Below are positions 1 through 53,790 of a stretch of DNA of 53,790 nucleotides, in pieces. Within the stretch, counting starts at the first letter, position 1; every line of letters starts with the position of its first letter. Below the pieces are notes generated by a model that was not told where the DNA came from, searched no databases, and worked only from the letters and a program-made list of their open reading frames with translations. The position numbers were made by a program, and so were the translations under genes. The stretch covers positions 1-53,790 of IMG/VR virus record IMGVR_UViG_3300045988_119356; one strand, 5' to 3'. Source of the DNA: a virus.

Positions 1-55
1 TTGAACGTGTTAAACACTCCGAACGACGTTAACAGGCGTTGAACGTGTTAAACAC
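1..55. repeat. Left terminal repeat: the last 17 nt of a 38-nt unit plus one full unit. It is identical to the final 55 nt of the window.
   Basis: Direct comparison of positions 1-55 with 53736-53790. The unit is TCCGAACGACGTTAACAGGCGTTGAACGTGTTAAACAC and contains two GAACGNSGTTAAMCA sub-repeats. Confidence 0.9.
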
Positions 56-199
56 CTCCCGGCGCGCTGTGCTGGACTCTTCTTTACTTTACTTTATAGC
101 AACGGCGACCGCGTGTTATGCGCGGGGCTTTTTATAACCGTTTAAAACAGCCGCCGACGTCCGGCGAATCTCTTAAGCGGTTAAGGGACCAGCGGGGTA

Positions 200-529
200 T
201 TAAACCCCGCTAACTTCTTCAATAGTTGCGCACGGTGTCAACATATACCATTTTTTAGGATCAATTTCCACGCCGTTCGCGTATTGTTTACCGGCTTTTT
301 GTGTTATTCTCAAGCCTTGAATTGCGTTTAAGCGTTCGCGCGTTGTTAACGTCGGCCAATCCGCAAGCGTGAAAAATATTTGCCCTTTGTCGTTATGTTC
401 AGCAATTAAATTTTCGTGCAAATACAAGCGCGCGCCGCGTTCGTCACTCTGGACTCTAGTGTTTGATTGTTTGAAGTTTTGAAAGCGGTTGAAAGCGTCC
501 GCGGCTTTTTCTGATATGTTTCTTGACAT
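200..529 (-). CDS. Hypothetical early protein
   Basis: ORF of 109 aa. Its start is preceded by GAGGATTCGAAA, a shared initiation motif. The stop is overlapped by the hairpin AGCGGGG-n7-CCCCGCT. Confidence 0.6.
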   Translation of the reverse strand: MSRNISEKAADAFNRFQNFKQSNTRVQSDERGARLYLHENLIAEHNDKGQIFFTLADWPTLTTRERLNAIQGLRITQKAGKQYANGVEIDPKKWYMLTPCATIEEVSGV

Positions 530-550
530 TTTCGAATCCTCTGTAAATTG

Positions 551-922
551 TTAATAATTTTCTAAAATCAATTGTTCGGCTTGATATAATGCGCGCGCTT
601 GAACGTCAAGCCAAGATTCGCGGCTGTTAGGTTGTTTTTCGCCGTCTCTGGTCCGTTCTAATTCCGAATCCGTACAAAGTCTTTCAGCAATATCACAATC
701 ATAAATTAAAGAACAGCCGCCGGCGCTGTATTGATTCCAGTCGTTCGCGCCGTTCAAAAGCGCACGGCTTAACAGTTTTTTATTGCATATAATACCAAAA
801 TCCATTTCATACAAAGATTCAACAAGCTCGAGTGCATATTCTTTTACGCCGTTTTTCCATGCGCTTTTTGCTGATAAACTTTCGATTTTGTTGTATAAAT
901 TAGAAATATCTTGTCTATTCAT
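551..922 (-). CDS. Hypothetical early protein. The start is probably the second ATG, after GGAGGATTCGAAA.
   Basis: ORF of 123-128 aa. The same 15-nt initiation motif precedes the 529 gene. Confidence 0.55.
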   Translation of the reverse strand: MNRQDISNLYNKIESLSAKSAWKNGVKEYALELVESLYEMDFGIICNKKLLSRALLNGANDWNQYSAGGCSLIYDCDIAERLCTDSELERTRDGEKQPNSRESWLDVQARALYQAEQLILENY

Positions 923-1150
923 TTTCGAATCCTCCAATTTTTGAGGGCATGCCCTTTGCTTCCCTCTTATGTCTTATTTATAACATATTTTTAAAATGTT
1001 GTCAATAAAAAAGTTGTAAACAATTAATATTTTATTTTGTTGTTGTTTGTTAACAAGTGTTTAGAACGTTGTGAGCGTTTATAACTAGTTAGTAACAGTT
1101 ATAAGCTGACTTAATCAAACAATAATATTCTCTATATCTCTATAGAAACT

Positions 1151-1205
1151 TTTTACTTTACTTCTTTACTTTACAAAAAAGTAAAAGTAAACAGTAAAAG
1201 TAAAA
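1151..1205. repeat. Imperfect palindrome of about 25 bp built from TTTAC pentamers (TTTTACTTTACTTCTTTACTTTAC-A6-GTAAAAGTAAACAGTAAAAGTAAAA).
   Basis: The inverted arms can be read directly. A TTTACTTTACTTT fragment also occurs at 96-108. Confidence 0.7.
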
Positions 1206-1284
1206 TGTTCAAATAGGAATCTGAAAACAAAAAACCCCGTCCAACTCTGTCCACGTTATTAACAGCGCTCCACAATCTCCAACA

Positions 1285-1312
1285 TTAACAACACTTAACA
1301 ACAATTAACAAC
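1285..1312 (+). promoter_or_regulatory. Three TTAACAAC direct repeats at an exact 10-bp period (iteron or operator-like array).
   Basis: Copies start at 1285, 1295 and 1305. The array lies in a 680-bp divergent noncoding region. Confidence 0.5.
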
Positions 1313-1475
1313 TCTTTGCGCGTTCGTTCGTATTGTTGTCAACGTTGCCGGCGTTGTTGGAGTTAAGGGGGGCCCTCCCCCCTATAAGCAGTTGAAGGCA
1401 CTTCAACCCGCCAAATTTGCAAACTGCTCAAAAACTTTTACTTGTTAACAAGTGCTGCCACCCCGCATTTAATAC

Positions 1476-1504
1476 TTGACAACAACTTACAGAGCTGATA
1501 TAAC
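1476..1504 (+). promoter_or_regulatory. Sigma70-like promoter: TTGACA, a 17-nt spacer, then TATAAC. It would drive the rightward block.
   Basis: Hexamers and spacing were read directly. It is about 120 nt upstream of the first rightward gene. Confidence 0.45.
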
Positions 1505-1623
1505 TGAGGGTGTTAATAACAATTAGAAGGGTTCGATTGACAATGACCGATAAATTAGATGCTGATAGACTTTATTATGTTAAAAAGAAAAAGAAAAGCT
1601 AAAAAAATTAAAAGAGGTGTTAA

Positions 1624-2070
1624 ATGTCGATTAAAATTTCCGAAAAAACTAAAAATAACCAGTGGGTGTATTTAGTCAAGTCCCCAGCTGGTGAGATTGT
1701 CTATATTGGTGTGGCCCGTTTGAAGGATGCCATCACTTTCAACGCTTTTAACTTCCGACCGGAGTTTGACCCCGACGCACCCTATGAGTTAGAGTTGCTT
1801 GAAAGCTACAGCAATCGATATGAGGCCAACAAAGCTAAAGAGATGTATTTGATGGTGTATGGAACGCCGGTATTTAACCGCGAGTGCAAACGAGTTGTCC
1901 GTTGCATAACGACCGGTGAGGTTTTCAATACGGCTGTCGAGGCTTGCCGGAAATATGGGATTGAGCAAAGCAATATGACGCACCACATGGCCGGTCATTT
2001 GGGTTTCAAAAGCCTGAAGGGGTTAGAGTTCAAGTATGAGGTGCTCTCAGAGAGCAAGGTGCGAGAATGA
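1624..2070 (+). CDS. Small GIY-YIG-like homing-endonuclease-type protein with a C-terminal DNA-binding domain that recurs in paralogs in this genome.
   Basis: The N-terminus has VYLV..(11)..VYIG then R, matching GIY-YIG spacing. The C-terminus has VRCITTGEVF...A.R.YG......H..G......G..F.Y. An RBS AAGAGGTG precedes it. Confidence 0.55.
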   Translation: MSIKISEKTKNNQWVYLVKSPAGEIVYIGVARLKDAITFNAFNFRPEFDPDAPYELELLESYSNRYEANKAKEMYLMVYGTPVFNRECKRVVRCITTGEVFNTAVEACRKYGIEQSNMTHHMAGHLGFKSLKGLEFKYEVLSESKVRE

Positions 2071-2294
2071 GATTTGAAGAAGCGTTAAAAGGTATGATAG
2101 GAGGCAAAAACGCAACATTTGCTCGCTGTACAGGATTTTTCTTCGTGCGTTGTATAACAAAAAAAGACGGAAGAAGTGAATTAAGATTATATTATCAAAC
2201 ACCTGAAGGATTTATAAGCCGTCAACATAAACTAGGTGTCGGTTGGGTTTTAAATTGTGATTGGAGGTATGTGGACAATGTGGCAGAAGATTAA
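2067..2294 (+). CDS. Hypothetical small protein
   Basis: ATGA stop/start overlap with the upstream gene. The GGTGCGAGAATGA context is also found at 2543-2555. Confidence 0.4.
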   Translation: MRFEEALKGMIGGKNATFARCTGFFFVRCITKKDGRSELRLYYQTPEGFISRQHKLGVGWVLNCDWRYVDNVAED

Positions 2295-2409
2295 ATGCTG
2301 GCTAAGTTATCCGTTTAAGCTTCGTTGGTGTAAACGTTGTGCAGATATAGTAAGGATAGATAGCAAACTATGCAAGGCTTGTAAACGTTGCGGAAAGGTA
2401 AAGAGATGA
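2278..2409 (+). CDS. Putative zinc-ribbon mini-protein of 43 aa (CKRC...CKACKRCG).
   Basis: Two CxxC pairs. It is translationally coupled to its neighbours. It is not in the ORF track because it is under 60 aa. Confidence 0.3.
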   Translation: MWQKIKCWLSYPFKLRWCKRCADIVRIDSKLCKACKRCGKVKR

Positions 2410-2555
2410 GTAAATATTTATTTTTTGCTTCTGGCTCTATTTCATCTTCAGCTTGGATATTGCTGAAATCTGATAGATATACTTATTTTGTTGTTCTTAT
2501 GGTAATAAGTTTAATATTATGGCTTGTCGGTGAATATAAAGAGGTGCGAGAATGA
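2406..2555 (+). CDS. Putative small membrane protein of 49 aa
   Basis: ATGA overlaps at both ends. It has a hydrophobic core. It ends ...KEVRE, like the end of the 1624 gene. Confidence 0.3.
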   Translation: MSKYLFFASGSISSSAWILLKSDRYTYFVVLMVISLILWLVGEYKEVRE

Positions 2556-3310
2556 CCGATAACACTACGTACGCTTACACCTCCATAAACTTATGCGAGG
2601 AAACCGCAAATGATATATTCCTGTATGTCGTTCGTAACCGCTCCGGTGGTATTGAGTTTATGGGGTGCGGAACGATGCCTGAGATTGTCAGTATGCGCGC
2701 CATTAAAAACAATAAATTTTTCAACCCGTCCGCTGTGTACGAGTATTGTATTTTATACAACCAACACTTCAAACGGCGTATAGATGCCCTTAACGCTCTT
2801 GGAACCGCTATACGCGCCATACATGGTAGAACACCGCGTATGAACTTATATTCGCGTGACTACAACAACGACAAACGCATCGTATGTCTGCAAACGGGCG
2901 AGATATTTACCAGTGCCGCAGAGATTTGCCGCAAGTATGAAATTAATCCCGGGCAGTTGAGCGATCATCTCAGAGGCGCTCACGGACGTAAGACCGTTAA
3001 GGGTATGACGTTTCTTTATGAATATAAAGTCCGTAAACAGCAAGACCTTTATAACCTGCTAAAATACTGGACGCCGCAAATGTATAACATAGCACCGGTT
3101 GATTGGGACCCTCATAACACCGGTTTGACTGAGGATATGATAGCTTATTGTTACGGAGAGTATTGCAAACAAGAAATTTGTGTGCATTGGTTAGATAGCA
3201 AACGCAATCGCGACGGGCTTGAAGTTATCACTCCTAACACACAAGTGACACCACCACCCGTCCAACTCCCAGAGGTAGAGAGAGTATCGCTTGACAATTT
3301 AAACAGTTAA
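2552..3310 (+). CDS. Paralog with the homing-endonuclease-type C-terminal DNA-binding domain
   Basis: RIVCLQTGEIFTSAAEICRKYEIN...HLRGAHGRKTVKGMTFLYEY matches the C-terminus of the 1624 and 51098 proteins. Confidence 0.55.
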   Translation: MTDNTTYAYTSINLCEETANDIFLYVVRNRSGGIEFMGCGTMPEIVSMRAIKNNKFFNPSAVYEYCILYNQHFKRRIDALNALGTAIRAIHGRTPRMNLYSRDYNNDKRIVCLQTGEIFTSAAEICRKYEINPGQLSDHLRGAHGRKTVKGMTFLYEYKVRKQQDLYNLLKYWTPQMYNIAPVDWDPHNTGLTEDMIAYCYGEYCKQEICVHWLDSKRNRDGLEVITPNTQVTPPPVQLPEVERVSLDNLNS

Positions 3311-3339
3311 TGCTTATTATGAGAGCGGAGATATAATTT

Positions 3340-3951
3340 ATGAACGCATATCCGACAAGAGCTTACGACCTACTTGATGATAACGAGCGGAAAGCGGTTG
3401 AAGAGTATGTTCAATATGTTGTAGCAGAACAAAAACGTAAAAATCAACGTATCGACTTAGCTCTCAATTTACCTATACCGTCAGAATATATAAAACGTTC
3501 TCGTGGTGCTTTATTGCGACCGGTGCCTCGTGCGGCTTTAGCTGAGCGCATTACGGAGGAAAGTAGCTCTTCGGACATATCACCATCTCGTGTTATAAAA
3601 GAGCTGGCTAAAATTGCTTTTAGCGACGTAACGGACTTTTTATACACAGGGCCGTTTGGTAGTGTCAACATAAAACAACTTAAAGACATACCACCCGACA
3701 AATCCGGAGCCATTAAGTCCGTAGAAACTAAAATCGGACAGGCAAGTACCAGCTCTAAGATAACAATGCACGACAAACTTCCAGCGCTCAAAGCCCTTTC
3801 AGAGATGATGGGGCTTACAGCGCCTGAGAATGGACCCGTGCTTGGTGAGTATGTAAAACAAGAGATACGCAAGGCCGCCAAAGAGCAGATTGAAGCTCCA
3901 GAGGCCGAGTATGTTGAACTTTTAGAGCATGTTGAGAGGGTTGAGAGTTAA
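3340..3951 (+). CDS. Terminase small subunit (putative)
   Basis: 203 aa, immediately upstream of and abutting the large terminase, in the expected position. Confidence 0.55.
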   Translation: MNAYPTRAYDLLDDNERKAVEEYVQYVVAEQKRKNQRIDLALNLPIPSEYIKRSRGALLRPVPRAALAERITEESSSSDISPSRVIKELAKIAFSDVTDFLYTGPFGSVNIKQLKDIPPDKSGAIKSVETKIGQASTSSKITMHDKLPALKALSEMMGLTAPENGPVLGEYVKQEIRKAAKEQIEAPEAEYVELLEHVERVES

Positions 3952-5714
3952 TGGGACAGATGACATTAACAGCTTGGAACGAACGCCAAACTGACAACAC
4001 CATACACCCTTGGCGACCCCATCCACTTGGTGCTGATGAATGGCCGCCAAATTATCCCGCTGTCTATCGTTGGCGGTCTAAAGTCCTCAAACAACTTATA
4101 TCTGACCCTAAAACCCTTAAAGCCGCTAAAGTCTATTATTCAACCCATCCGGCTGAGTTTATTATGGACTGGATGGACACTTATGACCCGCGTAAATCCC
4201 CTACCAACGCTAATCCAGCGCTCAGAGGTGAGAAATGGATGCCGTTTGTTTTTTTTAAGCGGCAAAAAGATGTAATTGACTTTTTTGAGTCGTGTTCGCA
4301 TGACCAAACGAGCGGGTTGGTTGAAAAATGCCGTGACTTCGGTTTAACTTGGCTCGCGTGCGGATATTCTGTCTGGCGCTGGCTGTTTATCAAAAATGAC
4401 GCTATCGGTTGGGGTAGCCGTAAAGAAACGCTTGTCGATAAGCCTGGCGACCCTGATAGTATTTTTGAGAAAATCCGTTTAATGCTTAAACGTCTACCGC
4501 GTATATGGTTACCGGCAGGGTTTAGTTGGGGGCGTAATTCAACCTATATGAAACTCTTAAATCCTGAGAACGGCGCAATCATTGCAGGCGAGGCCGGTGA
4601 CAATATTGGTCGTGGTGGTCGTAAGAGTATAATGCTACTTGACGAAGCTGCGCACTTGGAGCGCCCTGAGAAAGTTGAGGCTGCTTTAGGTGATAACACC
4701 AATGTCCGAATTGATATTTCATCAGTTAATGGCGTCGGTAACGTTTTCCACAGACGCAGAGAGAACGGCGTCATTTGGTCGCCTGACGTAACCAGTTATC
4801 CGTTCGGGTTTGTTCGGGTTTTTGTAGCCGACTGGCGCGACCATCCGCTTAAAACTCAAGAATGGTACGATGCCCGTAAAGCTCGTTACGAACGCGAAGG
4901 TATGGCGCATATTTTCGCACAAGAGGTCGACCGTAACTATGCGGCAGCCGTCAGCAACACTGTGATACCTTATCAGTGGGTTGAAGCGTCAATCGATGCT
5001 CACATTAAGTTGCCGTGGTTTGCCGAGGCTCTTGAGACTCATAAAGACGATTGGTACGCAGGGCTCGATGTGGCTGACGAGGGTAACGACCGTAACGCTC
5101 TCACACTTCGACAGTGGGTTATCTGGCGCGATGTGCAAGAATGGGGTGAACGTGACCCTGGTATCAGCGCTCGCAAGGCTGTTTTAGCTTGCAGAGAGCA
5201 TAAAGGTCATATCTGTTGCCAGTATGACTGCATAGGTGTTGGTTCTGGCGTAAAAACCGAATATAACCGCCTTACAACAGACGAAGGAGTTATAAGTGCA
5301 CATGAGATACCATTTATTCCGTGGAACGCGGGGGCTAGTGTTTTAAATCCTTTTGATAGAATTATCCCTGACGACAATGAAAGCTTGCAAAATAAAGATT
5401 TTTTTGATAACTTAAAAGCACAGGCTTGGTGGTCCATACGGACGAGGTTTTATAAAACGTTTAAAGCGGTAAGCGAAGGTGTAAAATATAATCCCGACGA
5501 ACTTATATCAATAGATAGCCGCATAACGCTTTTAGAGCAGTTGAAGAAGGAACTTATACAGCCGACGGTCGGTCATAGTTCAAGACTTAAATTGCTTATT
5601 GAAAAAAAGCCGGACGGTATGCGTTCACCTAACTTGGCGGATAGCGGGGTTATGGCTTTCTTCCCGGTAACTGACGGCTCGACAACAATTTTAACTGGTT
5701 CTTATGGTTTTTGA
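3951..5714 (+). CDS. Terminase large subunit
   Basis: 587 aa. Walker-A-like VEKCRDFGLTW, Walker B LLDEAAH, and a C-terminal acidic nuclease region. Confidence 0.85.
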   Translation: MGQMTLTAWNERQTDNTIHPWRPHPLGADEWPPNYPAVYRWRSKVLKQLISDPKTLKAAKVYYSTHPAEFIMDWMDTYDPRKSPTNANPALRGEKWMPFVFFKRQKDVIDFFESCSHDQTSGLVEKCRDFGLTWLACGYSVWRWLFIKNDAIGWGSRKETLVDKPGDPDSIFEKIRLMLKRLPRIWLPAGFSWGRNSTYMKLLNPENGAIIAGEAGDNIGRGGRKSIMLLDEAAHLERPEKVEAALGDNTNVRIDISSVNGVGNVFHRRRENGVIWSPDVTSYPFGFVRVFVADWRDHPLKTQEWYDARKARYEREGMAHIFAQEVDRNYAAAVSNTVIPYQWVEASIDAHIKLPWFAEALETHKDDWYAGLDVADEGNDRNALTLRQWVIWRDVQEWGERDPGISARKAVLACREHKGHICCQYDCIGVGSGVKTEYNRLTTDEGVISAHEIPFIPWNAGASVLNPFDRIIPDDNESLQNKDFFDNLKAQAWWSIRTRFYKTFKAVSEGVKYNPDELISIDSRITLLEQLKKELIQPTVGHSSRLKLLIEKKPDGMRSPNLADSGVMAFFPVTDGSTTILTGSYGF

Positions 5715-7191
5715 TATGACAAAGAAAAATTTATTAAAACGCTCTCCTGACATTGAAACAATGGTGCCTTACTGGGACAAAGTTTCCGATATTCTTGATG
5801 GCGAAGAGGCTATCAAAGCTCGTGGTAAAAACTATCTTCCTAAATTTCCCGATGAAGAAGAAAACGATTTTGATTTTAGGTTAACGGTAGCTAAATTTAC
5901 AAATATTTATCGAGATGTTGTTGAAGGATTAGCAACTAAGCCGTTTCAAGATGAAATAGGGTTGTTAGGTGGTGAAAAAAGACCTCAACAATTAAAAGAT
6001 TTTGCTGAAGATGTTGACGGGTTCGGAAGCAATTTAACTACGTTTGCCGCGTTGACGTTTTTCAACGCTATCAATTATGGAATTGATTGGATATTTATAG
6101 ATTATCCGACAGTCCAAAATCCTGAGAATGTAACAATTGCTGAAGCTAAAAAGAAAAATCTAAAGCCGTTTTGGGTTCATATTTTAGGTAAGAATGTTCT
6201 CGAAGTAGAAACTCGTATGGAAGGTTCGAAACAGATTATAACTTATTTTCGTTGTCAAGAACCTGGTTTCGGTAATGAACCAATGCACGTTCGCGAGTTT
6301 GTGGAAACCGAGGGTGGTGTTATATGGACTTTATATGTAAAAGTTAAAAACGACGATGGTGAAGATGAATTTGTTGTTGTTGACGAGGGTAAATTATCTA
6401 TTAATTTTATTCCTATCGTCCCGTTCATAACCGGTCGAAGAGATGGCAAAAGCTTTAAAGTTTATCCACCGATGAGAGATGCTGCCGACTTGCAGATAAC
6501 TTTATATCAGAATGAATCGGCTCTTGAATATATTAAAGTTTTAGCTTGCTATCCGATGTTGGCCACAGACGGAACAAAAGCGCCTGTGGACGCAGAAGGA
6601 AAACCGATTAAATTACGTGTCGGGCCAAATAGAGTTATCTATGGTGTTCAGAAAGGTAATGGCGACGGTGGAACTTGGCAGTATGTTGAACCGCAAGCAA
6701 ACAGCCTTGAGTTTTTACAAAAGAACATTGATAAAACCAAAAACGATTTACGAGAGTTAGGTCGTCAACCGCTTACAGCATTATCAACACAATTGACAAC
6801 AGTAACCACGTCCATTGCCGCCGGTAAAGCTAAATCAGCAGTTACCGCATGGGCGTATGCACTTAAAGATGCTTTGGAAAATGCTTTAGCTATTACTATG
6901 AAATGGATGGGTATAGATTATCAACCTGAAATAAATGTTTATACAGGTTTTGATAATGTGCTTGATGATGGTAGTGATATTGAAGAATTAGGAAAAGCTA
7001 GAGAGCGTGGAGATATTTCGGTTGAAACATACTGGGATGAATTGAAACGTCGTAAAATTCTTTCTCCTGAGTTTGATGTAGAGGAAGAAAGAAAAAGGCT
7101 TTTAGATGATATTCCGGCAGATACTGATCCGGATGTTAAATCCGAAAATGAAGCTGATAACAATCTTAACCAAGAAAAAGAGGAAAAATAA
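5704..7191 (+). CDS. Portal protein
   Basis: 495 aa immediately after the terminase, with an acidic C-terminus. Confidence 0.7.
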   Translation: MVFDMTKKNLLKRSPDIETMVPYWDKVSDILDGEEAIKARGKNYLPKFPDEEENDFDFRLTVAKFTNIYRDVVEGLATKPFQDEIGLLGGEKRPQQLKDFAEDVDGFGSNLTTFAALTFFNAINYGIDWIFIDYPTVQNPENVTIAEAKKKNLKPFWVHILGKNVLEVETRMEGSKQIITYFRCQEPGFGNEPMHVREFVETEGGVIWTLYVKVKNDDGEDEFVVVDEGKLSINFIPIVPFITGRRDGKSFKVYPPMRDAADLQITLYQNESALEYIKVLACYPMLATDGTKAPVDAEGKPIKLRVGPNRVIYGVQKGNGDGGTWQYVEPQANSLEFLQKNIDKTKNDLRELGRQPLTALSTQLTTVTTSIAAGKAKSAVTAWAYALKDALENALAITMKWMGIDYQPEINVYTGFDNVLDDGSDIEELGKARERGDISVETYWDELKRRKILSPEFDVEEERKRLLDDIPADTDPDVKSENEADNNLNQEKEEK

Positions 7192-7947
7192 ATGCCGAGT
7201 TGGAAAGTAGATGAAAATGGCAATATTGTCATGAAAGACGGTAATCCGGTTTATGTTAACACTAATGGTGAAGAACAAACAGTTGCTGTCGATACAATTT
7301 CACGTTTGAACAATGAATCGAAAATGCACAGAGAAGCTAAAGAAGCCGCTCTTGAAAAACTTAAAGCTTTCGAAGGGTTGGATGCTACGAAAGCTCGTGA
7401 AGCTCTTGAGATGGTTGCCAAATTGGATGCTAATAAACTAATCGACGCAGGTAAAGTTGATGAAGTGAAATCTCAAATCACAGCTCAATTTCAGACCCAA
7501 ATCGACGAGAAAAGCAAAGCTTTGAGTGATTTGCAGACTAAATACGACAATATGATTGTCAATAATTTGTTCGCAAATTCGGAGTTTATTCGCAACAATG
7601 TAGCTGTTCCGAGAGATATGTTTGAAGCTAAATTCCGCAGTAACTTTAAAGTTGAAAACGGTCAAGTTGTTGTTTACGGGAACGACGGAAATCGTTTATA
7701 CAGCAAAGAACGCGCTGGTGAATATGCAACACCAGAAGAAGGTTTGCGTATTTTGGCCGAAGCTCATCCTCAACACGATAGTATCTTGAGAGCTAATACT
7801 GGAAGTGGCACTGGTTCAACAGGTGCAAGTGGTGGCTCAGGCGGTTCAAGATACATGAAACGTTCTGATTTTGCTAAACTTTCACCTGTTCAACAATCAG
7901 AGTTTGCTCAGAAAATGGCAAAAGGTGAAATCAGCTTGACAGATTAA
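7192..7947 (+). CDS. Scaffolding protein (putative)
   Basis: 251 aa, coiled-coil-rich, with a Gly/Ser linker, between the portal and coat genes. Confidence 0.5.
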   Translation: MPSWKVDENGNIVMKDGNPVYVNTNGEEQTVAVDTISRLNNESKMHREAKEAALEKLKAFEGLDATKAREALEMVAKLDANKLIDAGKVDEVKSQITAQFQTQIDEKSKALSDLQTKYDNMIVNNLFANSEFIRNNVAVPRDMFEAKFRSNFKVENGQVVVYGNDGNRLYSKERAGEYATPEEGLRILAEAHPQHDSILRANTGSGTGSTGASGGSGGSRYMKRSDFAKLSPVQQSEFAQKMAKGEISLTD

Positions 7948-7961
7948 AATTAACTTGATAA

Positions 7962-8085
7962 AGTATAATTGCTTTATTAAGGATTTAACGAAGCGCACTT
8001 AGGTTGGATGACCTGTATCAATCAATCGGTGCGCTTTTTTACGCACCAAACAAAATTAACTAACAATTTTAAGAGGTGCTAATCA
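7962..8085 (+). promoter_or_regulatory. Conserved leader element, copy A: TATAAT, then the hairpin AGCGCAC...GGTGCGC, T6, ACGCACC, then the RBS AAGAGGTGC and ATGGCAAAT.
   Basis: About 115 nt, nearly identical to 12259-12380. It contains a terminator-like hairpin plus T-run and an alternative GGTGCG/CGCACC pairing. Confidence 0.7.
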
Positions 8086-9227
8086 TGGCAAATATTTTGA
8101 CTCTTTTTATCCCGACACTTTTTCAGTCGTTGGATAAAGTTTCTCGCGAGTTGGTAGGTTTTATTCCTTCTGTTGCTCGTAACTCTTCTGCCGCTCGCGC
8201 AGCTTTGAACGAATCTATTTTGGTTCCGGTAAGTACTCCTACCGAAGCTAAAGATTGCGCTCCGTCTATGAATGTTCCTGAACCGGACGATATGAAATTA
8301 GACAACGTTGAAATTAAAATCACGAAATCTAAAAACGTTTCTTTTGGTTTGACCGGTGAGGATTATAAAGGTTTGGAAAACGGTATCGGTGTAAGTGAAG
8401 TTTTTGCTGGTAAATTCGAGCAAGCCATTCGTACTCTTACCAATATGATTGAATCGGACGTTGCCGCTGAAGCTGCCATCAGTGCTTCCAGAGCTTTCGG
8501 TACCCCTGGTACTGCTCCGTTCGCTAGTGATTTGAAAGACGCCGCTCAACTTCGTAAGATTTTGGACGATAACGGAGCTCCGATGTCGGATCGTTCTTTG
8601 ATTATCGATACCAACGCCGGTGTAAACTTGCGTGGTTTAACTCAGTTGACTAATGCTGGCGATGCCGGTACTACAATGACTCTTCGTCAAGGTCAGTTGC
8701 TTGATTTGTTCGGATTGTCTGTTAAAGAATCTGCTCAAATTAAATCTTTCGCTAAAGGTTCTGCTGAGGGTGCTACTGTTAATACTGCTGAAGTTGGAGC
8801 TACCGAGTTGACTTTGAAAGCTGGTACTTCTGGAAATCTTAAAGCTGGTGATGTTATTACTCTTGCTGGTGACAACAACAAGTATGTTGTTATGAAAGAC
8901 GTTGCAATTTCTACCGGTAACAAAATCGAGATTGCTCAACCTGGTTTGCGTGTAGCTGCCAACGATGGTGCTTCTGTTACTGTTGTTGAGAGTTCTATTC
9001 GTAACGTTGCTTTCAACCGCGATGCTATCCAGCTTGTTACTCGCGCTCCCGCTTTGCCTGCTGGTGATGACTCTGCTGATGACAGTTATATGTTGACAGA
9101 TCCACGTTCTGGTATGTCTTACGAAGTTCGTGTATACAAAGGCTATCGTAAACAGCGCGTAGAAGTTGCTTGTGCTTGGGGTGTTAAAGCCATTAAGCCT
9201 GCACACATCGCTGCCTTGCTTGGTTAA
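8086..9227 (+). CDS. Major capsid (coat) protein
   Basis: 380 aa after a strong RBS. The ATG at 8086 is preferred over the GTG at 8076. It sits in the head module after the scaffold gene. Confidence 0.65.
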
Positions 9228-9289
9228 GGTAACGGGGAGGGTGTTTCACCGCCCTCCCATTTTTTAACTTTCTTAATTGGAGAAAATTC

Positions 9290-9553
9290 ATGAGTGAAAT
9301 TTTACCTACCGTTAAAGTTAAACATAAAAAATACGGTATTGAGATGATTGTTAACGAATCTGATTTTAATTCTGAAATTCATGAACCTTTGTGTGAAAAA
9401 AGTAAAAAATTAGTTTCCGAAATGAAGAAATCTGAAAAAGGAATTAAAGGTAAGAAAGAAACCATCGACGGTGGTGAAACCGAAGAAGATGCTAAAAAGA
9501 AAGCCGAGGAAGAAGAGGCAGCTAAATTGAAAGCCCTTATGGGAGGAAAATAA
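9290..9553 (+). CDS. Small lysine/glutamate-rich head protein (decoration or cement?)
   Basis: 87 aa between the coat and connector genes. Confidence 0.4.
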   Translation: MSEILPTVKVKHKKYGIEMIVNESDFNSEIHEPLCEKSKKLVSEMKKSEKGIKGKKETIDGGETEEDAKKKAEEEEAAKLKALMGGK

Positions 9554-10053
9554 TGTTTTACGGTAACGTTGACGATTTCAAAGAATATTTTACATCTAGA
9601 GGTAAAACCATCCCTGAAACTTGGACGGATGAAATGATTGAGTCAGCGTTACTCGTTTCTTCCGAATGGCTCGATGGTCAATATGAAAGTTTGTGGATTG
9701 GTTATAAGGTCGATTTCAAACAAGAAAGAAGTTGGCCTCGCCAGTCTGCCCAAGTCCAATCATATCCTTATTATGTTTACAAAAACGATGAGATACCTGA
9801 ACAAGTTGTCAAAGCTGTTTACGAAGCTTGCTTTAGAGAGTTAACAAAATCAGGTTCTTTACAGGTTGATTTTACTCCGAATAAATACAAATCTGTATCG
9901 GTCGACGGTGCTATATCAGTCGAATACAATGATATTTTATATGCTTCAGAAAGTCAGATTCAGATGCCTGTAATTCAAACGTTAATGTCGGTTTTGATAG
10001 ATCAATCAAAAGGTGGAAATAATCCTATATCAGGAAAAGCGAGCCGTGTATGA
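9553..10053 (+). CDS. Head-tail connector/adaptor (putative)
   Basis: 166 aa, ATGA-coupled, in the head-completion position. Confidence 0.4.
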   Translation: MFYGNVDDFKEYFTSRGKTIPETWTDEMIESALLVSSEWLDGQYESLWIGYKVDFKQERSWPRQSAQVQSYPYYVYKNDEIPEQVVKAVYEACFRELTKSGSLQVDFTPNKYKSVSVDGAISVEYNDILYASESQIQMPVIQTLMSVLIDQSKGGNNPISGKASRV

Positions 10054-10415
10054 GTATTTATGACGATTTACAAAGTGTTACATCTGAGATAATGAGTGAG
10101 TTCAAACAAGGATTAATTCAACTTGTCCAGTTCAAATATTCAGAAGATTCGACACCAGATAATCCCGGAGAACCCGAAGAAGTTTTGATTGAATTAAACG
10201 GAACTGTTAAAGGTGTAAGCTATAAGTATTTAAAAGATAGTTTTATAACAGCTTCCGATAAAGAGATTACAACTGCTGTTGTAAACGATGTTATTCCGTC
10301 TGAAAACGATTTTATCGAAATAGATAATGTCAGATATAAAATATTAGAGTTTTTGCCTTTACCCGGTGCTGGGACACCTTGTGCGTGGAAGTTTATAGCA
10401 CGTAAAGGAGGATAG
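10050..10415 (+). CDS. Head-completion protein (putative)
   Basis: 121 aa, translationally coupled. Confidence 0.35.
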   Translation: MSIYDDLQSVTSEIMSEFKQGLIQLVQFKYSEDSTPDNPGEPEEVLIELNGTVKGVSYKYLKDSFITASDKEITTAVVNDVIPSENDFIEIDNVRYKILEFLPLPGAGTPCAWKFIARKGG

Positions 10416-10416
10416 C

Positions 10417-11424
10417 ATGGCTACAACTCTTCAACAATTATATCTTTTACAAATTCCTGAAGTTCAAACGCTTTTTATTAACGCTATGGAAAATATCGTC
10501 GATCGCGCTGTTATCGAGGATATGATTAAAGCTATTGAGAATAATGATGTTGAAGCTCTTTATCAAGCAAGTGGTTTTACTCCGGCTTTGTTAAATCCAA
10601 TAATTAAAAAAATCGAAGATATATATGAAGAAACAGCAAGTATCACTTTGAGTAGTTGGCCTAAACGACTTAACGCGGTTTTTAATATTCGTAACGAAAA
10701 AGTCGAAAAAGATTTGAGAGATTATTCAAGTAATTTTATAAGTAATATTACAAATGAAGCCAAAGAAGTTGTCCGTTTTCAACTAAGCGAAGGTATGGCA
10801 AGAGGTGATAATCCTAGGGAAACAGCTTTGAATATCGTTGGCCGTATTAATCCGACAACAAAGAAAAGGGAGGGTGGAGTTATAGGATTATCATCCAATC
10901 AAGTCAAATGGGTCGCCAATGCTCGAAAATATTTGGAAAATTTAGATGAAAAATATTTCACTTTAGGTTTGAGAGATAAGCGTTTTGATTCAATAGTTAA
11001 GAAAGCTGTTGAGAGCGGTAAAAAGTTGAATAAAGATGAAATTAGTAAACTTATAACCGCTTATGAGAAAAAAGCGTTAAAATATCGTGGGGATGCTATT
11101 GCTAGAACAGAAACAATGCAAGCTATAAATCGCGGTGAGTACGCTTCAATTCAACAAAACATTGACGAAGGTTTAATACGAGAAGACCAAGTCCGTAAAT
11201 GGTGGGATGATACCGGTGATGGGCGCACTCGATTAACTCACGTTGGTTTAGGTAACAAATATAATAAAAAAAATACAATCGGATTTAATGAACCTTTCGT
11301 TTCGGTATCTGGTTCAGAATTGCTTTATCCTGGTGACAAATCTCTTGGTGCAAATCCAAAAGAAACAATTCATTGTCGTTGTAAAGCACAATATAAAATT
11401 GACTTTTTAGCAGGGTATGTATAA
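10417..11424 (+). CDS. Head morphogenesis protein of the Mu F / SPP1 gp7 family
   Basis: C-terminal W..D..DGRTR.TH..L.G......F......PP-like region ending in HCRCKAQY, the family's CRC signature. Confidence 0.5.
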   Translation: MATTLQQLYLLQIPEVQTLFINAMENIVDRAVIEDMIKAIENNDVEALYQASGFTPALLNPIIKKIEDIYEETASITLSSWPKRLNAVFNIRNEKVEKDLRDYSSNFISNITNEAKEVVRFQLSEGMARGDNPRETALNIVGRINPTTKKREGGVIGLSSNQVKWVANARKYLENLDEKYFTLGLRDKRFDSIVKKAVESGKKLNKDEISKLITAYEKKALKYRGDAIARTETMQAINRGEYASIQQNIDEGLIREDQVRKWWDDTGDGRTRLTHVGLGNKYNKKNTIGFNEPFVSVSGSELLYPGDKSLGANPKETIHCRCKAQYKIDFLAGYV

Positions 11425-11861
11425 TGGCCGAAAGTTTTAATGCTGTAATAGATAAAGTTGTCGCTGACACCAAGGAAAAAATGCTTGCTGTCGTTAAAAA
11501 CAGTATTCAAGAGGTTGTCGAAGATGCTCAAACTCCACTTGCTAAAGGTGGTAAAATGCACGTTGATACTGGGTTTCTAAGGTCATCTGGTCAAGCTCAA
11601 TTAAATCAATTGCCAGTAGGTCAAACCGAGGGTCGTGAACGTGCAGAAGGTGAAGTTGGTGTTTTACCAGAATATGCTACACCGGATAAAGCAGATTATA
11701 TATTGCCTACACTTGCAAAAATGAAAGTCGGTGATACTTTTTATTTCGGATGGACTGCTAGATATGCTCAAATTCGTGAAATTTACGACGGGTTTATGGA
11801 ATCTGCGATTATGAAATGGAAACAAATTGTTGACAACCAGATAAGGAGATTGAAAAAGTGA
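11424..11861 (+). CDS. Neck / tail-completion protein (putative)
   Basis: 145 aa, placed between the head and tail modules. Confidence 0.35.
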   Translation: MAESFNAVIDKVVADTKEKMLAVVKNSIQEVVEDAQTPLAKGGKMHVDTGFLRSSGQAQLNQLPVGQTEGRERAEGEVGVLPEYATPDKADYILPTLAKMKVGDTFYFGWTARYAQIREIYDGFMESAIMKWKQIVDNQIRRLKK

Positions 11862-12265
11862 TTGAATCTAAAATTTTAAATCTTTTACAAAAAAAGGTAA
11901 CCGAGGTTGTCAATAACGTTTATTCGGTTAAATATATAAACACTAATATAAAAGCTAAAGATAAGTTTTGGGAAATTGTTTATATCCCGAATAACATTGA
12001 AGATGAATTTTGGGATGAAGGTAAAACTTATCGCGGTATAATGCGTCTGATACTTCACTGGCCACAAGACAATAAAGGTATATACAAACCCATGGAAGAA
12101 GCTGAAAGAGTTGCTGACGGCTTTAAAAAAGGCTTGGAGTTGTTTGATGATAAGAATCATTTAAAGGTTACTTTAACAGATAATGCCGATTGCACGGGCA
12201 TTGTTGAAAATGAGGGTAAACTGTTAATACCCTTGACAATTAAATATCTATGTTTTAAGCTATAA
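11858..12265 (+). CDS. Tail terminator/completion protein (putative)
   Basis: 135 aa immediately upstream of the tail tube gene. Confidence 0.35.
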   Translation: MIESKILNLLQKKVTEVVNNVYSVKYINTNIKAKDKFWEIVYIPNNIEDEFWDEGKTYRGIMRLILHWPQDNKGIYKPMEEAERVADGFKKGLELFDDKNHLKVTLTDNADCTGIVENEGKLLIPLTIKYLCFKL

Positions 12266-12371
12266 TTGCTTTTATTTAATAAAAGAGCGCACTAGGTTGG
12301 ATGACCTAAAATCAATCAATCGGTGCGCTTTTTTACGCACCAAAGAACTTAAACTTTTAAGAGGTGCATAA
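12259..12371 (+). promoter_or_regulatory. Conserved leader element, copy B (same structure as 7962-8085).
   Basis: Near-identical sequence, including the RBS AAGAGGTGC and the first codons ATGGCAAAT. Confidence 0.7.
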
Positions 12372-13130
12372 ATGGCAAATACAAACGCGTTTTCGAAACT
12401 TTTTGTTTGTCCTATTCCCCAAAACAATGATTTGACCGAAGACGATTACAACGGTTTAGAGTGGAAATTGGTCAAAGGTGTTGGTAATCTTGGAGAAACA
12501 GGTAAACAAACAAACGTTTTGACATATAACACATGGGAAACCGAAGTAGCCGATAAAGCTAAAGGTATTACCGACGCAGGTTCACCAACCGTTGAAGTTG
12601 CTCGTGACCCTTATGATGAAGGTCAGCAAATTTTGCGTGAGGCCGGCGCAGTAGGTAACAACAATAAATATGCTTTCAAAATTTTGAGAGCTGACGGTCC
12701 GCTTGGTGGTACCGGTACAATTCAATACAACAGAGGTATTGTAGCTGGACCAACCCGTCCGAACGGACAGAACGAAGATTTCGATTTGGAAGTCTTTACT
12801 CTTGGTTTGGTACAAGAAGAAATCGTTGTTAATCCGACAACTGGCTCTCAAGCTCCGACTTTAACAGCAGCTCCGTCCATTTCAGGTACAGAACAAGTTG
12901 GTGAAACTCTTACCTGTACAAATGGTACATTCTCCGGTGCTGAAACAATCACTTATTCTTATCAATGGTTTGCAAACGGTGTCGCTGTTTCTGGCGCTAC
13001 TGCAAGCACTTATGAACTTAAAGCATCCGATAAGGATAAAGTTTTCATGTGCCGTGTAATGGCCAAAAATGCCGGTGGTTACGCTTATGGTTTCTCAAAC
13101 ACAACATCTAAAGTAACTGAAGGAGCTTAA
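12372..13130 (+). CDS. Major tail tube protein with a C-terminal Ig-like (Big_2) domain, like lambda gpV
   Basis: 252 aa. The C-terminus TLTCTNGTFSGAETITYSYQWF...FMCRV is Ig-like. It is followed by the G/GT chaperones and the tape measure. Confidence 0.7.
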   Translation: MANTNAFSKLFVCPIPQNNDLTEDDYNGLEWKLVKGVGNLGETGKQTNVLTYNTWETEVADKAKGITDAGSPTVEVARDPYDEGQQILREAGAVGNNNKYAFKILRADGPLGGTGTIQYNRGIVAGPTRPNGQNEDFDLEVFTLGLVQEEIVVNPTTGSQAPTLTAAPSISGTEQVGETLTCTNGTFSGAETITYSYQWFANGVAVSGATASTYELKASDKDKVFMCRVMAKNAGGYAYGFSNTTSKVTEGA

Positions 13131-13132
13131 AC

Positions 13133-13510
13133 ATGGATTTAGCTAGTCTTAAACCATCGGAAAGAATTATTGACATTTTACATCCTGTATCTGGTGACAA
13201 AATCGGTGTAACAGTTCAAATTCTTTCTTTATCTGACGAAAGAATGATGAACGTAAAACGTCGTATTCGAAACAAAAATATCGAACTTCAAAAAAGAGGT
13301 AAAACTCTGAAAGCTTCTGATATTGAAGATAACGAATTGGATTTGTTGGTTGCTTGCATTACCGGTTGGAACTGGGGCGAAAATAAATTCAAAGATAAAA
13401 CACCGGACTGCAACGAGAAAAATGTAAAAGAAGTCCTTACTGAACTTCCTTGGTTTAAACAGCAAATCACGGAGGCTATTGACGACGAAAAAGCTTTTTT
13501 TCAGAGTTAA
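13133..13510 (+). CDS. Tail assembly chaperone (gpG-like)
   Basis: 125 aa. Its 3' end contains the heptamer T_TTT_TTT in the zero frame. Confidence 0.65.
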   Translation: MDLASLKPSERIIDILHPVSGDKIGVTVQILSLSDERMMNVKRRIRNKNIELQKRGKTLKASDIEDNELDLLVACITGWNWGENKFKDKTPDCNEKNVKEVLTELPWFKQQITEAIDDEKAFFQS

Positions 13511-13920
13511 AAACTAATTTGGTTGAGGCCGTACGAGTTTTTACTCGTTACGACCTCGCCGAAGAAGGTGATGAAGAAAACACTCGTCGAAAAAGAAATG
13601 AACGCGTTGGAATTGATACACCTAAGTTTGAGATACCGGAAAATGGTTTTTATTTGTGGGATTGGTTCAATCAAATAAACAATAGTGTATCTCGGATTGA
13701 TTTTAACGGTTATTATTGTTCTATACCGCCGTCCGAGTTTTTAGCTTGGTCAAAACTTACAGGAAATTGTTTGACACCTGAAGAATATGATATTTTAAGA
13801 GCTATGGACGGTATATTTTGTAAAGAGTTAAATGCCGAAATTACATCTAAACGAGCCAGAGAAGAAGATGCTCGGAAAAGAGAAATGGAAGCTAAAAGTG
13901 TAAGGGTGCGGAGAAGATAA
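13133..13920 (+). CDS. Tail assembly chaperone GT-like fusion made by a -1 programmed frameshift
   Basis: The slippery site GCTTTTTTTC at 13495-13501 is in the correct X_XXY_YYZ register. The -1 frame runs into the 13519-13920 ORF. Confidence 0.55.
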
Positions 13921-16146
13921 ATGGCAACAGATATTGCAAAGATAGGTTTCAGTGTTGAAACTTCTCAATTAGAAAAAGGTGTCGCAACCCTTAACAGTTT
14001 TAGTGCAAGTGCAAAATCTGCAAACTCAAATGCTCAAAGTGTAGGAACAGCGATGAACCAAGCCAGCAAAGTTTTTGCGGCCGCTGTTTCTGCCATGAGC
14101 AAAAGTATATTGTCTTTAGTGTCCGCAACAAAAGGCGCGACTGTCGAACAAATTGCCGCTGCAAAAGAAGCATCTGATTATGCCGATAGAATTTACAGAG
14201 CTGCACAAGCTCAAGATAAGTTAACTACGAGCATACAGAAAGCATCGATGGCATCAAGAACTCAACAAACAGTTTTACAAAAACAGCTTGCAGTACAAGA
14301 AAGAATTAACAGATTAACCGGTGTTAGTGGTTTAGCTGGCGGTTCTGCTTTTGCATCTTTTAACGTTTTCAAAAGAGAGATGGGTAAAAACGAATGGAAC
14401 GAAGCAACCGGCATGTTAACTCGTGATTTAATGCCGAATAGGTTTAATACTGCCAATATTGCCGCACAATTTCAAGATATTGGTGTAACTGCCGCGATGG
14501 GTATGAATCCTATGCTTATCGCGTTGCAACAAGGTACTCAATTAGCTGCTGTTATGAACAGTATGGAAGCCCCGTTAAAGGGTTTAGGTGAAGCATTTAA
14601 ACAGATTGTAAACCCTGTATCATTATTGTCCATAGGTTTGACGGCTTTGGCTGTTGTCGGTTTACAGATGGTTGATTGGACAGGTGTTGCTGAAAGTAGT
14701 TTGAATGGTTTAGCAGATATAATGAATTATGTGGCAGACAACGCCGGTATTGTTACTTCTGCTTTGGCTGCTGTTACTGTTGCTATAACTGCTTTTAATA
14801 AAGCAGCTGTATTTTCAACGGTGACGAGCGGATTAAAAACTATGTTGACAATTTTAACTAGTTTAGCCGGAGTTGTTGCAGCAGTTTTAACAAGCCCGAT
14901 AACGTTAACTATTGCTGCTGTAACTGGTTTAACAACAGTCTTTATTAAATTCGAAGATGAGATTAACAGTTTTTTCGGGTTTGATTTTGTCAGCGTTGTT
15001 AAATCGGCTGTTAACGCAATGATAGGTTCGTTTATCGCCGGTTTTGAAGCCATTTGGGAAGGTGCTAAATGGGTTTGGGATAAAATCCAATCTCTTTGGA
15101 ATGGAGGAGAAGGGCCAAGCGGTAGTTTAATGGATGCCTTAAATAAAGGTGTCGATGATGCTCTTGGTCGTGATTACATTGGTGCCGCTTCTGATGCTGT
15201 CAGCTCTGCCGCTACCGTAGCATCTAATAAATTGAGAGAGTGGTCGTCTGGTTTAAGAGAAATGTCGAAAGAGGCTAAAAAAGCCGCGCAAGCATGGAAA
15301 GACTTAAATACTGAAGCATCTCGTAAAATTGCCGATTTACAACTTGAACAAGGTTTGATTGGTGCTGGTACTTATGAATCAACATATTGGAAAACTCGTC
15401 AAGATTTAATAAATCAAGCAAACGATAATAATATTCAATTAACACCTGATAAGTTGGATACAATAAATCAGTTTGCTGAAAGTACAGCTCGTTTAAGTGA
15501 AAAAAACGAAAAGCTGACCGAAACTTATGAGTTTGCCAAGTCCACAACAAATTCATTTTTCCAAGATTTAAGACAAGGTTTAATGGACGGAGCAAACGCT
15601 TGGGAAACTTTCGGTAGTGCAGCATTGAATGTTTTAGATAGCATCCTGAGCAAAATGATGGATGTCGGTGTTGATTATTTATTTCAAAGCATGCGTGGAG
15701 CAGGAATGTTCGGTGGTGTTAACAATGTTACCGGTACAGCTGCTACGGGTGGAAATGTAACAGTTATGGAAGGTTCTTATGTTGGACCGTTTGCAAAAGG
15801 TGGAGCGTTTACCAATGGTGTTTATAATTCCCCGACATTGTTTAAATTTGCTAAAGGTAATAAATTTGGTGTAATGGGTGAAGCTGGTCCAGAAGCTGTT
15901 ATGCCTTTACGTCGTGGATCAGACGGTTCTTTAGGTGTACAAGCCGATGGAATTGGCGATAATGTTGTCGTAAACGTTTATAATAATTCAAATGCTCAGG
16001 CTAGCGTAAATCAAAAACAGACTTCTCAAGGTACTGAAATTGATGTTACAATTGACCAAATGGTTGCTCGAAAAATAGGTCAACCTGGTACATCATCAAA
16101 CAATGCTTTACGAGCTTTTAATAATCAAAGATTAATTGCAAGGTAG
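13921..16146 (+). CDS. Tape measure protein
   Basis: 741 aa, alpha-helical and Ala/Gly-rich, with internal TM-like stretches, downstream of the G/GT genes. Confidence 0.8.
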   Translation: MATDIAKIGFSVETSQLEKGVATLNSFSASAKSANSNAQSVGTAMNQASKVFAAAVSAMSKSILSLVSATKGATVEQIAAAKEASDYADRIYRAAQAQDKLTTSIQKASMASRTQQTVLQKQLAVQERINRLTGVSGLAGGSAFASFNVFKREMGKNEWNEATGMLTRDLMPNRFNTANIAAQFQDIGVTAAMGMNPMLIALQQGTQLAAVMNSMEAPLKGLGEAFKQIVNPVSLLSIGLTALAVVGLQMVDWTGVAESSLNGLADIMNYVADNAGIVTSALAAVTVAITAFNKAAVFSTVTSGLKTMLTILTSLAGVVAAVLTSPITLTIAAVTGLTTVFIKFEDEINSFFGFDFVSVVKSAVNAMIGSFIAGFEAIWEGAKWVWDKIQSLWNGGEGPSGSLMDALNKGVDDALGRDYIGAASDAVSSAATVASNKLREWSSGLREMSKEAKKAAQAWKDLNTEASRKIADLQLEQGLIGAGTYESTYWKTRQDLINQANDNNIQLTPDKLDTINQFAESTARLSEKNEKLTETYEFAKSTTNSFFQDLRQGLMDGANAWETFGSAALNVLDSILSKMMDVGVDYLFQSMRGAGMFGGVNNVTGTAATGGNVTVMEGSYVGPFAKGGAFTNGVYNSPTLFKFAKGNKFGVMGEAGPEAVMPLRRGSDGSLGVQADGIGDNVVVNVYNNSNAQASVNQKQTSQGTEIDVTIDQMVARKIGQPGTSSNNALRAFNNQRLIAR

Positions 16147-16155
16147 GAGAAAATT

Positions 16156-16488
16156 ATGGCAACTTGGCCGGAGAAATTTAAAATTTTAAGGGATAATTTT
16201 CAAGATTCTTTAGGTGATAGAACTATTCGTTCAAGTATGGATATTGGGCCTGCTAAAATACGTCGTAGAACAATTTTAACTGTGTCGAATGTTTCTTTTT
16301 CTATGATGTTAAATCAAGAAGATTATGAAGAATTTAAAGAATTTTATTACAATAATGATGTTGGTGTTTTTGACTTTCAAAGACCCGATTCGAATAAAAT
16401 CGTCCAAGCTCGTTTTGGTTCGGCACCTTCAGCAAGTATGAATGAAACTTTATGGTTAGTTAATGTAAATCTGGAGATACTACCTTGA
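16156..16488 (+). CDS. Minor tail protein (lambda gpM-like)
   Basis: 110 aa, matching the size and position of lambda gpM. Confidence 0.45.
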   Translation: MATWPEKFKILRDNFQDSLGDRTIRSSMDIGPAKIRRRTILTVSNVSFSMMLNQEDYEEFKEFYYNNDVGVFDFQRPDSNKIVQARFGSAPSASMNETLWLVNVNLEILP

Positions 16489-16982
16489 TAAGTGATAACC
16501 TTAAACAAGCTGCTTATGCTCAAGAAACAGATGTTGCTGTAATTGTTTTGTTGACGTTATCGACTCCAGAACTGAAAGACGAGATAAATATATGCAATGT
16601 ACCTGTGGAAAAATTTTCCGATATGGGAGAAAATGTTTATGGTTGTACAAGTAAAGGTAAAAGATATTTGTTTTTACCTTTTGAGATAACCCTTCCTCAA
16701 GATGATAAAACCGGCGCTGTGAGTGCAAAATTAACAATAGACAACGTTAATCGGCAAATAGTTCAATATGCGCGCCAAACAAGGAAAGCTGTCAATGTTA
16801 ATATCCAATGTGTATTATCTAACAATTTAGATTATGTTGAGCTGGAATATAACGATTTTAAGTTAACCAACGTAAACTATGATGGTTTTACTGTATCTGG
16901 AAATTTATCAATTGATTATTTAGGTTTGGAACCATTTCCTTGCGGTCGTTTCACACCGTCAGGTTTTCCGGGATTATTCTAA
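16485..16982 (+). CDS. Minor tail protein (gpL-like)
   Basis: 165 aa, coupled by ATGA/TAATG overlaps. Confidence 0.4.
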   Translation: MISDNLKQAAYAQETDVAVIVLLTLSTPELKDEINICNVPVEKFSDMGENVYGCTSKGKRYLFLPFEITLPQDDKTGAVSAKLTIDNVNRQIVQYARQTRKAVNVNIQCVLSNNLDYVELEYNDFKLTNVNYDGFTVSGNLSIDYLGLEPFPCGRFTPSGFPGLF

Positions 16983-17380
16983 TGTGGTGTAACGATTTTA
17001 TAAAAGTCCCATTTTCAGATAAAGGTCGCTCAGAAAACGGTTGTGATTGTTGGGGTTTAGCACGTTTAATTTATAAAAAACAACTGAATATCGATTTACC
17101 TTTATTATTAGATTATATTGATACCAAGGACAGATTTCATATATCTAATGTTTGTGAAATTGAGTGTAAAGAATGGGAAGAAATAGAAAAAGGCCAAGAA
17201 GAGCCTTATGATGTACTTGTTTTTAAAATACTTGGTTTACCTTGTCATGTCGGAGTAGTTGTAAAAAAAGGTATAATGATTCATTGTGAAAAAGGTTGCG
17301 GAACTCATTTAACCGAGTATAATAGAGAAGCTCAGTGGTGCCAACGTCTTGCAGGAATTTATAGATATGTTAAACGATAA
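16982..17380 (+). CDS. Tail-associated NlpC/P60 peptidase (gpK-like)
   Basis: CDCWGLARLIY (Cys) and HVGVV (His) motifs. The start is preferred at the TAATG overlap at 16982. Confidence 0.65.
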   Translation: MWCNDFIKVPFSDKGRSENGCDCWGLARLIYKKQLNIDLPLLLDYIDTKDRFHISNVCEIECKEWEEIEKGQEEPYDVLVFKILGLPCHVGVVVKKGIMIHCEKGCGTHLTEYNREAQWCQRLAGIYRYVKR

Positions 17381-20300
17381 TATCACAGTTCAAAAATCTT
17401 TAATGCCGTTTCGACGTGATTTTGAAACTTTACATTTAGAAAAATGCAAGACTATTCAAGAGATTGTAGATAAAACTATACCTTTTAATTTCGAAGGCGC
17501 ACATCTTGTTGTTACTTTGAATAATGAAGTTGTTAAATCTGATAAATGGAATATTTTATTAAAGAAAAATGATATAGTTGGTTTGAATTTTATCCCTACC
17601 GGTGGTGGAGATGGTAAGAACTCTTTAATGACTGTTATTAATATTGTAGCAGCTGTTGCCGTTGCTGTTTTTGCTCCGGAGGCGATACCTGCAATGGCTA
17701 GTTATTGGAGTATTTCTGAAACTGCTGCTGCTGCGATTTATTATATAGGTTCTTCTTTGGTAATGAGTGTGGCCAATTATGCTTTGATGTCCACACCAAA
17801 TCAAACTTCAACTTTTAAGTCATCATTAAAAGAATCGCAAACTCAATTTATTGAAAATGCTCAAAATGCTATTAGTAAATATGGTATTATTCCGGTAAAT
17901 TTAGGTACTAATAGAATGTTCCCGCCTCAAGCGGCTTTACCTTATACTGAAACAAGCGGAAATAATCAATATTGCAGACAAATTTTCACATACGGTTATG
18001 GTAAATTAAAAATCAGCGATAGAAAACTTGGTGAAACTTCTATTTCAGAATACGAAGAAGTAGAAATGGACGATCGTTTAAATGCTGACTTAAATCAAGG
18101 GGTCAAACTTTATACTAACGATGTTTATCAAGAATCTTTAAATGTGAAGATTACTCGTGAAGCTGGAGAAATAATTCGTTCTACGCAACGTGATACTGAT
18201 GAATGTGAATTGGACATTACATTCAACGCCCTTGTAGATACAATTTCTTATGGTCCTTATACAGGGTTTCAGTTTGCTACAAGTGTTAACTTTCAAGTTT
18301 ATTATAGAGATGTAAATTCTGAAGATTGGATACGTGTTGATGATTTGAATGTTACAGCTAAAACAATGCAAGCTTTAAGAAAAGTAAAAAGAATTATTTT
18401 TCCTGAAAAAGGTCAATATGAAATAAAAATAATAAGAACTACTAGTTCAGGTGATGGAAGATACCTTATAAATGATTCTTATTTAACTGCTATTCGTTCC
18501 ATTAAATATCAAAATCCGGTCAAATTTGCTGATATTTCAGGTACAGCTATGAGGATAAGAGCTACTGAACAGCTGAATGGTACGGTTAGCTCTTATAATG
18601 CTATTGTTTCAACTTTGGTAAAAGGTTACAATCCTAAAACAGATTCTTGGGTTAACGATGTAGAAAGTTCGAATCCTGCTGATATATTCAGATATGTTTT
18701 ACAAACACCTGCTTTTGCTAAACATTTACCAGATGAAAAAATTGATTTAGAAAAATTGGCTGAATGGTGGAAATACTGTGATGATTTGAAATTAACATAC
18801 AATCGAATTATAGATTACGAAACCAGTATTGATGATGTCTTAAATGATATTTGTGCCGCTGGTGTAGCCACTATTTCAAAAGTCAATAATATTTACAGTG
18901 TTATTATAGATAACGAACGTCCTTATGTAAAAGGTCTTGTAACACCTCGTAATAGTTGGGAATATTCAGGTAATATTAATTATCCTGAAATACCACATGC
19001 TTTAAGAGTCGAGTTTAGAAATGCCGAAAAAGGTTATGAAACTGACGAAAGAATTGTTTACGCCGATGGCTATACAGAAGAAACTGCTACATTGTTCGAA
19101 AGAATTGAGTTTTCTAGTTGTACAAATGCCGATTTAGCTTATTGGTATGGTCGTCGTTATTTTGCAACAGCACTGTTGCAACCGGAAACTCATACTTTCA
19201 AAATGGATTTTGAAAATTTAACTTTTAATCGTGGCGATAGAATTAATCTTGTTAACGATGTAATTCTCGTTGGTGTAGGACAAGGTCGTATTAAAGAGTT
19301 AAAATTTGACGATGAAGGAAACGTTGTCGGTTTTGTTATAGATGAAGAATTAAATATTCCTTCTGTGAACAATTTAGGCGTCCGAATTAGAGATAATTTA
19401 GGAAAAGGTTTTTCATATCATTTGCTAAAATCTATTTCAGGTTTAGTTTCGGAGTTTACATTTAATGAAACAATCGAATTGAATGAAGCTCCAGCTTTAG
19501 GAAGTTTGTGCGCTTTCGTTGAGGACGGTAAAGAATTAGATTTAATAATCACTCAAATTAAACCTGATTCCAATCAATCTGCGACAATAACCGCTATTGA
19601 TTACGCACCTGAAAGATTTAATCCTTTAGAAGAAATACCTCCTTTCGATAGCAATATTACAATACCGGGTGATTTTTATAGACCTTATCCTCCAGAATTG
19701 GATGGTGAAGTTGTTTCGGATGAAACAGTAATGTTGAAAAATTCCGACGGTAGTATTACTTCAATTATGGTCATACCGTTACGAAATCGCAATGAAAACT
19801 CAGTTATACCTGTAATAAAATGTCGTCTTTATGGTACAAGTGAGTGGTTTACACCCGGCGCGTTGAAACGAGATGCCAATCAAGTAATGTTAACAGGTCT
19901 TGAAGATGGTGAAACTTATGATATTGAAATTCGTTATCAGCGTCAAACGGGTTTGCAACTTTTATCAAAACCTTTAGTTTTGAATAAAATTAAATTTGTA
20001 GGCGGTTCGACACCTCCGGGAGATGTTGAGAATTTTAGAGTAACCATCACAAACGGTTTGGGTGTTTTCGAATGGTCCCCAGTTAACGACATTGATATAT
20101 CTCATTATGTTATAAGATATACTAACGAAACCGAAGATGTTACATGGGAAAGTTCTCAAGTAGTTTATCCGCAAATCACCAGTTGTTCGATTACCGGTTT
20201 AATTCACAAAGGTACATATTTAATCAAAGCTGTTGATTTGTTAGGTTACGAGAGTGTTAATCCTACATTAATTGTATCTGCCGATGCTGGCGCTTTTAAT

Positions 20301-21056
20301 AACGTTGTGGAAGATTTGGTACAACAACCTGATTGGATTGGCCGAAAGGAAAACGTTTATGCGTCTGAAGGAATTTTAACCTTATCTCCAGAAAAAAACG
20401 AAGGGATATACTATTTTAATCCAGAACCTTTAGATTTAGGAGAAGTTTACGAAAACTCTTTAAGTTCTGTTTTGAAATTAAGCTTGTCCAGTCGAAATCG
20501 CGTTAGAGATATAGTTAAAATTCGCGATGTTGAAAAAATTAGAGATTTTGGTTTAAATCAAAAAATAAGAGATATTGACCTTATTAGAGATTTAAAAGAT
20601 TTCAGAACATTTACAGGTTCGAAATGGAGTGTCAGTATTGAAATGAATTTAAGTAAAGACGGTGAAGAATGGACGGGTTGGCAAGAGTTTACAGCTTCAC
20701 AGCATACTTTTAGATACTGCCAATTTAGATTGAGATTATATATCGAATCGCTTTGGTTTTCTCCGGATGTACTTAAAGCGTCCGTAATAATCGATATGCC
20801 GGATAGATATGAAAGCGGTGAAGACATTCAAATAAACGACGCTGAGGAAGGCGCAACTATTGTTTATGAAAATGCTTTTTGGAATAATCCAAGCGTTAAT
20901 ATAACTCTTCAGGATGCAGCAGTAGATGATAAAATTAATTACGTTGAGAAAAATAACAAAGGCTTTACAATAAAAGTTTTTAATGATAGTTTAAAAACAT
21001 ACGTTAAAAGGTCTTTTGATTATATCTCAGCAGGTTACGGAAAGGTAGTTCGATGA
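17349..21056 (+). CDS. Central tail fibre / host-specificity protein (gpJ-like)
   Basis: 1235 aa after the M/L/K-like genes, with FN3-like repeats in the C-terminal half. Confidence 0.75.
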   Translation: MQEFIDMLNDNITVQKSLMPFRRDFETLHLEKCKTIQEIVDKTIPFNFEGAHLVVTLNNEVVKSDKWNILLKKNDIVGLNFIPTGGGDGKNSLMTVINIVAAVAVAVFAPEAIPAMASYWSISETAAAAIYYIGSSLVMSVANYALMSTPNQTSTFKSSLKESQTQFIENAQNAISKYGIIPVNLGTNRMFPPQAALPYTETSGNNQYCRQIFTYGYGKLKISDRKLGETSISEYEEVEMDDRLNADLNQGVKLYTNDVYQESLNVKITREAGEIIRSTQRDTDECELDITFNALVDTISYGPYTGFQFATSVNFQVYYRDVNSEDWIRVDDLNVTAKTMQALRKVKRIIFPEKGQYEIKIIRTTSSGDGRYLINDSYLTAIRSIKYQNPVKFADISGTAMRIRATEQLNGTVSSYNAIVSTLVKGYNPKTDSWVNDVESSNPADIFRYVLQTPAFAKHLPDEKIDLEKLAEWWKYCDDLKLTYNRIIDYETSIDDVLNDICAAGVATISKVNNIYSVIIDNERPYVKGLVTPRNSWEYSGNINYPEIPHALRVEFRNAEKGYETDERIVYADGYTEETATLFERIEFSSCTNADLAYWYGRRYFATALLQPETHTFKMDFENLTFNRGDRINLVNDVILVGVGQGRIKELKFDDEGNVVGFVIDEELNIPSVNNLGVRIRDNLGKGFSYHLLKSISGLVSEFTFNETIELNEAPALGSLCAFVEDGKELDLIITQIKPDSNQSATITAIDYAPERFNPLEEIPPFDSNITIPGDFYRPYPPELDGEVVSDETVMLKNSDGSITSIMVIPLRNRNENSVIPVIKCRLYGTSEWFTPGALKRDANQVMLTGLEDGETYDIEIRYQRQTGLQLLSKPLVLNKIKFVGGSTPPGDVENFRVTITNGLGVFEWSPVNDIDISHYVIRYTNETEDVTWESSQVVYPQITSCSITGLIHKGTYLIKAVDLLGYESVNPTLIVSADAGAFNNVVEDLVQQPDWIGRKENVYASEGILTLSPEKNEGIYYFNPEPLDLGEVYENSLSSVLKLSLSSRNRVRDIVKIRDVEKIRDFGLNQKIRDIDLIRDLKDFRTFTGSKWSVSIEMNLSKDGEEWTGWQEFTASQHTFRYCQFRLRLYIESLWFSPDVLKASVIIDMPDRYESGEDIQINDAEEGATIVYENAFWNNPSVNITLQDAAVDDKINYVEKNNKGFTIKVFNDSLKTYVKRSFDYISAGYGKVVR

Positions 21057-21874
21057 GTCAAACAAATGTAGATTTTTCACAAAATCCGTCCGGTGCACAG
21101 TTGATGGATGATTTTCTTGATAAAATGCAGGAAAACGTTTTAACATCTAACAGCGGTTTACAACGGCCGGAATATGCTCAAGAAGGTACTGTTTGGTTGG
21201 ATAAAACAACTACCCCTTGGGTATATAAATTATTTGATGGAAGCGATGATATTATTATCGGACAATTTGATGCTGAAAATAATAAATTCATTCCTTCAGA
21301 TCCTATGACTACTGTTGGTGATTTAATTGTTGAAGGAGAAGATGGTAATCCAACAAGATTAGCTCCAGGGATTGCCGGAACTGTTTTAACATCTAACGGT
21401 GCAGGTAAATTGCCGAGTTATCAAAAATCCGATTATCAATTGGTTTCTAATCTCGAGCAAACTTTATCGGAATCGACAGATAAATATCCTTCTTCAAAGC
21501 TTGTAAACGATGAATTTAACAAAAGAAAATTAATTGCTTATGATGCAGACCGTAATCCGGACAGTCTGCCCGGCAGTTATACGCTAGTGCTGCAAGACAA
21601 TGACGAACGTGTGTCTTTGCAAGTTGCCGACAATGTGACGATAACGATTGATACCTCGCAGCTGACGTTCCCCAAGGGATGGTACACAGTAGTTTTTCAT
21701 TTCTATTTTCCTAACGGCGCCAAGACGGTTAACCTGTCTTATGCCGGCGGCATTCGCTGGGTTAATGGTTTAACTCCGGATTTTACCAACGGCAAGAGTC
21801 ATTTGGTGGCGTTAACCAAGCACCGAATTTGGAACGATGTTGGAATGAGCGATGCCGGCACTTTTGGAGGTTAA
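21053..21874 (+). CDS. Tail fibre / receptor-binding protein (putative)
   Basis: 273 aa directly after the J-like gene. Confidence 0.4.
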   Translation: MSQTNVDFSQNPSGAQLMDDFLDKMQENVLTSNSGLQRPEYAQEGTVWLDKTTTPWVYKLFDGSDDIIIGQFDAENNKFIPSDPMTTVGDLIVEGEDGNPTRLAPGIAGTVLTSNGAGKLPSYQKSDYQLVSNLEQTLSESTDKYPSSKLVNDEFNKRKLIAYDADRNPDSLPGSYTLVLQDNDERVSLQVADNVTITIDTSQLTFPKGWYTVVFHFYFPNGAKTVNLSYAGGIRWVNGLTPDFTNGKSHLVALTKHRIWNDVGMSDAGTFGG

Positions 21875-22439
21875 CATGGGGATTCCTTTTAATTTTGACC
21901 CTTTAGGTAGTGGTAACTCCGATCCATACAAGCGCGGGCAGGTGCTGGGTGAAATTGCCAACCCGCAGGATGCTGCCAGTCAGTGGTTTTATGTCGATGT
22001 TCCTAAACCCGGGGTTTATAAGCTTTGGTTGGTGGGCGGCGGCAATACGACAAACTGGTGTTATATCGGCTGTAACTATCCCGGCTCTGCGGCTGGATTT
22101 ATCGGCAAAATGTATTTTTATATTAAATGTCATCTGCGTGTCGGTGTCGGACTGCAAGACCAGCCGAGCCGTTTGCAGGTGGCAACCTGGGAGGATCCGA
22201 ATACCTGGTATGATTTGGTTGTATGTGAGGCCGGGAAGGATGCTTTAGGAACTGCCGGCCGCGGCGGTTACATTACCGTCAATCGAGACTCGACGTTTAA
22301 CAATTATTTTGACATCGAGCTTGAAACAAACGGAAATAACGGTAGCAACGGAGGTTATCCCGCGTCGGTTTGGGGCGGTTACGGAACTAAAGATATAAAC
22401 GGATATGGTAAACTGCAATATATAAGGATGAAACCATGA
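21852..22439 (+). CDS. Glycine-rich tail fibre protein (putative)
   Basis: 195 aa with a Gly/Asn-rich C-terminus. Confidence 0.4.
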   Translation: MPALLEVNMGIPFNFDPLGSGNSDPYKRGQVLGEIANPQDAASQWFYVDVPKPGVYKLWLVGGGNTTNWCYIGCNYPGSAAGFIGKMYFYIKCHLRVGVGLQDQPSRLQVATWEDPNTWYDLVVCEAGKDALGTAGRGGYITVNRDSTFNNYFDIELETNGNNGSNGGYPASVWGGYGTKDINGYGKLQYIRMKP

Positions 22440-22885
22440 CAAATTATGCAAAACTGGTTAACGGGCGGTTGGAATACGCACCGATTAATTTAGAAACGGA
22501 TACTGGCGTTATATTTAATTATGGCTTGGAAGTTAATGCTCATCAGCTGCTGGCAGACGGCTACAAGCCGGTAGAACTAATCGAAGATAAATCGAAATAT
22601 AGCGATTGTGAAGGTGAATATACTTTCGAGTTCGAAGAAAAAACCGATAAAATTATCGAAGTTGCAAAGTATCACCGCTATTCTGATGAAGTTCTTAATG
22701 AAAAGATAAGACAAAATCGTCTTAACGCTTATCGGAACAATACCGACCAATTAACACTTAGAAAATTACGCAAGCAAGCTATTGGTGCTTGGACTGAAGC
22801 TGATGAAGCGGAATATGTCGAAATGGTCAAAAAAATGTCATCTGATATTGATACAGGAAATCCCTATATTGACATTGTAGATTAA
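22436..22885 (+). CDS. Tail fibre assembly or distal tail protein (putative)
   Basis: 149 aa, ATGA-coupled. Confidence 0.3.
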   Translation: MTNYAKLVNGRLEYAPINLETDTGVIFNYGLEVNAHQLLADGYKPVELIEDKSKYSDCEGEYTFEFEEKTDKIIEVAKYHRYSDEVLNEKIRQNRLNAYRNNTDQLTLRKLRKQAIGAWTEADEAEYVEMVKKMSSDIDTGNPYIDIVD

Positions 22886-22905
22886 ATAATTTATCATAAT
22901 GGTAT

Positions 22906-22979
22906 GGGCGGTTGGCAGAACGGTTATGCGTGGGACTGCAAATCCCTTTAAGTAGGTTCAACTCCTATATCGCCCTCCA
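22906..22979 (+). tRNA. tRNA-Cys(GCA)
   Basis: Folded by hand. Acceptor GGGCGGT/ATCGCCC; D-stem GCA/TGC with a GG loop; anticodon stem GGGA/TCCC with loop CTGCAAA; T-arm GTAGG-TTCAACT-CCTAT; discriminator T; encoded CCA. Confidence 0.6.
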
Positions 22980-22999
22980 TAAAACAAACGGGGGATAAA

Positions 23000-23224
23000 A
23001 TGGATAATAAAGAAGCTTTAGAAATTTATAAAGAGGCTCAAAAAGCCGGTATTTATATGGCGTCAATAATGTTTCTTGCTCTTCTTGTGGTATCTGGACT
23101 GTTTATGTTTTATATTTATCAAAGCTATAAACCGATGCCAGTAACGTCGACAATAACCCAGACTCAAGATGGCGAGAATAACCATCGGGAGTTAACAAAT
23201 GGCGAAGCAAAGTCAAACAATTAA
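23000..23224 (+). CDS. Small membrane protein with one TM segment
   Basis: 74 aa with a hydrophobic segment IYMASIMFLALLVVSGLFMFYIY. An RBS GGGGGA precedes it. Confidence 0.5.
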   Translation: MDNKEALEIYKEAQKAGIYMASIMFLALLVVSGLFMFYIYQSYKPMPVTSTITQTQDGENNHRELTNGEAKSNN

Positions 23225-23232
23225 AGTAACTT

Positions 23233-23547
23233 ATGTTTTACCAAGAGGCGGTGGTAGAGGTGGAAGAGGCGCATAACATATCTAAAATATCTGATAAAAT
23301 CAAGCGCCCTATTATTTCACTTTGGTTGCACTTTTTCTTAAAGCGGATAGGTTCTAAACATCCCGAGTTCCTGTCCGCTCTTTTAACTGACATTAACGCT
23401 TCGGAACGACAGAAAATAATTATGATGTCCCGATACGTTAATAAATTAAAATTCAAACAAATTCCCGATGTTAAAGGTGTTAATTGCGAATTGAGAAATG
23501 TTATGCGAGAACACCGAAAAGTCATAGACAAACTAATAAATCTTTAA
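23233..23547 (+). CDS. Hypothetical protein
   Basis: 104 aa, followed by the terminator at 23561. Confidence 0.4.
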   Translation: MFYQEAVVEVEEAHNISKISDKIKRPIISLWLHFFLKRIGSKHPEFLSALLTDINASERQKIIMMSRYVNKLKFKQIPDVKGVNCELRNVMREHRKVIDKLINL

Positions 23548-23560
23548 ATTCAATCAATTA

Positions 23561-23586
23561 GCTCGGCACAGTCCGAGCATTTTTTA
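23561..23586 (+). terminator. Rho-independent terminator
   Basis: GCTCGG-cacagt-CCGAGC followed by TTTTTT. Confidence 0.6.
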
Positions 23587-23756
23587 TATCTGATGATCTT
23601 GCTAATCTGAGAACAGAGAGCGGGGTTTTTTAATCTTTTCAACTTTCACCTCCGGTTAAAAAACCTTTGCTTTCTGATAATGAAAGCGAGGAAATATGTT
23701 TCAAATCCAAACTTATCAATTTTATTTATTGTTAAATCTTTTAAGGGAGTTAGAAG

Positions 23757-24011
23757 ATGTTAAATAATAGTGACTTTTATGGTAACGCCTCTTTTCTTGT
23801 TTTGGCTATACCTGTTTTAGTTGGAACCGAAAATTTAGACGATATTCTCGAAAGAATTTTATATATCCGTAAACAACCTAAAAATATTCAGCCAGAGTTA
23901 GCTTCTGATTTAGTGGCTGATATCGTTAAAAAATCAACACGTTCTTTAATGGAAAATATGAATAAAGTTCCAGTTAACGGCATTAGCGAGGTTTCTGATG
24001 TTCGAGAATAA
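23757..24011 (+). CDS. Hypothetical protein
   Basis: 84 aa with an RBS GGGAG. Confidence 0.45.
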   Translation: MLNNSDFYGNASFLVLAIPVLVGTENLDDILERILYIRKQPKNIQPELASDLVADIVKKSTRSLMENMNKVPVNGISEVSDVRE

Positions 24012-24429
24012 TCTGGCAAATCAACAAAATTACGGTATGACAAATCAAAGTTTTATTGGTTTTATTCAGGCCGGAAAAATATGTAACTCTTACGGACAAC
24101 AAATCGGAGTTACTACTGATGAATATAATAAAGCCATAGAAACTGCTAAAGGATTTGAAAAAATCCTATACGAGAAAGGCATTTTAACTAAGCCTAAAAC
24201 GCCGGAAGAAATTAATCGAGAATTACAAAATACACTCAAACAAACTCAAGCTATGATGGTTGAAATGTCAAATACCATTGTTGCTCTTAACGATAAAGTT
24301 TTGAAGTTGGAGGGAGATAAAAAAGATGTTCAACAAACAATTGATGATGCAGGACGCACAGAAAATGCTGGGTCAAAAGGGAGCGGGAACGTTCGGCCAA
24401 CTCTTCGACTTAGCGACAAACATAGTTAA
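23998..24429 (+). CDS. Hypothetical coiled-coil protein
   Basis: 143 aa. Its 3' 100 nt overlap the next gene. Confidence 0.45.
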   Translation: MFENNLANQQNYGMTNQSFIGFIQAGKICNSYGQQIGVTTDEYNKAIETAKGFEKILYEKGILTKPKTPEEINRELQNTLKQTQAMMVEMSNTIVALNDKVLKLEGDKKDVQQTIDDAGRTENAGSKGSGNVRPTLRLSDKHS

Positions 24430-24685
24430 CACGTGCCAAAATCCTAAAGCTGAACTCGAAAAACACGGTGTAACTATTGACACAATTAGAAAAGCTAAAA
24501 ACTTTTTGAATTTTCCCGGTGTCGGTTGGCTTATTAACAAATACGGCAACAAAGACCAAATTTTGCAAGACCTTAATAAGCTTGAACAACTTTTTGAACC
24601 GACAAATACCATTAACTTACCGGCAGAACAAGCCCCTGCTGATGAGTTAGAGCAGATGCAAGCTAATCTTGCGCGGCTCAAATAA
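24326..24685 (+). CDS. Hypothetical protein
   Basis: 119 aa. An RBS GGAGGGAG lies upstream, inside the preceding ORF. Confidence 0.45.
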   Translation: MFNKQLMMQDAQKMLGQKGAGTFGQLFDLATNIVNTCQNPKAELEKHGVTIDTIRKAKNFLNFPGVGWLINKYGNKDQILQDLNKLEQLFEPTNTINLPAEQAPADELEQMQANLARLK

Positions 24686-24697
24686 CAAAGGGCTTAT

Positions 24698-25309
24698 TTG
24701 GAGAAAAAACCTATGGACGACAAAACTTATAGCATGGGCGGAATCGGCTTCTTGGCCATTTTGTTCATCTTGATTTTTGCTCTTGTTGGTCGTGGTGGAT
24801 TCGGTAACTGGGGTAACGGCTTCGGTGGTTGGGGCGGATTCCCGATGTGGGGAAATGGCTTCGGTTTCGCCGGTGTCGGAGTTCCTGGTTACGGTCTTGG
24901 GTTTGAAGATTACAAAGCAATTTGTGAAGGACAGAAACAAGGCATTATCGATTCCGCACAAACAAGATACTTGGTTGAACAGCAGGCGGCTGCAACTCAG
25001 GCAGTTGTAAATGCTACTGCTAACACAACCCAAACAAAGATTGACTTTTACGCTTACCAAGACTTGCGTGATCGCTTGTCCGAAGAGCAGAGAAAAGTCT
25101 TGACCCTGGAGAACCAGCTGTTTGTAAAAGACCAGCTCGCTCCGGTCAATGCTCAGTTGGCATCTATTCAGTGCCACATGCTTAAACGCCCTGATGTTAC
25201 CGGTATCGGTGCAGTATGCCCGAACTCTGCTATCATCAACGGTTTAGGTATTAATAGCCTGAGTGGCTATGGCTACGGATGTGGCTGTGGTTGCAATAAC
25301 TTAGCTTAA
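24698..25309 (+). CDS. Gly/Trp/Phe-rich membrane-anchored protein with a C-terminal GYGYGCGCGC tail
   Basis: An N-terminal TM segment, then GNWGNGFGGWGGFPMWGNGFGF. It is followed by a terminator. Confidence 0.5.
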   Translation: MEKKPMDDKTYSMGGIGFLAILFILIFALVGRGGFGNWGNGFGGWGGFPMWGNGFGFAGVGVPGYGLGFEDYKAICEGQKQGIIDSAQTRYLVEQQAAATQAVVNATANTTQTKIDFYAYQDLRDRLSEEQRKVLTLENQLFVKDQLAPVNAQLASIQCHMLKRPDVTGIGAVCPNSAIINGLGINSLSGYGYGCGCGCNNLA

Positions 25310-25314
25310 CTCCC

Positions 25315-25348
25315 TCGGGCGGGGTTTCGGCTCCGCCCTGATTTTAAC
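25315..25348 (+). terminator. Rho-independent terminator (putative)
   Basis: GGGCGGGG-tttcgg-CTCCGCCC, then a T-rich tract. Confidence 0.5.
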
Positions 25349-25372
25349 TCTTTTTTGTAAAGGAAACAAAAA

Positions 25373-25798
25373 ATGACTTTTAATTGCACGAAAACTTACA
25401 GAACTTCAGCCGTTACTTTAACCGGTGGAGATTTATATTTAACCATTCCCGGAATCCAATTTAACACCCTTCCGAACTATACAAATTTAAACGTTGTAGT
25501 TTGTCAGCCTATCCCGGCTGGTGCAAATACAGCTCAGGTATTTTTATCTGACGGCATTAGCAACGTTGAAGTAAGAAACTTGTCCGGAAACTATTTGCGC
25601 GCCGATGAAATTAGATGTCGCAAATGCTATCCGATGATTTTCGGTAACGATCCTGTTCATGCAAGCTTGAGAATCAATGTTTGTCGTTCTTCTTACACTG
25701 GAGCGGCCGCAGCTGCGGCAGCAGTAGCATCGGCTACTACTTTAACCGCTTCTGTTGATGAACCTGTAACAGCATCTACAACAAGAACGAAAGCTTAA
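25373..25798 (+). CDS. Hypothetical protein with a poly-Ala/Thr tail
   Basis: 141 aa. Confidence 0.4.
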   Translation: MTFNCTKTYRTSAVTLTGGDLYLTIPGIQFNTLPNYTNLNVVVCQPIPAGANTAQVFLSDGISNVEVRNLSGNYLRADEIRCRKCYPMIFGNDPVHASLRINVCRSSYTGAAAAAAAVASATTLTASVDEPVTASTTRTKA

Positions 25799-25953
25799 CA
25801 ACATGAGAGGTCTTGGCATAATTATCGGATATATACTCGGAAACGAAAAAGCTCGTAATTGGTGTATTGAAAAAATATGCCAAGCCTCTTGTATTGTTGA
25901 AAAAGAGTTTAAAAAAACTCAACTCGGGCAAATTTTAACAAAGGATAAAAACA

Positions 25954-26397
25954 ATGATGACGTTTCAAAAATTGATTGATGAATACATCGACAATGCTTC
26001 CGAAGAAAGTATGCATAAATTAACCCGTAAAATGGATTGTTTTGTGGAAGAAGTCCGTGAACATCATCCTGAAATGGTAGAAAAATTTTTGATGAAAGTC
26101 GATTATATTCTTAATCCGGATTTCACCAAAGAAACTGCTTTATATGTTGTTTCTAAAATGAAAAACAAAGACGGTACAACCGGTGAACATTGGAATTATG
26201 AAACTACCACAAAAGTTTTGGAAGCTAAAGGATATAATTTCAAGCCGTGCGATTGGTATTATGTTCTTAACATGATGTATTCGGACTATTACAAACAGGG
26301 TCGTTCGGATGATACTTATGTTGAAATGGCTTACGATTTTTTAAATGATATTGATGGTCCTCAACATAAGGCTAAAAAATGGGCGACTATGGATTAA
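25954..26397 (+). CDS. Hypothetical protein
   Basis: 147 aa with an RBS AAGGA. Confidence 0.45.
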   Translation: MMTFQKLIDEYIDNASEESMHKLTRKMDCFVEEVREHHPEMVEKFLMKVDYILNPDFTKETALYVVSKMKNKDGTTGEHWNYETTTKVLEAKGYNFKPCDWYYVLNMMYSDYYKQGRSDDTYVEMAYDFLNDIDGPQHKAKKWATMD

Positions 26398-26427
26398 TGA
26401 TGTTGACAAACAAATCCGGTTGGTGTT

Positions 26428-26781
26428 ATGCTTTTTTACAGAGTTAATGCCAATCGGAGAATTGCTTTGTTTAAGGACATAGGGGATACATTGCGTGATT
26501 ACGCTATTGTAGGAACGTGTATAGGGGGCGTATCGGTGTTGATTAAACCTTTCATATCTATAAAACAAACAATAAGAGATGCCGTTATATCTTTTGTTAT
26601 ATCAATGTTAACAGGTCTTTTATTGGAATATTTTGACATTCCGTACAGTGTCAAAGTCGGGTTGTCCGGTGTTGCTGGATTGTTTGCAGTAAGACTTTAC
26701 ATGATTGGAGAAAGTCTTTTGAAAAAAGTTCAAGATAATCCTGAAATAGTAATCGATAAAATAAAAGATAAGCTCGATTAA
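26428..26781 (+). CDS. Putative holin with three predicted TM segments
   Basis: 117 aa, immediately upstream of the endolysin. Confidence 0.4.
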   Translation: MLFYRVNANRRIALFKDIGDTLRDYAIVGTCIGGVSVLIKPFISIKQTIRDAVISFVISMLTGLLLEYFDIPYSVKVGLSGVAGLFAVRLYMIGESLLKKVQDNPEIVIDKIKDKLD

Positions 26782-26797
26782 TAAACATCGGGTTTTT

Positions 26798-27211
26798 TTG
26801 ATTATGAGAAATATTATGACCGATAACGATATGGAGATTTTTGCTAAAACAATATTTGGTGAAGCAAGAGGAGAAACACACGAGGGGCAAGTTGCAGTTG
26901 CGTGCTGTATATTAAATCGCTTTAAGTCTAAAAAATGGTTTTCGGCCAAAACAATCGCCGGAGTATGTCAAAAGCCTTGGCAGTTTAGTTGCTGGAATAA
27001 AAACGATCCGAACGCTCAAAAAATTGCAAATTTAACATTTCCATCATATTCAAAATATTTTCCGATTATCAAAGAAGCTTTGCAAGGTGATATTACTAAC
27101 GGTGCAACTCATTATTACGCACCGGCGGTGGTTAAATGCCCGAACTGGGCAAAAGGAAAAAGCCCTTGTGCTGAAATTGGAAGCCACTTATTTTTTAAGG
27201 ATATAGACTAA
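26798..27211 (+). CDS. Endolysin of the SleB / Hydrolase_2 cell-wall hydrolase family
   Basis: FGEARGE...GQVAVACCILNR...CQKPWQFSCW matches the SleB catalytic-domain signature. Confidence 0.7.
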   Translation: MIMRNIMTDNDMEIFAKTIFGEARGETHEGQVAVACCILNRFKSKKWFSAKTIAGVCQKPWQFSCWNKNDPNAQKIANLTFPSYSKYFPIIKEALQGDITNGATHYYAPAVVKCPNWAKGKSPCAEIGSHLFFKDID

Positions 27212-27792
27212 TGATTTATTTATATTCATTTTTAATTATTGCTCTTTCATCGTTACTTTGGCGAATCAGAGGCGGTCTTTGGAAAGACTATATTCCGGCA
27301 AATAAAATATGGTATGCTTTAGCTTTTGGTTTTTACGGGTGTTTTTATTTCGGTTGGCTGTTTGAAAATTTCCTTGTTGCTTTTATCGCATGTTATACAA
27401 GCTATCAGCTTTATGGTTGGGGCGTTTACATTGGACGTTTATTGACCGGTTACGAACTAAATCCAGATACTGATAGAGAGTGCGAACTCATTGATGATTT
27501 GTTATATCCGCTACATGTTACAATAAAAGGAAATAAATATTATCTTTATCAATATCCTCGATTGTTTGGATTTTTAGGAACTTCTTTAACTGGATTAATT
27601 ATTACATTTATCTGGGGTTTATTTTTCGGAAGTATCGGAATAATGTTATCCGGTCTTGGAATGGGTGTTTGTTATTTACTTGGAGGATTAATTAATAAAC
27701 TGATTCCTGAACAAAAACTGGGCTGGGGATACGGTGAATTTATTAACGGTGCATATTGGGGGGCTATCCTTACTTGGTGGCTATTATGGTAA
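27211..27792 (+). CDS. Multi-pass membrane protein (lysis-associated?)
   Basis: 193 aa with 5-6 hydrophobic helices, between the endolysin and the spanins. Confidence 0.4.
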   Translation: MIYLYSFLIIALSSLLWRIRGGLWKDYIPANKIWYALAFGFYGCFYFGWLFENFLVAFIACYTSYQLYGWGVYIGRLLTGYELNPDTDRECELIDDLLYPLHVTIKGNKYYLYQYPRLFGFLGTSLTGLIITFIWGLFFGSIGIMLSGLGMGVCYLLGGLINKLIPEQKLGWGYGEFINGAYWGAILTWWLLW

Positions 27793-28004
27793 AATATGCG
27801 GTTTTTTTATTTGTTTTTATTGTTATTCTTGGCGGAGCTTATTGGGCTGGCTATCGGGTGGGAAGCTCTGATACAAAAGTTGAGTATGTGACTAAAGAGG
27901 TCGTCAAATATGTGGAAGTTGAAAAAGAAAAATCGGCAATTTATTCTGCTCCTAATATTAACCGCGATACTGCTCTTAGGATGTACTCCGAAAATAAATT
28001 CTAA
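27756..28004 (+). CDS. i-spanin (putative)
   Basis: 82 aa with an N-terminal TM segment. It overlaps the following lipoprotein gene in another frame. Confidence 0.45.
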   Translation: MGGYPYLVAIMVKYAVFLFVFIVILGGAYWAGYRVGSSDTKVEYVTKEVVKYVEVEKEKSAIYSAPNINRDTALRMYSENKF

Positions 28005-28149
28005 CCCTTGCGCAGTTTATCCTATCGGCGGATATAAAGTTGGAAAAGAACTTGAAAAAATACCCTATGCCGGATTTGAAAATTTTTGGGAGCATCAGGC
28101 TCGTTTGTATAAGTTAAAACAGGAATTAGATTTATGCCAAAAGAGATAA
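27910..28149 (+). CDS. o-spanin lipoprotein (putative)
   Basis: A signal peptide with the lipobox LLLGC, overlapping the i-spanin gene. Confidence 0.5.
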   Translation: MWKLKKKNRQFILLLILTAILLLGCTPKINSNPCAVYPIGGYKVGKELEKIPYAGFENFWEHQARLYKLKQELDLCQKR

Positions 28150-28349
28150 GAATTGTAAGAGTCGGAAAATATGTCGGAGCTGTTAAACAAGGGCGTTGTC
28201 CAATGTATTCTATAACGACACCGGACAAGTTCGATGATTGGAAAAAAGGATTGCAAGAAGATTTCCCAGAGTGTAGAATAGTTGACGGCACTAAGCCAGA
28301 TAGAGCGATGGTCGCTCAATTTATAATTAAAACAACTAATTCCAGATAA
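28134..28349 (+). CDS. Hypothetical protein
   Basis: 71 aa. Confidence 0.35.
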   Translation: MPKEIRIVRVGKYVGAVKQGRCPMYSITTPDKFDDWKKGLQEDFPECRIVDGTKPDRAMVAQFIIKTTNSR

Positions 28350-28456
28350 AGGAGAACCCCGACGGCATCTTTGCTATCGGGGTTTAGAATGTCAGATATA
28401 TAGTGTCGCTAACGCCAACACTGAAAATACACTACCACTTCGCGAGAGGTTTGTCA

Positions 28457-28876
28457 ATGGTGCAAGTTTGGACTGACGCGAGTTTTAATTCAAAAACTAA
28501 AGACGCTGGGCTTGGTATAACAATTCGGCAGTTAATTAAAGGTGGTGTAAAAGAAACTCGAATAAATCTAAAAACTAAAGCTGAAGATAACAATCAAGCG
28601 GAATTGCTGGCCATTTACTATGCTTTACAAAATATAAACGGAGTGCCTGAAAAAGAGCCGATTTTTATCGTTACAGACAGTAAAATAGCGATTGATAGCA
28701 TATTGCATCCGGAAATGAAAAAAGATAAATATAGAGCCGTGGCAGAAAGAATCAGAGGTATGCTTTACTGTGAGCAGTGGAAAATATATCACAAAACGGC
28801 TCACACTGGACGACAAGATAGATATTCAATCAGGCAAGCAATAACTGATAAGTTGGCGAAAAAAGCTAGACAATAA
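28457..28876 (+). CDS. RNase H-like protein
   Basis: VWTDASF...AELLAIYYAL...IVTDSK carries the RNase H D/E/D motifs. The ATG at 28457 has an RBS GAGAGG. Confidence 0.55.
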   Translation: MVQVWTDASFNSKTKDAGLGITIRQLIKGGVKETRINLKTKAEDNNQAELLAIYYALQNINGVPEKEPIFIVTDSKIAIDSILHPEMKKDKYRAVAERIRGMLYCEQWKIYHKTAHTGRQDRYSIRQAITDKLAKKARQ

Positions 28877-28906
28877 TTTATTTTTGAGTATAATACTTAT
28901 GGTTAT

Positions 28907-28939
28907 TAGTCATCGACCGCCCGCGAAAGGATAAACGGG
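28907..28939 (+). terminator. Rho-independent terminator
   Basis: CCGCCCG-n12-CGGGCGG followed by T7. Confidence 0.75.
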
Positions 28940-28940
28940 C

Positions 28941-28969
28941 GGTTTTTTTGTTGACTTATGATATTTTAT
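28941..28969 (+). promoter_or_regulatory. Sigma70-like promoter: TTGACT, a 17-nt spacer, then TATAAA
   Basis: Hexamers read directly. It drives a noncoding transcript towards the tRNA-like element. Confidence 0.5.
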
Positions 28970-29128
28970 CAATTATAAAATATTCATCGCGTTGGTCGGT
29001 TAAATCGAGCAGTGGCGTGGCCCTGCATTGTTACGGAAAATGTTGCATGACTAACAACGTTTTTGGCGGTAACATAGGCTTAGTCAGCCGAGAAATAAGT
29101 GTAATTCTTATAACGCGATACAATTTAT

Positions 29129-29204
29129 CGGGAGGTAGCTCAGTTAGTAGAGCACTAGATTGAAAATCTAGGTGTCGGTGGGGCGGAACCACCCCTCTCT
29201 ACCA
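29129..29204 (+). ncRNA. tRNA-like element with a GAA (Phe) anticodon, a C1-U72 mismatch and a non-canonical T-loop (GGCGGAA); it encodes CCA
   Basis: Hand fold. D-arm GCTC-AGTTAGTA-GAGC; anticodon arm CTAGA-TTGAAAA-TCTAG; T-stem GGTGG/CCACC; acceptor CGGGAGG/CCTCTCT with 6 of 7 pairs. Confidence 0.5.
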
Positions 29205-29321
29205 AACCACCAGCTTAACGGTTTCCGTTTAAGGTCTGCGGTTGCCAGGGCTTCTTGGTTCAGAGGGCGATAAACAGTAACCAAGCAGCGACTTGTAACC
29301 TGTAAGTTTACATGCTCCGTT

Positions 29322-29356
29322 CTTCCGAGGTGCTAAATCGGAGGATTTTTTTTTTT
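29322..29356 (+). terminator. Rho-independent terminator
   Basis: TCCGAGG-tgctaaa-TCGGAGGA followed by T11. Confidence 0.7.
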
Positions 29357-29423
29357 GTAGATAATTCACGATACACAAATAGATTTGTGTAAAGTTTTGA
29401 ACCGTTTTTTGATACGCAAATTG

Positions 29424-29795
29424 TCAATCGTTTTTATAAAAATTTTTATCTCTTTTATAAACACCGTTTACAAAAGAATATCTTTTGTCCGATATTCTTT
29501 TTTTACATTTTTCAAGAGCTTTTTTATAATACATCATGCGTCTTTTTTGTTCTTTAATACGTTGATTGAAATAAATATTTTTAAGAACATAATTACCGAT
29601 GTTTTCAGTTTCTTTAAATCTTAATAAAGAAACGGCGACATTAATAACATCGCCGATTTCTTCTTTTACATTTTCGGTTGTAAAAGCATTTGAGAGTTCT
29701 TTTAACTCTTCGTCTAATTGGACAAGTTGAGAGTGAGGTGTTGCTCTTGGAAATAGTTTTTTATGTATTTCAAGACCTTTTTGAAAATCCATCAT
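29424..29795 (-). CDS. MazG-like nucleotide pyrophosphohydrolase
   Basis: The EEIGDV motif and the all-alpha MazG pattern. Confidence 0.5.
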   Translation of the reverse strand: MMDFQKGLEIHKKLFPRATPHSQLVQLDEELKELSNAFTTENVKEEIGDVINVAVSLLRFKETENIGNYVLKNIYFNQRIKEQKRRMMYYKKALEKCKKRISDKRYSFVNGVYKRDKNFYKND

Positions 29796-29980
29796 TTTTC
29801 CCTGTTAAATTCTTTCATAGCCTTTAGTTTAGCTAGTTGTTTCTCAAATTCTTTGTCCGGTTTTGCAACTGGTTGCCAATGAGTAAGATTATCTCCGTAA
29901 TTATAATTATCGTATCTGTCGATATTGGCGTAAGCTGCATCATGCAACTCTTTAAGCGACTTCTTCTGCGACATCGTCAA
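29792..29980 (-). CDS. Hypothetical small protein
   Basis: 62 aa, coupled. Confidence 0.35.
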   Translation of the reverse strand: MTMSQKKSLKELHDAAYANIDRYDNYNYGDNLTHWQPVAKPDKEFEKQLAKLKAMKEFNREK

Positions 29981-30602
29981 AAACCTCTGGTAATAATTTG
30001 TTAAACTCGAATAAAACCATTTTCATTATTTGCTGAACGCTTGGATGCGCAGCTTTATGGCATCTAATCCTTAAAATATGTCGCCAAGCTCTAAGGTTTG
30101 CAGTCATACAAACTTCAGCAGCAGTAGAGTGAGGTAAAATCATTCTCAGTTGGTCAGGTTTTGCTCCTAACTCTGCCATTCTTCTATAAGAGAGTTCGGT
30201 TTCTTTCATCTGCCCGACCCATTCATTCCACAAGTCAGTCAATTCTTCGATGTTACAAGGTTTAATAAATGTCAATTCGTTTCCAAATTTATCTTTAGAA
30301 TAATTGCAAAAGCGGGTTGATTCTATTGAGAAAGCTGTACCGGCACGATGGCGTGTTATATCTTTATAAGCTCCGACATCAGTTTTCATTTTTACAGTAA
30401 TTGAAAAATGTTCAAGAACCGATTCGTGACCGGATTTTATAAGCATTTGTACCATTTTTTCAGCTGAGTTTTCAGATTCTTTCTCATAAGATTGGTAACA
30501 AGTGCGACCACATTTTTCGATATGTCTAAGAACTTTATTGCGGTCAATATCGGTTAAAATTTCAACAGTAGGCTCTATTATTTTCATTTTCACCTCGTTC
30601 AA
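29952..30602 (-). CDS. thyX: Flavin-dependent thymidylate synthase ThyX
   Basis: VLEHFSITV and the RHR...S signature ITRHRAGTAFSIES. The size, 216 aa, is typical. Confidence 0.7.
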   Translation of the reverse strand: MNEVKMKIIEPTVEILTDIDRNKVLRHIEKCGRTCYQSYEKESENSAEKMVQMLIKSGHESVLEHFSITVKMKTDVGAYKDITRHRAGTAFSIESTRFCNYSKDKFGNELTFIKPCNIEELTDLWNEWVGQMKETELSYRRMAELGAKPDQLRMILPHSTAAEVCMTANLRAWRHILRIRCHKAAHPSVQQIMKMVLFEFNKLLPEVFDDVAEEVA

Positions 30603-31015
30603 TTAACATTTTGAAAAAGCATTTTGAATTTTTGTTCAACGTAATCTATCACGTCCATAAATATAAATCTATCTAAAGATATAACAAATTCGTTAAATAT
30701 ATCCACAGCTTTTTCTTCATCAAATCTAGCAACACCACCAATTGATATTAACACATCTGTCAATTTTTCTACTTGTTTTTGATAGTTTTCCGCGTTGATA
30801 ACATCGTCGATATTTTTTCCGATTTTTTCGATTTGCAAATCAAGAGTGTTATTTGGCAAATTTTTAATATTCCACTCCAAAGCATTATTTAAAACTTTTA
30901 AACATTTGTCTTTGTAGCGATTATAAGAATTAAACATAGGTATTTTGTCGTTCATATTTCCTAACCTATATGATAAGTTTTTGAGCTTCTTGAATATACC
31001 ACTCATAATTAACAT
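30599..31015 (-). CDS. Hypothetical protein
   Basis: 138 aa. Confidence 0.4.
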   Translation of the reverse strand: MLIMSGIFKKLKNLSYRLGNMNDKIPMFNSYNRYKDKCLKVLNNALEWNIKNLPNNTLDLQIEKIGKNIDDVINAENYQKQVEKLTDVLISIGGVARFDEEKAVDIFNEFVISLDRFIFMDVIDYVEQKFKMLFQNVN

Positions 31016-32993
31016 TGTCCCATCTAAAATCTTTAATGTTATTAACTACGCTGACTTTGTAACCGGCCGCTAAACCTGTAATACGTTCTTCATATTTAGA
31101 TTTATTTCCGGTACAAACTCTTTCATCCCATTGACCGCCTGTTTCAGCCATAACACGATTATATTCTTGTTCTGATACACCGTTTTTACGTTTGTAGCAA
31201 CCAACTGGGCCGGCAGGTGGCATAACTTTAGATAAAAATTCTCCGTCCGTGCTGATATAAAATCTTGTGTTCTTTTGAACGTGTTTATCACCCCAGAAAA
31301 GTTTAGAGCCACCGGTAGCTTTAACGGCACAGCAAAAATCAAACGGATTAAAACAACTGCGAATGTATGTTTCAATATCAACACCTTCAACCATGTTTGC
31401 AACGGCCGCGCGCGTACTGACAACGTTTGAGAAGTTTTTATGCCATGCTGGCGGTTGTGAAGATGCTACCGATTCGTGATAATTTAACGGGTCGGGTGTC
31501 CAATAAGCACCTTTGAGTTTACTTTTTCCGTCCGTACCAACAGCGATATAGTTGTTCACATCGCGAATGTACATTTTAGCATATCTAGCTTCTTCAAGGT
31601 CCAAACGTGTTAATTGTTCCCAACGTTTGCAAATTTCTTGAGTTTGCGGGTAATAATCTTTGTGAATATAAAAAGTAATACCATCTGTATTGGCTTGAAT
31701 AACCTGTAAGGTTGGGACATCAGTCAACCATTCAAGCAACATTGACAACATCAACTGACCATTGATGGTAATTGTTATGGTAAACTGAGGGTCGTACATT
31801 ACGCTAAACTTAGAGTTTGATTTACCATAAGCGCCATTAAGGGCGAGTTTGATAGCGTTGGCTTCAGTGCATTTTTTACCTTTTTCTTTTTGCCATTTCT
31901 TACGTTCTTTTTTAAGGTCGCCGTAAACGCTTGCAAATCTTTCTCCAAGATGCTCAGGGTGCAAGCCGTTTACAATAGCTATTGACGGATACAGACTTGA
32001 TACATCGACGTCGACAATCCACCAATCGTCCGTAGCTTGTATGCGTTTCTTTTCAACAGAGCCATGGATACCACCAACGCCATAATGATATTCAACGCCG
32101 TTAACATTGGCGGTAAGATTTTCAAACGCACCTTTGGTTTTAATATTTGTACTTTCCTCACCGGCTGCATTAATTTCTTCACTACGCAAAGTCTGTGAAC
32201 ACATGTAATCATAGATACGCTTAAATTCTAGTTTTTTTAAGCTCACATAAGGAAAAATAATATTTTTAAGTGGTATCTGCGTTCTCGGCGTTTGACGCAT
32301 CTGTCGGCGTCCTGAGGAAGTATCATAGCATACTTCATCACCAAGACGGGACATAATGGTTTGTTCGCCGATTTTCGTATCGTTCCAGTTATAAACATCG
32401 ATACCGAATTGTTCTTCCAAACCTTGTCGGAACTCAATGGCGTGGTGAGCATAATGAGCAAATCGCTTAGTTTCTTGAACGTCGTGATAGTTGTAAGGTA
32501 CAAGCAAGGTATTAACTTCTTCTTGCGTTAATACTGTTCCTGGTTCTATCGGCATATCTTCAATACTGTCAACACGCATGTTTATCTGAAGAAACTTTAA
32601 GCTGGTAGATTTTGCTTTGTTGTCGAAGTGGTGCATTTTGAATAAATCAATTTGCGGTGTAAAACGATCTGAGGTCCAAATGATATGACCAAATCTGTCC
32701 TGACCTTCAATAATTTCTTGAGCTTTCGCGTAAATTTGTTGGTATGTTGCGGAAGGATTATTCCAAAGAAAGTGAATAACTGGATAGTCGAAGTTAATAT
32801 TGTTGTAGCCTATCATTGGCGTTTGAGATGCGGCCAACTCGCGGAAAAATGCTAAAAGTTGTTGGCGGTCATCTCGATACTGAGAGATTTCCCAAACCGC
32901 ACTGGTTGGTTTGTTTAACATCTCCATTGTGAAAGTGAAACAATTTGGGAAAGTTTCAATATCGTAGACAATAGCGTTGGTAAGGTTAAGCAT
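30966..32993 (-). CDS. Family-B DNA polymerase with 3'-5' exonuclease motifs
   Basis: Exo I YDIETF, Exo II NINFDYPV, motif A DVDVSSLYPS, motif B KLALNGAYGK, motif C NTDGITF. Confidence 0.8.
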   Translation of the reverse strand: MLNLTNAIVYDIETFPNCFTFTMEMLNKPTSAVWEISQYRDDRQQLLAFFRELAASQTPMIGYNNINFDYPVIHFLWNNPSATYQQIYAKAQEIIEGQDRFGHIIWTSDRFTPQIDLFKMHHFDNKAKSTSLKFLQINMRVDSIEDMPIEPGTVLTQEEVNTLLVPYNYHDVQETKRFAHYAHHAIEFRQGLEEQFGIDVYNWNDTKIGEQTIMSRLGDEVCYDTSSGRRQMRQTPRTQIPLKNIIFPYVSLKKLEFKRIYDYMCSQTLRSEEINAAGEESTNIKTKGAFENLTANVNGVEYHYGVGGIHGSVEKKRIQATDDWWIVDVDVSSLYPSIAIVNGLHPEHLGERFASVYGDLKKERKKWQKEKGKKCTEANAIKLALNGAYGKSNSKFSVMYDPQFTITITINGQLMLSMLLEWLTDVPTLQVIQANTDGITFYIHKDYYPQTQEICKRWEQLTRLDLEEARYAKMYIRDVNNYIAVGTDGKSKLKGAYWTPDPLNYHESVASSQPPAWHKNFSNVVSTRAAVANMVEGVDIETYIRSCFNPFDFCCAVKATGGSKLFWGDKHVQKNTRFYISTDGEFLSKVMPPAGPVGCYKRKNGVSEQEYNRVMAETGGQWDERVCTGNKSKYEERITGLAAGYKVSVVNNIKDFRWDNVNYEWYIQEAQKLII

Positions 32994-32999
32994 TAATTA

Positions 33000-33344
33000 T
33001 TACTCCAGAAAAGCTGCAATCAAGCGGTTTATAATTGTATGTTCTTCCATATCTGTATCTGTTTTTGATAAACTACATAAATCGGCTAACAACAAATGAC
33101 AAACTTCGTGAAATGCTTTTTCGTTTGTATCAAACTTTTGAGTTCCATTACTTCCCCAAAAATAAACCCAAACCTCGTGCTGATTAGGTTTATAAGATAC
33201 TCTTGCATAAGGACAATCTGGTTCATAAGGCATCCTCTGAAAATATAAAATTTTCCAATCTTTAAGGCCGAATTTATTAAACCAATACCAAAAATATTTC
33301 TTAAACTCTTGGAACTCATCAATCTCTTTTAACTCTTCAGACAT
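33000..33344 (-). CDS. Hypothetical protein
   Basis: 114 aa. Confidence 0.4.
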   Translation of the reverse strand: MSEELKEIDEFQEFKKYFWYWFNKFGLKDWKILYFQRMPYEPDCPYARVSYKPNQHEVWVYFWGSNGTQKFDTNEKAFHEVCHLLLADLCSLSKTDTDMEEHTIINRLIAAFLE

Positions 33345-33363
33345 TTTTCAAATCCTCAAAACG

Positions 33364-33822
33364 TTAATTCCATTCTCTATAATTTAAAACTGCATCGATA
33401 GTTTTTACTGAAACATTAAATTCTTCAGCTAAAATTTTTCTATCTTCTAAACATCTTCTTCTAATGTTTTCAGCTTTCTTATAGTTTAATTTTATTTTTG
33501 AAGTTTTTTGTGAATTTTCACGTATAGTTACCCAACGACAATTAGATGGTTCGTAATTTTTATTGTTATCAATTCTATCTATGGATAAGCCTTTTTTCCA
33601 ACCATTAGATAGAGCCCATTCCGCAAAACTGGCGAAACTTAGCCATTCGTCACAAATTTTTATACCTCTACCACCATATCTATAATATTTAGGACTTTTA
33701 GGATTTAAACATCTTTGTTTCATATTAGTCCATGAATTATAGAGATTTCTGTCCTTACCTTTACAACAAAAACCGGTTTTATAATTACCGTTGTTTTCTC
33801 CGTAAAGCACGCCTCTTTTCAT
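33364..33822 (-). CDS. HNH homing endonuclease
   Basis: C..PK...Y.YGGRGI..C.EW and the IDRIDNNKNYEPSNCRWVT...EN HNH signature. Confidence 0.7.
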   Translation of the reverse strand: MKRGVLYGENNGNYKTGFCCKGKDRNLYNSWTNMKQRCLNPKSPKYYRYGGRGIKICDEWLSFASFAEWALSNGWKKGLSIDRIDNNKNYEPSNCRWVTIRENSQKTSKIKLNYKKAENIRRRCLEDRKILAEEFNVSVKTIDAVLNYREWN

Positions 33823-33851
33823 TCAAAAAACTCCGTAAGAATTGGTAATAA

Positions 33852-33879
33852 ATCGGCAGACTTTGACCGGTCTGCCAGC
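33852..33879. repeat. 28-nt hairpin element ATCGGCAGACTTTGACCGGTCTGCCAGC, copy 1
   Basis: Identical to 48829-48856. It contains GGCAGAC/GTCTGCC arms and a GACCGGTC core. Confidence 0.8.
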
Positions 33880-33896
33880 GGTTGTCAACATTAGGA

Positions 33897-34808
33897 TTAA
33901 AAAGGAATCCTATCGTTAATCAATGTGCTAAACGGTTGACCTTGTTGTTGTGCAGCTTGAGGCATAGCCATAGGGGCGGCCGCACTCGCAACAGGTTGGG
34001 TAAAACCCTGCATTGCAGCTGGTGCAGGCATCGATTGAACACCTTGAGCATTGTTAAGAAAGTCATAAGCCGGAGCTGGCATTGGAGCCGGAGCAGGTTG
34101 AGCTGTCGGCATTTGCGCAGGCATTGCAGCCGGTTGAGCCATTGGCATTTGAGCTGTTGCAGGTGCAGAACTAATCGGAGTTAAGGACGCACCGGCAGGA
34201 AGTGGGTGAGATGCACCACCAAACATTGCCATTGGGTCAGCACCACCAGAACCTTTAATTTCAGTTCCGTAACCAACTAATTCATAGCCGTTCGGATTCC
34301 AGTAAATACCACCGTCTTTTTCATTGTGTGCGGTAATTGTGAGGTTGGCAACTACATAGTCACCACATTTGACTTCGTTTGCTTCAACTTTACGATAAGC
34401 GCCGTTTTCAAATTTGAAAGTTCCCGGTAAGAAAGCGCTTGTACTTACTTTTACAATATAACAACCCGGATAACCTTCGCGAGTGTTATAAGGTACTTGT
34501 GAACCTTGCGGACAAGACGGGCTATCACCGTTAATAACTTTCCATGCAAAACGGGACATTTCACATTGATCTGGGTGCACATTTCCATATTGCGGATAAA
34601 CTTTCGCAACTTCTTGCAAAATATACGGCCAAACTTTTTCAAGAAATTCTTGTTTGTTGTAAGCAATTGAAACACGATTTTCTTTTCTCGGTGTACCGTC
34701 AGCGTTAAGTTTTTTCTGTTTGGTGTGATAATCAACAGCATCTTCCCAAGAGGTAGGATTACCGCTAACAATACGACCAACCGGCATGTTAAAGTTTTCA
34801 ATAGACAT
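33897..34808 (-). CDS. SSB-like protein (putative): a Pro/Gln/Met-rich linker ending in an NDRIPF tip
   Basis: The C-terminal disordered tail resembles the SSB ...DDIPF tip. It sits in the replication module. Confidence 0.4.
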   Translation of the reverse strand: MSIENFNMPVGRIVSGNPTSWEDAVDYHTKQKKLNADGTPRKENRVSIAYNKQEFLEKVWPYILQEVAKVYPQYGNVHPDQCEMSRFAWKVINGDSPSCPQGSQVPYNTREGYPGCYIVKVSTSAFLPGTFKFENGAYRKVEANEVKCGDYVVANLTITAHNEKDGGIYWNPNGYELVGYGTEIKGSGGADPMAMFGGASHPLPAGASLTPISSAPATAQMPMAQPAAMPAQMPTAQPAPAPMPAPAYDFLNNAQGVQSMPAPAAMQGFTQPVASAAAPMAMPQAAQQQGQPFSTLINDRIPF

Positions 34809-34828
34809 ATTAAATCTCCAATTTAAGG

Positions 34829-35071
34829 TTAAATATCCAAGGCTTTACGATAAGTTTCGAGTAAAAACTCTTTCTCGTCCCTATCAGCAGCGTTCATTTT
34901 GCGAAGTTTGATAATCTCACGCATGATTTTAGTATCAAAACCAGCGCTTTTGGCTTCTGCATAAATATCGTTGATATCCGATGTGATAGCAGATTTTTCT
35001 TCCTCGAGATGCTCGATTCGTTCAATTAAAGATAGCAATCTATTGCCATCAATTCCACCAACTTCTGACAT
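34829..35071 (-). CDS. GapR-like (DUF2312) nucleoid-associated DNA-binding protein
   Basis: LLSLIERIEHLEEEK..I..DI.DIYAEAKSAGFDTKIMREIIKLRKM resembles the GapR consensus. The start was chosen at the ATG 1 nt after the upstream stop, with an RBS AAGGAGA. Confidence 0.6.
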   Translation of the reverse strand: MSEVGGIDGNRLLSLIERIEHLEEEKSAITSDINDIYAEAKSAGFDTKIMREIIKLRKMNAADRDEKEFLLETYRKALDI

Positions 35072-35072
35072 A

Positions 35073-36149
35073 TTAAATCTCCTTCTTTCCAAACATTTTT
35101 TCAGCCATTTTGTTTTCATCAATAGCGACAAGCTTAAAACCGTTGTCAGGTCTATGAGTCATTGATTTTATTAACTCTTCCGGCACTCCGGCTTTTTTAG
35201 CCTGTGCAGGTGTCATTATTTTATCAACTCTCACGTCAACACCGGACATCATTTTAACAACGTCTGAGGTTATTCCGTCGTTCCAAGTCGTTTGACCTAG
35301 AGCCTGTTGTATTGAATATCCTTTTAAGCTTCCACCAGCTTTAAGACGATGTAAAGCTAAATCTTCGTAAGTCTCATAAGATTGTTTAATAATCTCTTGA
35401 GCGCGTTTAAGATTAGTTAACATCCATGTCAACCGTTCGTTGCTAATCTCGCTGTCAAAAGCTATTTCAGCAACGTCGATAGCGTTCATAGCTGCTATCT
35501 GAGCGGCCGGACATTGCGACAAACATTGACATTTATAACACTGCGAACCGCTACAAACCGTTGAGGATGGGTGAGATAAGACCTCGGACAGCTCTTGATA
35601 TAAAGACATCAATTCTGTATAATCAATTATCCAATTTCTAACAGTTCCTTGCGGATGAAATGGCCGAGGTTGAAAAATCATAAACGCTATTGTACACGGT
35701 TGAATATTATTTTTCTGACAGTAAGCAATAGCGTGACTTATTAACGTCCAGTTATTTTCAGGTTCAACAATTCGCCAACCATATTTAAGATCTGCGACTG
35801 TTAAAAGAGCAATATCGTGTTTAATACAGTCAGCACGTCCGCGAATTTCCCAACCGTTACCAGAATGTGAAGTATCTACTTCAACCTCACAATTCCCAGA
35901 GGTTGTAAACTCCAAATATTGTCGGCAGTATTCAACCATATCAGCGGTTATATACAATCCGTTCGGTGCTGTTTGCCCGATTAAATCCTCAGCGTTTGCA
36001 CCGTGATAAACTTGTTCACAAAGCCAGTGTGCAGCGTTTCCTTCGTCGGTTTGCTCGGTTGAAGGGTTGAAGGGCTCAATGCCCCCCAACGACTTATAAC
36101 CGTTGCAAGCCATAAAACGAGGTAATTCTGTGGCTGTTAAACTAAGCAT
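35073..36149 (-). CDS. PD-(D/E)XK exonuclease with a Cas4/RecB-like Cys cluster
   Basis: An N-terminal Cys, the ADLKYGW motif, and C-terminal CSGSQCYKCQCLSQC. Confidence 0.55.
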   Translation of the reverse strand: MLSLTATELPRFMACNGYKSLGGIEPFNPSTEQTDEGNAAHWLCEQVYHGANAEDLIGQTAPNGLYITADMVEYCRQYLEFTTSGNCEVEVDTSHSGNGWEIRGRADCIKHDIALLTVADLKYGWRIVEPENNWTLISHAIAYCQKNNIQPCTIAFMIFQPRPFHPQGTVRNWIIDYTELMSLYQELSEVLSHPSSTVCSGSQCYKCQCLSQCPAAQIAAMNAIDVAEIAFDSEISNERLTWMLTNLKRAQEIIKQSYETYEDLALHRLKAGGSLKGYSIQQALGQTTWNDGITSDVVKMMSGVDVRVDKIMTPAQAKKAGVPEELIKSMTHRPDNGFKLVAIDENKMAEKMFGKKEI

Positions 36150-36150
36150 G

Positions 36151-36849
36151 TTAGATGCCTTTTTTAGCTAATTCGTTAATGACAAACAGCATCGCGTTCT
36201 CATTATCACGCATTTCGAACATACCTTGATATGAAGTACCGAAAGTAGCGTTAACAGTGTTGAGAACTCCTTGCATATAGTTAGCTTCAATCAACTTGTT
36301 TGCGAGAGCATATTGCAACTTGTTTGAAAAAGTTTCAAACGTTGACGGTGCCGGAGCGGCAGGAGCTGGAGCAACTGGAGCCGGTGCAACTACTGGAGCA
36401 GGCGCAGCTACGGGAGCTTGAACCTGTTGAACGGGTACGAAAGCCTGAACCGGTGCTGGAGCAACCGGTGCCGGTGCAACTACCGGAGCTTGGACGGATT
36501 CAGGAATAGGTGCTGGAATTGGAGCATCTTCGGTCACCGGTTCAGCAGCTTCCCATTTGCCTAACAATTCAGCTTTAACAGAGTTGTAAACTTCGTCGCT
36601 AACACCACGACGACGTTGCCATACACCTTGAGCAGTCAATTTGTGATTTGAGCTGTGGATTCTTTCGTCCCACGGTAAACCTTCTTTGTCAAAATCCATA
36701 GTATTATCAATCGGCTCTTCGACAACATCATCAGTGCTAACAACAACCGGAGCGTTGGACGGGGTAATAACCTCGTCGATAACATTGTTCAAAACTTTAG
36801 CAACGGCCAACAACTCAACCGCCGTAATATCTTCTAATGTAATTTTCAT
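36151..36849 (-). CDS. Hypothetical protein with a long Pro/Ala/Val repeat linker
   Basis: 232 aa with (APV)n repeats between two folded regions. Confidence 0.45.
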   Translation of the reverse strand: MKITLEDITAVELLAVAKVLNNVIDEVITPSNAPVVVSTDDVVEEPIDNTMDFDKEGLPWDERIHSSNHKLTAQGVWQRRRGVSDEVYNSVKAELLGKWEAAEPVTEDAPIPAPIPESVQAPVVAPAPVAPAPVQAFVPVQQVQAPVAAPAPVVAPAPVAPAPAAPAPSTFETFSNKLQYALANKLIEANYMQGVLNTVNATFGTSYQGMFEMRDNENAMLFVINELAKKGI

Positions 36850-36934
36850 TGTAAAATCCTTTGTTATAATGTTGACAATTTACATTAACTGTTTTACATT
36901 GTTGTTAAATAAAATGCAAGAGGAAAATTTAAAA

Positions 36935-37510
36935 ATGTCAAAATTTGTTATCAAAAGTGAGATTTTATCAAGGTTTTCAAAGCTTTCAACAATTCGTTTA
37001 GAAGTTAAAAACAGCAGACAGTATATTATAGGTTATAATAAATATGTCGCCTGTTTACAGTATCTAGGAGAGTGCGAAGATTCGGACGAGGTTATTTATA
37101 TTGGATTTAACGAAAAATCGTTAGAAAATTTGCGATTCGAGCTGAGTATTGGTAGTGATTATATTATTGAAACGAATCCTGAATTAGCTTTAGCAACGGT
37201 GACAACTTCTTTAGGTAGCAAATACGACAACTTTGTTTACTGGATGGACGAGGATGAAACTGATAACTGGTCATCATGGTTTACCGAATTGAACGAAACT
37301 GTCGGATTTATGTACTGGGATTTGTATCAAGTACAAACATTGTTTGAGTGCAGCCCGTCCGGTGAGATAATTTTCCCAGAACATATAAACGCTACCAAAC
37401 CTGTTATCGTTGTTGACGCTAATAACACCGAATGGGTTGGCGTGTTTATACCTCGTTCGGACAGCGACAAACCTCTTAAACCAGCAACATTACCGGAGTG
37501 GATGAAATGA
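36935..37510 (+). CDS. Hypothetical protein (first gene of the rightward replication block)
   Basis: RBS AAGAGGAAAA. The longer 36686 start in the track is rejected because it runs antisense into the neighbouring gene. Confidence 0.5.
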   Translation: MSKFVIKSEILSRFSKLSTIRLEVKNSRQYIIGYNKYVACLQYLGECEDSDEVIYIGFNEKSLENLRFELSIGSDYIIETNPELALATVTTSLGSKYDNFVYWMDEDETDNWSSWFTELNETVGFMYWDLYQVQTLFECSPSGEIIFPEHINATKPVIVVDANNTEWVGVFIPRSDSDKPLKPATLPEWMK

Positions 37511-37878
37511 GTGATAGATTAAAATTTAGAGTTTGGGATAAATACTTTGAACGTTATTGGACAGATGAACAGGTTGAAAATAACATACAATGGCTTTTAT
37601 ATCCTGATAACGAGAATATTGAAAATGTTATAATCGAACAGTGCACCGGGTTGAGAGATAAAAACGGCAAGCTCATCTATGAGGGAGATATTATAAAATC
37701 AATGGTATATACTGTAAACATGAAGGTTATATACTGTATCGAAGAAACTTTTTTCGGATTAAAATATTCTCACAATGACGATAACAGATGCAGTGCAGCT
37801 ATGCCCTCATCGGAAGAAATTGAAGTCATCGGAAACATTCACGAAAATCCGGAGTTCTTAAATGCTGATAACGCTTAG
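37498..37878 (+). CDS. Hypothetical protein
   Basis: 126 aa, coupled. Confidence 0.45.
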   Translation: MDEMSDRLKFRVWDKYFERYWTDEQVENNIQWLLYPDNENIENVIIEQCTGLRDKNGKLIYEGDIIKSMVYTVNMKVIYCIEETFFGLKYSHNDDNRCSAAMPSSEEIEVIGNIHENPEFLNADNA

Positions 37879-39517
37879 AGATTATCAACAGAACGTTGTC
37901 AACGGAATTTATAACAGTTGGCAGAACGGGAATCGCAATGTATGTGCGGTGTTGTCAACAGGCGGTGGCAAGACTCAAATATTTTCCTCAATAGTTGCAG
38001 ACTTTACAAAACAAAATAGACATTGCGCGATTGTTGCACATCGAAACGAGTTAGTATCTCAAGCATCTTGTACACTTGCTCAGTGGAATATTAAACATCG
38101 TATAATTGCTTCTAATAGCACTATCGCTCAAATAACTCGTAAACACCGTGCTAAGTTCGGTAAATCGTTTGTATCACCGACAGAGCTTACAGCGGTCATT
38201 GGTGTTGATACACTTATTAGCCGTTACGAATCGTTGAAAGCTTGGGCGGAACAAATAAGTTTATGGGTTCAGGATGAAAATCAACACCTTTTGAAAAATA
38301 ATAAATGGGGTAAAGCTATCGGTATGTTTAAAAATGCTTATGGTTTGGGTGTTACAGCTACCCCATGTCGCGCGGATGGTCAAGGAATCGGTAGTATTGC
38401 TGATGGTTTTATGGATGATATGGTCATCGGACCGACAATGCGTTCTTTAATTGACCGAGGATTTTTAGCGGATTATGAAATTCTTTGCCCTAAATCTGAC
38501 TTAAAAGTCGACGATTCGCAATTATCTGCAAACGGCGATTGGTCAAATCAAACACTTCGCAAAGCCGCTAAAAAATCTAAAATTGTCGGTGATGTTGTGC
38601 AAAATTATATCAAATATGCTTTCAATCGTAAAGCTATTGTATTTGCTACCGATGTTGAAACCGCTAATGAAATTTCAAAAGATTTTAACGAACATGGAAT
38701 AAAAGCGGTATCGTTGAACGGAACTTCACAAGCATCGTATCGTGAACAGTCGTTAGAATTGTTTTACGCTGGTGATATTAAAGTTCTTGTCAACGTTGAC
38801 CTCTTCGACGAAGGGTTCTCGGTCGATGATTGTGATGTGGTTATTATGGCACGTCCTACCGCTTCTCTCGGTAAATACCTACAAATTTGCGGCCGCGCTT
38901 TACGCCCGGCACCTGGAAAAACCGCTCTTATCATTGACCACGTTAGCAACGTTATCAGACATGGTTTGCCGGATATGCCTCGTGAGTGGTCGCTTGATAG
39001 ACGGCAAAAAAAAGCTAAGCAGGTTAAAGACCCTGATGAAATCGAGCTTACAGTTTGCAAAAATTGTTTGAAACCCTATGAAAAGTTTAGAACTGTTTGC
39101 CCGTATTGCGGTACCGAACCACCACTGCCAGAACCACGTTCTCGCAGTATTGAAATGGTTGAAGGTGATTTAATATTGCTTGACCGTGCAGCTTTGGAAC
39201 GTATGCGTCGCGGAACGATGTTAGAAGCTCCAGGAAGTGTTGCCGAGAGAGTTGCCAAAGTTGCCGGACCGATAGCCGCTAAAGGTGTGGCGAATCGGCA
39301 AATAGAAAAAATAGCAGCCCAAGGAGAGTTGAAAGATGCTATTGCTCAGTGGGCCGCAATCGAACGTTCTAGGGGTTTCAGTGACAGAGAGATTTATAAG
39401 CGTTTTTATCTGTCAACAGGTATGGACGTGTTGACAGCGTTGGACGGATCGAGAAGCCGTCAAGATTATTTAACAACAGCAGAAAGAGTTAGGGGATGGT
39501 ATAAAAATGACAGATAA
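37862..39517 (+). CDS. SF2 DNA helicase with a C-terminal zinc ribbon
   Basis: Walker A STGGGKTQ, a DExH-like VQDENQH, and CKNCL...CPYCG. Confidence 0.7.
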   Translation: MLITLRDYQQNVVNGIYNSWQNGNRNVCAVLSTGGGKTQIFSSIVADFTKQNRHCAIVAHRNELVSQASCTLAQWNIKHRIIASNSTIAQITRKHRAKFGKSFVSPTELTAVIGVDTLISRYESLKAWAEQISLWVQDENQHLLKNNKWGKAIGMFKNAYGLGVTATPCRADGQGIGSIADGFMDDMVIGPTMRSLIDRGFLADYEILCPKSDLKVDDSQLSANGDWSNQTLRKAAKKSKIVGDVVQNYIKYAFNRKAIVFATDVETANEISKDFNEHGIKAVSLNGTSQASYREQSLELFYAGDIKVLVNVDLFDEGFSVDDCDVVIMARPTASLGKYLQICGRALRPAPGKTALIIDHVSNVIRHGLPDMPREWSLDRRQKKAKQVKDPDEIELTVCKNCLKPYEKFRTVCPYCGTEPPLPEPRSRSIEMVEGDLILLDRAALERMRRGTMLEAPGSVAERVAKVAGPIAAKGVANRQIEKIAAQGELKDAIAQWAAIERSRGFSDREIYKRFYLSTGMDVLTALDGSRSRQDYLTTAERVRGWYKNDR

Positions 39518-39716
39518 ACAACAGTTAATCGATGAGTATGCAGAATTTTTAATCTATAACGGTTTTGATATTGAAGGTATGGGTTATCAACTCAAGGGAT
39601 TAAAAGTTGAAAAGGTTAATAAAGAGGATTTACAAGAGGCTTTTGAGCTTATCGACGAGATAAATAAAAAAACTCAAGAATTTAAGTCTAAGTTTTACGA
39701 GGTGCAAGATGGCTAA
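39507..39716 (+). CDS. Hypothetical small protein
   Basis: 69 aa. Confidence 0.35.
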   Translation: MTDKQQLIDEYAEFLIYNGFDIEGMGYQLKGLKVEKVNKEDLQEAFELIDEINKKTQEFKSKFYEVQDG

Positions 39717-39900
39717 CATAATTGAAGCTGTAATTGTTATTATAGTAGTTACGATTTTAGGTTTTTTGGCAATAGATAAGGTTATATCTGATAATATAAA
39801 CAAAAGCAAAGAATACGAAAAGCGACTTGAAGAATGTTTTAAACAAGAACCGAGAACCAAGGACTGCGAATTTGTTTTATGGAGGCACGAGAATAGGTGA
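39709..39900 (+). CDS. Small membrane protein
   Basis: 63 aa with an N-terminal TM segment. Confidence 0.35.
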   Translation: MANIIEAVIVIIVVTILGFLAIDKVISDNINKSKEYEKRLEECFKQEPRTKDCEFVLWRHENR

Positions 39901-40121
39901 GGTGCATGATGACAATAGATGAGTTTAAGAAAAACATAGCTCCGTATATGCAAAAAGGCTATGTTTTTATGAACGAGAACGGCGGTTGGATGTATTGCCA
40001 AAACAGGCCAGAATTATTTTCCGATAAAGGTTATTGGTCTGACAATGGATTGGAGGATTGGCTTCCGTTCGACATCGAGCCTGTGGATAACTGGCAAGAA
40101 TCATTAATTGAGGTAGTGTAA
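39897..40121 (+). CDS. Hypothetical small protein
   Basis: 74 aa. Confidence 0.35.
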   Translation: MRCMMTIDEFKKNIAPYMQKGYVFMNENGGWMYCQNRPELFSDKGYWSDNGLEDWLPFDIEPVDNWQESLIEVV

Positions 40122-40291
40122 TGAGCGATAAAGAAAAATTAATAATAATATCGGATTTATCTTTTGCGGCTCGTAATTATATATCGGATGCTATCAGAGG
40201 GGTAATAGAAACCGATGAAGCTTTAAGAGTTGCCGATTCGTTATTAACAGCCGTAGTTTATGTGAAAAATTATGAGGTGCCCAATGCGTGA
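40121..40291 (+). CDS. Hypothetical mini-protein of 56 aa
   Basis: ATGA-coupled. It is not in the ORF track because it is under 60 aa. Confidence 0.25.
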   Translation: MSDKEKLIIISDLSFAARNYISDAIRGVIETDEALRVADSLLTAVVYVKNYEVPNA

Positions 40292-40673
40292 GTCAGCAGT
40301 AACATCACACGTCCGTTTAGCGGCTGCAAAACTTAACGTAACACTTTGGCGTAATAACTGTGGTGGCTTTTATGATAACACCGGGCGATTTATTAGATAT
40401 GGACTGGGTTCAGAAGCTCAGTTAGCATCTAGCGACTTTATCGGCATCCGCCCGGTGCTCATAACGCCTGATATGGTCGGTCAAGTATTAGGGGTGTTTA
40501 CAGCCGTTGAAATGAAAACAGAGGGTTTTAAATTTAACAAAAATGATAAACACCTCTTGAATCAAAAAAATTTTATTGATATTGTTAACCAGTATGGAGG
40601 GTTTGCAGGATTTGCAAGCTCGGTTGAAGATTTTTACAGGATTATAAGATATGCAGAGAACAACAAACGTTAA
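40284..40673 (+). CDS. VRR-NUC domain nuclease
   Basis: SDFIGI...VFTAVEMK matches the PD-(D/E)XK VRR-NUC pattern. RBS GAGGTG. Confidence 0.6.
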   Translation: MRESAVTSHVRLAAAKLNVTLWRNNCGGFYDNTGRFIRYGLGSEAQLASSDFIGIRPVLITPDMVGQVLGVFTAVEMKTEGFKFNKNDKHLLNQKNFIDIVNQYGGFAGFASSVEDFYRIIRYAENNKR

Positions 40674-40932
40674 AGGCGAACAGACAAAAGAGGAAATTCT
40701 AAAAGCTGGTTTGGAGCTTTGGCCGAATGTTACACCGTCCACGATTGCAGCAAAATTAGGTATTACGCACGCTGCTGTTTTGTATCATTTTCCGAACATT
40801 AAAGAAGCAGTAGCTCAATATGCTGTTGAAACTGATTGCAGCCCTGTAATTGTTCAGATGCTGGCAACTAATCATAAATTGGTTAAAGATATGCCGGCCG
40901 CTGAGCGTTTACGGCATTTTAGTTCGTTATAA
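40651..40932 (+). CDS. Hypothetical protein
   Basis: 93 aa. Confidence 0.35.
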   Translation: MQRTTNVKGEQTKEEILKAGLELWPNVTPSTIAAKLGITHAAVLYHFPNIKEAVAQYAVETDCSPVIVQMLATNHKLVKDMPAAERLRHFSSL

Positions 40933-41001
40933 GGCTGGGAGTGGATGCGATGAGAGATCACCGGTGCTTATTCGCCTTAATATTCACACCATCCCCGATT
41001 T

Positions 41002-41571
41002 TTAAATCCATATAATTTCCGGTCGACCTGTAAAATCTCGTTCCCATATAAACCAAGCGTAACAAACAGCGCTACTCTCATTTTTCGGAAAAAGCCCGTT
41101 TTTGCTGGACGGGATACGTTCGCTAAAAACACAAACGTAACGTGGTGGATGTTTTTCGAAAAATTTACGACGTGTTGCCGATTCTAAAAATCTTATATTG
41201 AGAAAATGACAAGCTATCGGTGCAATCTGTATGGACTTCTCAACGAACTGTAACGCTGCGGAATAAGGCGGATTTGTGATAACAGCATCAAACCCGAGAT
41301 TGTCGTAAGCGGTTGGCTGCAAGAAGTCAACGCCACCAACACCATAACCTCTGTCGATAAGGTCGGTAGAGATGACGGTGTGGCCGTAAATTTGCAACGG
41401 TTCGGAGAGGTGGCCGCGCCCTGCGGCGCACTCCCAGATAAATTTACCGCCGTTCTCCCAACCGAGAACTTTAAGAAGCGGTGGAATTGCGGACGGGTGT
41501 GTGGCGTAAAAATCATGTTCTTCACGCTCTTCACCCTTTTTACGATGTAAACCGTGCATGTTACCTGTCAT
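41002..41571 (-). CDS. DNA N6-adenine methyltransferase (NPPY motif)
   Basis: VITNPPYSAAL (motif IV) and ECAAGRGHL (AdoMet-binding site). Confidence 0.65.
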   Translation of the reverse strand: MTGNMHGLHRKKGEEREEHDFYATHPSAIPPLLKVLGWENGGKFIWECAAGRGHLSEPLQIYGHTVISTDLIDRGYGVGGVDFLQPTAYDNLGFDAVITNPPYSAALQFVEKSIQIAPIACHFLNIRFLESATRRKFFEKHPPRYVCVFSERIPSSKNGLFPKNESSAVCYAWFIWERDFTGRPEIIWI

Positions 41572-41592
41572 TTTCCCACCTTAACTTTCTTA

Positions 41593-41793
41593 TTATTTAT
41601 AAATTGTTAAAAGTGTTATAATGCTATCAAAAGCATCTTTGTCCCAATGGTCTTTTTTAAGATATTCAAGTCTTGAAATAATACCAGCTTGTTCAAAATT
41701 ACGTTTATAGCAAGCGAAAGCTTCTTTAATGTATTCATCTTTTAATTTTCTAAGTTCTTCATCTGTCAGTATGTTTAAACCAAGTATTTTCAT
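41593..41793 (-). CDS. Hypothetical small protein
   Basis: 66 aa. Confidence 0.35.
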   Translation of the reverse strand: MKILGLNILTDEELRKLKDEYIKEAFACYKRNFEQAGIISRLEYLKKDHWDKDAFDSIITLLTIYK

Positions 41794-42210
41794 TTATACC
41801 TCCTTTAACCACTCCGGTTTGTTTCGATTCGTCCATTTATGCACTGTTGGATTGCTCCGATAACGCTCTAAAAGCCGTTGACAGTTGAGAGCAATATCAG
41901 CTTCGGTAACAGTGTACCATTGGAAATCGTTGTTTTTAACATTTTTATAACAATAACTAAATAAATCGTCATAAGGATAATTGACTTTGAATCCTCTAAA
42001 CTCCATTTCATCACATATCTCTTTATATCTTCTCAATAAATATGCGCTATGATGTCTTGCCCACTTCATGTGCCCTTTACCAAGCAGATAATGCTCAGGT
42101 GCGTCGTCAGTGTTTATAAGTTGTTTGATACATCTAGGCAACTCGCGATATTCCGCAAGTAGCCATAAATCTGACAACCATCGAACCGGTATAACATTAA
42201 CTCTTGTCAT
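41794..42210 (-). CDS. denV: Pyrimidine-dimer DNA glycosylase (T4 endonuclease V / DenV homologue)
   Basis: MTRVNVIPVRWLSDLWLLAEYRELPRC closely parallels the DenV N-terminus MTRINLTLV...LMAEYRELPRV. The size, 138 aa, also matches. Confidence 0.8.
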   Translation of the reverse strand: MTRVNVIPVRWLSDLWLLAEYRELPRCIKQLINTDDAPEHYLLGKGHMKWARHHSAYLLRRYKEICDEMEFRGFKVNYPYDDLFSYCYKNVKNNDFQWYTVTEADIALNCQRLLERYRSNPTVHKWTNRNKPEWLKEV

Positions 42211-42226
42211 AAATCCTCTCAACGTT

Positions 42227-42313
42227 TGGTGGGCGCAATCAGAATCGAACTGATACTCCGCAATTGGAACAAGATTTTAAGTCTTGCGTGTCTACCATTT
42301 CCACCATGCACCC
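42227..42313 (-). tRNA. tRNA-Leu(TAA), type II with a long variable arm and encoded CCA
   Basis: Hand fold of the reverse complement. Acceptor GGGTGCA/TGCGCCC; anticodon arm CAAGA-CTTAAAA-TCTTG; 15-nt variable arm; T-arm ATCAG-TTCGATT-CTGAT. Confidence 0.7.
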
Positions 42314-42448
42314 TCAACTCTATCAACACCCTACGACAGCTTATAATACTTGTCGACACATTTTTACACACATTAACACGAAATTATACTTGACAGGTGA
42401 TATAAGGGGTTGTAGGGTTTTGTTATCTTATTATTTACGAGGTGAGAT

Positions 42449-42634
42449 ATGGATAAAAAAACTTTAAATCTTACAGAGTTAGCCAAGTACATTGGTGTTG
42501 GCAGAAAAACTCTCTATACCATGATACAGGACGGGCGATTCCCCGTTCAACCAATTAAAGGTTTAGAACCTAAACGTTGGAGTGTTGAAAAAGTTAACGA
42601 ATGGATAGAGAGTAAAGAGAATGATAACAATTAA
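42449..42634 (+). CDS. AlpA/Xis-like HTH DNA-binding protein
   Basis: LTELAKYIGVGRKTLYTMIQDGRFP resembles AlpA-family HTH proteins. Confidence 0.55.
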   Translation: MDKKTLNLTELAKYIGVGRKTLYTMIQDGRFPVQPIKGLEPKRWSVEKVNEWIESKENDNN

Positions 42635-44159
42635 TGAATTATTTTCAGGATTAGGAGCACAGATTGCTGCTTTCAAACGTCTTAATATACCTTGTGAAGT
42701 AGTAGGTATTTCAGAAATTGATAAATATGCTATACAATCTTACGAGGCTATAAACGGTCCTACGCGTAATTACGGCGATATAACACAAATCCCTTATTTG
42801 GATTATGCGGATTTATGGACATACTCTTCGCCCTGTCAGGATTTTTCAACGGCCGGAAAACAAAAAGGTATTTATAACGCCGACGGCAGTTTAACACGTT
42901 CGGGATTGTTAAAACACGTTGAAAGATTGCTTGAAACGTCTGTGATGTTAGGCAATCAACCTAAATATTTACTTATGGAAAACGTTAAAGGTTTAGTAAG
43001 TAAAAAATTCAAACCTGATTTTCTTAAATGGTTAGATAAATTAGAACAGTTGGGATATAATAACTATTGGCAAGTTTTGAACGCTAAGGACTATGGTATC
43101 CCTCAAAATAGAGAACGTGTTTTTGTTGTTAGCATCCGTAAAGATGTAGATACCAAAGGTTATAAATTTCCCTCACCTGTACCGCTTGAGAAACGCTTAA
43201 AAGATATGCTCGAACCTTGGGTGGACGTAAAGTATTATTTGAGTGATGATAAGGTTGAGAAATTTGCTAACGCTTTAAATAAAAAAATAGAAAATCAAGA
43301 TATTAGTTATTGTATTGATGCTAACTATTGGAAAGGAACAACACCACAACAATTTTTAAATAAAAATCGCAGACAATTAGTTAAAGAAGTTAGTAACACC
43401 ATTCGTTGTGGTGGTGGTGGTAGCTTGGACGGTAAGCATACATGGGATGTTGTTGTTGAACCTTTTATAGCTGATGATACACAAGGTTTTGACGGTGTTA
43501 GATATTACGATAATTATTCACTGACATTAAGAAGTGAGCGTTCAGGATTAAAAGTGGTTGAACCCTTACAAATAAAAGAAGCAACCCAAAAAGGATATGC
43601 TGAGGCTTATGAGTATGATAGTGTTTCGCTCGATCAGCCTAATAGCAAGACAAGAAGAGGTAGAGTTGGAAAGCAAATATCTAATACTTTGACTTGTTCT
43701 TGTAATATGGGGGTAGTTGAGCCTAAAGTTATTCAAGTTGGAAATATTGTCAACACCGGCAACTGGGATAACCCTCAGAGAGGGCGAATCTATTCGCCCT
43801 CTGGAATCAGCCCCGCTCTCAATACGGTAGGTGGTGGAGGATTAGAACCTAAGATTTTTGAAGAAGGTGTCGGTCTTAATCCTTTATCGAGAAAATTAGA
43901 ATTTAACGGATTTAAAGAAAACTCTCCAAGTTTAAGAGCAACCGATTATAAATGCCCTCATTGCTACTCGGATGGTTACCGTATTCGCAAACTTACGGCA
44001 AGGGAATGCTGGCGTTTGATGGGGTTTACCGACATTGAATTTGATTGTGCAAAATTGTCTGGTGTATCAAACTCACAGCTTTATCGCCAGGCGGGAAATT
44101 CAATCGTGGTAGATGTTTTAGTCGGTATCTTTAAGGAGTTGTTCGATGACAGATTTTAA
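42621..44159 (+). CDS. DNA (cytosine-5) methyltransferase
   Basis: Motif I LFSGLGA, motif IV SSPCQDFS, motif VI ENVKGL, and C-terminal motifs. Confidence 0.85.
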   Translation: MITINELFSGLGAQIAAFKRLNIPCEVVGISEIDKYAIQSYEAINGPTRNYGDITQIPYLDYADLWTYSSPCQDFSTAGKQKGIYNADGSLTRSGLLKHVERLLETSVMLGNQPKYLLMENVKGLVSKKFKPDFLKWLDKLEQLGYNNYWQVLNAKDYGIPQNRERVFVVSIRKDVDTKGYKFPSPVPLEKRLKDMLEPWVDVKYYLSDDKVEKFANALNKKIENQDISYCIDANYWKGTTPQQFLNKNRRQLVKEVSNTIRCGGGGSLDGKHTWDVVVEPFIADDTQGFDGVRYYDNYSLTLRSERSGLKVVEPLQIKEATQKGYAEAYEYDSVSLDQPNSKTRRGRVGKQISNTLTCSCNMGVVEPKVIQVGNIVNTGNWDNPQRGRIYSPSGISPALNTVGGGGLEPKIFEEGVGLNPLSRKLEFNGFKENSPSLRATDYKCPHCYSDGYRIRKLTARECWRLMGFTDIEFDCAKLSGVSNSQLYRQAGNSIVVDVLVGIFKELFDDRF

Positions 44160-46428
44160 CCTTACAACAGCTTATATCACGTCCTTAACCGGCAACCCTA
44201 ACACCGAGTGCGATTGGCGTATTATTAACGACCGCAACGCCGGTGAAATGGGCATTAACCTTCGCGGGTCGCTCACAACCGTTGCAGCTCAATTACAAGC
44301 TTACAACCAACAAGGTTATGGTATTTTTATGACTGTCAACGCTATGAACCCGACAGGCCCTCGCACACTTGAAAACGTTGCTTATACCCGCGCACACGTT
44401 GTTGACCTTGATGATATTATAAGCGCTCAGGACAGTTACAATAGAGCTGTGCAGTCCAATATGCCCCCGCATTTTGCGGTACAATCATCACAAGGAAAAT
44501 TTCACCTTTATTGGCTGGTAGAACCTTATAAAGATAATGATTTTTATAGCTTACAACAACGCAAACTCGTACAACTTTATAATTCAGACCCAAATGTTAT
44601 TGATGCCACTCGAATCCTGCGTGTTCCTGGTTTTTATCATAACAAGCGCGAACCGCAACTTGTAACCTGCTGGGGTATTCACAACGGTCCGAGATATACA
44701 GCGCAACAAATTGCCAATAACCTGGCCACAATCAATATTGTGTCTGTAGGTAGTAAACGTTCGGAGCTCGGTGATCCGAAATTAGCCGCTCCAAACATAA
44801 ATTTGCTCGTGTATGCGTTAAACACCATCGACCCGAATACACTTACTCGCGATGAGTGGATGGCAACGTCAGCAGCTTTTAAACAAGCCGGATGGTCTTT
44901 GACGGATGAAAACACCTTGCATAATTTATGGTTGCAATGGTGCGAAAAATATAAAGACGACAACAAGTCTGAAAATCTTAAAATGTGGGCGTCGTTCAAA
45001 GATACTCAGGTTGGTTGGTCGCGTTTTTGTCGTTTGGTGCCGGAAGTGTTGGCAATACAATATTTCGGTCAACCGTCGACAACCACTTCACCTGCACCAG
45101 CGACAACGCCAGAACCATGCGAGATGAATAACCTGCCGGAAATTCTGGACGCTACTGCAAAACAAATATGGTTTAAAAACTGTTTCTTTGTTGAAAGCGA
45201 AGGCAAAATTTTCTCACCGACTGGACGCTTTATGAATCAAGTACAATTCAACGGTCGTTACGGTGGTAAAGAGTTTACACTTAAAAATAACGGCGGAAAA
45301 CTAACCGACGAAGCGTGGAAAGCTGCTTTGCGTTCGGTTGATTGGTGCATACCAAAAGTGGACCATTGTCGATTCTTACCACAAGAAGCAAGTTTTAGCG
45401 TGATATTAGATGATATGGGGCGTAAAGGTTTAAACACTTATATTCCGGCAAAAATTAAAACTGTTGAAGGTGATATCAGCCGTTGGAAGGATTATTTAAC
45501 AAGAATTTTCAATACACCTGAGGATATTAAAATCTTTGAGGATTATGTTGCACATTGCATTAAATTTCCCGGTTGGAAAATTCCGTGGTCTGTGCTGTTA
45601 CAGTCCGCAAAAGGTATCGGTAAACAAATGATAAGCGATATTATCAAACACGCTGTCGGTGAGCCTTATACGTATCAACCGGACGCTGAAGAACTTGTTA
45701 GTGGTGTCAGTCAGTTTAATGGCTGGATGCGCAATAAATTGATGATTTTGGTTGATGAAGTGCGAGTTGGTGACCGTAATGACCTTATGAACGGGTTAAA
45801 AACAATTATTACCGACCGTCGAATCGCAATTGAATCGAAAGGTGTCGATCAGGAAATGGAGGATAACGTTGCTAACTGGATATTCTTCAGTAACTTTAAA
45901 GACGCTTTCCCGATTGATGAAAACGAACGCCGTTATTGTATTTTTTACAGTAAATTGCAGTCCGCTCTTCAAATTGAAGAAGCTGGTTTGAATAAAGACT
46001 TTTTTGATGGTATGTATCATTGGCTTGAGTGCGAACAAGGTTTTGAAAAACTCGCTTGGTATTATTTGCATTATCCGATTGAGCGCGGTTCATTACCACA
46101 CAGAGCTCCACACACATCATCTTATGAAGAAGTTATACGTATCGGTCGTAGCCCGTTACGTGTTATACTGGACGATAAAATTAACGCTGGTGAGCGTGGT
46201 TTTCGTGGCGGGTATGTCAGCTATGTTATGTTCCAGAAAGCTGTTGCTGAGAGTTCTATGCGCAATAAACCGCTTGAGCATACTCTTAAATCAATCATCG
46301 AAGGAAAAGGTTATCATGAGCTTGGATATACAAAAGCGCCTGTTCCTGGTGAAGATTTGAAACAACCAAGCTTAATATTCGGTTTGAAGGGTTTAAGTGT
46401 TGATGGATATGAAGGAGCGCAAAATTGA
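44146..46428 (+). CDS. Primase-helicase (D5/SF3-like)
   Basis: 760 aa. Walker A KGIGKQ, Walker B ILVDEV, and an N-terminal primase-like region. Confidence 0.55.
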   Translation: MTDFNLTTAYITSLTGNPNTECDWRIINDRNAGEMGINLRGSLTTVAAQLQAYNQQGYGIFMTVNAMNPTGPRTLENVAYTRAHVVDLDDIISAQDSYNRAVQSNMPPHFAVQSSQGKFHLYWLVEPYKDNDFYSLQQRKLVQLYNSDPNVIDATRILRVPGFYHNKREPQLVTCWGIHNGPRYTAQQIANNLATINIVSVGSKRSELGDPKLAAPNINLLVYALNTIDPNTLTRDEWMATSAAFKQAGWSLTDENTLHNLWLQWCEKYKDDNKSENLKMWASFKDTQVGWSRFCRLVPEVLAIQYFGQPSTTTSPAPATTPEPCEMNNLPEILDATAKQIWFKNCFFVESEGKIFSPTGRFMNQVQFNGRYGGKEFTLKNNGGKLTDEAWKAALRSVDWCIPKVDHCRFLPQEASFSVILDDMGRKGLNTYIPAKIKTVEGDISRWKDYLTRIFNTPEDIKIFEDYVAHCIKFPGWKIPWSVLLQSAKGIGKQMISDIIKHAVGEPYTYQPDAEELVSGVSQFNGWMRNKLMILVDEVRVGDRNDLMNGLKTIITDRRIAIESKGVDQEMEDNVANWIFFSNFKDAFPIDENERRYCIFYSKLQSALQIEEAGLNKDFFDGMYHWLECEQGFEKLAWYYLHYPIERGSLPHRAPHTSSYEEVIRIGRSPLRVILDDKINAGERGFRGGYVSYVMFQKAVAESSMRNKPLEHTLKSIIEGKGYHELGYTKAPVPGEDLKQPSLIFGLKGLSVDGYEGAQN

Positions 46429-47180
46429 GTAATATAGAATTATACTGGGGCGACTGTCTTAAAATCATGGACGGATTAATTGCAGACGGTGTTAAGGTTG
46501 ATGCAATTATTACTGACCCTCCGTATGGTACAACAGCGTGCAAGTGGGACAGCGTGATTCCGTTTGAAGAGATGTGGAAAAGGTTGAAAGCTTTAAGAAA
46601 GGATAATACACCTATCGTTTTATTCGGGAGTGAACCTTTTAGTTCTTATTTGAGAATGTCTAATATAAAAGAATATAAATATGATTGGTATTGGGAAAAA
46701 ACTCAAGCAACCGGTTTTTTTAATGCCAAAAAACAACCTATGAGGTGTATAGAAAACATAAACGTTTTTTATAAAAAACAATCTTTATTTAATTTTATAA
46801 AAACTTTCGGGCATAAGCCGATAAATTCATTTACTAAATATCTGAGAACAGTTAATAAAACAGAAGTTTACGGTAAATGCAATAAAGAAATTTCAGGTGG
46901 TGGAAATACAGATAGATACCCAAGACAACTTTTAACTTTTTCAAGTGATAAACAAAGTAATTATTTACACCCCACCCAAAAGCCTCTTGCTCTTATGGAA
47001 TATCTTGTAAAAACCTACACAAACGAGGGTGATACAGTGCTGGACTTTACAATGGACTCCGGTACAACCGGTGTAGCATGCAAGAATCTCAACCGCAATT
47101 TTATCGGTATAGAGTTAGACCTCAATTACTATATGATAGCACAGGAGCGGATAAATAAAAACCCCTCTCAACGCCAGTGA
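46425..47180 (+). CDS. DNA methyltransferase (N6-adenine or N4-cytosine, DPPY motif)
   Basis: IITDPPYGT (motif IV) and C-terminal SGTTGVA (motif I) show the beta-class motif order. Confidence 0.8.
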   Translation: MSNIELYWGDCLKIMDGLIADGVKVDAIITDPPYGTTACKWDSVIPFEEMWKRLKALRKDNTPIVLFGSEPFSSYLRMSNIKEYKYDWYWEKTQATGFFNAKKQPMRCIENINVFYKKQSLFNFIKTFGHKPINSFTKYLRTVNKTEVYGKCNKEISGGGNTDRYPRQLLTFSSDKQSNYLHPTQKPLALMEYLVKTYTNEGDTVLDFTMDSGTTGVACKNLNRNFIGIELDLNYYMIAQERINKNPSQRQ

Positions 47181-47442
47181 ACATCGAGAGGGGTACAAAC
47201 GTTCGAGGATTCGAAGAACATTTATGTAATTATATTAACACGTGTTAACGATGTTGTCAAGGTTAAAATTGTGCGGTATCGCCATTCATTCGGAAAATGA
47301 ACTGTTACCTGAAACTTGAACCTTTGTAGGCTGGTCGATTATAGCACCCGCACAATGCTTCGAAAGAAGTAGTAACAGGATAGAATTAAGCTGGAATATT
47401 TTATCTCCCTACGCCCTCCAGCTCCGCTCTATCTACGTTATT

Positions 47443-47607
47443 TCAAGCCGTAAGGGAAGGCTCAAAATTTTTGCAATCATCAAAACTAGCATAGGACTGG
47501 CGGTTTGGGTTGTTTTTAAGCCATTCTTTCTCTTCGTCTGTTAACTTCCGCCAACATTTTGCAACGCACAGGCACGTGCAAACCGTAAAATCAAGGCTTC
47601 TACTCAT
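47443..47607 (-). CDS. Cys-containing mini-protein of 54 aa (tentative)
   Basis: ORF MSRSLDFTVCTCLCVAKCWRK...; under 60 aa. Confidence 0.2.
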   Translation of the reverse strand: MSRSLDFTVCTCLCVAKCWRKLTDEEKEWLKNNPNRQSYASFDDCKNFEPSLTA

Positions 47608-47842
47608 TGCTTTGCTCCCATGCAGATATTGGTAATGGCTCGCCTCGTTTATTTGATTCGCACCAAAGCCACTCCCATTTTTTAGCTTCGTTTTTTATAA
47701 TCTCTATTGCCTCAGGTGATATTTCGGCTTTTCCCAATTCAAGAAAATATAAGACAGATGACCAAGCGGCATATCTACCATATAATCCGCCTAAATTAAA
47801 ATTTTTAATTTTTTCTTCGTCATATATTCCGGTACTCATCAT
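47600..47842 (-). CDS. Hypothetical protein
   Basis: 80 aa, Trp-rich, with an RBS GAGGAATGA. Confidence 0.4.
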   Translation of the reverse strand: MMSTGIYDEEKIKNFNLGGLYGRYAAWSSVLYFLELGKAEISPEAIEIIKNEAKKWEWLWCESNKRGEPLPISAWEQSNE

Positions 47843-47924
47843 TCCTCACTTTCACCGATAACTGTGTTGATATAGGTTAACAGGTTTTCCATTCCTTCAA
47901 ATACTGATATATCCTCAATAGGAT

Positions 47925-48205
47925 TTACTCCTTAAATAAAACTTTAATAACTGTTTGCATTTGCTTAGGTGTTTTGCCGGTGCATATAAGCTCGTGATAT
48001 TCGTCCCAGTTATTAAAATGTATATCTCCGGTTCTAGAAAATATCATCTGATTTATTTCTACATACTCGTCGACATATTCGCCTTCGTTGTGAATGTATA
48101 TATCATCTTTATCGAAAGATTTTTAACCCATTCAACTAACTCTTCCCAGGTCATCTCGGGCTCAAAAGCTAAATTGTCCTCGTAGTCAGGCGCATTGTTA
48201 CTCAT
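47925..48205 (-). pseudogene. Small gene split by a frameshift at a homopolymer (AAAAA), or a sequencing error
   Basis: ATG 48205 reads MSNNAPDYEDNLAFEPEMTWEELVEWVKNLS... and stops after 48 codons. Another frame continues as ...DDIYIHNEGEYVDEYVEINQMIFSRTGDIHFNNWDEYHELICTGK... to about 47925. Confidence 0.3.
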
Positions 48206-48801
48206 TAATCCATCTCCGTTATTAAATCTAAACCATCATCGTCCAGACATTTACCATTAATATCGTACTTTCGAAGTTTTTTATCACCTTCAAATACGAC
48301 ATAATATTCATCCTCATCAGCAGCGAATACGATACCTATTTTATTATCGGCAGTTACATATTTTTTAGAAACTTTTAACTTGACCGGAACAGGCTGTAAA
48401 CAATAATAACCATCTTTATCTGTTAGATCAACGGCACTGTTGATAAATAACGGTATATTGGTAGACGTATAAGTAACAATCAATCCATCGATAAGTTTAA
48501 ATCTTTTACCGGTTGAAAAACTAATAACCGTTTTACCTTTATTCAAGCTATCGATGATAGCAACTTCATCTAATAAAGATACCTTTTCAAACTTACCTTG
48601 CACTGTTTGTGTAATGGTATCCGTTGTTTGAGCGATATACATATCGTAAAAATTTTTCAATTTTGTTGCGGTTTTGGTACGTAATTTTTTATCATTTTTA
48701 TAATTGTATAACGCATTTACAGAAATACCTATTTTGTCAGCTAATTCGTGAATATTTAAACAGTTTTCATCAGCATATTTTATAAAATCATCATATTGCA
48801 T
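48205..48801 (-). CDS. HTH-domain protein (putative regulator)
   Basis: N-terminal NIHELADKIGISVNALYNY looks like an HTH. The start is placed at the second Met with an RBS GAGGAG. The 28-nt hairpin element lies about 30 nt upstream. Confidence 0.45.
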   Translation of the reverse strand: MQYDDFIKYADENCLNIHELADKIGISVNALYNYKNDKKLRTKTATKLKNFYDMYIAQTTDTITQTVQGKFEKVSLLDEVAIIDSLNKGKTVISFSTGKRFKLIDGLIVTYTSTNIPLFINSAVDLTDKDGYYCLQPVPVKLKVSKKYVTADNKIGIVFAADEDEYYVVFEGDKKLRKYDINGKCLDDDGLDLITEMD

Positions 48802-48828
48802 TTTATTACTCCTCAAAACGTTTGTAAC

Positions 48829-48856
48829 ATCGGCAGACTTTGACCGGTCTGCCAGC
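48829..48856. repeat. 28-nt hairpin element, copy 2
   Basis: Identical to 33852-33879. Confidence 0.8.
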
Positions 48857-48865
48857 AATTATTAA

Positions 48866-49990
48866 TTATTTAGACATCTGGTTAGATAAATCATAAAGTG
48901 ATTTTAATCCAACAGCATCGAACGGATTCACAGAACCATTCTGACCATTACCACCTGCAACAATCATACTTGCCGGGAATTTAACGGATGCAACAGCTTG
49001 TGCAATACCAACCTTGGTTTTATAATCCCATTCTGCAGCTTCTTGCGGTGTCAAACCAGCTGCAACTTTCAAGCGGTTTGCTTCAGCTTGAGCTTTACCT
49101 TCTTGGATAATTTTCTCAGCATCATATTTCGCTTGTTCTGCTTTGAGTTTGGACACGTCGCGATTCTTTGCAGCTTCGGTTGTTTCAACAATTGCTTTAG
49201 CTTTTGCATCTGCTTCTGCTTTAGCTACGGCCGCTTTACCTTGTTCGGTAATGGTAATTGTTTCTTGGCGTGCTTTTTCAGCTTGTGAACGTGCTAAAAC
49301 TGCGGTTTGTTCGGCTTCTTTTTGGGCGTCAATAATTTTCAAGATTTTTTCTTCAGGTCTTGGATCACCCATAACAACTTGTTGAATTTCAACGCCGTAA
49401 TCGTTCAATAAATTTTTGCCGATGATTTTGGGCTTGCCATTTTCGTCAGTTCTTACTTTTGCCAAACGATATGTTGTGCCATCTTCCATTTTGACATCTT
49501 CGTAATAAACGTCATAAGCACCATTTTGCAATTGTCCTTCGAGAACACGAGCGATTTCCGGTTTACGAGCTGAATAAGTATCAGATGCTGTAAACATCGG
49601 GGCAGTTTTATTTGACAAAACGTCGATAGTATTTTTCTTAATTAAATTTTCAACAACATTTTCATAAGAACCAAAATCTTTATGCAATTTCAAACGTGTT
49701 GCTTCGTCTGCCGGTAAACGGAATTTAACACTACCGGAAAAAGTAACTTTCGCACCGTCGGACATGGTTGTAACTTCTTCAAAATCAATATCACCAGATA
49801 CTCTGTAAGTTGAAACATCAGCGAAACCATCCCAATACATTCCCGGCTCACTAATGATTGACATTTCACCGGTTCCCGGAGCTTGTCTTACACGATATTC
49901 TGCGTAATCGTTAGAACCCCAAAGATTAAAAGCTATGATACTGCCGATTATGAAAACTATAAAACCGGCAAATATTTTATCACTGTTCAT
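48866..49990 (-). CDS. SPFH/band-7 (HflK/C- or prohibitin-like) membrane protein
   Basis: An N-terminal TM segment, an SPFH-like core, and an Ala/Glu/Lys-rich coiled coil (AEKARQE...AKAEADAKAKA). Confidence 0.65.
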   Translation of the reverse strand: MNSDKIFAGFIVFIIGSIIAFNLWGSNDYAEYRVRQAPGTGEMSIISEPGMYWDGFADVSTYRVSGDIDFEEVTTMSDGAKVTFSGSVKFRLPADEATRLKLHKDFGSYENVVENLIKKNTIDVLSNKTAPMFTASDTYSARKPEIARVLEGQLQNGAYDVYYEDVKMEDGTTYRLAKVRTDENGKPKIIGKNLLNDYGVEIQQVVMGDPRPEEKILKIIDAQKEAEQTAVLARSQAEKARQETITITEQGKAAVAKAEADAKAKAIVETTEAAKNRDVSKLKAEQAKYDAEKIIQEGKAQAEANRLKVAAGLTPQEAAEWDYKTKVGIAQAVASVKFPASMIVAGGNGQNGSVNPFDAVGLKSLYDLSNQMSK

Positions 49991-50135
49991 TATTAAATAC
50001 TCCTTACTTGGTTTTTTTATAATCGTTTTTAACTTTTTTAACGGATTTCAAAACCACATTAAAAAGTGGTTTAAAAACCCAACAAAAACATAATAATATT
50101 AAGAAAATTGTTAAATACCTAAACAGCATCGGTTA

Positions 50136-50366
50136 TTACTCCCACTCTTTACGAGTTTCCCAACTCAAACTCATTGACAATCTTTCCGGTACATTTTCAC
50201 CGAATTTGATTTCATAATCGGTCAATTCAAAACCAAAATATTTACGATTGATAATCTCATCTCTCGTTTCTCTTTGTTCATCGTGTATGGAAACACATTT
50301 GAATTTCAAAACGTCCTCGTCGCCGATTAAAATATCGACTTTTTGACCTATTTCAAACTCTTGCAC
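50136..50366 (-). CDS. Hypothetical small protein
   Basis: 76 aa. Confidence 0.4.
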   Translation of the reverse strand: MQEFEIGQKVDILIGDEDVLKFKCVSIHDEQRETRDEIINRKYFGFELTDYEIKFGENVPERLSMSLSWETRKEWE

Positions 50367-50378
50367 GGTTATTACTCC

Positions 50379-50732
50379 TTATTTTTTCGGGCAGTTTTCA
50401 ATACATTTCTTGTAAAGTTCCGGTTGGTTTTTCAAAACCGAACAATCACAAGATATTTTTCCATTACTTGAGCTTCTACCTATCATATACCCATTAAAAA
50501 ACCAAGGCATTGTGTTAATGGTAGAATAACGTGTAATGGTATCCGATGAAGTTTTTGTTTCTGGTTTAACAGTCGGTTTTGTAGCTGGTTTAACCGTTGG
50601 TCGACTATAAATGCGAATTGTGGACGGACGGCTGAAACTTCTAAAACCTCCAACACGTCCGACAATTCTAGCATCTGCAATATTTGAAAATGCTAATGAT
50701 GAAATTAAACTTAAAATAAATATTTTATTCAC
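50379..50732 (-). CDS. Secreted small protein (signal peptide, Cys-rich C-terminus)
   Basis: MNKIFILSLISSLAFSNIADA looks like a signal peptide. A PTVKPxTKP repeat and four Cys follow. Confidence 0.5.
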   Translation of the reverse strand: MNKIFILSLISSLAFSNIADARIVGRVGGFRSFSRPSTIRIYSRPTVKPATKPTVKPETKTSSDTITRYSTINTMPWFFNGYMIGRSSSNGKISCDCSVLKNQPELYKKCIENCPKK

Positions 50733-51097
50733 GGGTTTTATCCTCCTTGTTAACGTTTGCTCTAAACTGTTTCCAATTTTTAAGCTTGGTAAATTTTTTA
50801 GCTTTTTTGACTCTCAGCACTCTATCATGCAATTTTTCCAAGTCCTGTTTCAATTGCTCAATTCTTTTATTTTCGCTTCCCAATGCTTTATCTCCTCTTT
50901 GTCATCTCTGTATTGCTGAGAACTATAATACATATCATTTGCGTACTCGTGCTCGTATTGTCGTGCTAAAGCCTTCTCAAGACCTTTTTTAGCTTCTTCT
51001 AAAGTCATCGTTTGCTTCCTTCCCGATAATTAAAACCTTCTTGTCCCCGTCAATACGACCAATAGACAACATTGACAACTCTTCGAGCGTAATTTCG

Positions 51098-51460
51098 TTA
51101 AACTTTATTAACATATCTGAACGTCCTTCCAGCTAAAGTTTTCACGTTGCGAATACCTTTTAAATGCTTGCTCATGTTACCTTTACCAACATTAGCCCAT
51201 CGAGCAGCTTGTTCAGCGTTGAGAAATATATCACCTGTTTCAGTACAAACAACAGCTGATGTCGGTAACAGTTTTAAACCCATAAATCCGGCGAAATCAA
51301 TAGCGTGTTTCATAGCGTCCGAAAAATTGTCATGGACGGATAAAATTTTTATATCGCACAAATTATCAGGGGTAATATGTTTTGCTATTTTATCACTGCT
51401 GTTAGCGCCGATTTGTGTAATAGTACCGCATGTAACGGTATATGTGTAATAGTACCGCAT
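51098..51460 (-). CDS. Third paralog of the homing-endonuclease-type DNA-binding domain protein
   Basis: AVVCTETGDIFLNAEQAARWANVGKGNMSKHLKGIRNVKTLAGRTFRYV. The start is placed at the TAATG overlap at 51460 rather than the track's 51562. Confidence 0.5.
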   Translation of the reverse strand: MRYYYTYTVTCGTITQIGANSSDKIAKHITPDNLCDIKILSVHDNFSDAMKHAIDFAGFMGLKLLPTSAVVCTETGDIFLNAEQAARWANVGKGNMSKHLKGIRNVKTLAGRTFRYVNKV

Positions 51461-52041
51461 TAATTTTCTCCCGCTAATTTTACAGTTAAACCAAATATTT
51501 CCGCTTCTCTTATATCTTTGCATGTATGTATAATAGTACCGCGCGCATCTAAAATTTGCCACTCGGCTTTATTAACCGTTTCAGGATATAACTCGTAAGC
51601 CATTATCAGCGCTTGACGGCTTTTATCGGCGTTCCGGAAATATAACGGATCACCGAATAATACCGGAATGTTGATAATCATATCAGGGCCGATAAAATCT
51701 TTCACCAGTTGATAAATTTTAGCGCTGGTATAAAGTCGGTCAAAAATTGCAAAACCGTCCTGTAATAGTACTTTGTCATCAAACCAAAGTCTGTTTGCGT
51801 TCTCGACACTGCGTAATAGTACAGCGCGCCAATCTGGGTATTCTTCAGCACAATTTGTCGGCATCTGTGTAATAGTATCCCAAAACTTATTCATAAAGGG
51901 CGTGCCGCCGCTTTCAATAAGCATGATTTTCCCATCACTAGCCACAAACTCACCGGTGTTCGGGTCTTGATAAACATATTGAAGAGCTCCGCGCGTTGTG
52001 AGCTTGCTGGCGGCTTTATTCAAGAAAGGTGAGTAAAACAT
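51460..52041 (-). CDS. Hypothetical protein
   Basis: 193 aa. It contains several GTAATAGTAC motif copies in different reading frames. Confidence 0.5.
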   Translation of the reverse strand: MFYSPFLNKAASKLTTRGALQYVYQDPNTGEFVASDGKIMLIESGGTPFMNKFWDTITQMPTNCAEEYPDWRAVLLRSVENANRLWFDDKVLLQDGFAIFDRLYTSAKIYQLVKDFIGPDMIINIPVLFGDPLYFRNADKSRQALIMAYELYPETVNKAEWQILDARGTIIHTCKDIREAEIFGLTVKLAGEN

Positions 52042-52196
52042 CTTTTGATCCTCCGATATATTTCTTCTATTTTAACAACAAACCAAGCAATAGGATATAT
52101 TACACCGGCAATTATTAAAATTATCATCGGAAATGCTATCTTTAACCCTATTATAAAAAAAGGTAATAAAGCAACAAATATAAATACTTCTATCAT
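52017..52196 (-). CDS. Small hydrophobic membrane protein of 59 aa
   Basis: MIEVFIFVALLPFFIIGLKIAFPMIILIIAGVIYPIAWFVV..., with an RBS GGAG. It is under 60 aa, so it is not in the track. Confidence 0.35.
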
Positions 52197-52231
52197 TTTA
52201 ATCTCCGCGTGTTATGAGCTTGCTGGCAGTT

Positions 52232-52582
52232 TTATTGAGTAATGGACTGTAAAACATTCCGCACCCCGTCTAAATACTCTTCAATGTCTGCTATTTTTTC
52301 AGTTACAGAATCATAAGTACCACCTTTAACCTCTTCGGCCTTGATTAAAATATCATCAATATCATTCAAACAATCCGAAATATCATTCAAACAATCCGAA
52401 ATATCATTCAAACAATCCGAAATATTATTCAAATTATCATCGATGTCGCTGGTGTCCGGCGTTGCTTTCAACAGTCTTTCGGCCAACTCTCTCAACAATT
52501 CGTCTTTGTCTTGGGACTCAACATAGCTGTTATGATTACCGTTTGCGATGTCCTCAATGTCCGATTTATCTAATGCTAACAT
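52232..52582 (-). CDS. Acidic protein with (ISDCLND)x3.5 heptad repeats
   Basis: 116 aa. A 21-nt DNA tandem repeat lies at about 52358-52440. Confidence 0.5.
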   Translation of the reverse strand: MLALDKSDIEDIANGNHNSYVESQDKDELLRELAERLLKATPDTSDIDDNLNNISDCLNDISDCLNDISDCLNDIDDILIKAEEVKGGTYDSVTEKIADIEEYLDGVRNVLQSITQ

Positions 52583-52921
52583 ATTTCGATTCTCCCTTTT
52601 TTAATGGTATTTTACAAACTTGTTAAACAATGTCAAGATTTATTTGTGTGATGGTACAGGATTAAAACCAAATAAAAGCTTTTTTAATTATTTTAGCGTT
52701 TTTACCCCAATATAATTTCCTCATACCGGATATAGACGCGTTCGGGCCTACACTCGGGCAATTTTCAAGCTCCGGGCACTTATCATCTTTTTTTTAAAAT
52801 AAAAGTCTGTCCCGGTTCAATTTTATTTTTCAAATCTTTAAGCGTGTATAACATTTTTCGAATCCTCTCTATTTATTGTTTATATTATATTTATAACACA
52901 TTTTAAAATTGTTGACAACAA

Positions 52922-53188
52922 TTAATTCCACGGGCCACGAATGATTTTAACTTGTCCGGCCGATGAACTCCCCGGCAAATAATGAATATATTTATCACCT
53001 TGTTTGCGCCATCTGCCGGCCTCTTGTCCTTCAATTAAAACTCGTCCATCTGCGCACAATTCGCCGTTAATAGCCATCGACAAATCAAAAGCGCTTTGTG
53101 CGGTTTCAAGTATCCACTCGCCGGCTGCCTCCTCTTCCCATTGTCTGAGGGTGTCGGCGGTTAATTCTGAACGTTTAAAAACTGGCAT
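52922..53188 (-). CDS. Hypothetical protein
   Basis: 88 aa. Confidence 0.45.
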   Translation of the reverse strand: MPVFKRSELTADTLRQWEEEAAGEWILETAQSAFDLSMAINGELCADGRVLIEGQEAGRWRKQGDKYIHYLPGSSSAGQVKIIRGPWN

Positions 53189-53191
53189 TGT

Positions 53192-53659
53192 TTAGCGCTC
53201 CGCATCCAAATTATAATCAAAAAGTTTGACAAGTTCAGCAATCAAACTGACAACTTCCGGGCTGTTAACGTCGGCTTTTTTAAGTCCGGCGATATAATCC
53301 GGATCGGCTTCGCTGTGTTGTCCGACGTGTCTATAACAGCCGATTCTTTGCGTCCGTTTGTCCTTAACTTCAGGAAAAACGGCTAAAATATCAACTTCCT
53401 CGGTATATTCGTTAGGCTCTTCATAAAAAACAACTTTTGTTTTGAATCTGTCAAGTTTTGAGCACTCGTTTATAATATTTGAGCGGTCTATCAAATCACC
53501 TAAAAAATAAAGATTACCTTGATATTTTTTATAAATTCTTACTTTTTGATTTCCGTTTTTATATTGTTCTAAATCAACAATCATTTTTTGATTAAAACGG
53601 TCTAAAATTTTAATCGTTTCAACGTTAACAATTTTATCTGATGTATATATTTTTTTCAT
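53192..53659 (-). CDS. Hypothetical protein (first gene of the leftward block at the right terminus)
   Basis: 155 aa with an RBS AAGGAG. Upstream, TTGGAT, 17 nt, then TATACT form a promoter-like arrangement. Confidence 0.5.
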   Translation of the reverse strand: MKKIYTSDKIVNVETIKILDRFNQKMIVDLEQYKNGNQKVRIYKKYQGNLYFLGDLIDRSNIINECSKLDRFKTKVVFYEEPNEYTEEVDILAVFPEVKDKRTQRIGCYRHVGQHSEADPDYIAGLKKADVNSPEVVSLIAELVKLFDYNLDAER

Positions 53660-53676
53660 GTCACTGGCTCCTTATA

Positions 53677-53708
53677 TGTGATAGTATAGCATGTAATAGT
53701 ACAGCATC
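53677..53708 (+). repeat. Two tandem copies of the GTRATAGTAYAGCAT motif (GTAATAGTAC family)
   Basis: TGTGATAGTATAGCATG followed by TGTAATAGTACAGCATC. The same family occurs at 51414, 51443, 51527, 51810 and 51866. Confidence 0.7.
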
Positions 53709-53714
53709 CAACAC

Positions 53715-53790
53715 TCCGAACGACGTTAACAGGCGTTGAACGTGTTAAACACTCCGAACGACGTTAACAGGCGTTGAACGTGTTAAACAC
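53715..53790. repeat. Right terminal repeat: two tandem 38-nt units, preceded by a partial unit.
   Basis: Read directly from the sequence. The last 55 nt equal the first 55 nt of the window. Confidence 0.9.

Follow-up and report, generated by a model that had tools for sequence, protein, structure and literature searches.

Why would a phage keep the same 28 nucleotides at two distant loci, each in the gap between two genes? The window, by which we mean the whole 53,790-nucleotide stretch of viral DNA analysed here, contains the exact 28-mer ATCGGCAGACTTTGACCGGTCTGCCAGC twice on its plus strand, at 33852-33879 (site 1) and 48829-48856 (site 2). A sequence-only reading had singled out this perfect repeat as not expected by chance and had noted a minus-strand gene start shortly beyond each copy. 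That the repeat is a specific feature, acting with the same orientation as the minus-strand genes, is supported: the chance expectation of such a repeat is zero (no matches in 100 dinucleotide-preserving shuffles), and a search of the whole window allowing up to three mismatches gave no third match. A covariance model of the wider family described below, run over the whole window with filters off, recovered site 1 at 54.2 bits and site 2 at 42.8 bits and no further copy, the next best match reaching 11 bits. The many degenerate copies that had been named as evidence against a specific element are therefore not seen in the window, yet the element is abundant in other phages. The flanking genes, previously described as convergently packed, are tandem and co-directional. 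Site 1 lies between the stop codon of an ORF at 33897-34808 and the ATG at 33822 of an HNH endonuclease gene, and site 2 between the stop codon of an ORF at 48866-49990 and the start of a gene for an HTH protein, all on the minus strand. The functional unit is offset from the 28-mer, spanning 33854-33882 and 48831-48859 and adding three bases at the 5' (high-coordinate) side; its minus-strand, transcribed sequence is CCGCU-GGCAGAC-CGGUCAAA-GUCUGCC. Our analysis indicates that the two 28-mers represent copies of a single cis-acting RNA element, about 30 nt long, which is transcribed together with the minus-strand genes.

The element is not private to the window genome, as its motif is found near-identical across hundreds of unrelated uncultivated phages. 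IMG/VR phage contigs of marine, rumen and gut origin contain at least 190 unique instances, and one cultured phage, Xanthomonas phage XAJ2, carries it as well. The 18-nt core is present at 61 IMG/VR loci and a loop-free pattern at at least 120. The consensus drawn from about 150-200 unique instances is C-CGCT-GGCAGAC-CGG-N-AAA-GTCTGCC-R-C-Y-TTTT, and the flanks outside it carry no information. The spacing between the arms ranges from 7 to 14 nt, and the palindromic GACCGGTC core noted at the outset is an accident of one loop variant, since loops differ in other family members. Neither Rfam, riboswitch families included, nor the literature yielded a match to the element, the latter by sequence.

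On the evidence of covariation, the element is a compact H-type pseudoknot. A simple hairpin is not supported, because the stem and a second helix between flank and loop both covary. In this second helix, S1, the bases N-C-C-G of the 5' flank pair with C-G-G-N, the four bases that open the loop, and compensatory changes are found in all four pairs. Flank position 1 and loop position 3 combine as C-G in 165 instances, G-C in 12, A-U in three and U-A in two, with no mismatch in true members; two further scans with positions 2 and 3 freed recovered CTG/CAG, CGG/CCG, GGG/CCC, CCC/GGG, ACC/GGT and GCC/GGC, these variants coming from several independent contexts. The fourth pair is formed in 160 of 198 instances, compared with 94 +/- 6 in shuffles. 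By formal count, S1 has both-side changes in 4/4 pairs with paired cells at 94%, a result reached by 0 of 500 shuffles. The stem, S2, is 7-8 bp long across the family and covaries in its upper part, as in the variants GGCACCC/GGGUGCC, GGCAGAG/CUCUGCC and GGCACAC/GUGUGCC; double changes affect 4/7 pairs, paired cells reach 99%, and again none of 500 shuffles did as well. Loop bases outside S1 are A-rich. The frequent G.U pairs point to RNA on the sense strand, and together with the compensatory changes in both helices they argue for selection on RNA pairing, not DNA identity.

Applied to the window, this model gives a pseudoknot at 33854-33882 of the minus strand, based on the exact repeat, its covariance-model score and the family covariation of both helices. 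S1 joins ACCG (33882-33879) to CGGU (33869-33866), L1 is a single C (33878), the 8-bp S2 pairs UGGCAGAC (33877-33870) with GUCUGCCG (33861-33854), and L3 is CAAA (33865-33862); the hairpin has a computed folding energy of -12.9 kcal/mol. Site 2 (48831-48859, minus strand) is a weaker copy, assigned from the exact repeat, its model score and a computed fold, with the same S2 and loop and an S1 of AUUG/CGGU, in which two G.U pairs replace two C-G pairs.

Across the family, the element tends to follow a gene on its own strand. In 97 of 151 instances an ORF of 100 aa or more ends 0-29 nt upstream in sense, and in 13 of 151 such an ORF lies on the antisense strand; the gap between stop codon and element has its peak at 5-14 nt and is mostly about 5-15 nt. 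A U-tract (at least five T in 8 nt) stands 3' of the element in 61-65% of instances (about 64%) versus 3% in the background, with a frequency independent of the distance to the next gene, although a good U-tract is missing in about a third of family members. TTTAA or TTAAA occurs within 25 nt of the element in 34% of instances (background, 2%). In about half of the family the next gene starts 10-39 nt downstream, which leaves no room for a promoter. The 67 non-redundant upstream genes include those for single-stranded-DNA-binding proteins (SSBs) of at least four families, major head (capsid) proteins, tail tube proteins and Hc1, and small membrane-protein genes are also found upstream. Arrays of small genes with a copy of the motif after each are seen in four cases (L028, L071, L079 and L131).

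At site 1, the upstream gene (33897-34808, minus strand) encodes a Gp2.5-like ssDNA-binding/annealing protein of 303 aa (phrog_7011, E = 2.9e-48; tblastn to the Gp2.5-like SSB of Rhizobium phage P106B), and its stop codon lies 14 nt 5' of the pseudoknot. The U-rich sequence that follows, AUUUAUUACCA (33843-33853, minus strand), is a moderate terminator tail, scored as terminator-like in the consensus scan with five T in 8. The HNH endonuclease gene (33364-33822, minus strand; 152 aa; phrog_3377, E = 2e-41) comes next, and directly after its stop codon stands a leader/RBS motif, AACGUUUUGAGGAuuug (33349-33365, minus strand), ahead of a 114-aa ORF (33000-33344). This motif is a diverged copy, with three mismatches, of the leader following site 2. 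The DNA polymerase gene (30966-32993, minus strand) forms the conserved right-hand border of a variable cassette that starts at site 1, as judged by tblastn and homology blocks. Among relatives, L002 shares the HNH gene with the window, L001 and L070 have a tRNA-like gene instead, and L208 has neither, its order being SSB, element and DNA polymerase with nothing between; in L001 the same leader motif follows the tRNA-like insert.

Site 2 presents the same arrangement uninterrupted. The stop codon of a gene for a 374-aa SPFH/Band 7 protein (48866-49990, minus strand; Pfam Band_7, E = 9e-14) lies 6 nt 5' of the pseudoknot, and the tail beyond, AUGUUACA, is a poor U-tract that was not flagged as terminator-like. 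A leader/RBS motif, AACGUUUUGAGGAGUAA (48806-48822, minus strand; motif match and alignment), separates the pseudoknot from the gene for a 198-aa HTH-domain protein (48205-48801, minus strand; weak HTH_3 and HTH_26 matches; phrog_8 transcriptional regulator, E = 4e-5). A start for this gene at TTG 48858, overlapping the element, was rejected in favour of the ATG at 48801. Site 2 thus has the "empty-site" form of element plus leader, with the junction sequence GTCTGCCGATGTTACAAACGTTTTGAGGAG, and comparison with it and with the relatives identifies the HNH gene as an insertion exactly between the site 1 element and the conserved downstream leader.

The variability downstream of site 1 is part of a wider pattern. 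When upstream genes are 60-80% identical, homology is found downstream of the element in 7% of pairs, versus 73% on the gene's other side; at 80-90% identity the figures are 53% and 99%. Homology between the window and L001 (89.5% identity) ends 4 nt past the site 1 element, L070 retains 38 nt at 100% identity between flanks that are 70-76% identical, and homology of the SPFH gene to relatives L006-L008 stops at its stop codon. More distant relatives have other strong hairpins at both site positions. By these comparisons the element marks a strong synteny breakpoint, at the edge of swappable gene cassettes, and the occurrence of nearly the same sequence at such junctions in many phages indicates that it coincides with the border of cassette exchange.

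Of the roles suggested for the repeat, a terminator or RNA-processing structure fits best, given the sense orientation, the position just past stop codons, the U-tract in most instances and the G.U pairs. The best explanation, which we regard as moderately probable, is that the element is a partial intrinsic terminator whose pseudoknot serves as a structured 3' cap or stabiliser. From its form we infer that transcription stops at the element and that the pseudoknot stabilises the resulting 3' end. Placed a few bases past the stop codon of genes with high expression (in the window, those for the Gp2.5-like SSB and the SPFH protein), it would terminate part of the transcripts and leave a compact cap protecting the upstream mRNA, which may set the expression ratio between a conserved upstream gene and a variable downstream one. 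The HNH gene has landed directly behind the site 1 copy, while site 2 is a second, degenerate copy that retains the uninterrupted element-plus-leader form. In the window ORFs scanned, no gene for a phage RNA polymerase was detected, which we count in favour of this explanation. With the next gene so close in about half of the family, termination there must be partial. Against termination, the U-tract is only moderate at site 1 and poor at site 2, and an ordinary terminator can do without a pseudoknot and without sequence conservation. Termination alone does not account for how little GCA/UGC, the L1 base and the A-rich loop vary across unrelated phages, a constancy that suggests tertiary contacts or the binding of a factor.

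A more specific role may lie behind the strong association with SSB genes. We consider it unlikely that the element is a protein-responsive translational operator of the T4 gene 32 type, in which the pseudoknot would nucleate binding of the phage SSB, or of another RNA-binding protein, and the bound protein would extend along the U/A-rich stretch to cover the downstream RBS; if so, expression of downstream genes (DNA polymerase, RecA-like protein and others) would be coupled to the free SSB pool. The element does follow SSB genes of at least four unrelated families far above chance, about half of instances have pseudoknot, U/A-rich tract, RBS and AUG within 10-39 nt, and the nearby TTTAA/TTAAA, the gene order of L208 and the likeness to the T4 layout of pseudoknot, UUAAA/UAAA and RBS with an abutting segG (PMC535899) are all in keeping with such control. 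However, the T4 operator lies 5' of gene 32 itself, whereas the element is found on the 3' side of its SSB gene. A change of downstream gene leaves the element in place behind the upstream one, capsid, tail tube and small membrane-protein genes also precede it, and the U-tract persists where more than 100 nt separate the element from the next gene. Alternatively, the breakpoint exactly at the element, an identical motif in otherwise unrelated phages and the small-gene arrays may reflect a DNA-level role, which we judge improbable, as a short homology patch for cassette exchange between phages with RNA structure secondary, much as the PeSLs of T4-type phages are conserved terminator/promoter motifs at indel borders (PMC4122927). 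Selection on RNA pairing in both helices argues against this, as does the contrast between the PeSL consensus, lineage-specific and with a promoter, and a motif that crosses lineages without a family-wide one. Moreover, for homologous recombination to be efficient, an identity of some 27 nt is short.

The repeat had also been proposed as a footprint of HNH mobility, and here the insertion stands: the HNH gene sits between an element and a leader that are contiguous at site 2 and, the tRNA-like insert aside, in L001, and it is present or absent among close relatives. That the element is the target or remnant of the enzyme, with site 2 as the intact cut site and site 1 as the copy disrupted by the endonuclease gene, is nevertheless very improbable, since the motif occurs in hundreds of phages with 0 homologs of this HNH in the flanks examined, another insert occupies the same point, and HNH enzymes of the free-standing kind often cleave a conserved gene nearby, not the insertion point. 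We give equally little credence to a ligand- or condition-sensing switch, in which a metabolite, Mg2+ or a ribosome at the stop codon would tune the pseudoknot and thereby the strength of the terminator stem. The smallest pseudoknot riboswitches, including preQ1-I-type aptamers, do have a compact H-type fold with an invariant junction comparable to L1, GCA/UGC and the A-rich L3; the terminator stem doubles as one pseudoknot helix, and 5-14 nt from the stop codon puts S1 within the footprint of a terminating ribosome. Yet the neighbouring genes share no metabolic theme, no Rfam riboswitch matches, and the family alignment contains no conserved antiterminator pairing. Least probable is a role in duplex DNA, as the shared operator of the site 2 HTH protein or as a promoter using a TTGACA box immediately 5' of site 1 (33883-33888, minus strand; alignment of relatives). 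An inverted repeat does adjoin the HTH gene, and the box, kept as TGTTGAC(A/G)A in 5/5 relatives, could act as a -35 element with CAAAGU (CAAAGT in DNA) 17 nt downstream inside site 1. For an operator, however, the arm spacing is too variable and the strand bias too strict, a flank-loop helix and G.U pairs are meaningless in duplex DNA, and hundreds of phages carry the motif with no detectable homolog of this HTH protein in the flanks examined; for a promoter, no -35 box is found at site 2 or family-wide in the alignment of about 150-200 instances, and the -10 candidate agrees with TATAAT at only 3/6 positions.

Several known systems resemble the element. The preQ1-I riboswitch and the luteovirus/BWYV-type frameshift pseudoknots share the topology and size class of the element. 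In these RNAs the two helices abut with no linker; a loop of 1-2 nt spans the deep groove of one helix of 7-8 bp, and the other, short helix accommodates an A-rich loop in its minor groove. The element differs from them in having no sequence or Rfam match, in not preceding a regulated metabolic gene and in lacking a slippery site; extra in-frame stops follow the upstream stop codon in the examples seen. Intrinsic (Rho-independent) terminators resemble it in their GC-rich stem with a U-tract directly 3', in sense orientation just past a stop codon, and in following highly expressed phage genes, including those for capsid and SSB. However, ordinary terminators, two of which occur in the window at 9235-9258 and 47161-47194, are conserved in form only, whereas the element has an almost identical 27-nt sequence in unrelated phages, together with the covarying flank-loop helix that makes it a pseudoknot.

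Two other phage systems share features with the element. The PeSL (promoter-early stem-loop) cassettes of T4-type phages, repeated in intergenic gaps (PMC2839356, PMC4122927), are likewise short conserved regulatory motifs with a terminator stem-loop, and they border the insertions, deletions and replacements by which related phages differ. They are simple stem-loops of lineage-specific sequence that include a sigma-70 promoter, whereas the element has a pseudoknot and no built-in promoter and is shared by phages of widely differing groups and environments. In the T4 gene 32 operator, a pseudoknot of some 28 nt precedes UUAAA/UAAA repeats and then the RBS, and the segG homing endonuclease gene abuts it (PMC535899). 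Both the T4/RB69 operator and the element are compact H-type pseudoknots encoded by phages, about 28-30 nt in length and very short in their first loop; each is linked to an SSB gene, is followed by an unstructured U/A-rich tract and RBS, and adjoins a homing endonuclease gene. The operator is unrelated in sequence and lies in the 5' leader of the SSB gene; the element stands 3' of that gene, occurs in several copies, also after non-SSB genes, and carries a terminator-type U-tract.

As the sequence-only reading had claimed, the 28-mer ATCGGCAGACTTTGACCGGTCTGCCAGC is present in the window in exactly two perfect copies, at 33852-33879 and 48829-48856; read in transcript sense, the element is GCUGGCAGACCGGUCAAAGUCUGCCGAU. 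No third copy was found in the window at up to three mismatches, and none in shuffled sequence, while the many further degenerate copies that the same reading had named as evidence for a generic terminator failed to appear in the window in either the mismatch search or a covariance-model search. Chance matching and assembly artefact are ruled out as origins of the repeat by the shuffles and by the presence of an 18-nt core in 61 IMG/VR loci. Both copies are indeed intergenic between minus-strand genes, and the neighbours are in tandem at both places rather than convergently packed as had been described. Site 1, the minus-strand copy of the roughly 30-nt element at 33854-33882, is bordered by the stop codon of the gene for a Gp2.5-like ssDNA-binding protein (SSB; 33897-34808, minus strand) and by an HNH endonuclease gene (33364-33822, minus strand). 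Site 2, at 48831-48859, separates an SPFH/Band 7 gene (48866-49990, minus strand) from an HTH-protein gene on the same strand, whose actual start is the ATG at 48801.

For the window, the repeat is explained by membership in a family found in other phage loci, whose size as given here is a lower bound. In all 61 loci with the core, the element has the same orientation to genes and an extra CCGCU on its 5' side, and a T run usually follows on the 3' side. The loop-free pattern CGCTGGCAGAC-N3-12-GTCTGCC matches in at least 120 loci, and about 150 unique instances among the matches listed give the consensus C-CGCT-GGCAGAC-CGG-N(1-5)-A-A/T-A-GTCTGCC-R-C-Y-TTTT, beyond whose limits the sequence carries essentially no information. 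An identical 27-mer recurs in contigs of 5-195 kb that have unrelated neighbours and come from different environments (marine, rumen, and gut), and the proteins of the carrying contigs have just 30-40% identity to any cultured phage. Among 185,579 species genomes, the commonest variant has two single sites only, each on a small MAG contig (8-54 kb); one of the two contigs is a relative of the window. Neither of these matches lies in an array, which led us to reject a solitary CRISPR-repeat mimic (RNA anti-CRISPR); a REP or IS200-IS605-type hairpin repeat was rejected because the commonest loop variant has no multicopy presence in bacterial chromosomes. Among GenBank phages, the element was found in one that is cultured, Xanthomonas phage XAJ2, and otherwise in a few uncultured gut contigs. 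The XAJ2 copy (KU197014.1 ~32,480-32,510; 1498-1541 of our locus L265) falls in a gap between genes that carries no annotation, and the genes downstream of it encode a hypothetical protein, a recombinase and an SSB.

We found no earlier description of the motif by sequence, in Rfam 15 or in a full-text search. Rfam 15 gave no match at either window copy at gathering cut-offs, nothing relevant for site 1 up to E = 10, and no match up to E = 0.1 in eight family-bearing loci with at least 15 copies; the full-text literature search by sequence returned unrelated primers only. A 2023 IMG/VR catalogue holds ~8,500 unnamed candidate structured RNAs, 1,241 of them predicted terminators (PMC10690425), and the motif may already be among the latter.

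Three conserved features that otherwise have no explanation point to a pseudoknot: CCG in the 5' flank, CGG at the start of the loop, and the richness in A at its end. When flank base 1 and loop base 3 were both left unconstrained in the scan, they covaried perfectly (C-G 165, G-C 12, A-U 3, U-A 2). Two scans in which flank positions 2 and 3 were freed returned CTG/CAG, CGG/CCG, GGG/CCC, CCC/GGG, ACC/GGT and GCC/GGC from several independent contexts; the few leftover matches had no pairing, a GC-rich context and no U-tract, consistent with chance. Loop base 4 and the base preceding the flank form a fourth pair in 160 of 198 instances, as compared with 94 +/- 6 in shuffles (maximum 115 in 5000). 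Across the helix so formed by the flank and first loop bases (S1), both-sided changes occur in four of four pairs and 94% of cells are paired, in an alignment selected without regard to this helix; 0 of 500 shuffles equalled this result, and none of the slid registers comes close to the observed pairing. The main stem (S2) covaries in its upper part, as in GGCACCC/GGGUGCC, GGCAGAG/CUCUGCC and GGCACAC/GUGUGCC. Its lower G-C, C-G and A-U pairs show no variation, an invariance partly imposed, like that of base U5, by the search patterns that fixed them.

Covariation in the two helices thus yields a fold with an S1 of 4 bp, a one-base loop L1, an S2 of 7-8 bp and a loop L3 of 4-5 nt. L1 is usually C and sometimes A, with a length of 1-2 nt across S2; S1 and S2 have no linker between them, and L3, which ends in AAA, crosses the 4-bp S1. 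Judged against general knowledge of pseudoknot geometry, these loop lengths should sterically allow both helices at once, and the geometry is that of classical compact H-type pseudoknots. The element is accordingly best described as a predicted H-type RNA pseudoknot with compensatory changes in its loop-flank helix, of which the XAJ2 copy has the GCG/CGC variant, and the frequent G.U pairs indicate that the structure acts as RNA, on the sense strand. An extension of the stem by pairing of G3 with position +3 was superseded because G3 pairs with the loop.

Within the window, S1 is ACCG/CGGU at site 1 and AUUG/CGGU, with two wobble pairs, at site 2; the covariance model scores the copies at 54.2 and 42.8 bits, respectively. 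The 8-bp stem of site 1 folds at -12.9 kcal/mol with a z-score of about -3, making a stable GC-rich stem-loop. A terminator scan flagged site 1 for its U-tract and did not flag site 2, and no tRNA or tmRNA was detected at either. Another pseudoknot at site 1, between upstream UUGAC and loop GUCAA, was rejected because the loop that would join its strands is too short and other members lack the pairing. Just 5' of site 1 (33883-33890), TGTTGAC(A/G)A is kept in four relatives at this site (L001, L002, L070 and L208) amid a spacer that diverges. It may be the -35 box of a weak promoter overlapping the element, and the -10 paired with this box matches at 3/6 only.

Across the family, 97 of 151 unique instances lie 0-29 nt after the end of a sense ORF of at least 100 aa (antisense, 13), with the distance between stop codon and element peaking at 5-14 nt, and 71 of the 151 have such an ORF starting 10-39 nt downstream (other strand, about 18). 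A U-tract (at least five T in 8 nt) accompanies 61-65% of instances, as compared with 3% of control positions; because its frequency does not depend on the distance to the next gene, the tract is part of the element and not of that gene's leader. TTTAA or TTAAA lies within 25 nt of 34% of instances, against a background of 2%. SSBs account for about 13-15 of 67 non-redundant upstream genes and represent at least four families (gp32-like, two Gp2.5-like groups, phrog_9002, Enc34-like), and major head proteins account for about six of the 67; other upstream genes encode tail tube, Hc1, ParB-like and many small threonine/glutamate-rich membrane proteins. A BLAST comparison of all window ORFs with ORFs of family-bearing loci revealed no linked protein partner beyond close relatives and a helicase in four loci. 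The family profile contains no conserved promoter, and a promoter 3' of the element occurs in some loci only. Two other signals were rejected on inspection: CTGGCA as a sigma-54 or ECF promoter has the wrong spacing to any -12 element, in a region that is variable, and for a SECIS or readthrough signal, all three stop codons occur, with more in-frame stops in the examples seen. In several marine contigs (L009, 3105-3219; L098; L169), a tRNA gene lies within about 10 nt 3' of the element.

Comparison of related loci indicates that the element is a synteny breakpoint. Where upstream genes are 60-80% identical, homology is found behind the element in 7% of pairs and on the other side of the gene in 73%; at 80-90% identity the corresponding values are 53% and 99%, for pairs that are non-independent and dominated by one gp32-like group. 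At site 1, the relative L001 matches the window at 89.5% identity up to 4 nt beyond the element, after which 844 bp of the window, containing the HNH gene and a 114-aa ORF, is exchanged for 1000 bp that opens with a tRNA-like gene; homology returns some 10 nt upstream of the start of the DNA polymerase gene. A second relative, L002, has the HNH gene and a single C-to-U change converting a G-C pair to G.U, while L070 is 100% identical over 38 nt around the element, with flanks at 70-76% and a 2.3-kb insert, and L208 has SSB, element and polymerase in that order with nothing between. On this evidence, the HNH gene was inserted recently, behind the SSB gene. Its stop codon directly adjoins the leader/RBS motif AACGUUUUGAGGA, which is uninterrupted after site 2 and, in L001, comes after the tRNA-like insert. 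Site 2, where leader and element are contiguous, therefore appears to be site 1 in uninterrupted form. The duplicated unit would then be about 50 nt, comprising element and leader, and the HNH gene would have been inserted later, precisely between the two at site 1.

The tRNA-like gene (L001 3664-3796, with a counterpart at the corresponding position in L070) occupies the exact spot of the window's HNH gene. It has clear acceptor, D and T arms and ~69 extra nt in the anticodon region, and it received no ARAGORN call and 20.8 bits from the Rfam tRNA model (cut-off 29). In three relatives at site 2 (L006-L008), homology ends at the SPFH stop codon, where there is another hairpin or none, and in Rhizobium phage P106B (L004) the SSB gene is followed by a strong hairpin distinct from the element. 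That relatives have other hairpins at the same junctions suggests that structured RNA is the constant there and that the motif is one interchangeable solution. The hairpins of these distant relatives (L004 4938-5010, -37.9 kcal/mol; L006 5056-5110, -17.9 kcal/mol) are very stable, unrelated to the element and without a clear U-tract.

The window begins and ends with the same 55 nt (1-55 and 53736-53790) and thus represents a circularly closed or terminally redundant phage assembly of ~53.7 kb, with P106B as its nearest cultured relative. The same phage occurs in human gut as a 53,831-bp contig (ENA ERZ917862) with an identical HTH protein and the same neighbour genes. No phage RNA polymerase was found among the window ORFs scanned, so the host polymerase probably reads the element. 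Genes at 34829-35131, 42621-44159 and 46425-47180 encode a GapR-like DNA-binding protein and two DNA methyltransferases. The GapR-like family is known mainly from Alphaproteobacteria and their phages, and the related contig L070 was binned with an alphaproteobacterial rumen MAG; the idea of an element specific to alphaproteobacterial hosts, hinted at by the GapR gene, is weakened by the XAJ2 copy. Other repeats are present in this genome. Blocks at 7935-7975 and 8017-8061 recur at 12232-12272 and 12311-12355 (41 nt at 71% and 45 nt at 91% identity), 5' of the major head gene (8076-9227) and the major tail gene (12372-13130); they look like a common late leader, and the 45-nt block carries the hairpin GGTGCG-CTTTTTTA-CGCACC. 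A 42-nt repeat (967-1008 and 52880-52921), reading TTGACA-N17-TATAAA on the minus strand, probably supplies promoters of minus-strand early modules. A cluster of short repeats at 51411-52662 includes three tandem 21-nt units at 52347-52430, four copies of a ATTTGTGTAATAGTACCGCAT-like 21-mer spread over 51411-52662, and a repeat of 55 nt with copies at 51987 and 52203, and could contain operators or an origin.

In every reading considered here, we infer the function of the element from sequence. In the simplest, it may act as a partial intrinsic terminator, with one of the two pseudoknot helices serving as the terminator stem. Highly expressed genes would have their transcripts ended or attenuated at the element, and the compact 3' structure left on the transcript should resist 3' exonucleases; termination would often be partial because the next gene frequently starts within 40 nt, without a promoter. 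Termination alone does not explain why the junction sequence is conserved across unrelated phages, and the junction bases could be held either by tertiary contacts or by a recognising partner. A bolder proposal, which we consider rather unlikely, is that the motif is a pan-phage tertiary-structured RNA module, uncharacterised until now, whose conserved junction (GCA/UGC pairs, L1 base and A-rich loop) would be recognised by a near-universal partner: RNA polymerase, a 3' exonuclease of the host, or the ssDNA-binding protein encoded by the phage itself. Replication status or RNA decay would thereby govern how far the following cassette is read through or translated, and the element would be a portable "expression valve" exchanged between lineages with its bordering genes.

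If our interpretation is correct, this ~30-nt element with clean covariation is among the most widely shared non-coding elements of unrelated tailed phages, and it sits where conserved core genes meet exchangeable cassettes. It offers a simple marker of cassette borders in uncultivated phage genomes and a candidate compact terminator/stabiliser part for engineering, while the XAJ2 copy provides an experimental handle in a cultured phage. It also raises the question of why a terminator-like element should be under sequence-level selection across hosts and environments.

Among rival explanations, the duplex operator for the HTH protein suggested by the sequence-only reading finds no support in view of the arm spacing of 7-14 nt, the flank-loop helix, the common G.U pairs and the strict strand bias. 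The most interesting rival is an SSB-responsive operator of the T4 gene 32 type, an idea favored by the recurrence of SSB genes next to the element and by its likeness to the T4 operator, a ~28-nt pseudoknot followed by UUAAA repeats and the RBS, with the segG endonuclease gene adjacent (PMC535899). However, the T4 operator lies in the 5' leader of its SSB gene, whereas in the window, as in gp32-like, Gp2.5-like and other SSB contexts, the element is found 3' of that gene; it also follows non-SSB genes, and its U-tract is kept even where the next gene is far off. A purely DNA-level recombination patch, as proposed for PeSLs (PMC4122927), fits in part: it agrees with the breakpoint data but is at odds with the compensatory changes, and any such effect may be a by-product of the element. 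The coupled sigma-70-type early promoter of PeSLs is absent from the family profile, and the consensus of the element, unlike theirs, is not confined to one phage lineage, but the element shares with them a location at the borders of indels and replacements between related phages.

Follow-up and report, generated by a model that had tools for sequence, protein, structure and literature searches.

The distal part of a leftward, predicted early operon in this phage genome carries a short asymmetric DNA motif that is non-randomly distributed, strictly polar, conserved in related phages, selected at the DNA level and placed in relation to promoters and ribosome-binding sites. We read its copies as orientation-dependent binding sites for a phage regulator, acting as operators and as polar roadblocks in the manner of the stoperators of phage L5, and give this reading a probability of roughly 0.5. 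Protein binding to the sites, the identity of the protein and a repressive effect are what we infer from the whole 53,790-nt stretch of DNA (the window) and its relatives.

On the minus strand, which is coding for the leftward genes, the motif consensus reads gc(G/T)GTACTATTACACAa, with the 10-mer core GTACTATTAC (GTAATAGTAC on the plus strand). The window holds eight strong and three to five weak copies between 48.6 and 53.7 kb, against a chance expectation of about one. Exact core matches are found at 51417, 51446, 51762, 51813 and 53693, matches with one mismatch at 51530 and 51869, and one with two mismatches at 53678, in tandem with that at 53693 at a 15-bp period. Core matches with at most one mismatch number 12, compared with 3.2 ± 1.7 in shuffled sequences, and 0 of 100 shuffles reached 12; a scan of the window with a degenerate pattern also gave 12 matches, with 0.4-1 expected. 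A PWM trained on copies from relatives detected 11 sites in the whole 53.7-kb genome, all on the minus (sense) strand between 48.6 and 53.7 kb, and 0 on the antisense strand. Outside that interval, neither the PWM nor the degenerate pattern found sites above chance in the rest of the genome, and in the PWM scan the replication and structural modules are free of the motif. Every window copy is co-oriented with the leftward genes, and over 11 genome segments the degenerate pattern yielded 100 sense and 0 antisense copies. The first-pass annotation had described a family of same-strand motif copies. All the copies it quoted are where it placed them; the copy at 51762 and five weaker ones (52647, 50532, 48610, 51431 and 52600) were not in its list. 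The scan of the whole genome and of relatives that it proposed returned sense-only copies, conserved in ten related metagenomic phage contigs.

Positions T2, A3 and T7 of the PWM are nearly invariant (70-72 of 72 sites), and the variants G1>A, T5>C and T8>C are tolerated. The core is self-complementary at 8 of 10 positions and had been taken for a dimeric DNA-binding site, but the information-rich stretch of about 13-17 nt has asymmetric flanks, 100 of 100 copies share one orientation, and neighbouring copies are variably spaced (14, 15, 17, 21, 23 or 29 bp; irregular overall, 14-56 bp). From this polarity, asymmetry and varying spacing, the binder is probably asymmetric and monomeric. The sites, and two of the genes that carry them, are as follows.

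53692..53702, minus strand: exact motif copy GTACTATTACA, PWM 22.1 bits, upstream of gene 53192-53659
53677..53687, minus strand: copy ATACTATCACA of the TATACT subfamily, in tandem with the 53692..53702 copy at a 15-bp period
52647..52657, minus strand: weaker copy GTACCATCACA, ending 10 nt upstream of the -35 TTGACA (52631-52636) in the predicted promoter of gene 52232-52582
52600..52610, minus strand: degenerate copy ATACCATTAAA, overlapping the -10 TAAAAT (52609-52614) and predicted start region of the same promoter
51460..52041, minus strand: 193-aa gene carrying four motif copies, taken here as host gene for these sites
51868..51878, minus strand: copy ATACTATTACA within the 193-aa gene, codons DTITQ
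51812..51822, minus strand: copy GTACTATTACG within the 193-aa gene, codons AVLLR
51761..51771, minus strand: copy GTACTATTACA within the 193-aa gene, codons KVLLQ
51529..51539, minus strand: copy GTACTATTATA within the 193-aa gene, codons GTIIH
51098..51460, minus strand: gene of a 120-aa protein, a candidate binder and paralog of the proteins at 1624-2070 and 2552-3310
51445..51455, minus strand: copy GTACTATTACA, codons 2-5 (RYYYT) of the 120-aa gene
51431..51441, minus strand: degenerate middle copy ATACCGTTACA, 5' region of the 120-aa gene
51416..51426, minus strand: copy GTACTATTACA in the 120-aa gene, codons GTITQ, in the "YIG" strand of a GIY-YIG-like domain
50532..50542, minus strand: weak copy ATACCATTACA in a 117-aa gene (SDTITRY), PWM 11.8 bits
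48610..48620, minus strand: weak copy ATACCATTACA in the HTH_3 gene 48205-48858 (TDTITQT), PWM 14.4 bits

The copy at 53692..53702 sits in the 17-nt spacer of a promoter-like arrangement, TTGGAT(53706-53711)-N17-TATACT(53683-53688), whose -10 matches at 5/6 positions and whose -35 matches at 3/6, and which the consensus scan did not list. Its neighbour at 53677..53687 forms the -10-like TATACT together with the preceding T and ends 17 nt before the ATG at 53659, with a Shine-Dalgarno sequence, AAGGAG, at 53668-53673. The predicted TTGACA-N17-TAAAAT promoter (52609-52636) is bracketed by its two copies, which occupy registers -56 to -46 and -8 to +3. This bracketed promoter is conserved, the whole unit being duplicated in L014; the position of the upstream site is kept in relatives, where the match is better, and the counterpart of 52600..52610 is ATACTATTACA or ATACTATCACA. 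Within the 193-aa gene, copies lie about 50 bp apart deep inside the coding sequence (nt +163, +219 and +270), and the copy at 51529..51539, 68 nt before the following start codon, is invariant in 9/9 motif-rich relatives. At 51445..51455, ATGCGGTACTATTACACA takes in the start codon of the 120-aa gene, at a TAATG stop/start overlap (51458-51462). The relative L009 has a full copy at the counterpart of 51431..51441, which makes a triple with a 14-15-bp period.

The intragenic copies occupy all three reading frames, and the YYY, VLL and TIT readings given by the first-pass annotation were verified. At codons whose amino acid is invariant, the third position is invariant in 11/13 cases in motifs vs 53/133 outside (Fisher p = 0.0025). 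Amino acids differ where copies are present (KVLLQD vs RVRFQK; AVLLRG vs RVLSDG), and in L019 the otherwise conserved WDTITQMPTNCAEEYPDW is replaced by WDTITQTPHTITRTL, which carries a pair spaced by 21 bp. As judged from these alignments, selection acts on the DNA, as had been proposed, and amino acids were changed to create copies, a clear case of DNA-level selection overriding protein sequence. The motif might instead be functionless, a junction sequence spread with cassettes by recombination or a product of ancestry, codon usage or a recurring (G/D)TIT peptide. Among relatives the region is strongly mosaic, with repeated promoter/leader cassettes; 9 of about 14 distinct intragenic sites share one frame, encoding (G/D)TIT; and related genomes are non-independent samples. 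Nevertheless, the copies use three frames and are also found in non-coding arrays, their synonymous sites are frozen, they arise at the expense of conserved residues, and an 11:0 strand bias with a roughly tenfold or greater excess in one genome goes beyond ancestry alone. We consider this explanation largely refuted and very improbable.

The motif-bearing relatives encode a 193-aa protein 53-93% identical to that of the window, and several carry tandem arrays of GCTGTACTATTACACAA with a 17-bp period (four units in L011, six in L015, two in L012 and one in L013). These arrays stop about 20 bp short of a strong sigma-70 promoter, TTGACA-N17-TATAAA, and have a second tandem-repeat array (19-38-bp units) on one side and a very AT-rich segment on the other. 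They are missing, or present as a single degenerate remnant, in 5/10 motif-rich segments (L009, L014, L016, L018 and L020), and are therefore dispensable. Pairs of copies 21 bp apart also occur in L013, L016 and L020. The motif family is nearly absent from the distant, motif-poor relatives L017 and L007, whose sole retained copy is the one at the start codon of the 120-aa gene (the counterpart of 51445..51455).

Like the iterons of the RK2, P1 and lambda origins, the copies repeat directly, all in one orientation and about 17-19 bp long, both in arrays and singly near a promoter. The motif could be a set of replication-origin iterons, or else serve partition or packaging, with an initiator-type protein bound to it and with the 193/120-aa gene cluster and the arrays beside the AT-rich stretch as the origin. 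Some copies are coding, and the lambda O and SPP1 gene 38 origins likewise have repeats within coding sequence. The position of the arrays between repeat array and AT-rich segment would fit, as would the adjacent 193-aa protein, which in structural comparison weakly resembles beta sliding-clamp domains. We nonetheless regard an origin as improbable. The arrays are lost, and the whole family nearly so, in relatives although the primase-helicase is 92-96% identical across the array-less relatives and L017/L007, and an essential origin would not vary so. Spacing is irregular, unlike that of iterons, and the copies extend over 5 kb; the replication genes are elsewhere (30-46 kb), and the copies neither adjoin them nor are co-conserved with them. 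GC skew of the genome tracks transcription only.

A packaging site is not supported by the arrangement of the contig. Its ends overlap by exactly 55 bp, and the "terminal repeat" near which pac recognition repeats had been suggested is most simply a circular-assembly overlap, with 53790 joined to position 56. TerS/TerL (3340-5714) lie about 3.4 kb from the motif region, with a divergent promoter region between. On a circular assembly, genes 937-551 and 529-200 precede the gene at 53659 and run the same way, so that the latter owes its apparent first place among the leftward genes to the point at which the circle was opened. Between these first two genes and the motif-bearing distal part of the operon lie hairpins and a tandem-repeat array. 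Thus the regulator/operator interpretation and DNA-level conservation survive from the first-pass annotation, and the dimeric palindrome, the pac repeats and the first-gene position do not.

The main rival to the operator and roadblock reading is that the motif is a phage-specific promoter element, either "-10-only" or a factor-dependent middle promoter, from which host RNA polymerase, modified by some phage factor, would start a few nt downstream. The motif is strictly co-oriented with genes, and the invariant T2, A3 and T7 fit TAnnnT. Intergenic copies in the relatives lie right after stop codons, 15-22 nt before start codons and just ahead of ribosome-binding sites; their subfamily is always cgcTATACTATCACA, which gives a good -10 hexamer, TATACT, at that distance without a -35. 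Moreover, intergenic copies take the place of a TTGACA..TATAAA cassette before the shared leader GGAGGATTCGAAAATG. The T4 late (TATAAATA) and MotA middle promoters are comparable in being short, -35-less, co-oriented and near gene starts. They differ in that no gp55-, gp33-, MotA- or AsiA-like genes were found here, where arrays and intragenic clusters occur and the late genes are motif-free. A scan of about 40 ORFs turned up neither an RNA polymerase nor a sigma factor of the phage, many small ORFs being without assignment, and this result speaks for regulation of the host polymerase. For promoters, arrays reaching six copies that abut an already strong sigma-70 promoter would be unusual, as would intragenic clusters spaced by 50 bp. 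The registers at TTGACA-N17-TAAAAT are operator-like, and the motif is absent from the modules where middle and late promoters would be expected. A promoter element is therefore possible but unlikely in our estimation; if correct, it would give this group of phages a new class of promoter lacking a -35.

Alternatively, the motif could act in mRNA, as an element GUACUAUUACA recognized on early transcripts by a translational repressor, an RNase or an antisense RNA. It is always on the transcribed sense strand, and many copies lie just before the Shine-Dalgarno sequence or over the start codon (AUGCGGUACUAUUACACA). However, the arrays lie upstream of the promoter and behind hairpins and would normally be untranscribed, the genome holds no complementary copy (0 antisense PWM matches), the tolerated variants are not wobble-compatible with a single guide RNA, and no conserved secondary structure is evident. 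The only Rfam families in the genome are tRNAs. We consider an RNA element quite improbable, more so than an origin.

Operators and polar roadblocks would account for the sites as follows. Sites of about 13-17 bp would mark the distal leftward early operon, from 53.7 to about 48.2 kb of the window, and each would be bound by a monomer of a phage-encoded regulator, always facing the same way. Where copies flank promoters or overlap them, they would be operators at which initiation is blocked, consistent with the first-pass suggestion of operator sites or early promoter elements and with the association of motif and promoters. Intergenic and intragenic copies would be orientation-dependent roadblocks to elongating RNA polymerase in the style of the L5 stoperators, and tandem arrays before the strong promoter could provide a multi-copy block to read-through or a sink that times shut-off. 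The 51098-51460 protein would be the most likely regulator, repressing its own gene. Some features count against the operator and roadblock reading: the TATACT-forming intergenic subfamily looks like a promoter element, the 17-bp array period is not helically phased, and the sites fall within about 5 kb, unlike the genome-wide spread in L5.

In L5 and other cluster A phages the repressor binds as a monomer to asymmetric sites of 13 bp, which occur at promoters and in short spaces between genes; stoperators are oriented according to the direction of transcription, and repression is lost when a site is reversed (PMC9283540). The gp71 operators and stoperators of L5 thus resemble the present sites in being short and asymmetric, at early (here predicted) promoters and in short intergenic spaces, in following transcription strictly in orientation, in occurring in many copies per genome and in the use of host RNA polymerase (PMC9283540). 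In contrast to the more than 20 sites spread over the L5 genome, 11-13 are found here within one transcription unit of about 5 kb, many are intragenic, and 17-bp-period arrays occur. The phage group is unrelated, and binding and polar blocking are predicted here from sequence. No gp71-type repressor (HTH + Stoperator) was found in the subset of ORFs tested against solved structures and Pfam, the Stoperator domain being hard to detect by sequence, and neither an integrase nor a prophage copy was found; the phage may therefore be virulent, and "immunity" would not be the context.

Asymmetric operators are found in other phages. The phage P1 C1 repressor has dispersed 17-bp operators and the Bacillus phage phi105 repressor has direct-repeat 14-bp operators; both sets are non-palindromic, without two-fold symmetry, and present in several copies, some in early coding sequence. 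P1 and phi105 are temperate and their repressors are identified. We know of no tandem 17-bp arrays or comparable polarity among their operators.

The N-terminal part of the 51098 protein (about 60 aa) has a GIY-YIG-like fold and its C-terminus an I-TevI/I-HmuI-type HTH, in agreement with the first-pass proposal that it binds DNA. The Tyr residues of GIY and YIG, Arg, Glu and Asn are catalytic in GIY-YIG enzymes such as I-TevI. In alignment this set is incomplete in the 51098 protein, with TQIG vs VYIG in a paralog, and the L017 ortholog has GDITRAG at the YIG position. As a monomer, I-TevI occupies an asymmetric operator over its own promoter, which it represses via its DNA-binding domain (PMC2988022). 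Similarly, copies lie over the 5' end of the 51098 gene, whose start codon falls within the densest motif cluster and also carries the sole copy kept in L017 and L007, a point in favour of this candidate. Whereas I-TevI has a single operator and a single homing site, the present motif has 8-13 sites and, in addition, arrays; the 51098 protein is much shorter, lacks the linker, zinc finger and YIG tyrosine, occurs in all relatives rather than sporadically, and matches no GIY-YIG or NUMOD Pfam model. Indeed, none of the three paralogs has a Pfam match (GIY-YIG, NUMOD or other) even at E <= 10. This, the modest fold scores of both domains, and L019, in which motif copies are present and none lies at the start of the 120-aa ortholog, count against the link. 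An autoregulatory role as motif binder would be plausible, and is a weaker part of our reading.

A further candidate, judged by sequence comparison, is the putative HTH_17 protein at 42449-42634, which is 100% identical in 5/6 motif-rich genomes in which it was found and 97% in the sixth (L011). In the motif-poor genomes identity is 76%, with changes in the putative recognition helix.

We also propose, tentatively and as an unlikely specific form of the reading, that the degenerate GIY-YIG/I-TevI-HTH protein, one of three conserved paralogs, was domesticated to regulate transcription as a monomer and in an orientation-dependent way, with operators, intragenic roadblocks and expandable 17-bp arrays as its sites. 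In an even more speculative variant, it would nick the non-template strand at the sites and so load the clamp-like 193-aa protein, in the style of the T4 late enhancer.

To our knowledge, orientation-dependent stoperator silencing has so far been characterized mainly in cluster A mycobacteriophages and close actinobacteriophage relatives. If our reading is correct, the same site logic, in which asymmetric sites of absolute polarity occupy promoters, intergenic gaps and genes, would operate in an unrelated lineage of uncultured gut phages, and this would suggest that polar roadblocks are a recurrent phage solution. Binding by the GIY-YIG/HTH protein would mean that a homing-endonuclease scaffold was turned into a regulator, and its domestication would give the first stoperator-type system outside actinobacteriophages and the first on such a scaffold. 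The compact, highly specific 13-17-bp site and the short list of candidate binders make these proposals directly testable. By PolA, the closest cultured relative of the phage is Rhizobium phage P106B, at 57%.

The window is a phage genome of 53.8 kb (GC 38%) that carries structural and packaging genes (TerS/TerL, portal, P22-type coat), replication-type genes (family A DNA polymerase, gp2.5-like SSB, exonuclease, helicase, RepB-primase/SF3 helicase fusion), several DNA methyltransferases, ThyX and three tRNAs, the last being the only RNA families recovered in an Rfam scan. Its nearest cultured relative, by PolA only (57%), was Rhizobium phage P106B. Positions 1-55 and 53736-53790 are identical, and we read this end overlap of exactly 55 bp as the leftover of a circular assembly, not a physical terminal repeat. 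Position 53790 therefore runs on into position 56, and once the circle is closed the gene at 53659, which a first-pass annotation had taken for the first leftward gene, is preceded by the leftward genes 937-551 and 529-200. A long leftward operon runs from a divergent control region (~940-1620) to the vicinity of a terminator (47161-47194), and the motif family occupies its distal portion. GC skew followed transcription and gave no origin signal.

On the minus strand, which encodes the local genes, the motif core is GTACTATTAC, within a site stretch written GTACTATTACA. All copies quoted in the first-pass annotation were found in the sequence, with the core exact at five places and carrying one mismatch at two others; an exact copy at 51762 had been overlooked. 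Weaker and degenerate copies were also located.

Further motif copies in the window
52647, minus strand: weaker copy
50532, minus strand: weaker copy
48610, minus strand: weaker copy
51431, minus strand: degenerate copy
52600, minus strand: degenerate copy

The family exceeds chance, as 12 matches with at most one mismatch were counted where 3.2 were expected, and none of 100 shuffles reached 12. A weight matrix built on 72 sites from eight genomes (consensus tGC(G/T)GTACTATTACACAA) identified 11 sense-strand sites and none on the opposite strand when the entire genome was scanned. Two subfamilies were distinguished, gcKGTACTATTACA and ccgcTATACTATCACA. The core had been described as a near-palindrome typical of a dimeric site; it is indeed self-complementary at 8 of 10 positions, but directionality comes from the flanks and from the C4/T7 pair, and the dimeric reading was not upheld. 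Six IMG/VR matches to the motif 16-mer were single, unrelated and at chance level, the motif as a text string in the literature returned primers only, and the motif region had no DNA match among 50,697 phage records.

Relatives were sought through the 193-aa protein, whose gene (51460-52041, minus strand) holds four motif copies. It has 73 homologs in public assemblies, many on metagenomic contigs of ~50 kb. Eleven related loci (L-numbers below) were retrieved, with a protein index and contig look-ups as the sole source of relatives; scans of IMG/VR, JGI metagenomes and GTDB genomes for the protein or the array pattern found none. Nine loci with a protein at least 65% identical, and L019 from a 53% lineage, carried 3-13 motif copies per segment, all in the sense orientation. 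In L017 and L007 (~55% identity) one copy is left, at the start codon of the gene that follows the 193-aa gene. The reported strand bias held throughout: a degenerate pattern gave 100 sense and 0 antisense matches across 11 genome segments, counts that are not independent because the genomes share ancestry. Sites come and go between relatives, as at sites A, B and C of the 193-aa gene, the L009 extras at 14118/14169 and the L019 pair, yet their polarity is unbroken.

Intragenic copies are read in three frames, (G/D)TIT, VLL and YYY, as the first-pass annotation had noted. The densest cluster, six copies in 460 bp, extends from the 3' two-thirds of the 193-aa gene through the first 15 codons of the downstream 120-aa gene. 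When these two genes were compared in nine genomes, third positions of amino-acid-invariant codons were themselves invariant at 11 of 13 positions inside motif columns and at 53 of 133 elsewhere (Fisher p = 0.0025). The protein also differs from its relatives where a copy exists, with KVLLQD in place of RVRFQK or RVKLNK at one copy and AVLLRG in place of RVLSDG or KFILDL at a second. In L019, a YPD segment that is nearly invariant elsewhere is replaced, and two copies fit 21 bp apart (WDTITQTPHTITRTL). These comparisons argue that selection acts on the DNA at motif copies. As third positions are frozen and the protein changes at copies, chance, codon usage or a repeated peptide cannot explain the family, and a motif without function is contradicted.

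Copies were found in arrays, at promoters and in intergenic gaps as well. A tandem array of GCTGTACTATTACACAA with a 17-bp period has six units in L015, four in L011, two in L012 and one in L013, and is reduced to a degenerate remnant in L018. Each array is flanked by a second, variable tandem-repeat array (19-38-bp units), the point where assemblies break, and by a strong TTGACA-N17-TATAAA promoter, with the final motif copy stopping ~20 bp short of the -35. The window has lost this promoter cassette at the array position; its two copies there lie in and over TTGGAT-N17-TATACT, 17-32 nt upstream of the ATG at 53659. A conserved predicted promoter of the 116-aa gene (-35 at 52631-52636, -10 at 52609-52614), the best sigma-70 match of the region, is bracketed by one copy ending 10 nt before the -35 and another overlapping the -10/+1, and this 47-bp unit is doubled in L014. 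The intergenic subfamily, (a/t)aCCGC-TATACTAT(C/T)ACA-cacaaatt-GGAGG, stands directly 3' of stop codons, ends 15-22 nt ahead of the next start and is often paired with another copy 21-23 bp upstream.

The strongest rival explanation is that the motif is itself a promoter element. The invariant T2, A3 and T7 fit TAnnnT, and the intergenic subfamily makes a TATACT, with no -35, just ahead of ribosome-binding sites, where it stands in place of the standard promoter cassette ahead of the shared leader. Such a role fits poorly with arrays that adjoin, upstream, an already strong promoter, with copies clustered 50 bp apart deep within a gene, with the different register at the TAAAAT promoter and with the absence of the motif from other modules; no sigma or RNA polymerase gene was found among ~40 ORFs examined. 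A sigma-70 scan showed no enrichment (32 promoter-like sites against 22 +/- 6), and motif copies coincided with scanned sites only at the 52609-52636 promoter. The earlier suggestion of an operator or early promoter element is partly supported. Action at the RNA level would be consistent with the strand bias and the SD-adjacent positions, but arrays upstream of a promoter and the pattern of tolerated variants do not fit it, and complementary sequence is lacking.

An origin, partition or packaging site is unlikely, since relatives with replication proteins 92-96% identical can do without the arrays and much of the family. The proposal of pac repeats near a terminal repeat is not supported, the supposed repeat being most simply an assembly overlap. 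Sites for the host factors LexA (CTGT-N8-ACAG), DnaA (DnaA-box), IHF and Ter, and the CRESS-virus Rep nonanucleotide (NANTATTAC), were also dropped, as conserved positions did not coincide or no hairpin/HUH protein was present.

The repressor of mycobacteriophage L5 and other cluster A phages acts as a monomer on asymmetric 13-bp sites, which lie at the early promoter and in the short gaps between genes; site orientation tracks the direction of transcription strikingly, and repression is lost when a site is reversed (PMC9283540). As the features of the motif match these operator/stoperator sites, we propose, at a probability of about one half, that it represents polar protein-binding sites governing the distal early-left transcription unit. 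Promoter copies would serve as operators, copies inside and between genes as orientation-dependent roadblocks, and arrays as a multi-copy block or titration sink ahead of the strong promoter. A virulent phage could use the same logic for early-gene shut-off, not immunity. Unlike in L5, the system is limited to ~5 kb, many sites are intragenic and tandem arrays occur. No gp71-like repressor was found among the proteins examined, nor any sign of lysogeny: a scan of ~40 ORFs gave no integrase domain, and 185,579 reference genomes contained no prophage copy.

The gene at 51098-51460 truly starts at the ATG of a TAATG stop/start overlap and encodes the 120-aa protein. In this protein the tyrosine of YIG is replaced (TQIG) and no Pfam model matches; it is probably a non-cutting DNA binder. 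I-TevI binds an asymmetric site as a monomer through its DNA-binding domain and in this way represses its own promoter (PMC2988022). Copies over the start codon of the 120-aa gene, including the sole L017/L007 copy, are consistent with autoregulation, and we infer that this protein may bind the motif; the L019 ortholog has no copy at its start, even though motif copies occur in that genome. The sites are best read as stoperator-like polar operators, possibly served by a domesticated homing-endonuclease-type protein. The products of 1624-2070, 2552-3310 and 51098-51460 are paralogs (pairwise E 1e-10 to 2e-22) with a GIY-YIG-like N-terminal domain and an I-TevI-type C-terminal HTH. All three are position-conserved in every relative, the 252-aa one always directly upstream of TerS, a spread unusual for homing endonucleases.

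An alternative candidate binder is a Cox/Xis-like HTH_17 protein (42449-42634), which was detected in six motif-rich genomes, at 100% identity in five and 97% in L011. In motif-poor genomes its identity is 76%, and the putative recognition helix shows K>T and T>A changes. Gene content, compared between motif-rich and motif-poor genomes, gave no clean candidate. The HTH_3 protein (48205-48858) is an unlikely binder because it is not conserved among motif-rich genomes. The 116-aa protein correlates with the motif, yet is not DNA-binding-like, and the 193-aa protein was rejected as an initiator, its model being without an HTH and its beta-clamp similarity weak. That model (pLDDT 79) had only weak Foldseek matches, all to bacterial beta sliding clamps (E 0.007-0.1), and the protein, possibly a small clamp-like one, also gave a weak PHROG 'DNA polymerase' match (E 2e-4). 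The 116-aa protein is very acidic and contains an in-frame repeat, NDISDCL (21 bp x3.6, 52358-52433). Its gene lies directly upstream of the 193-aa gene in all motif-rich relatives and was not detected in L017 or L007; the product could be a DNA mimic or anti-defence protein.

Other repeats were recorded nearby. The early promoter/leader cassette, TTGACA-N17-TATAAA ... GGAGGATTCGAAAATG, recurs at 920-1010, 527-600 and 52853-52920, and at 4-5 copies per locus in relatives, each time ahead of another small early gene, much like the mobile promoter cassettes known from T4-type hyperplastic regions. It also shows that the true start of the gene annotated at 551-937 is ATG 922. The divergent control region contains two palindromic sequences of the CTTGTTAACAAG type (1046-1057, 1441-1452), the promoter of the 116-aa gene has a variant (TTGTTTAACAAG) in its spacer (52615-52630), and L017 and L007 have 5-6 related copies (ACTTATTAACAA); these palindromes are probably a separate, classical dimeric operator family.

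The second tandem array adjoins the motif array on its upstream side, as read in the sense direction (53710-53790 joined to 1-55; L015 8480-8760, L012 8590-8770, L011 1-60). Its unit is 38 bp x2.1 in the window and 19-29 bp in relatives, with GCGTT(T)AAC(ACG) in common, and its length breaks assemblies (N runs). Conserved hairpins and TTAACCGCTTAAAAGATTCGC lie upstream of it, and it is missing or collapsed in L009, L014, L016 and L018.

Relative to L017 (10566), L007 carries a TnpB-only (IS605-family OrfB) element of ~1.2 kb (10566-11815). Its insertion point is precisely the motif copy where the 116-aa gene begins, and both junctions read ACTATTA; the TTAC/TTAT of the motif may be its insertion target. 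L014 and L018 have a resolvase + TnpB element elsewhere. L007, L014 and L015 carry intein/LAGLIDADG insertions in TerL (939-940 aa) and the C5-methyltransferase (840-893 aa), which the window's TerL (587 aa) and methyltransferase (512 aa, 42621-44159) lack. Short repeats of the CTTTACTTTAC type were noted at 78-95, and two more form an inverted pair at 1148-1205. A hairpin followed by a T-run at ~108-135 is terminator-like on the plus strand, antisense to the operon, and a small plus-strand transcript across the repeat arrays is possible.
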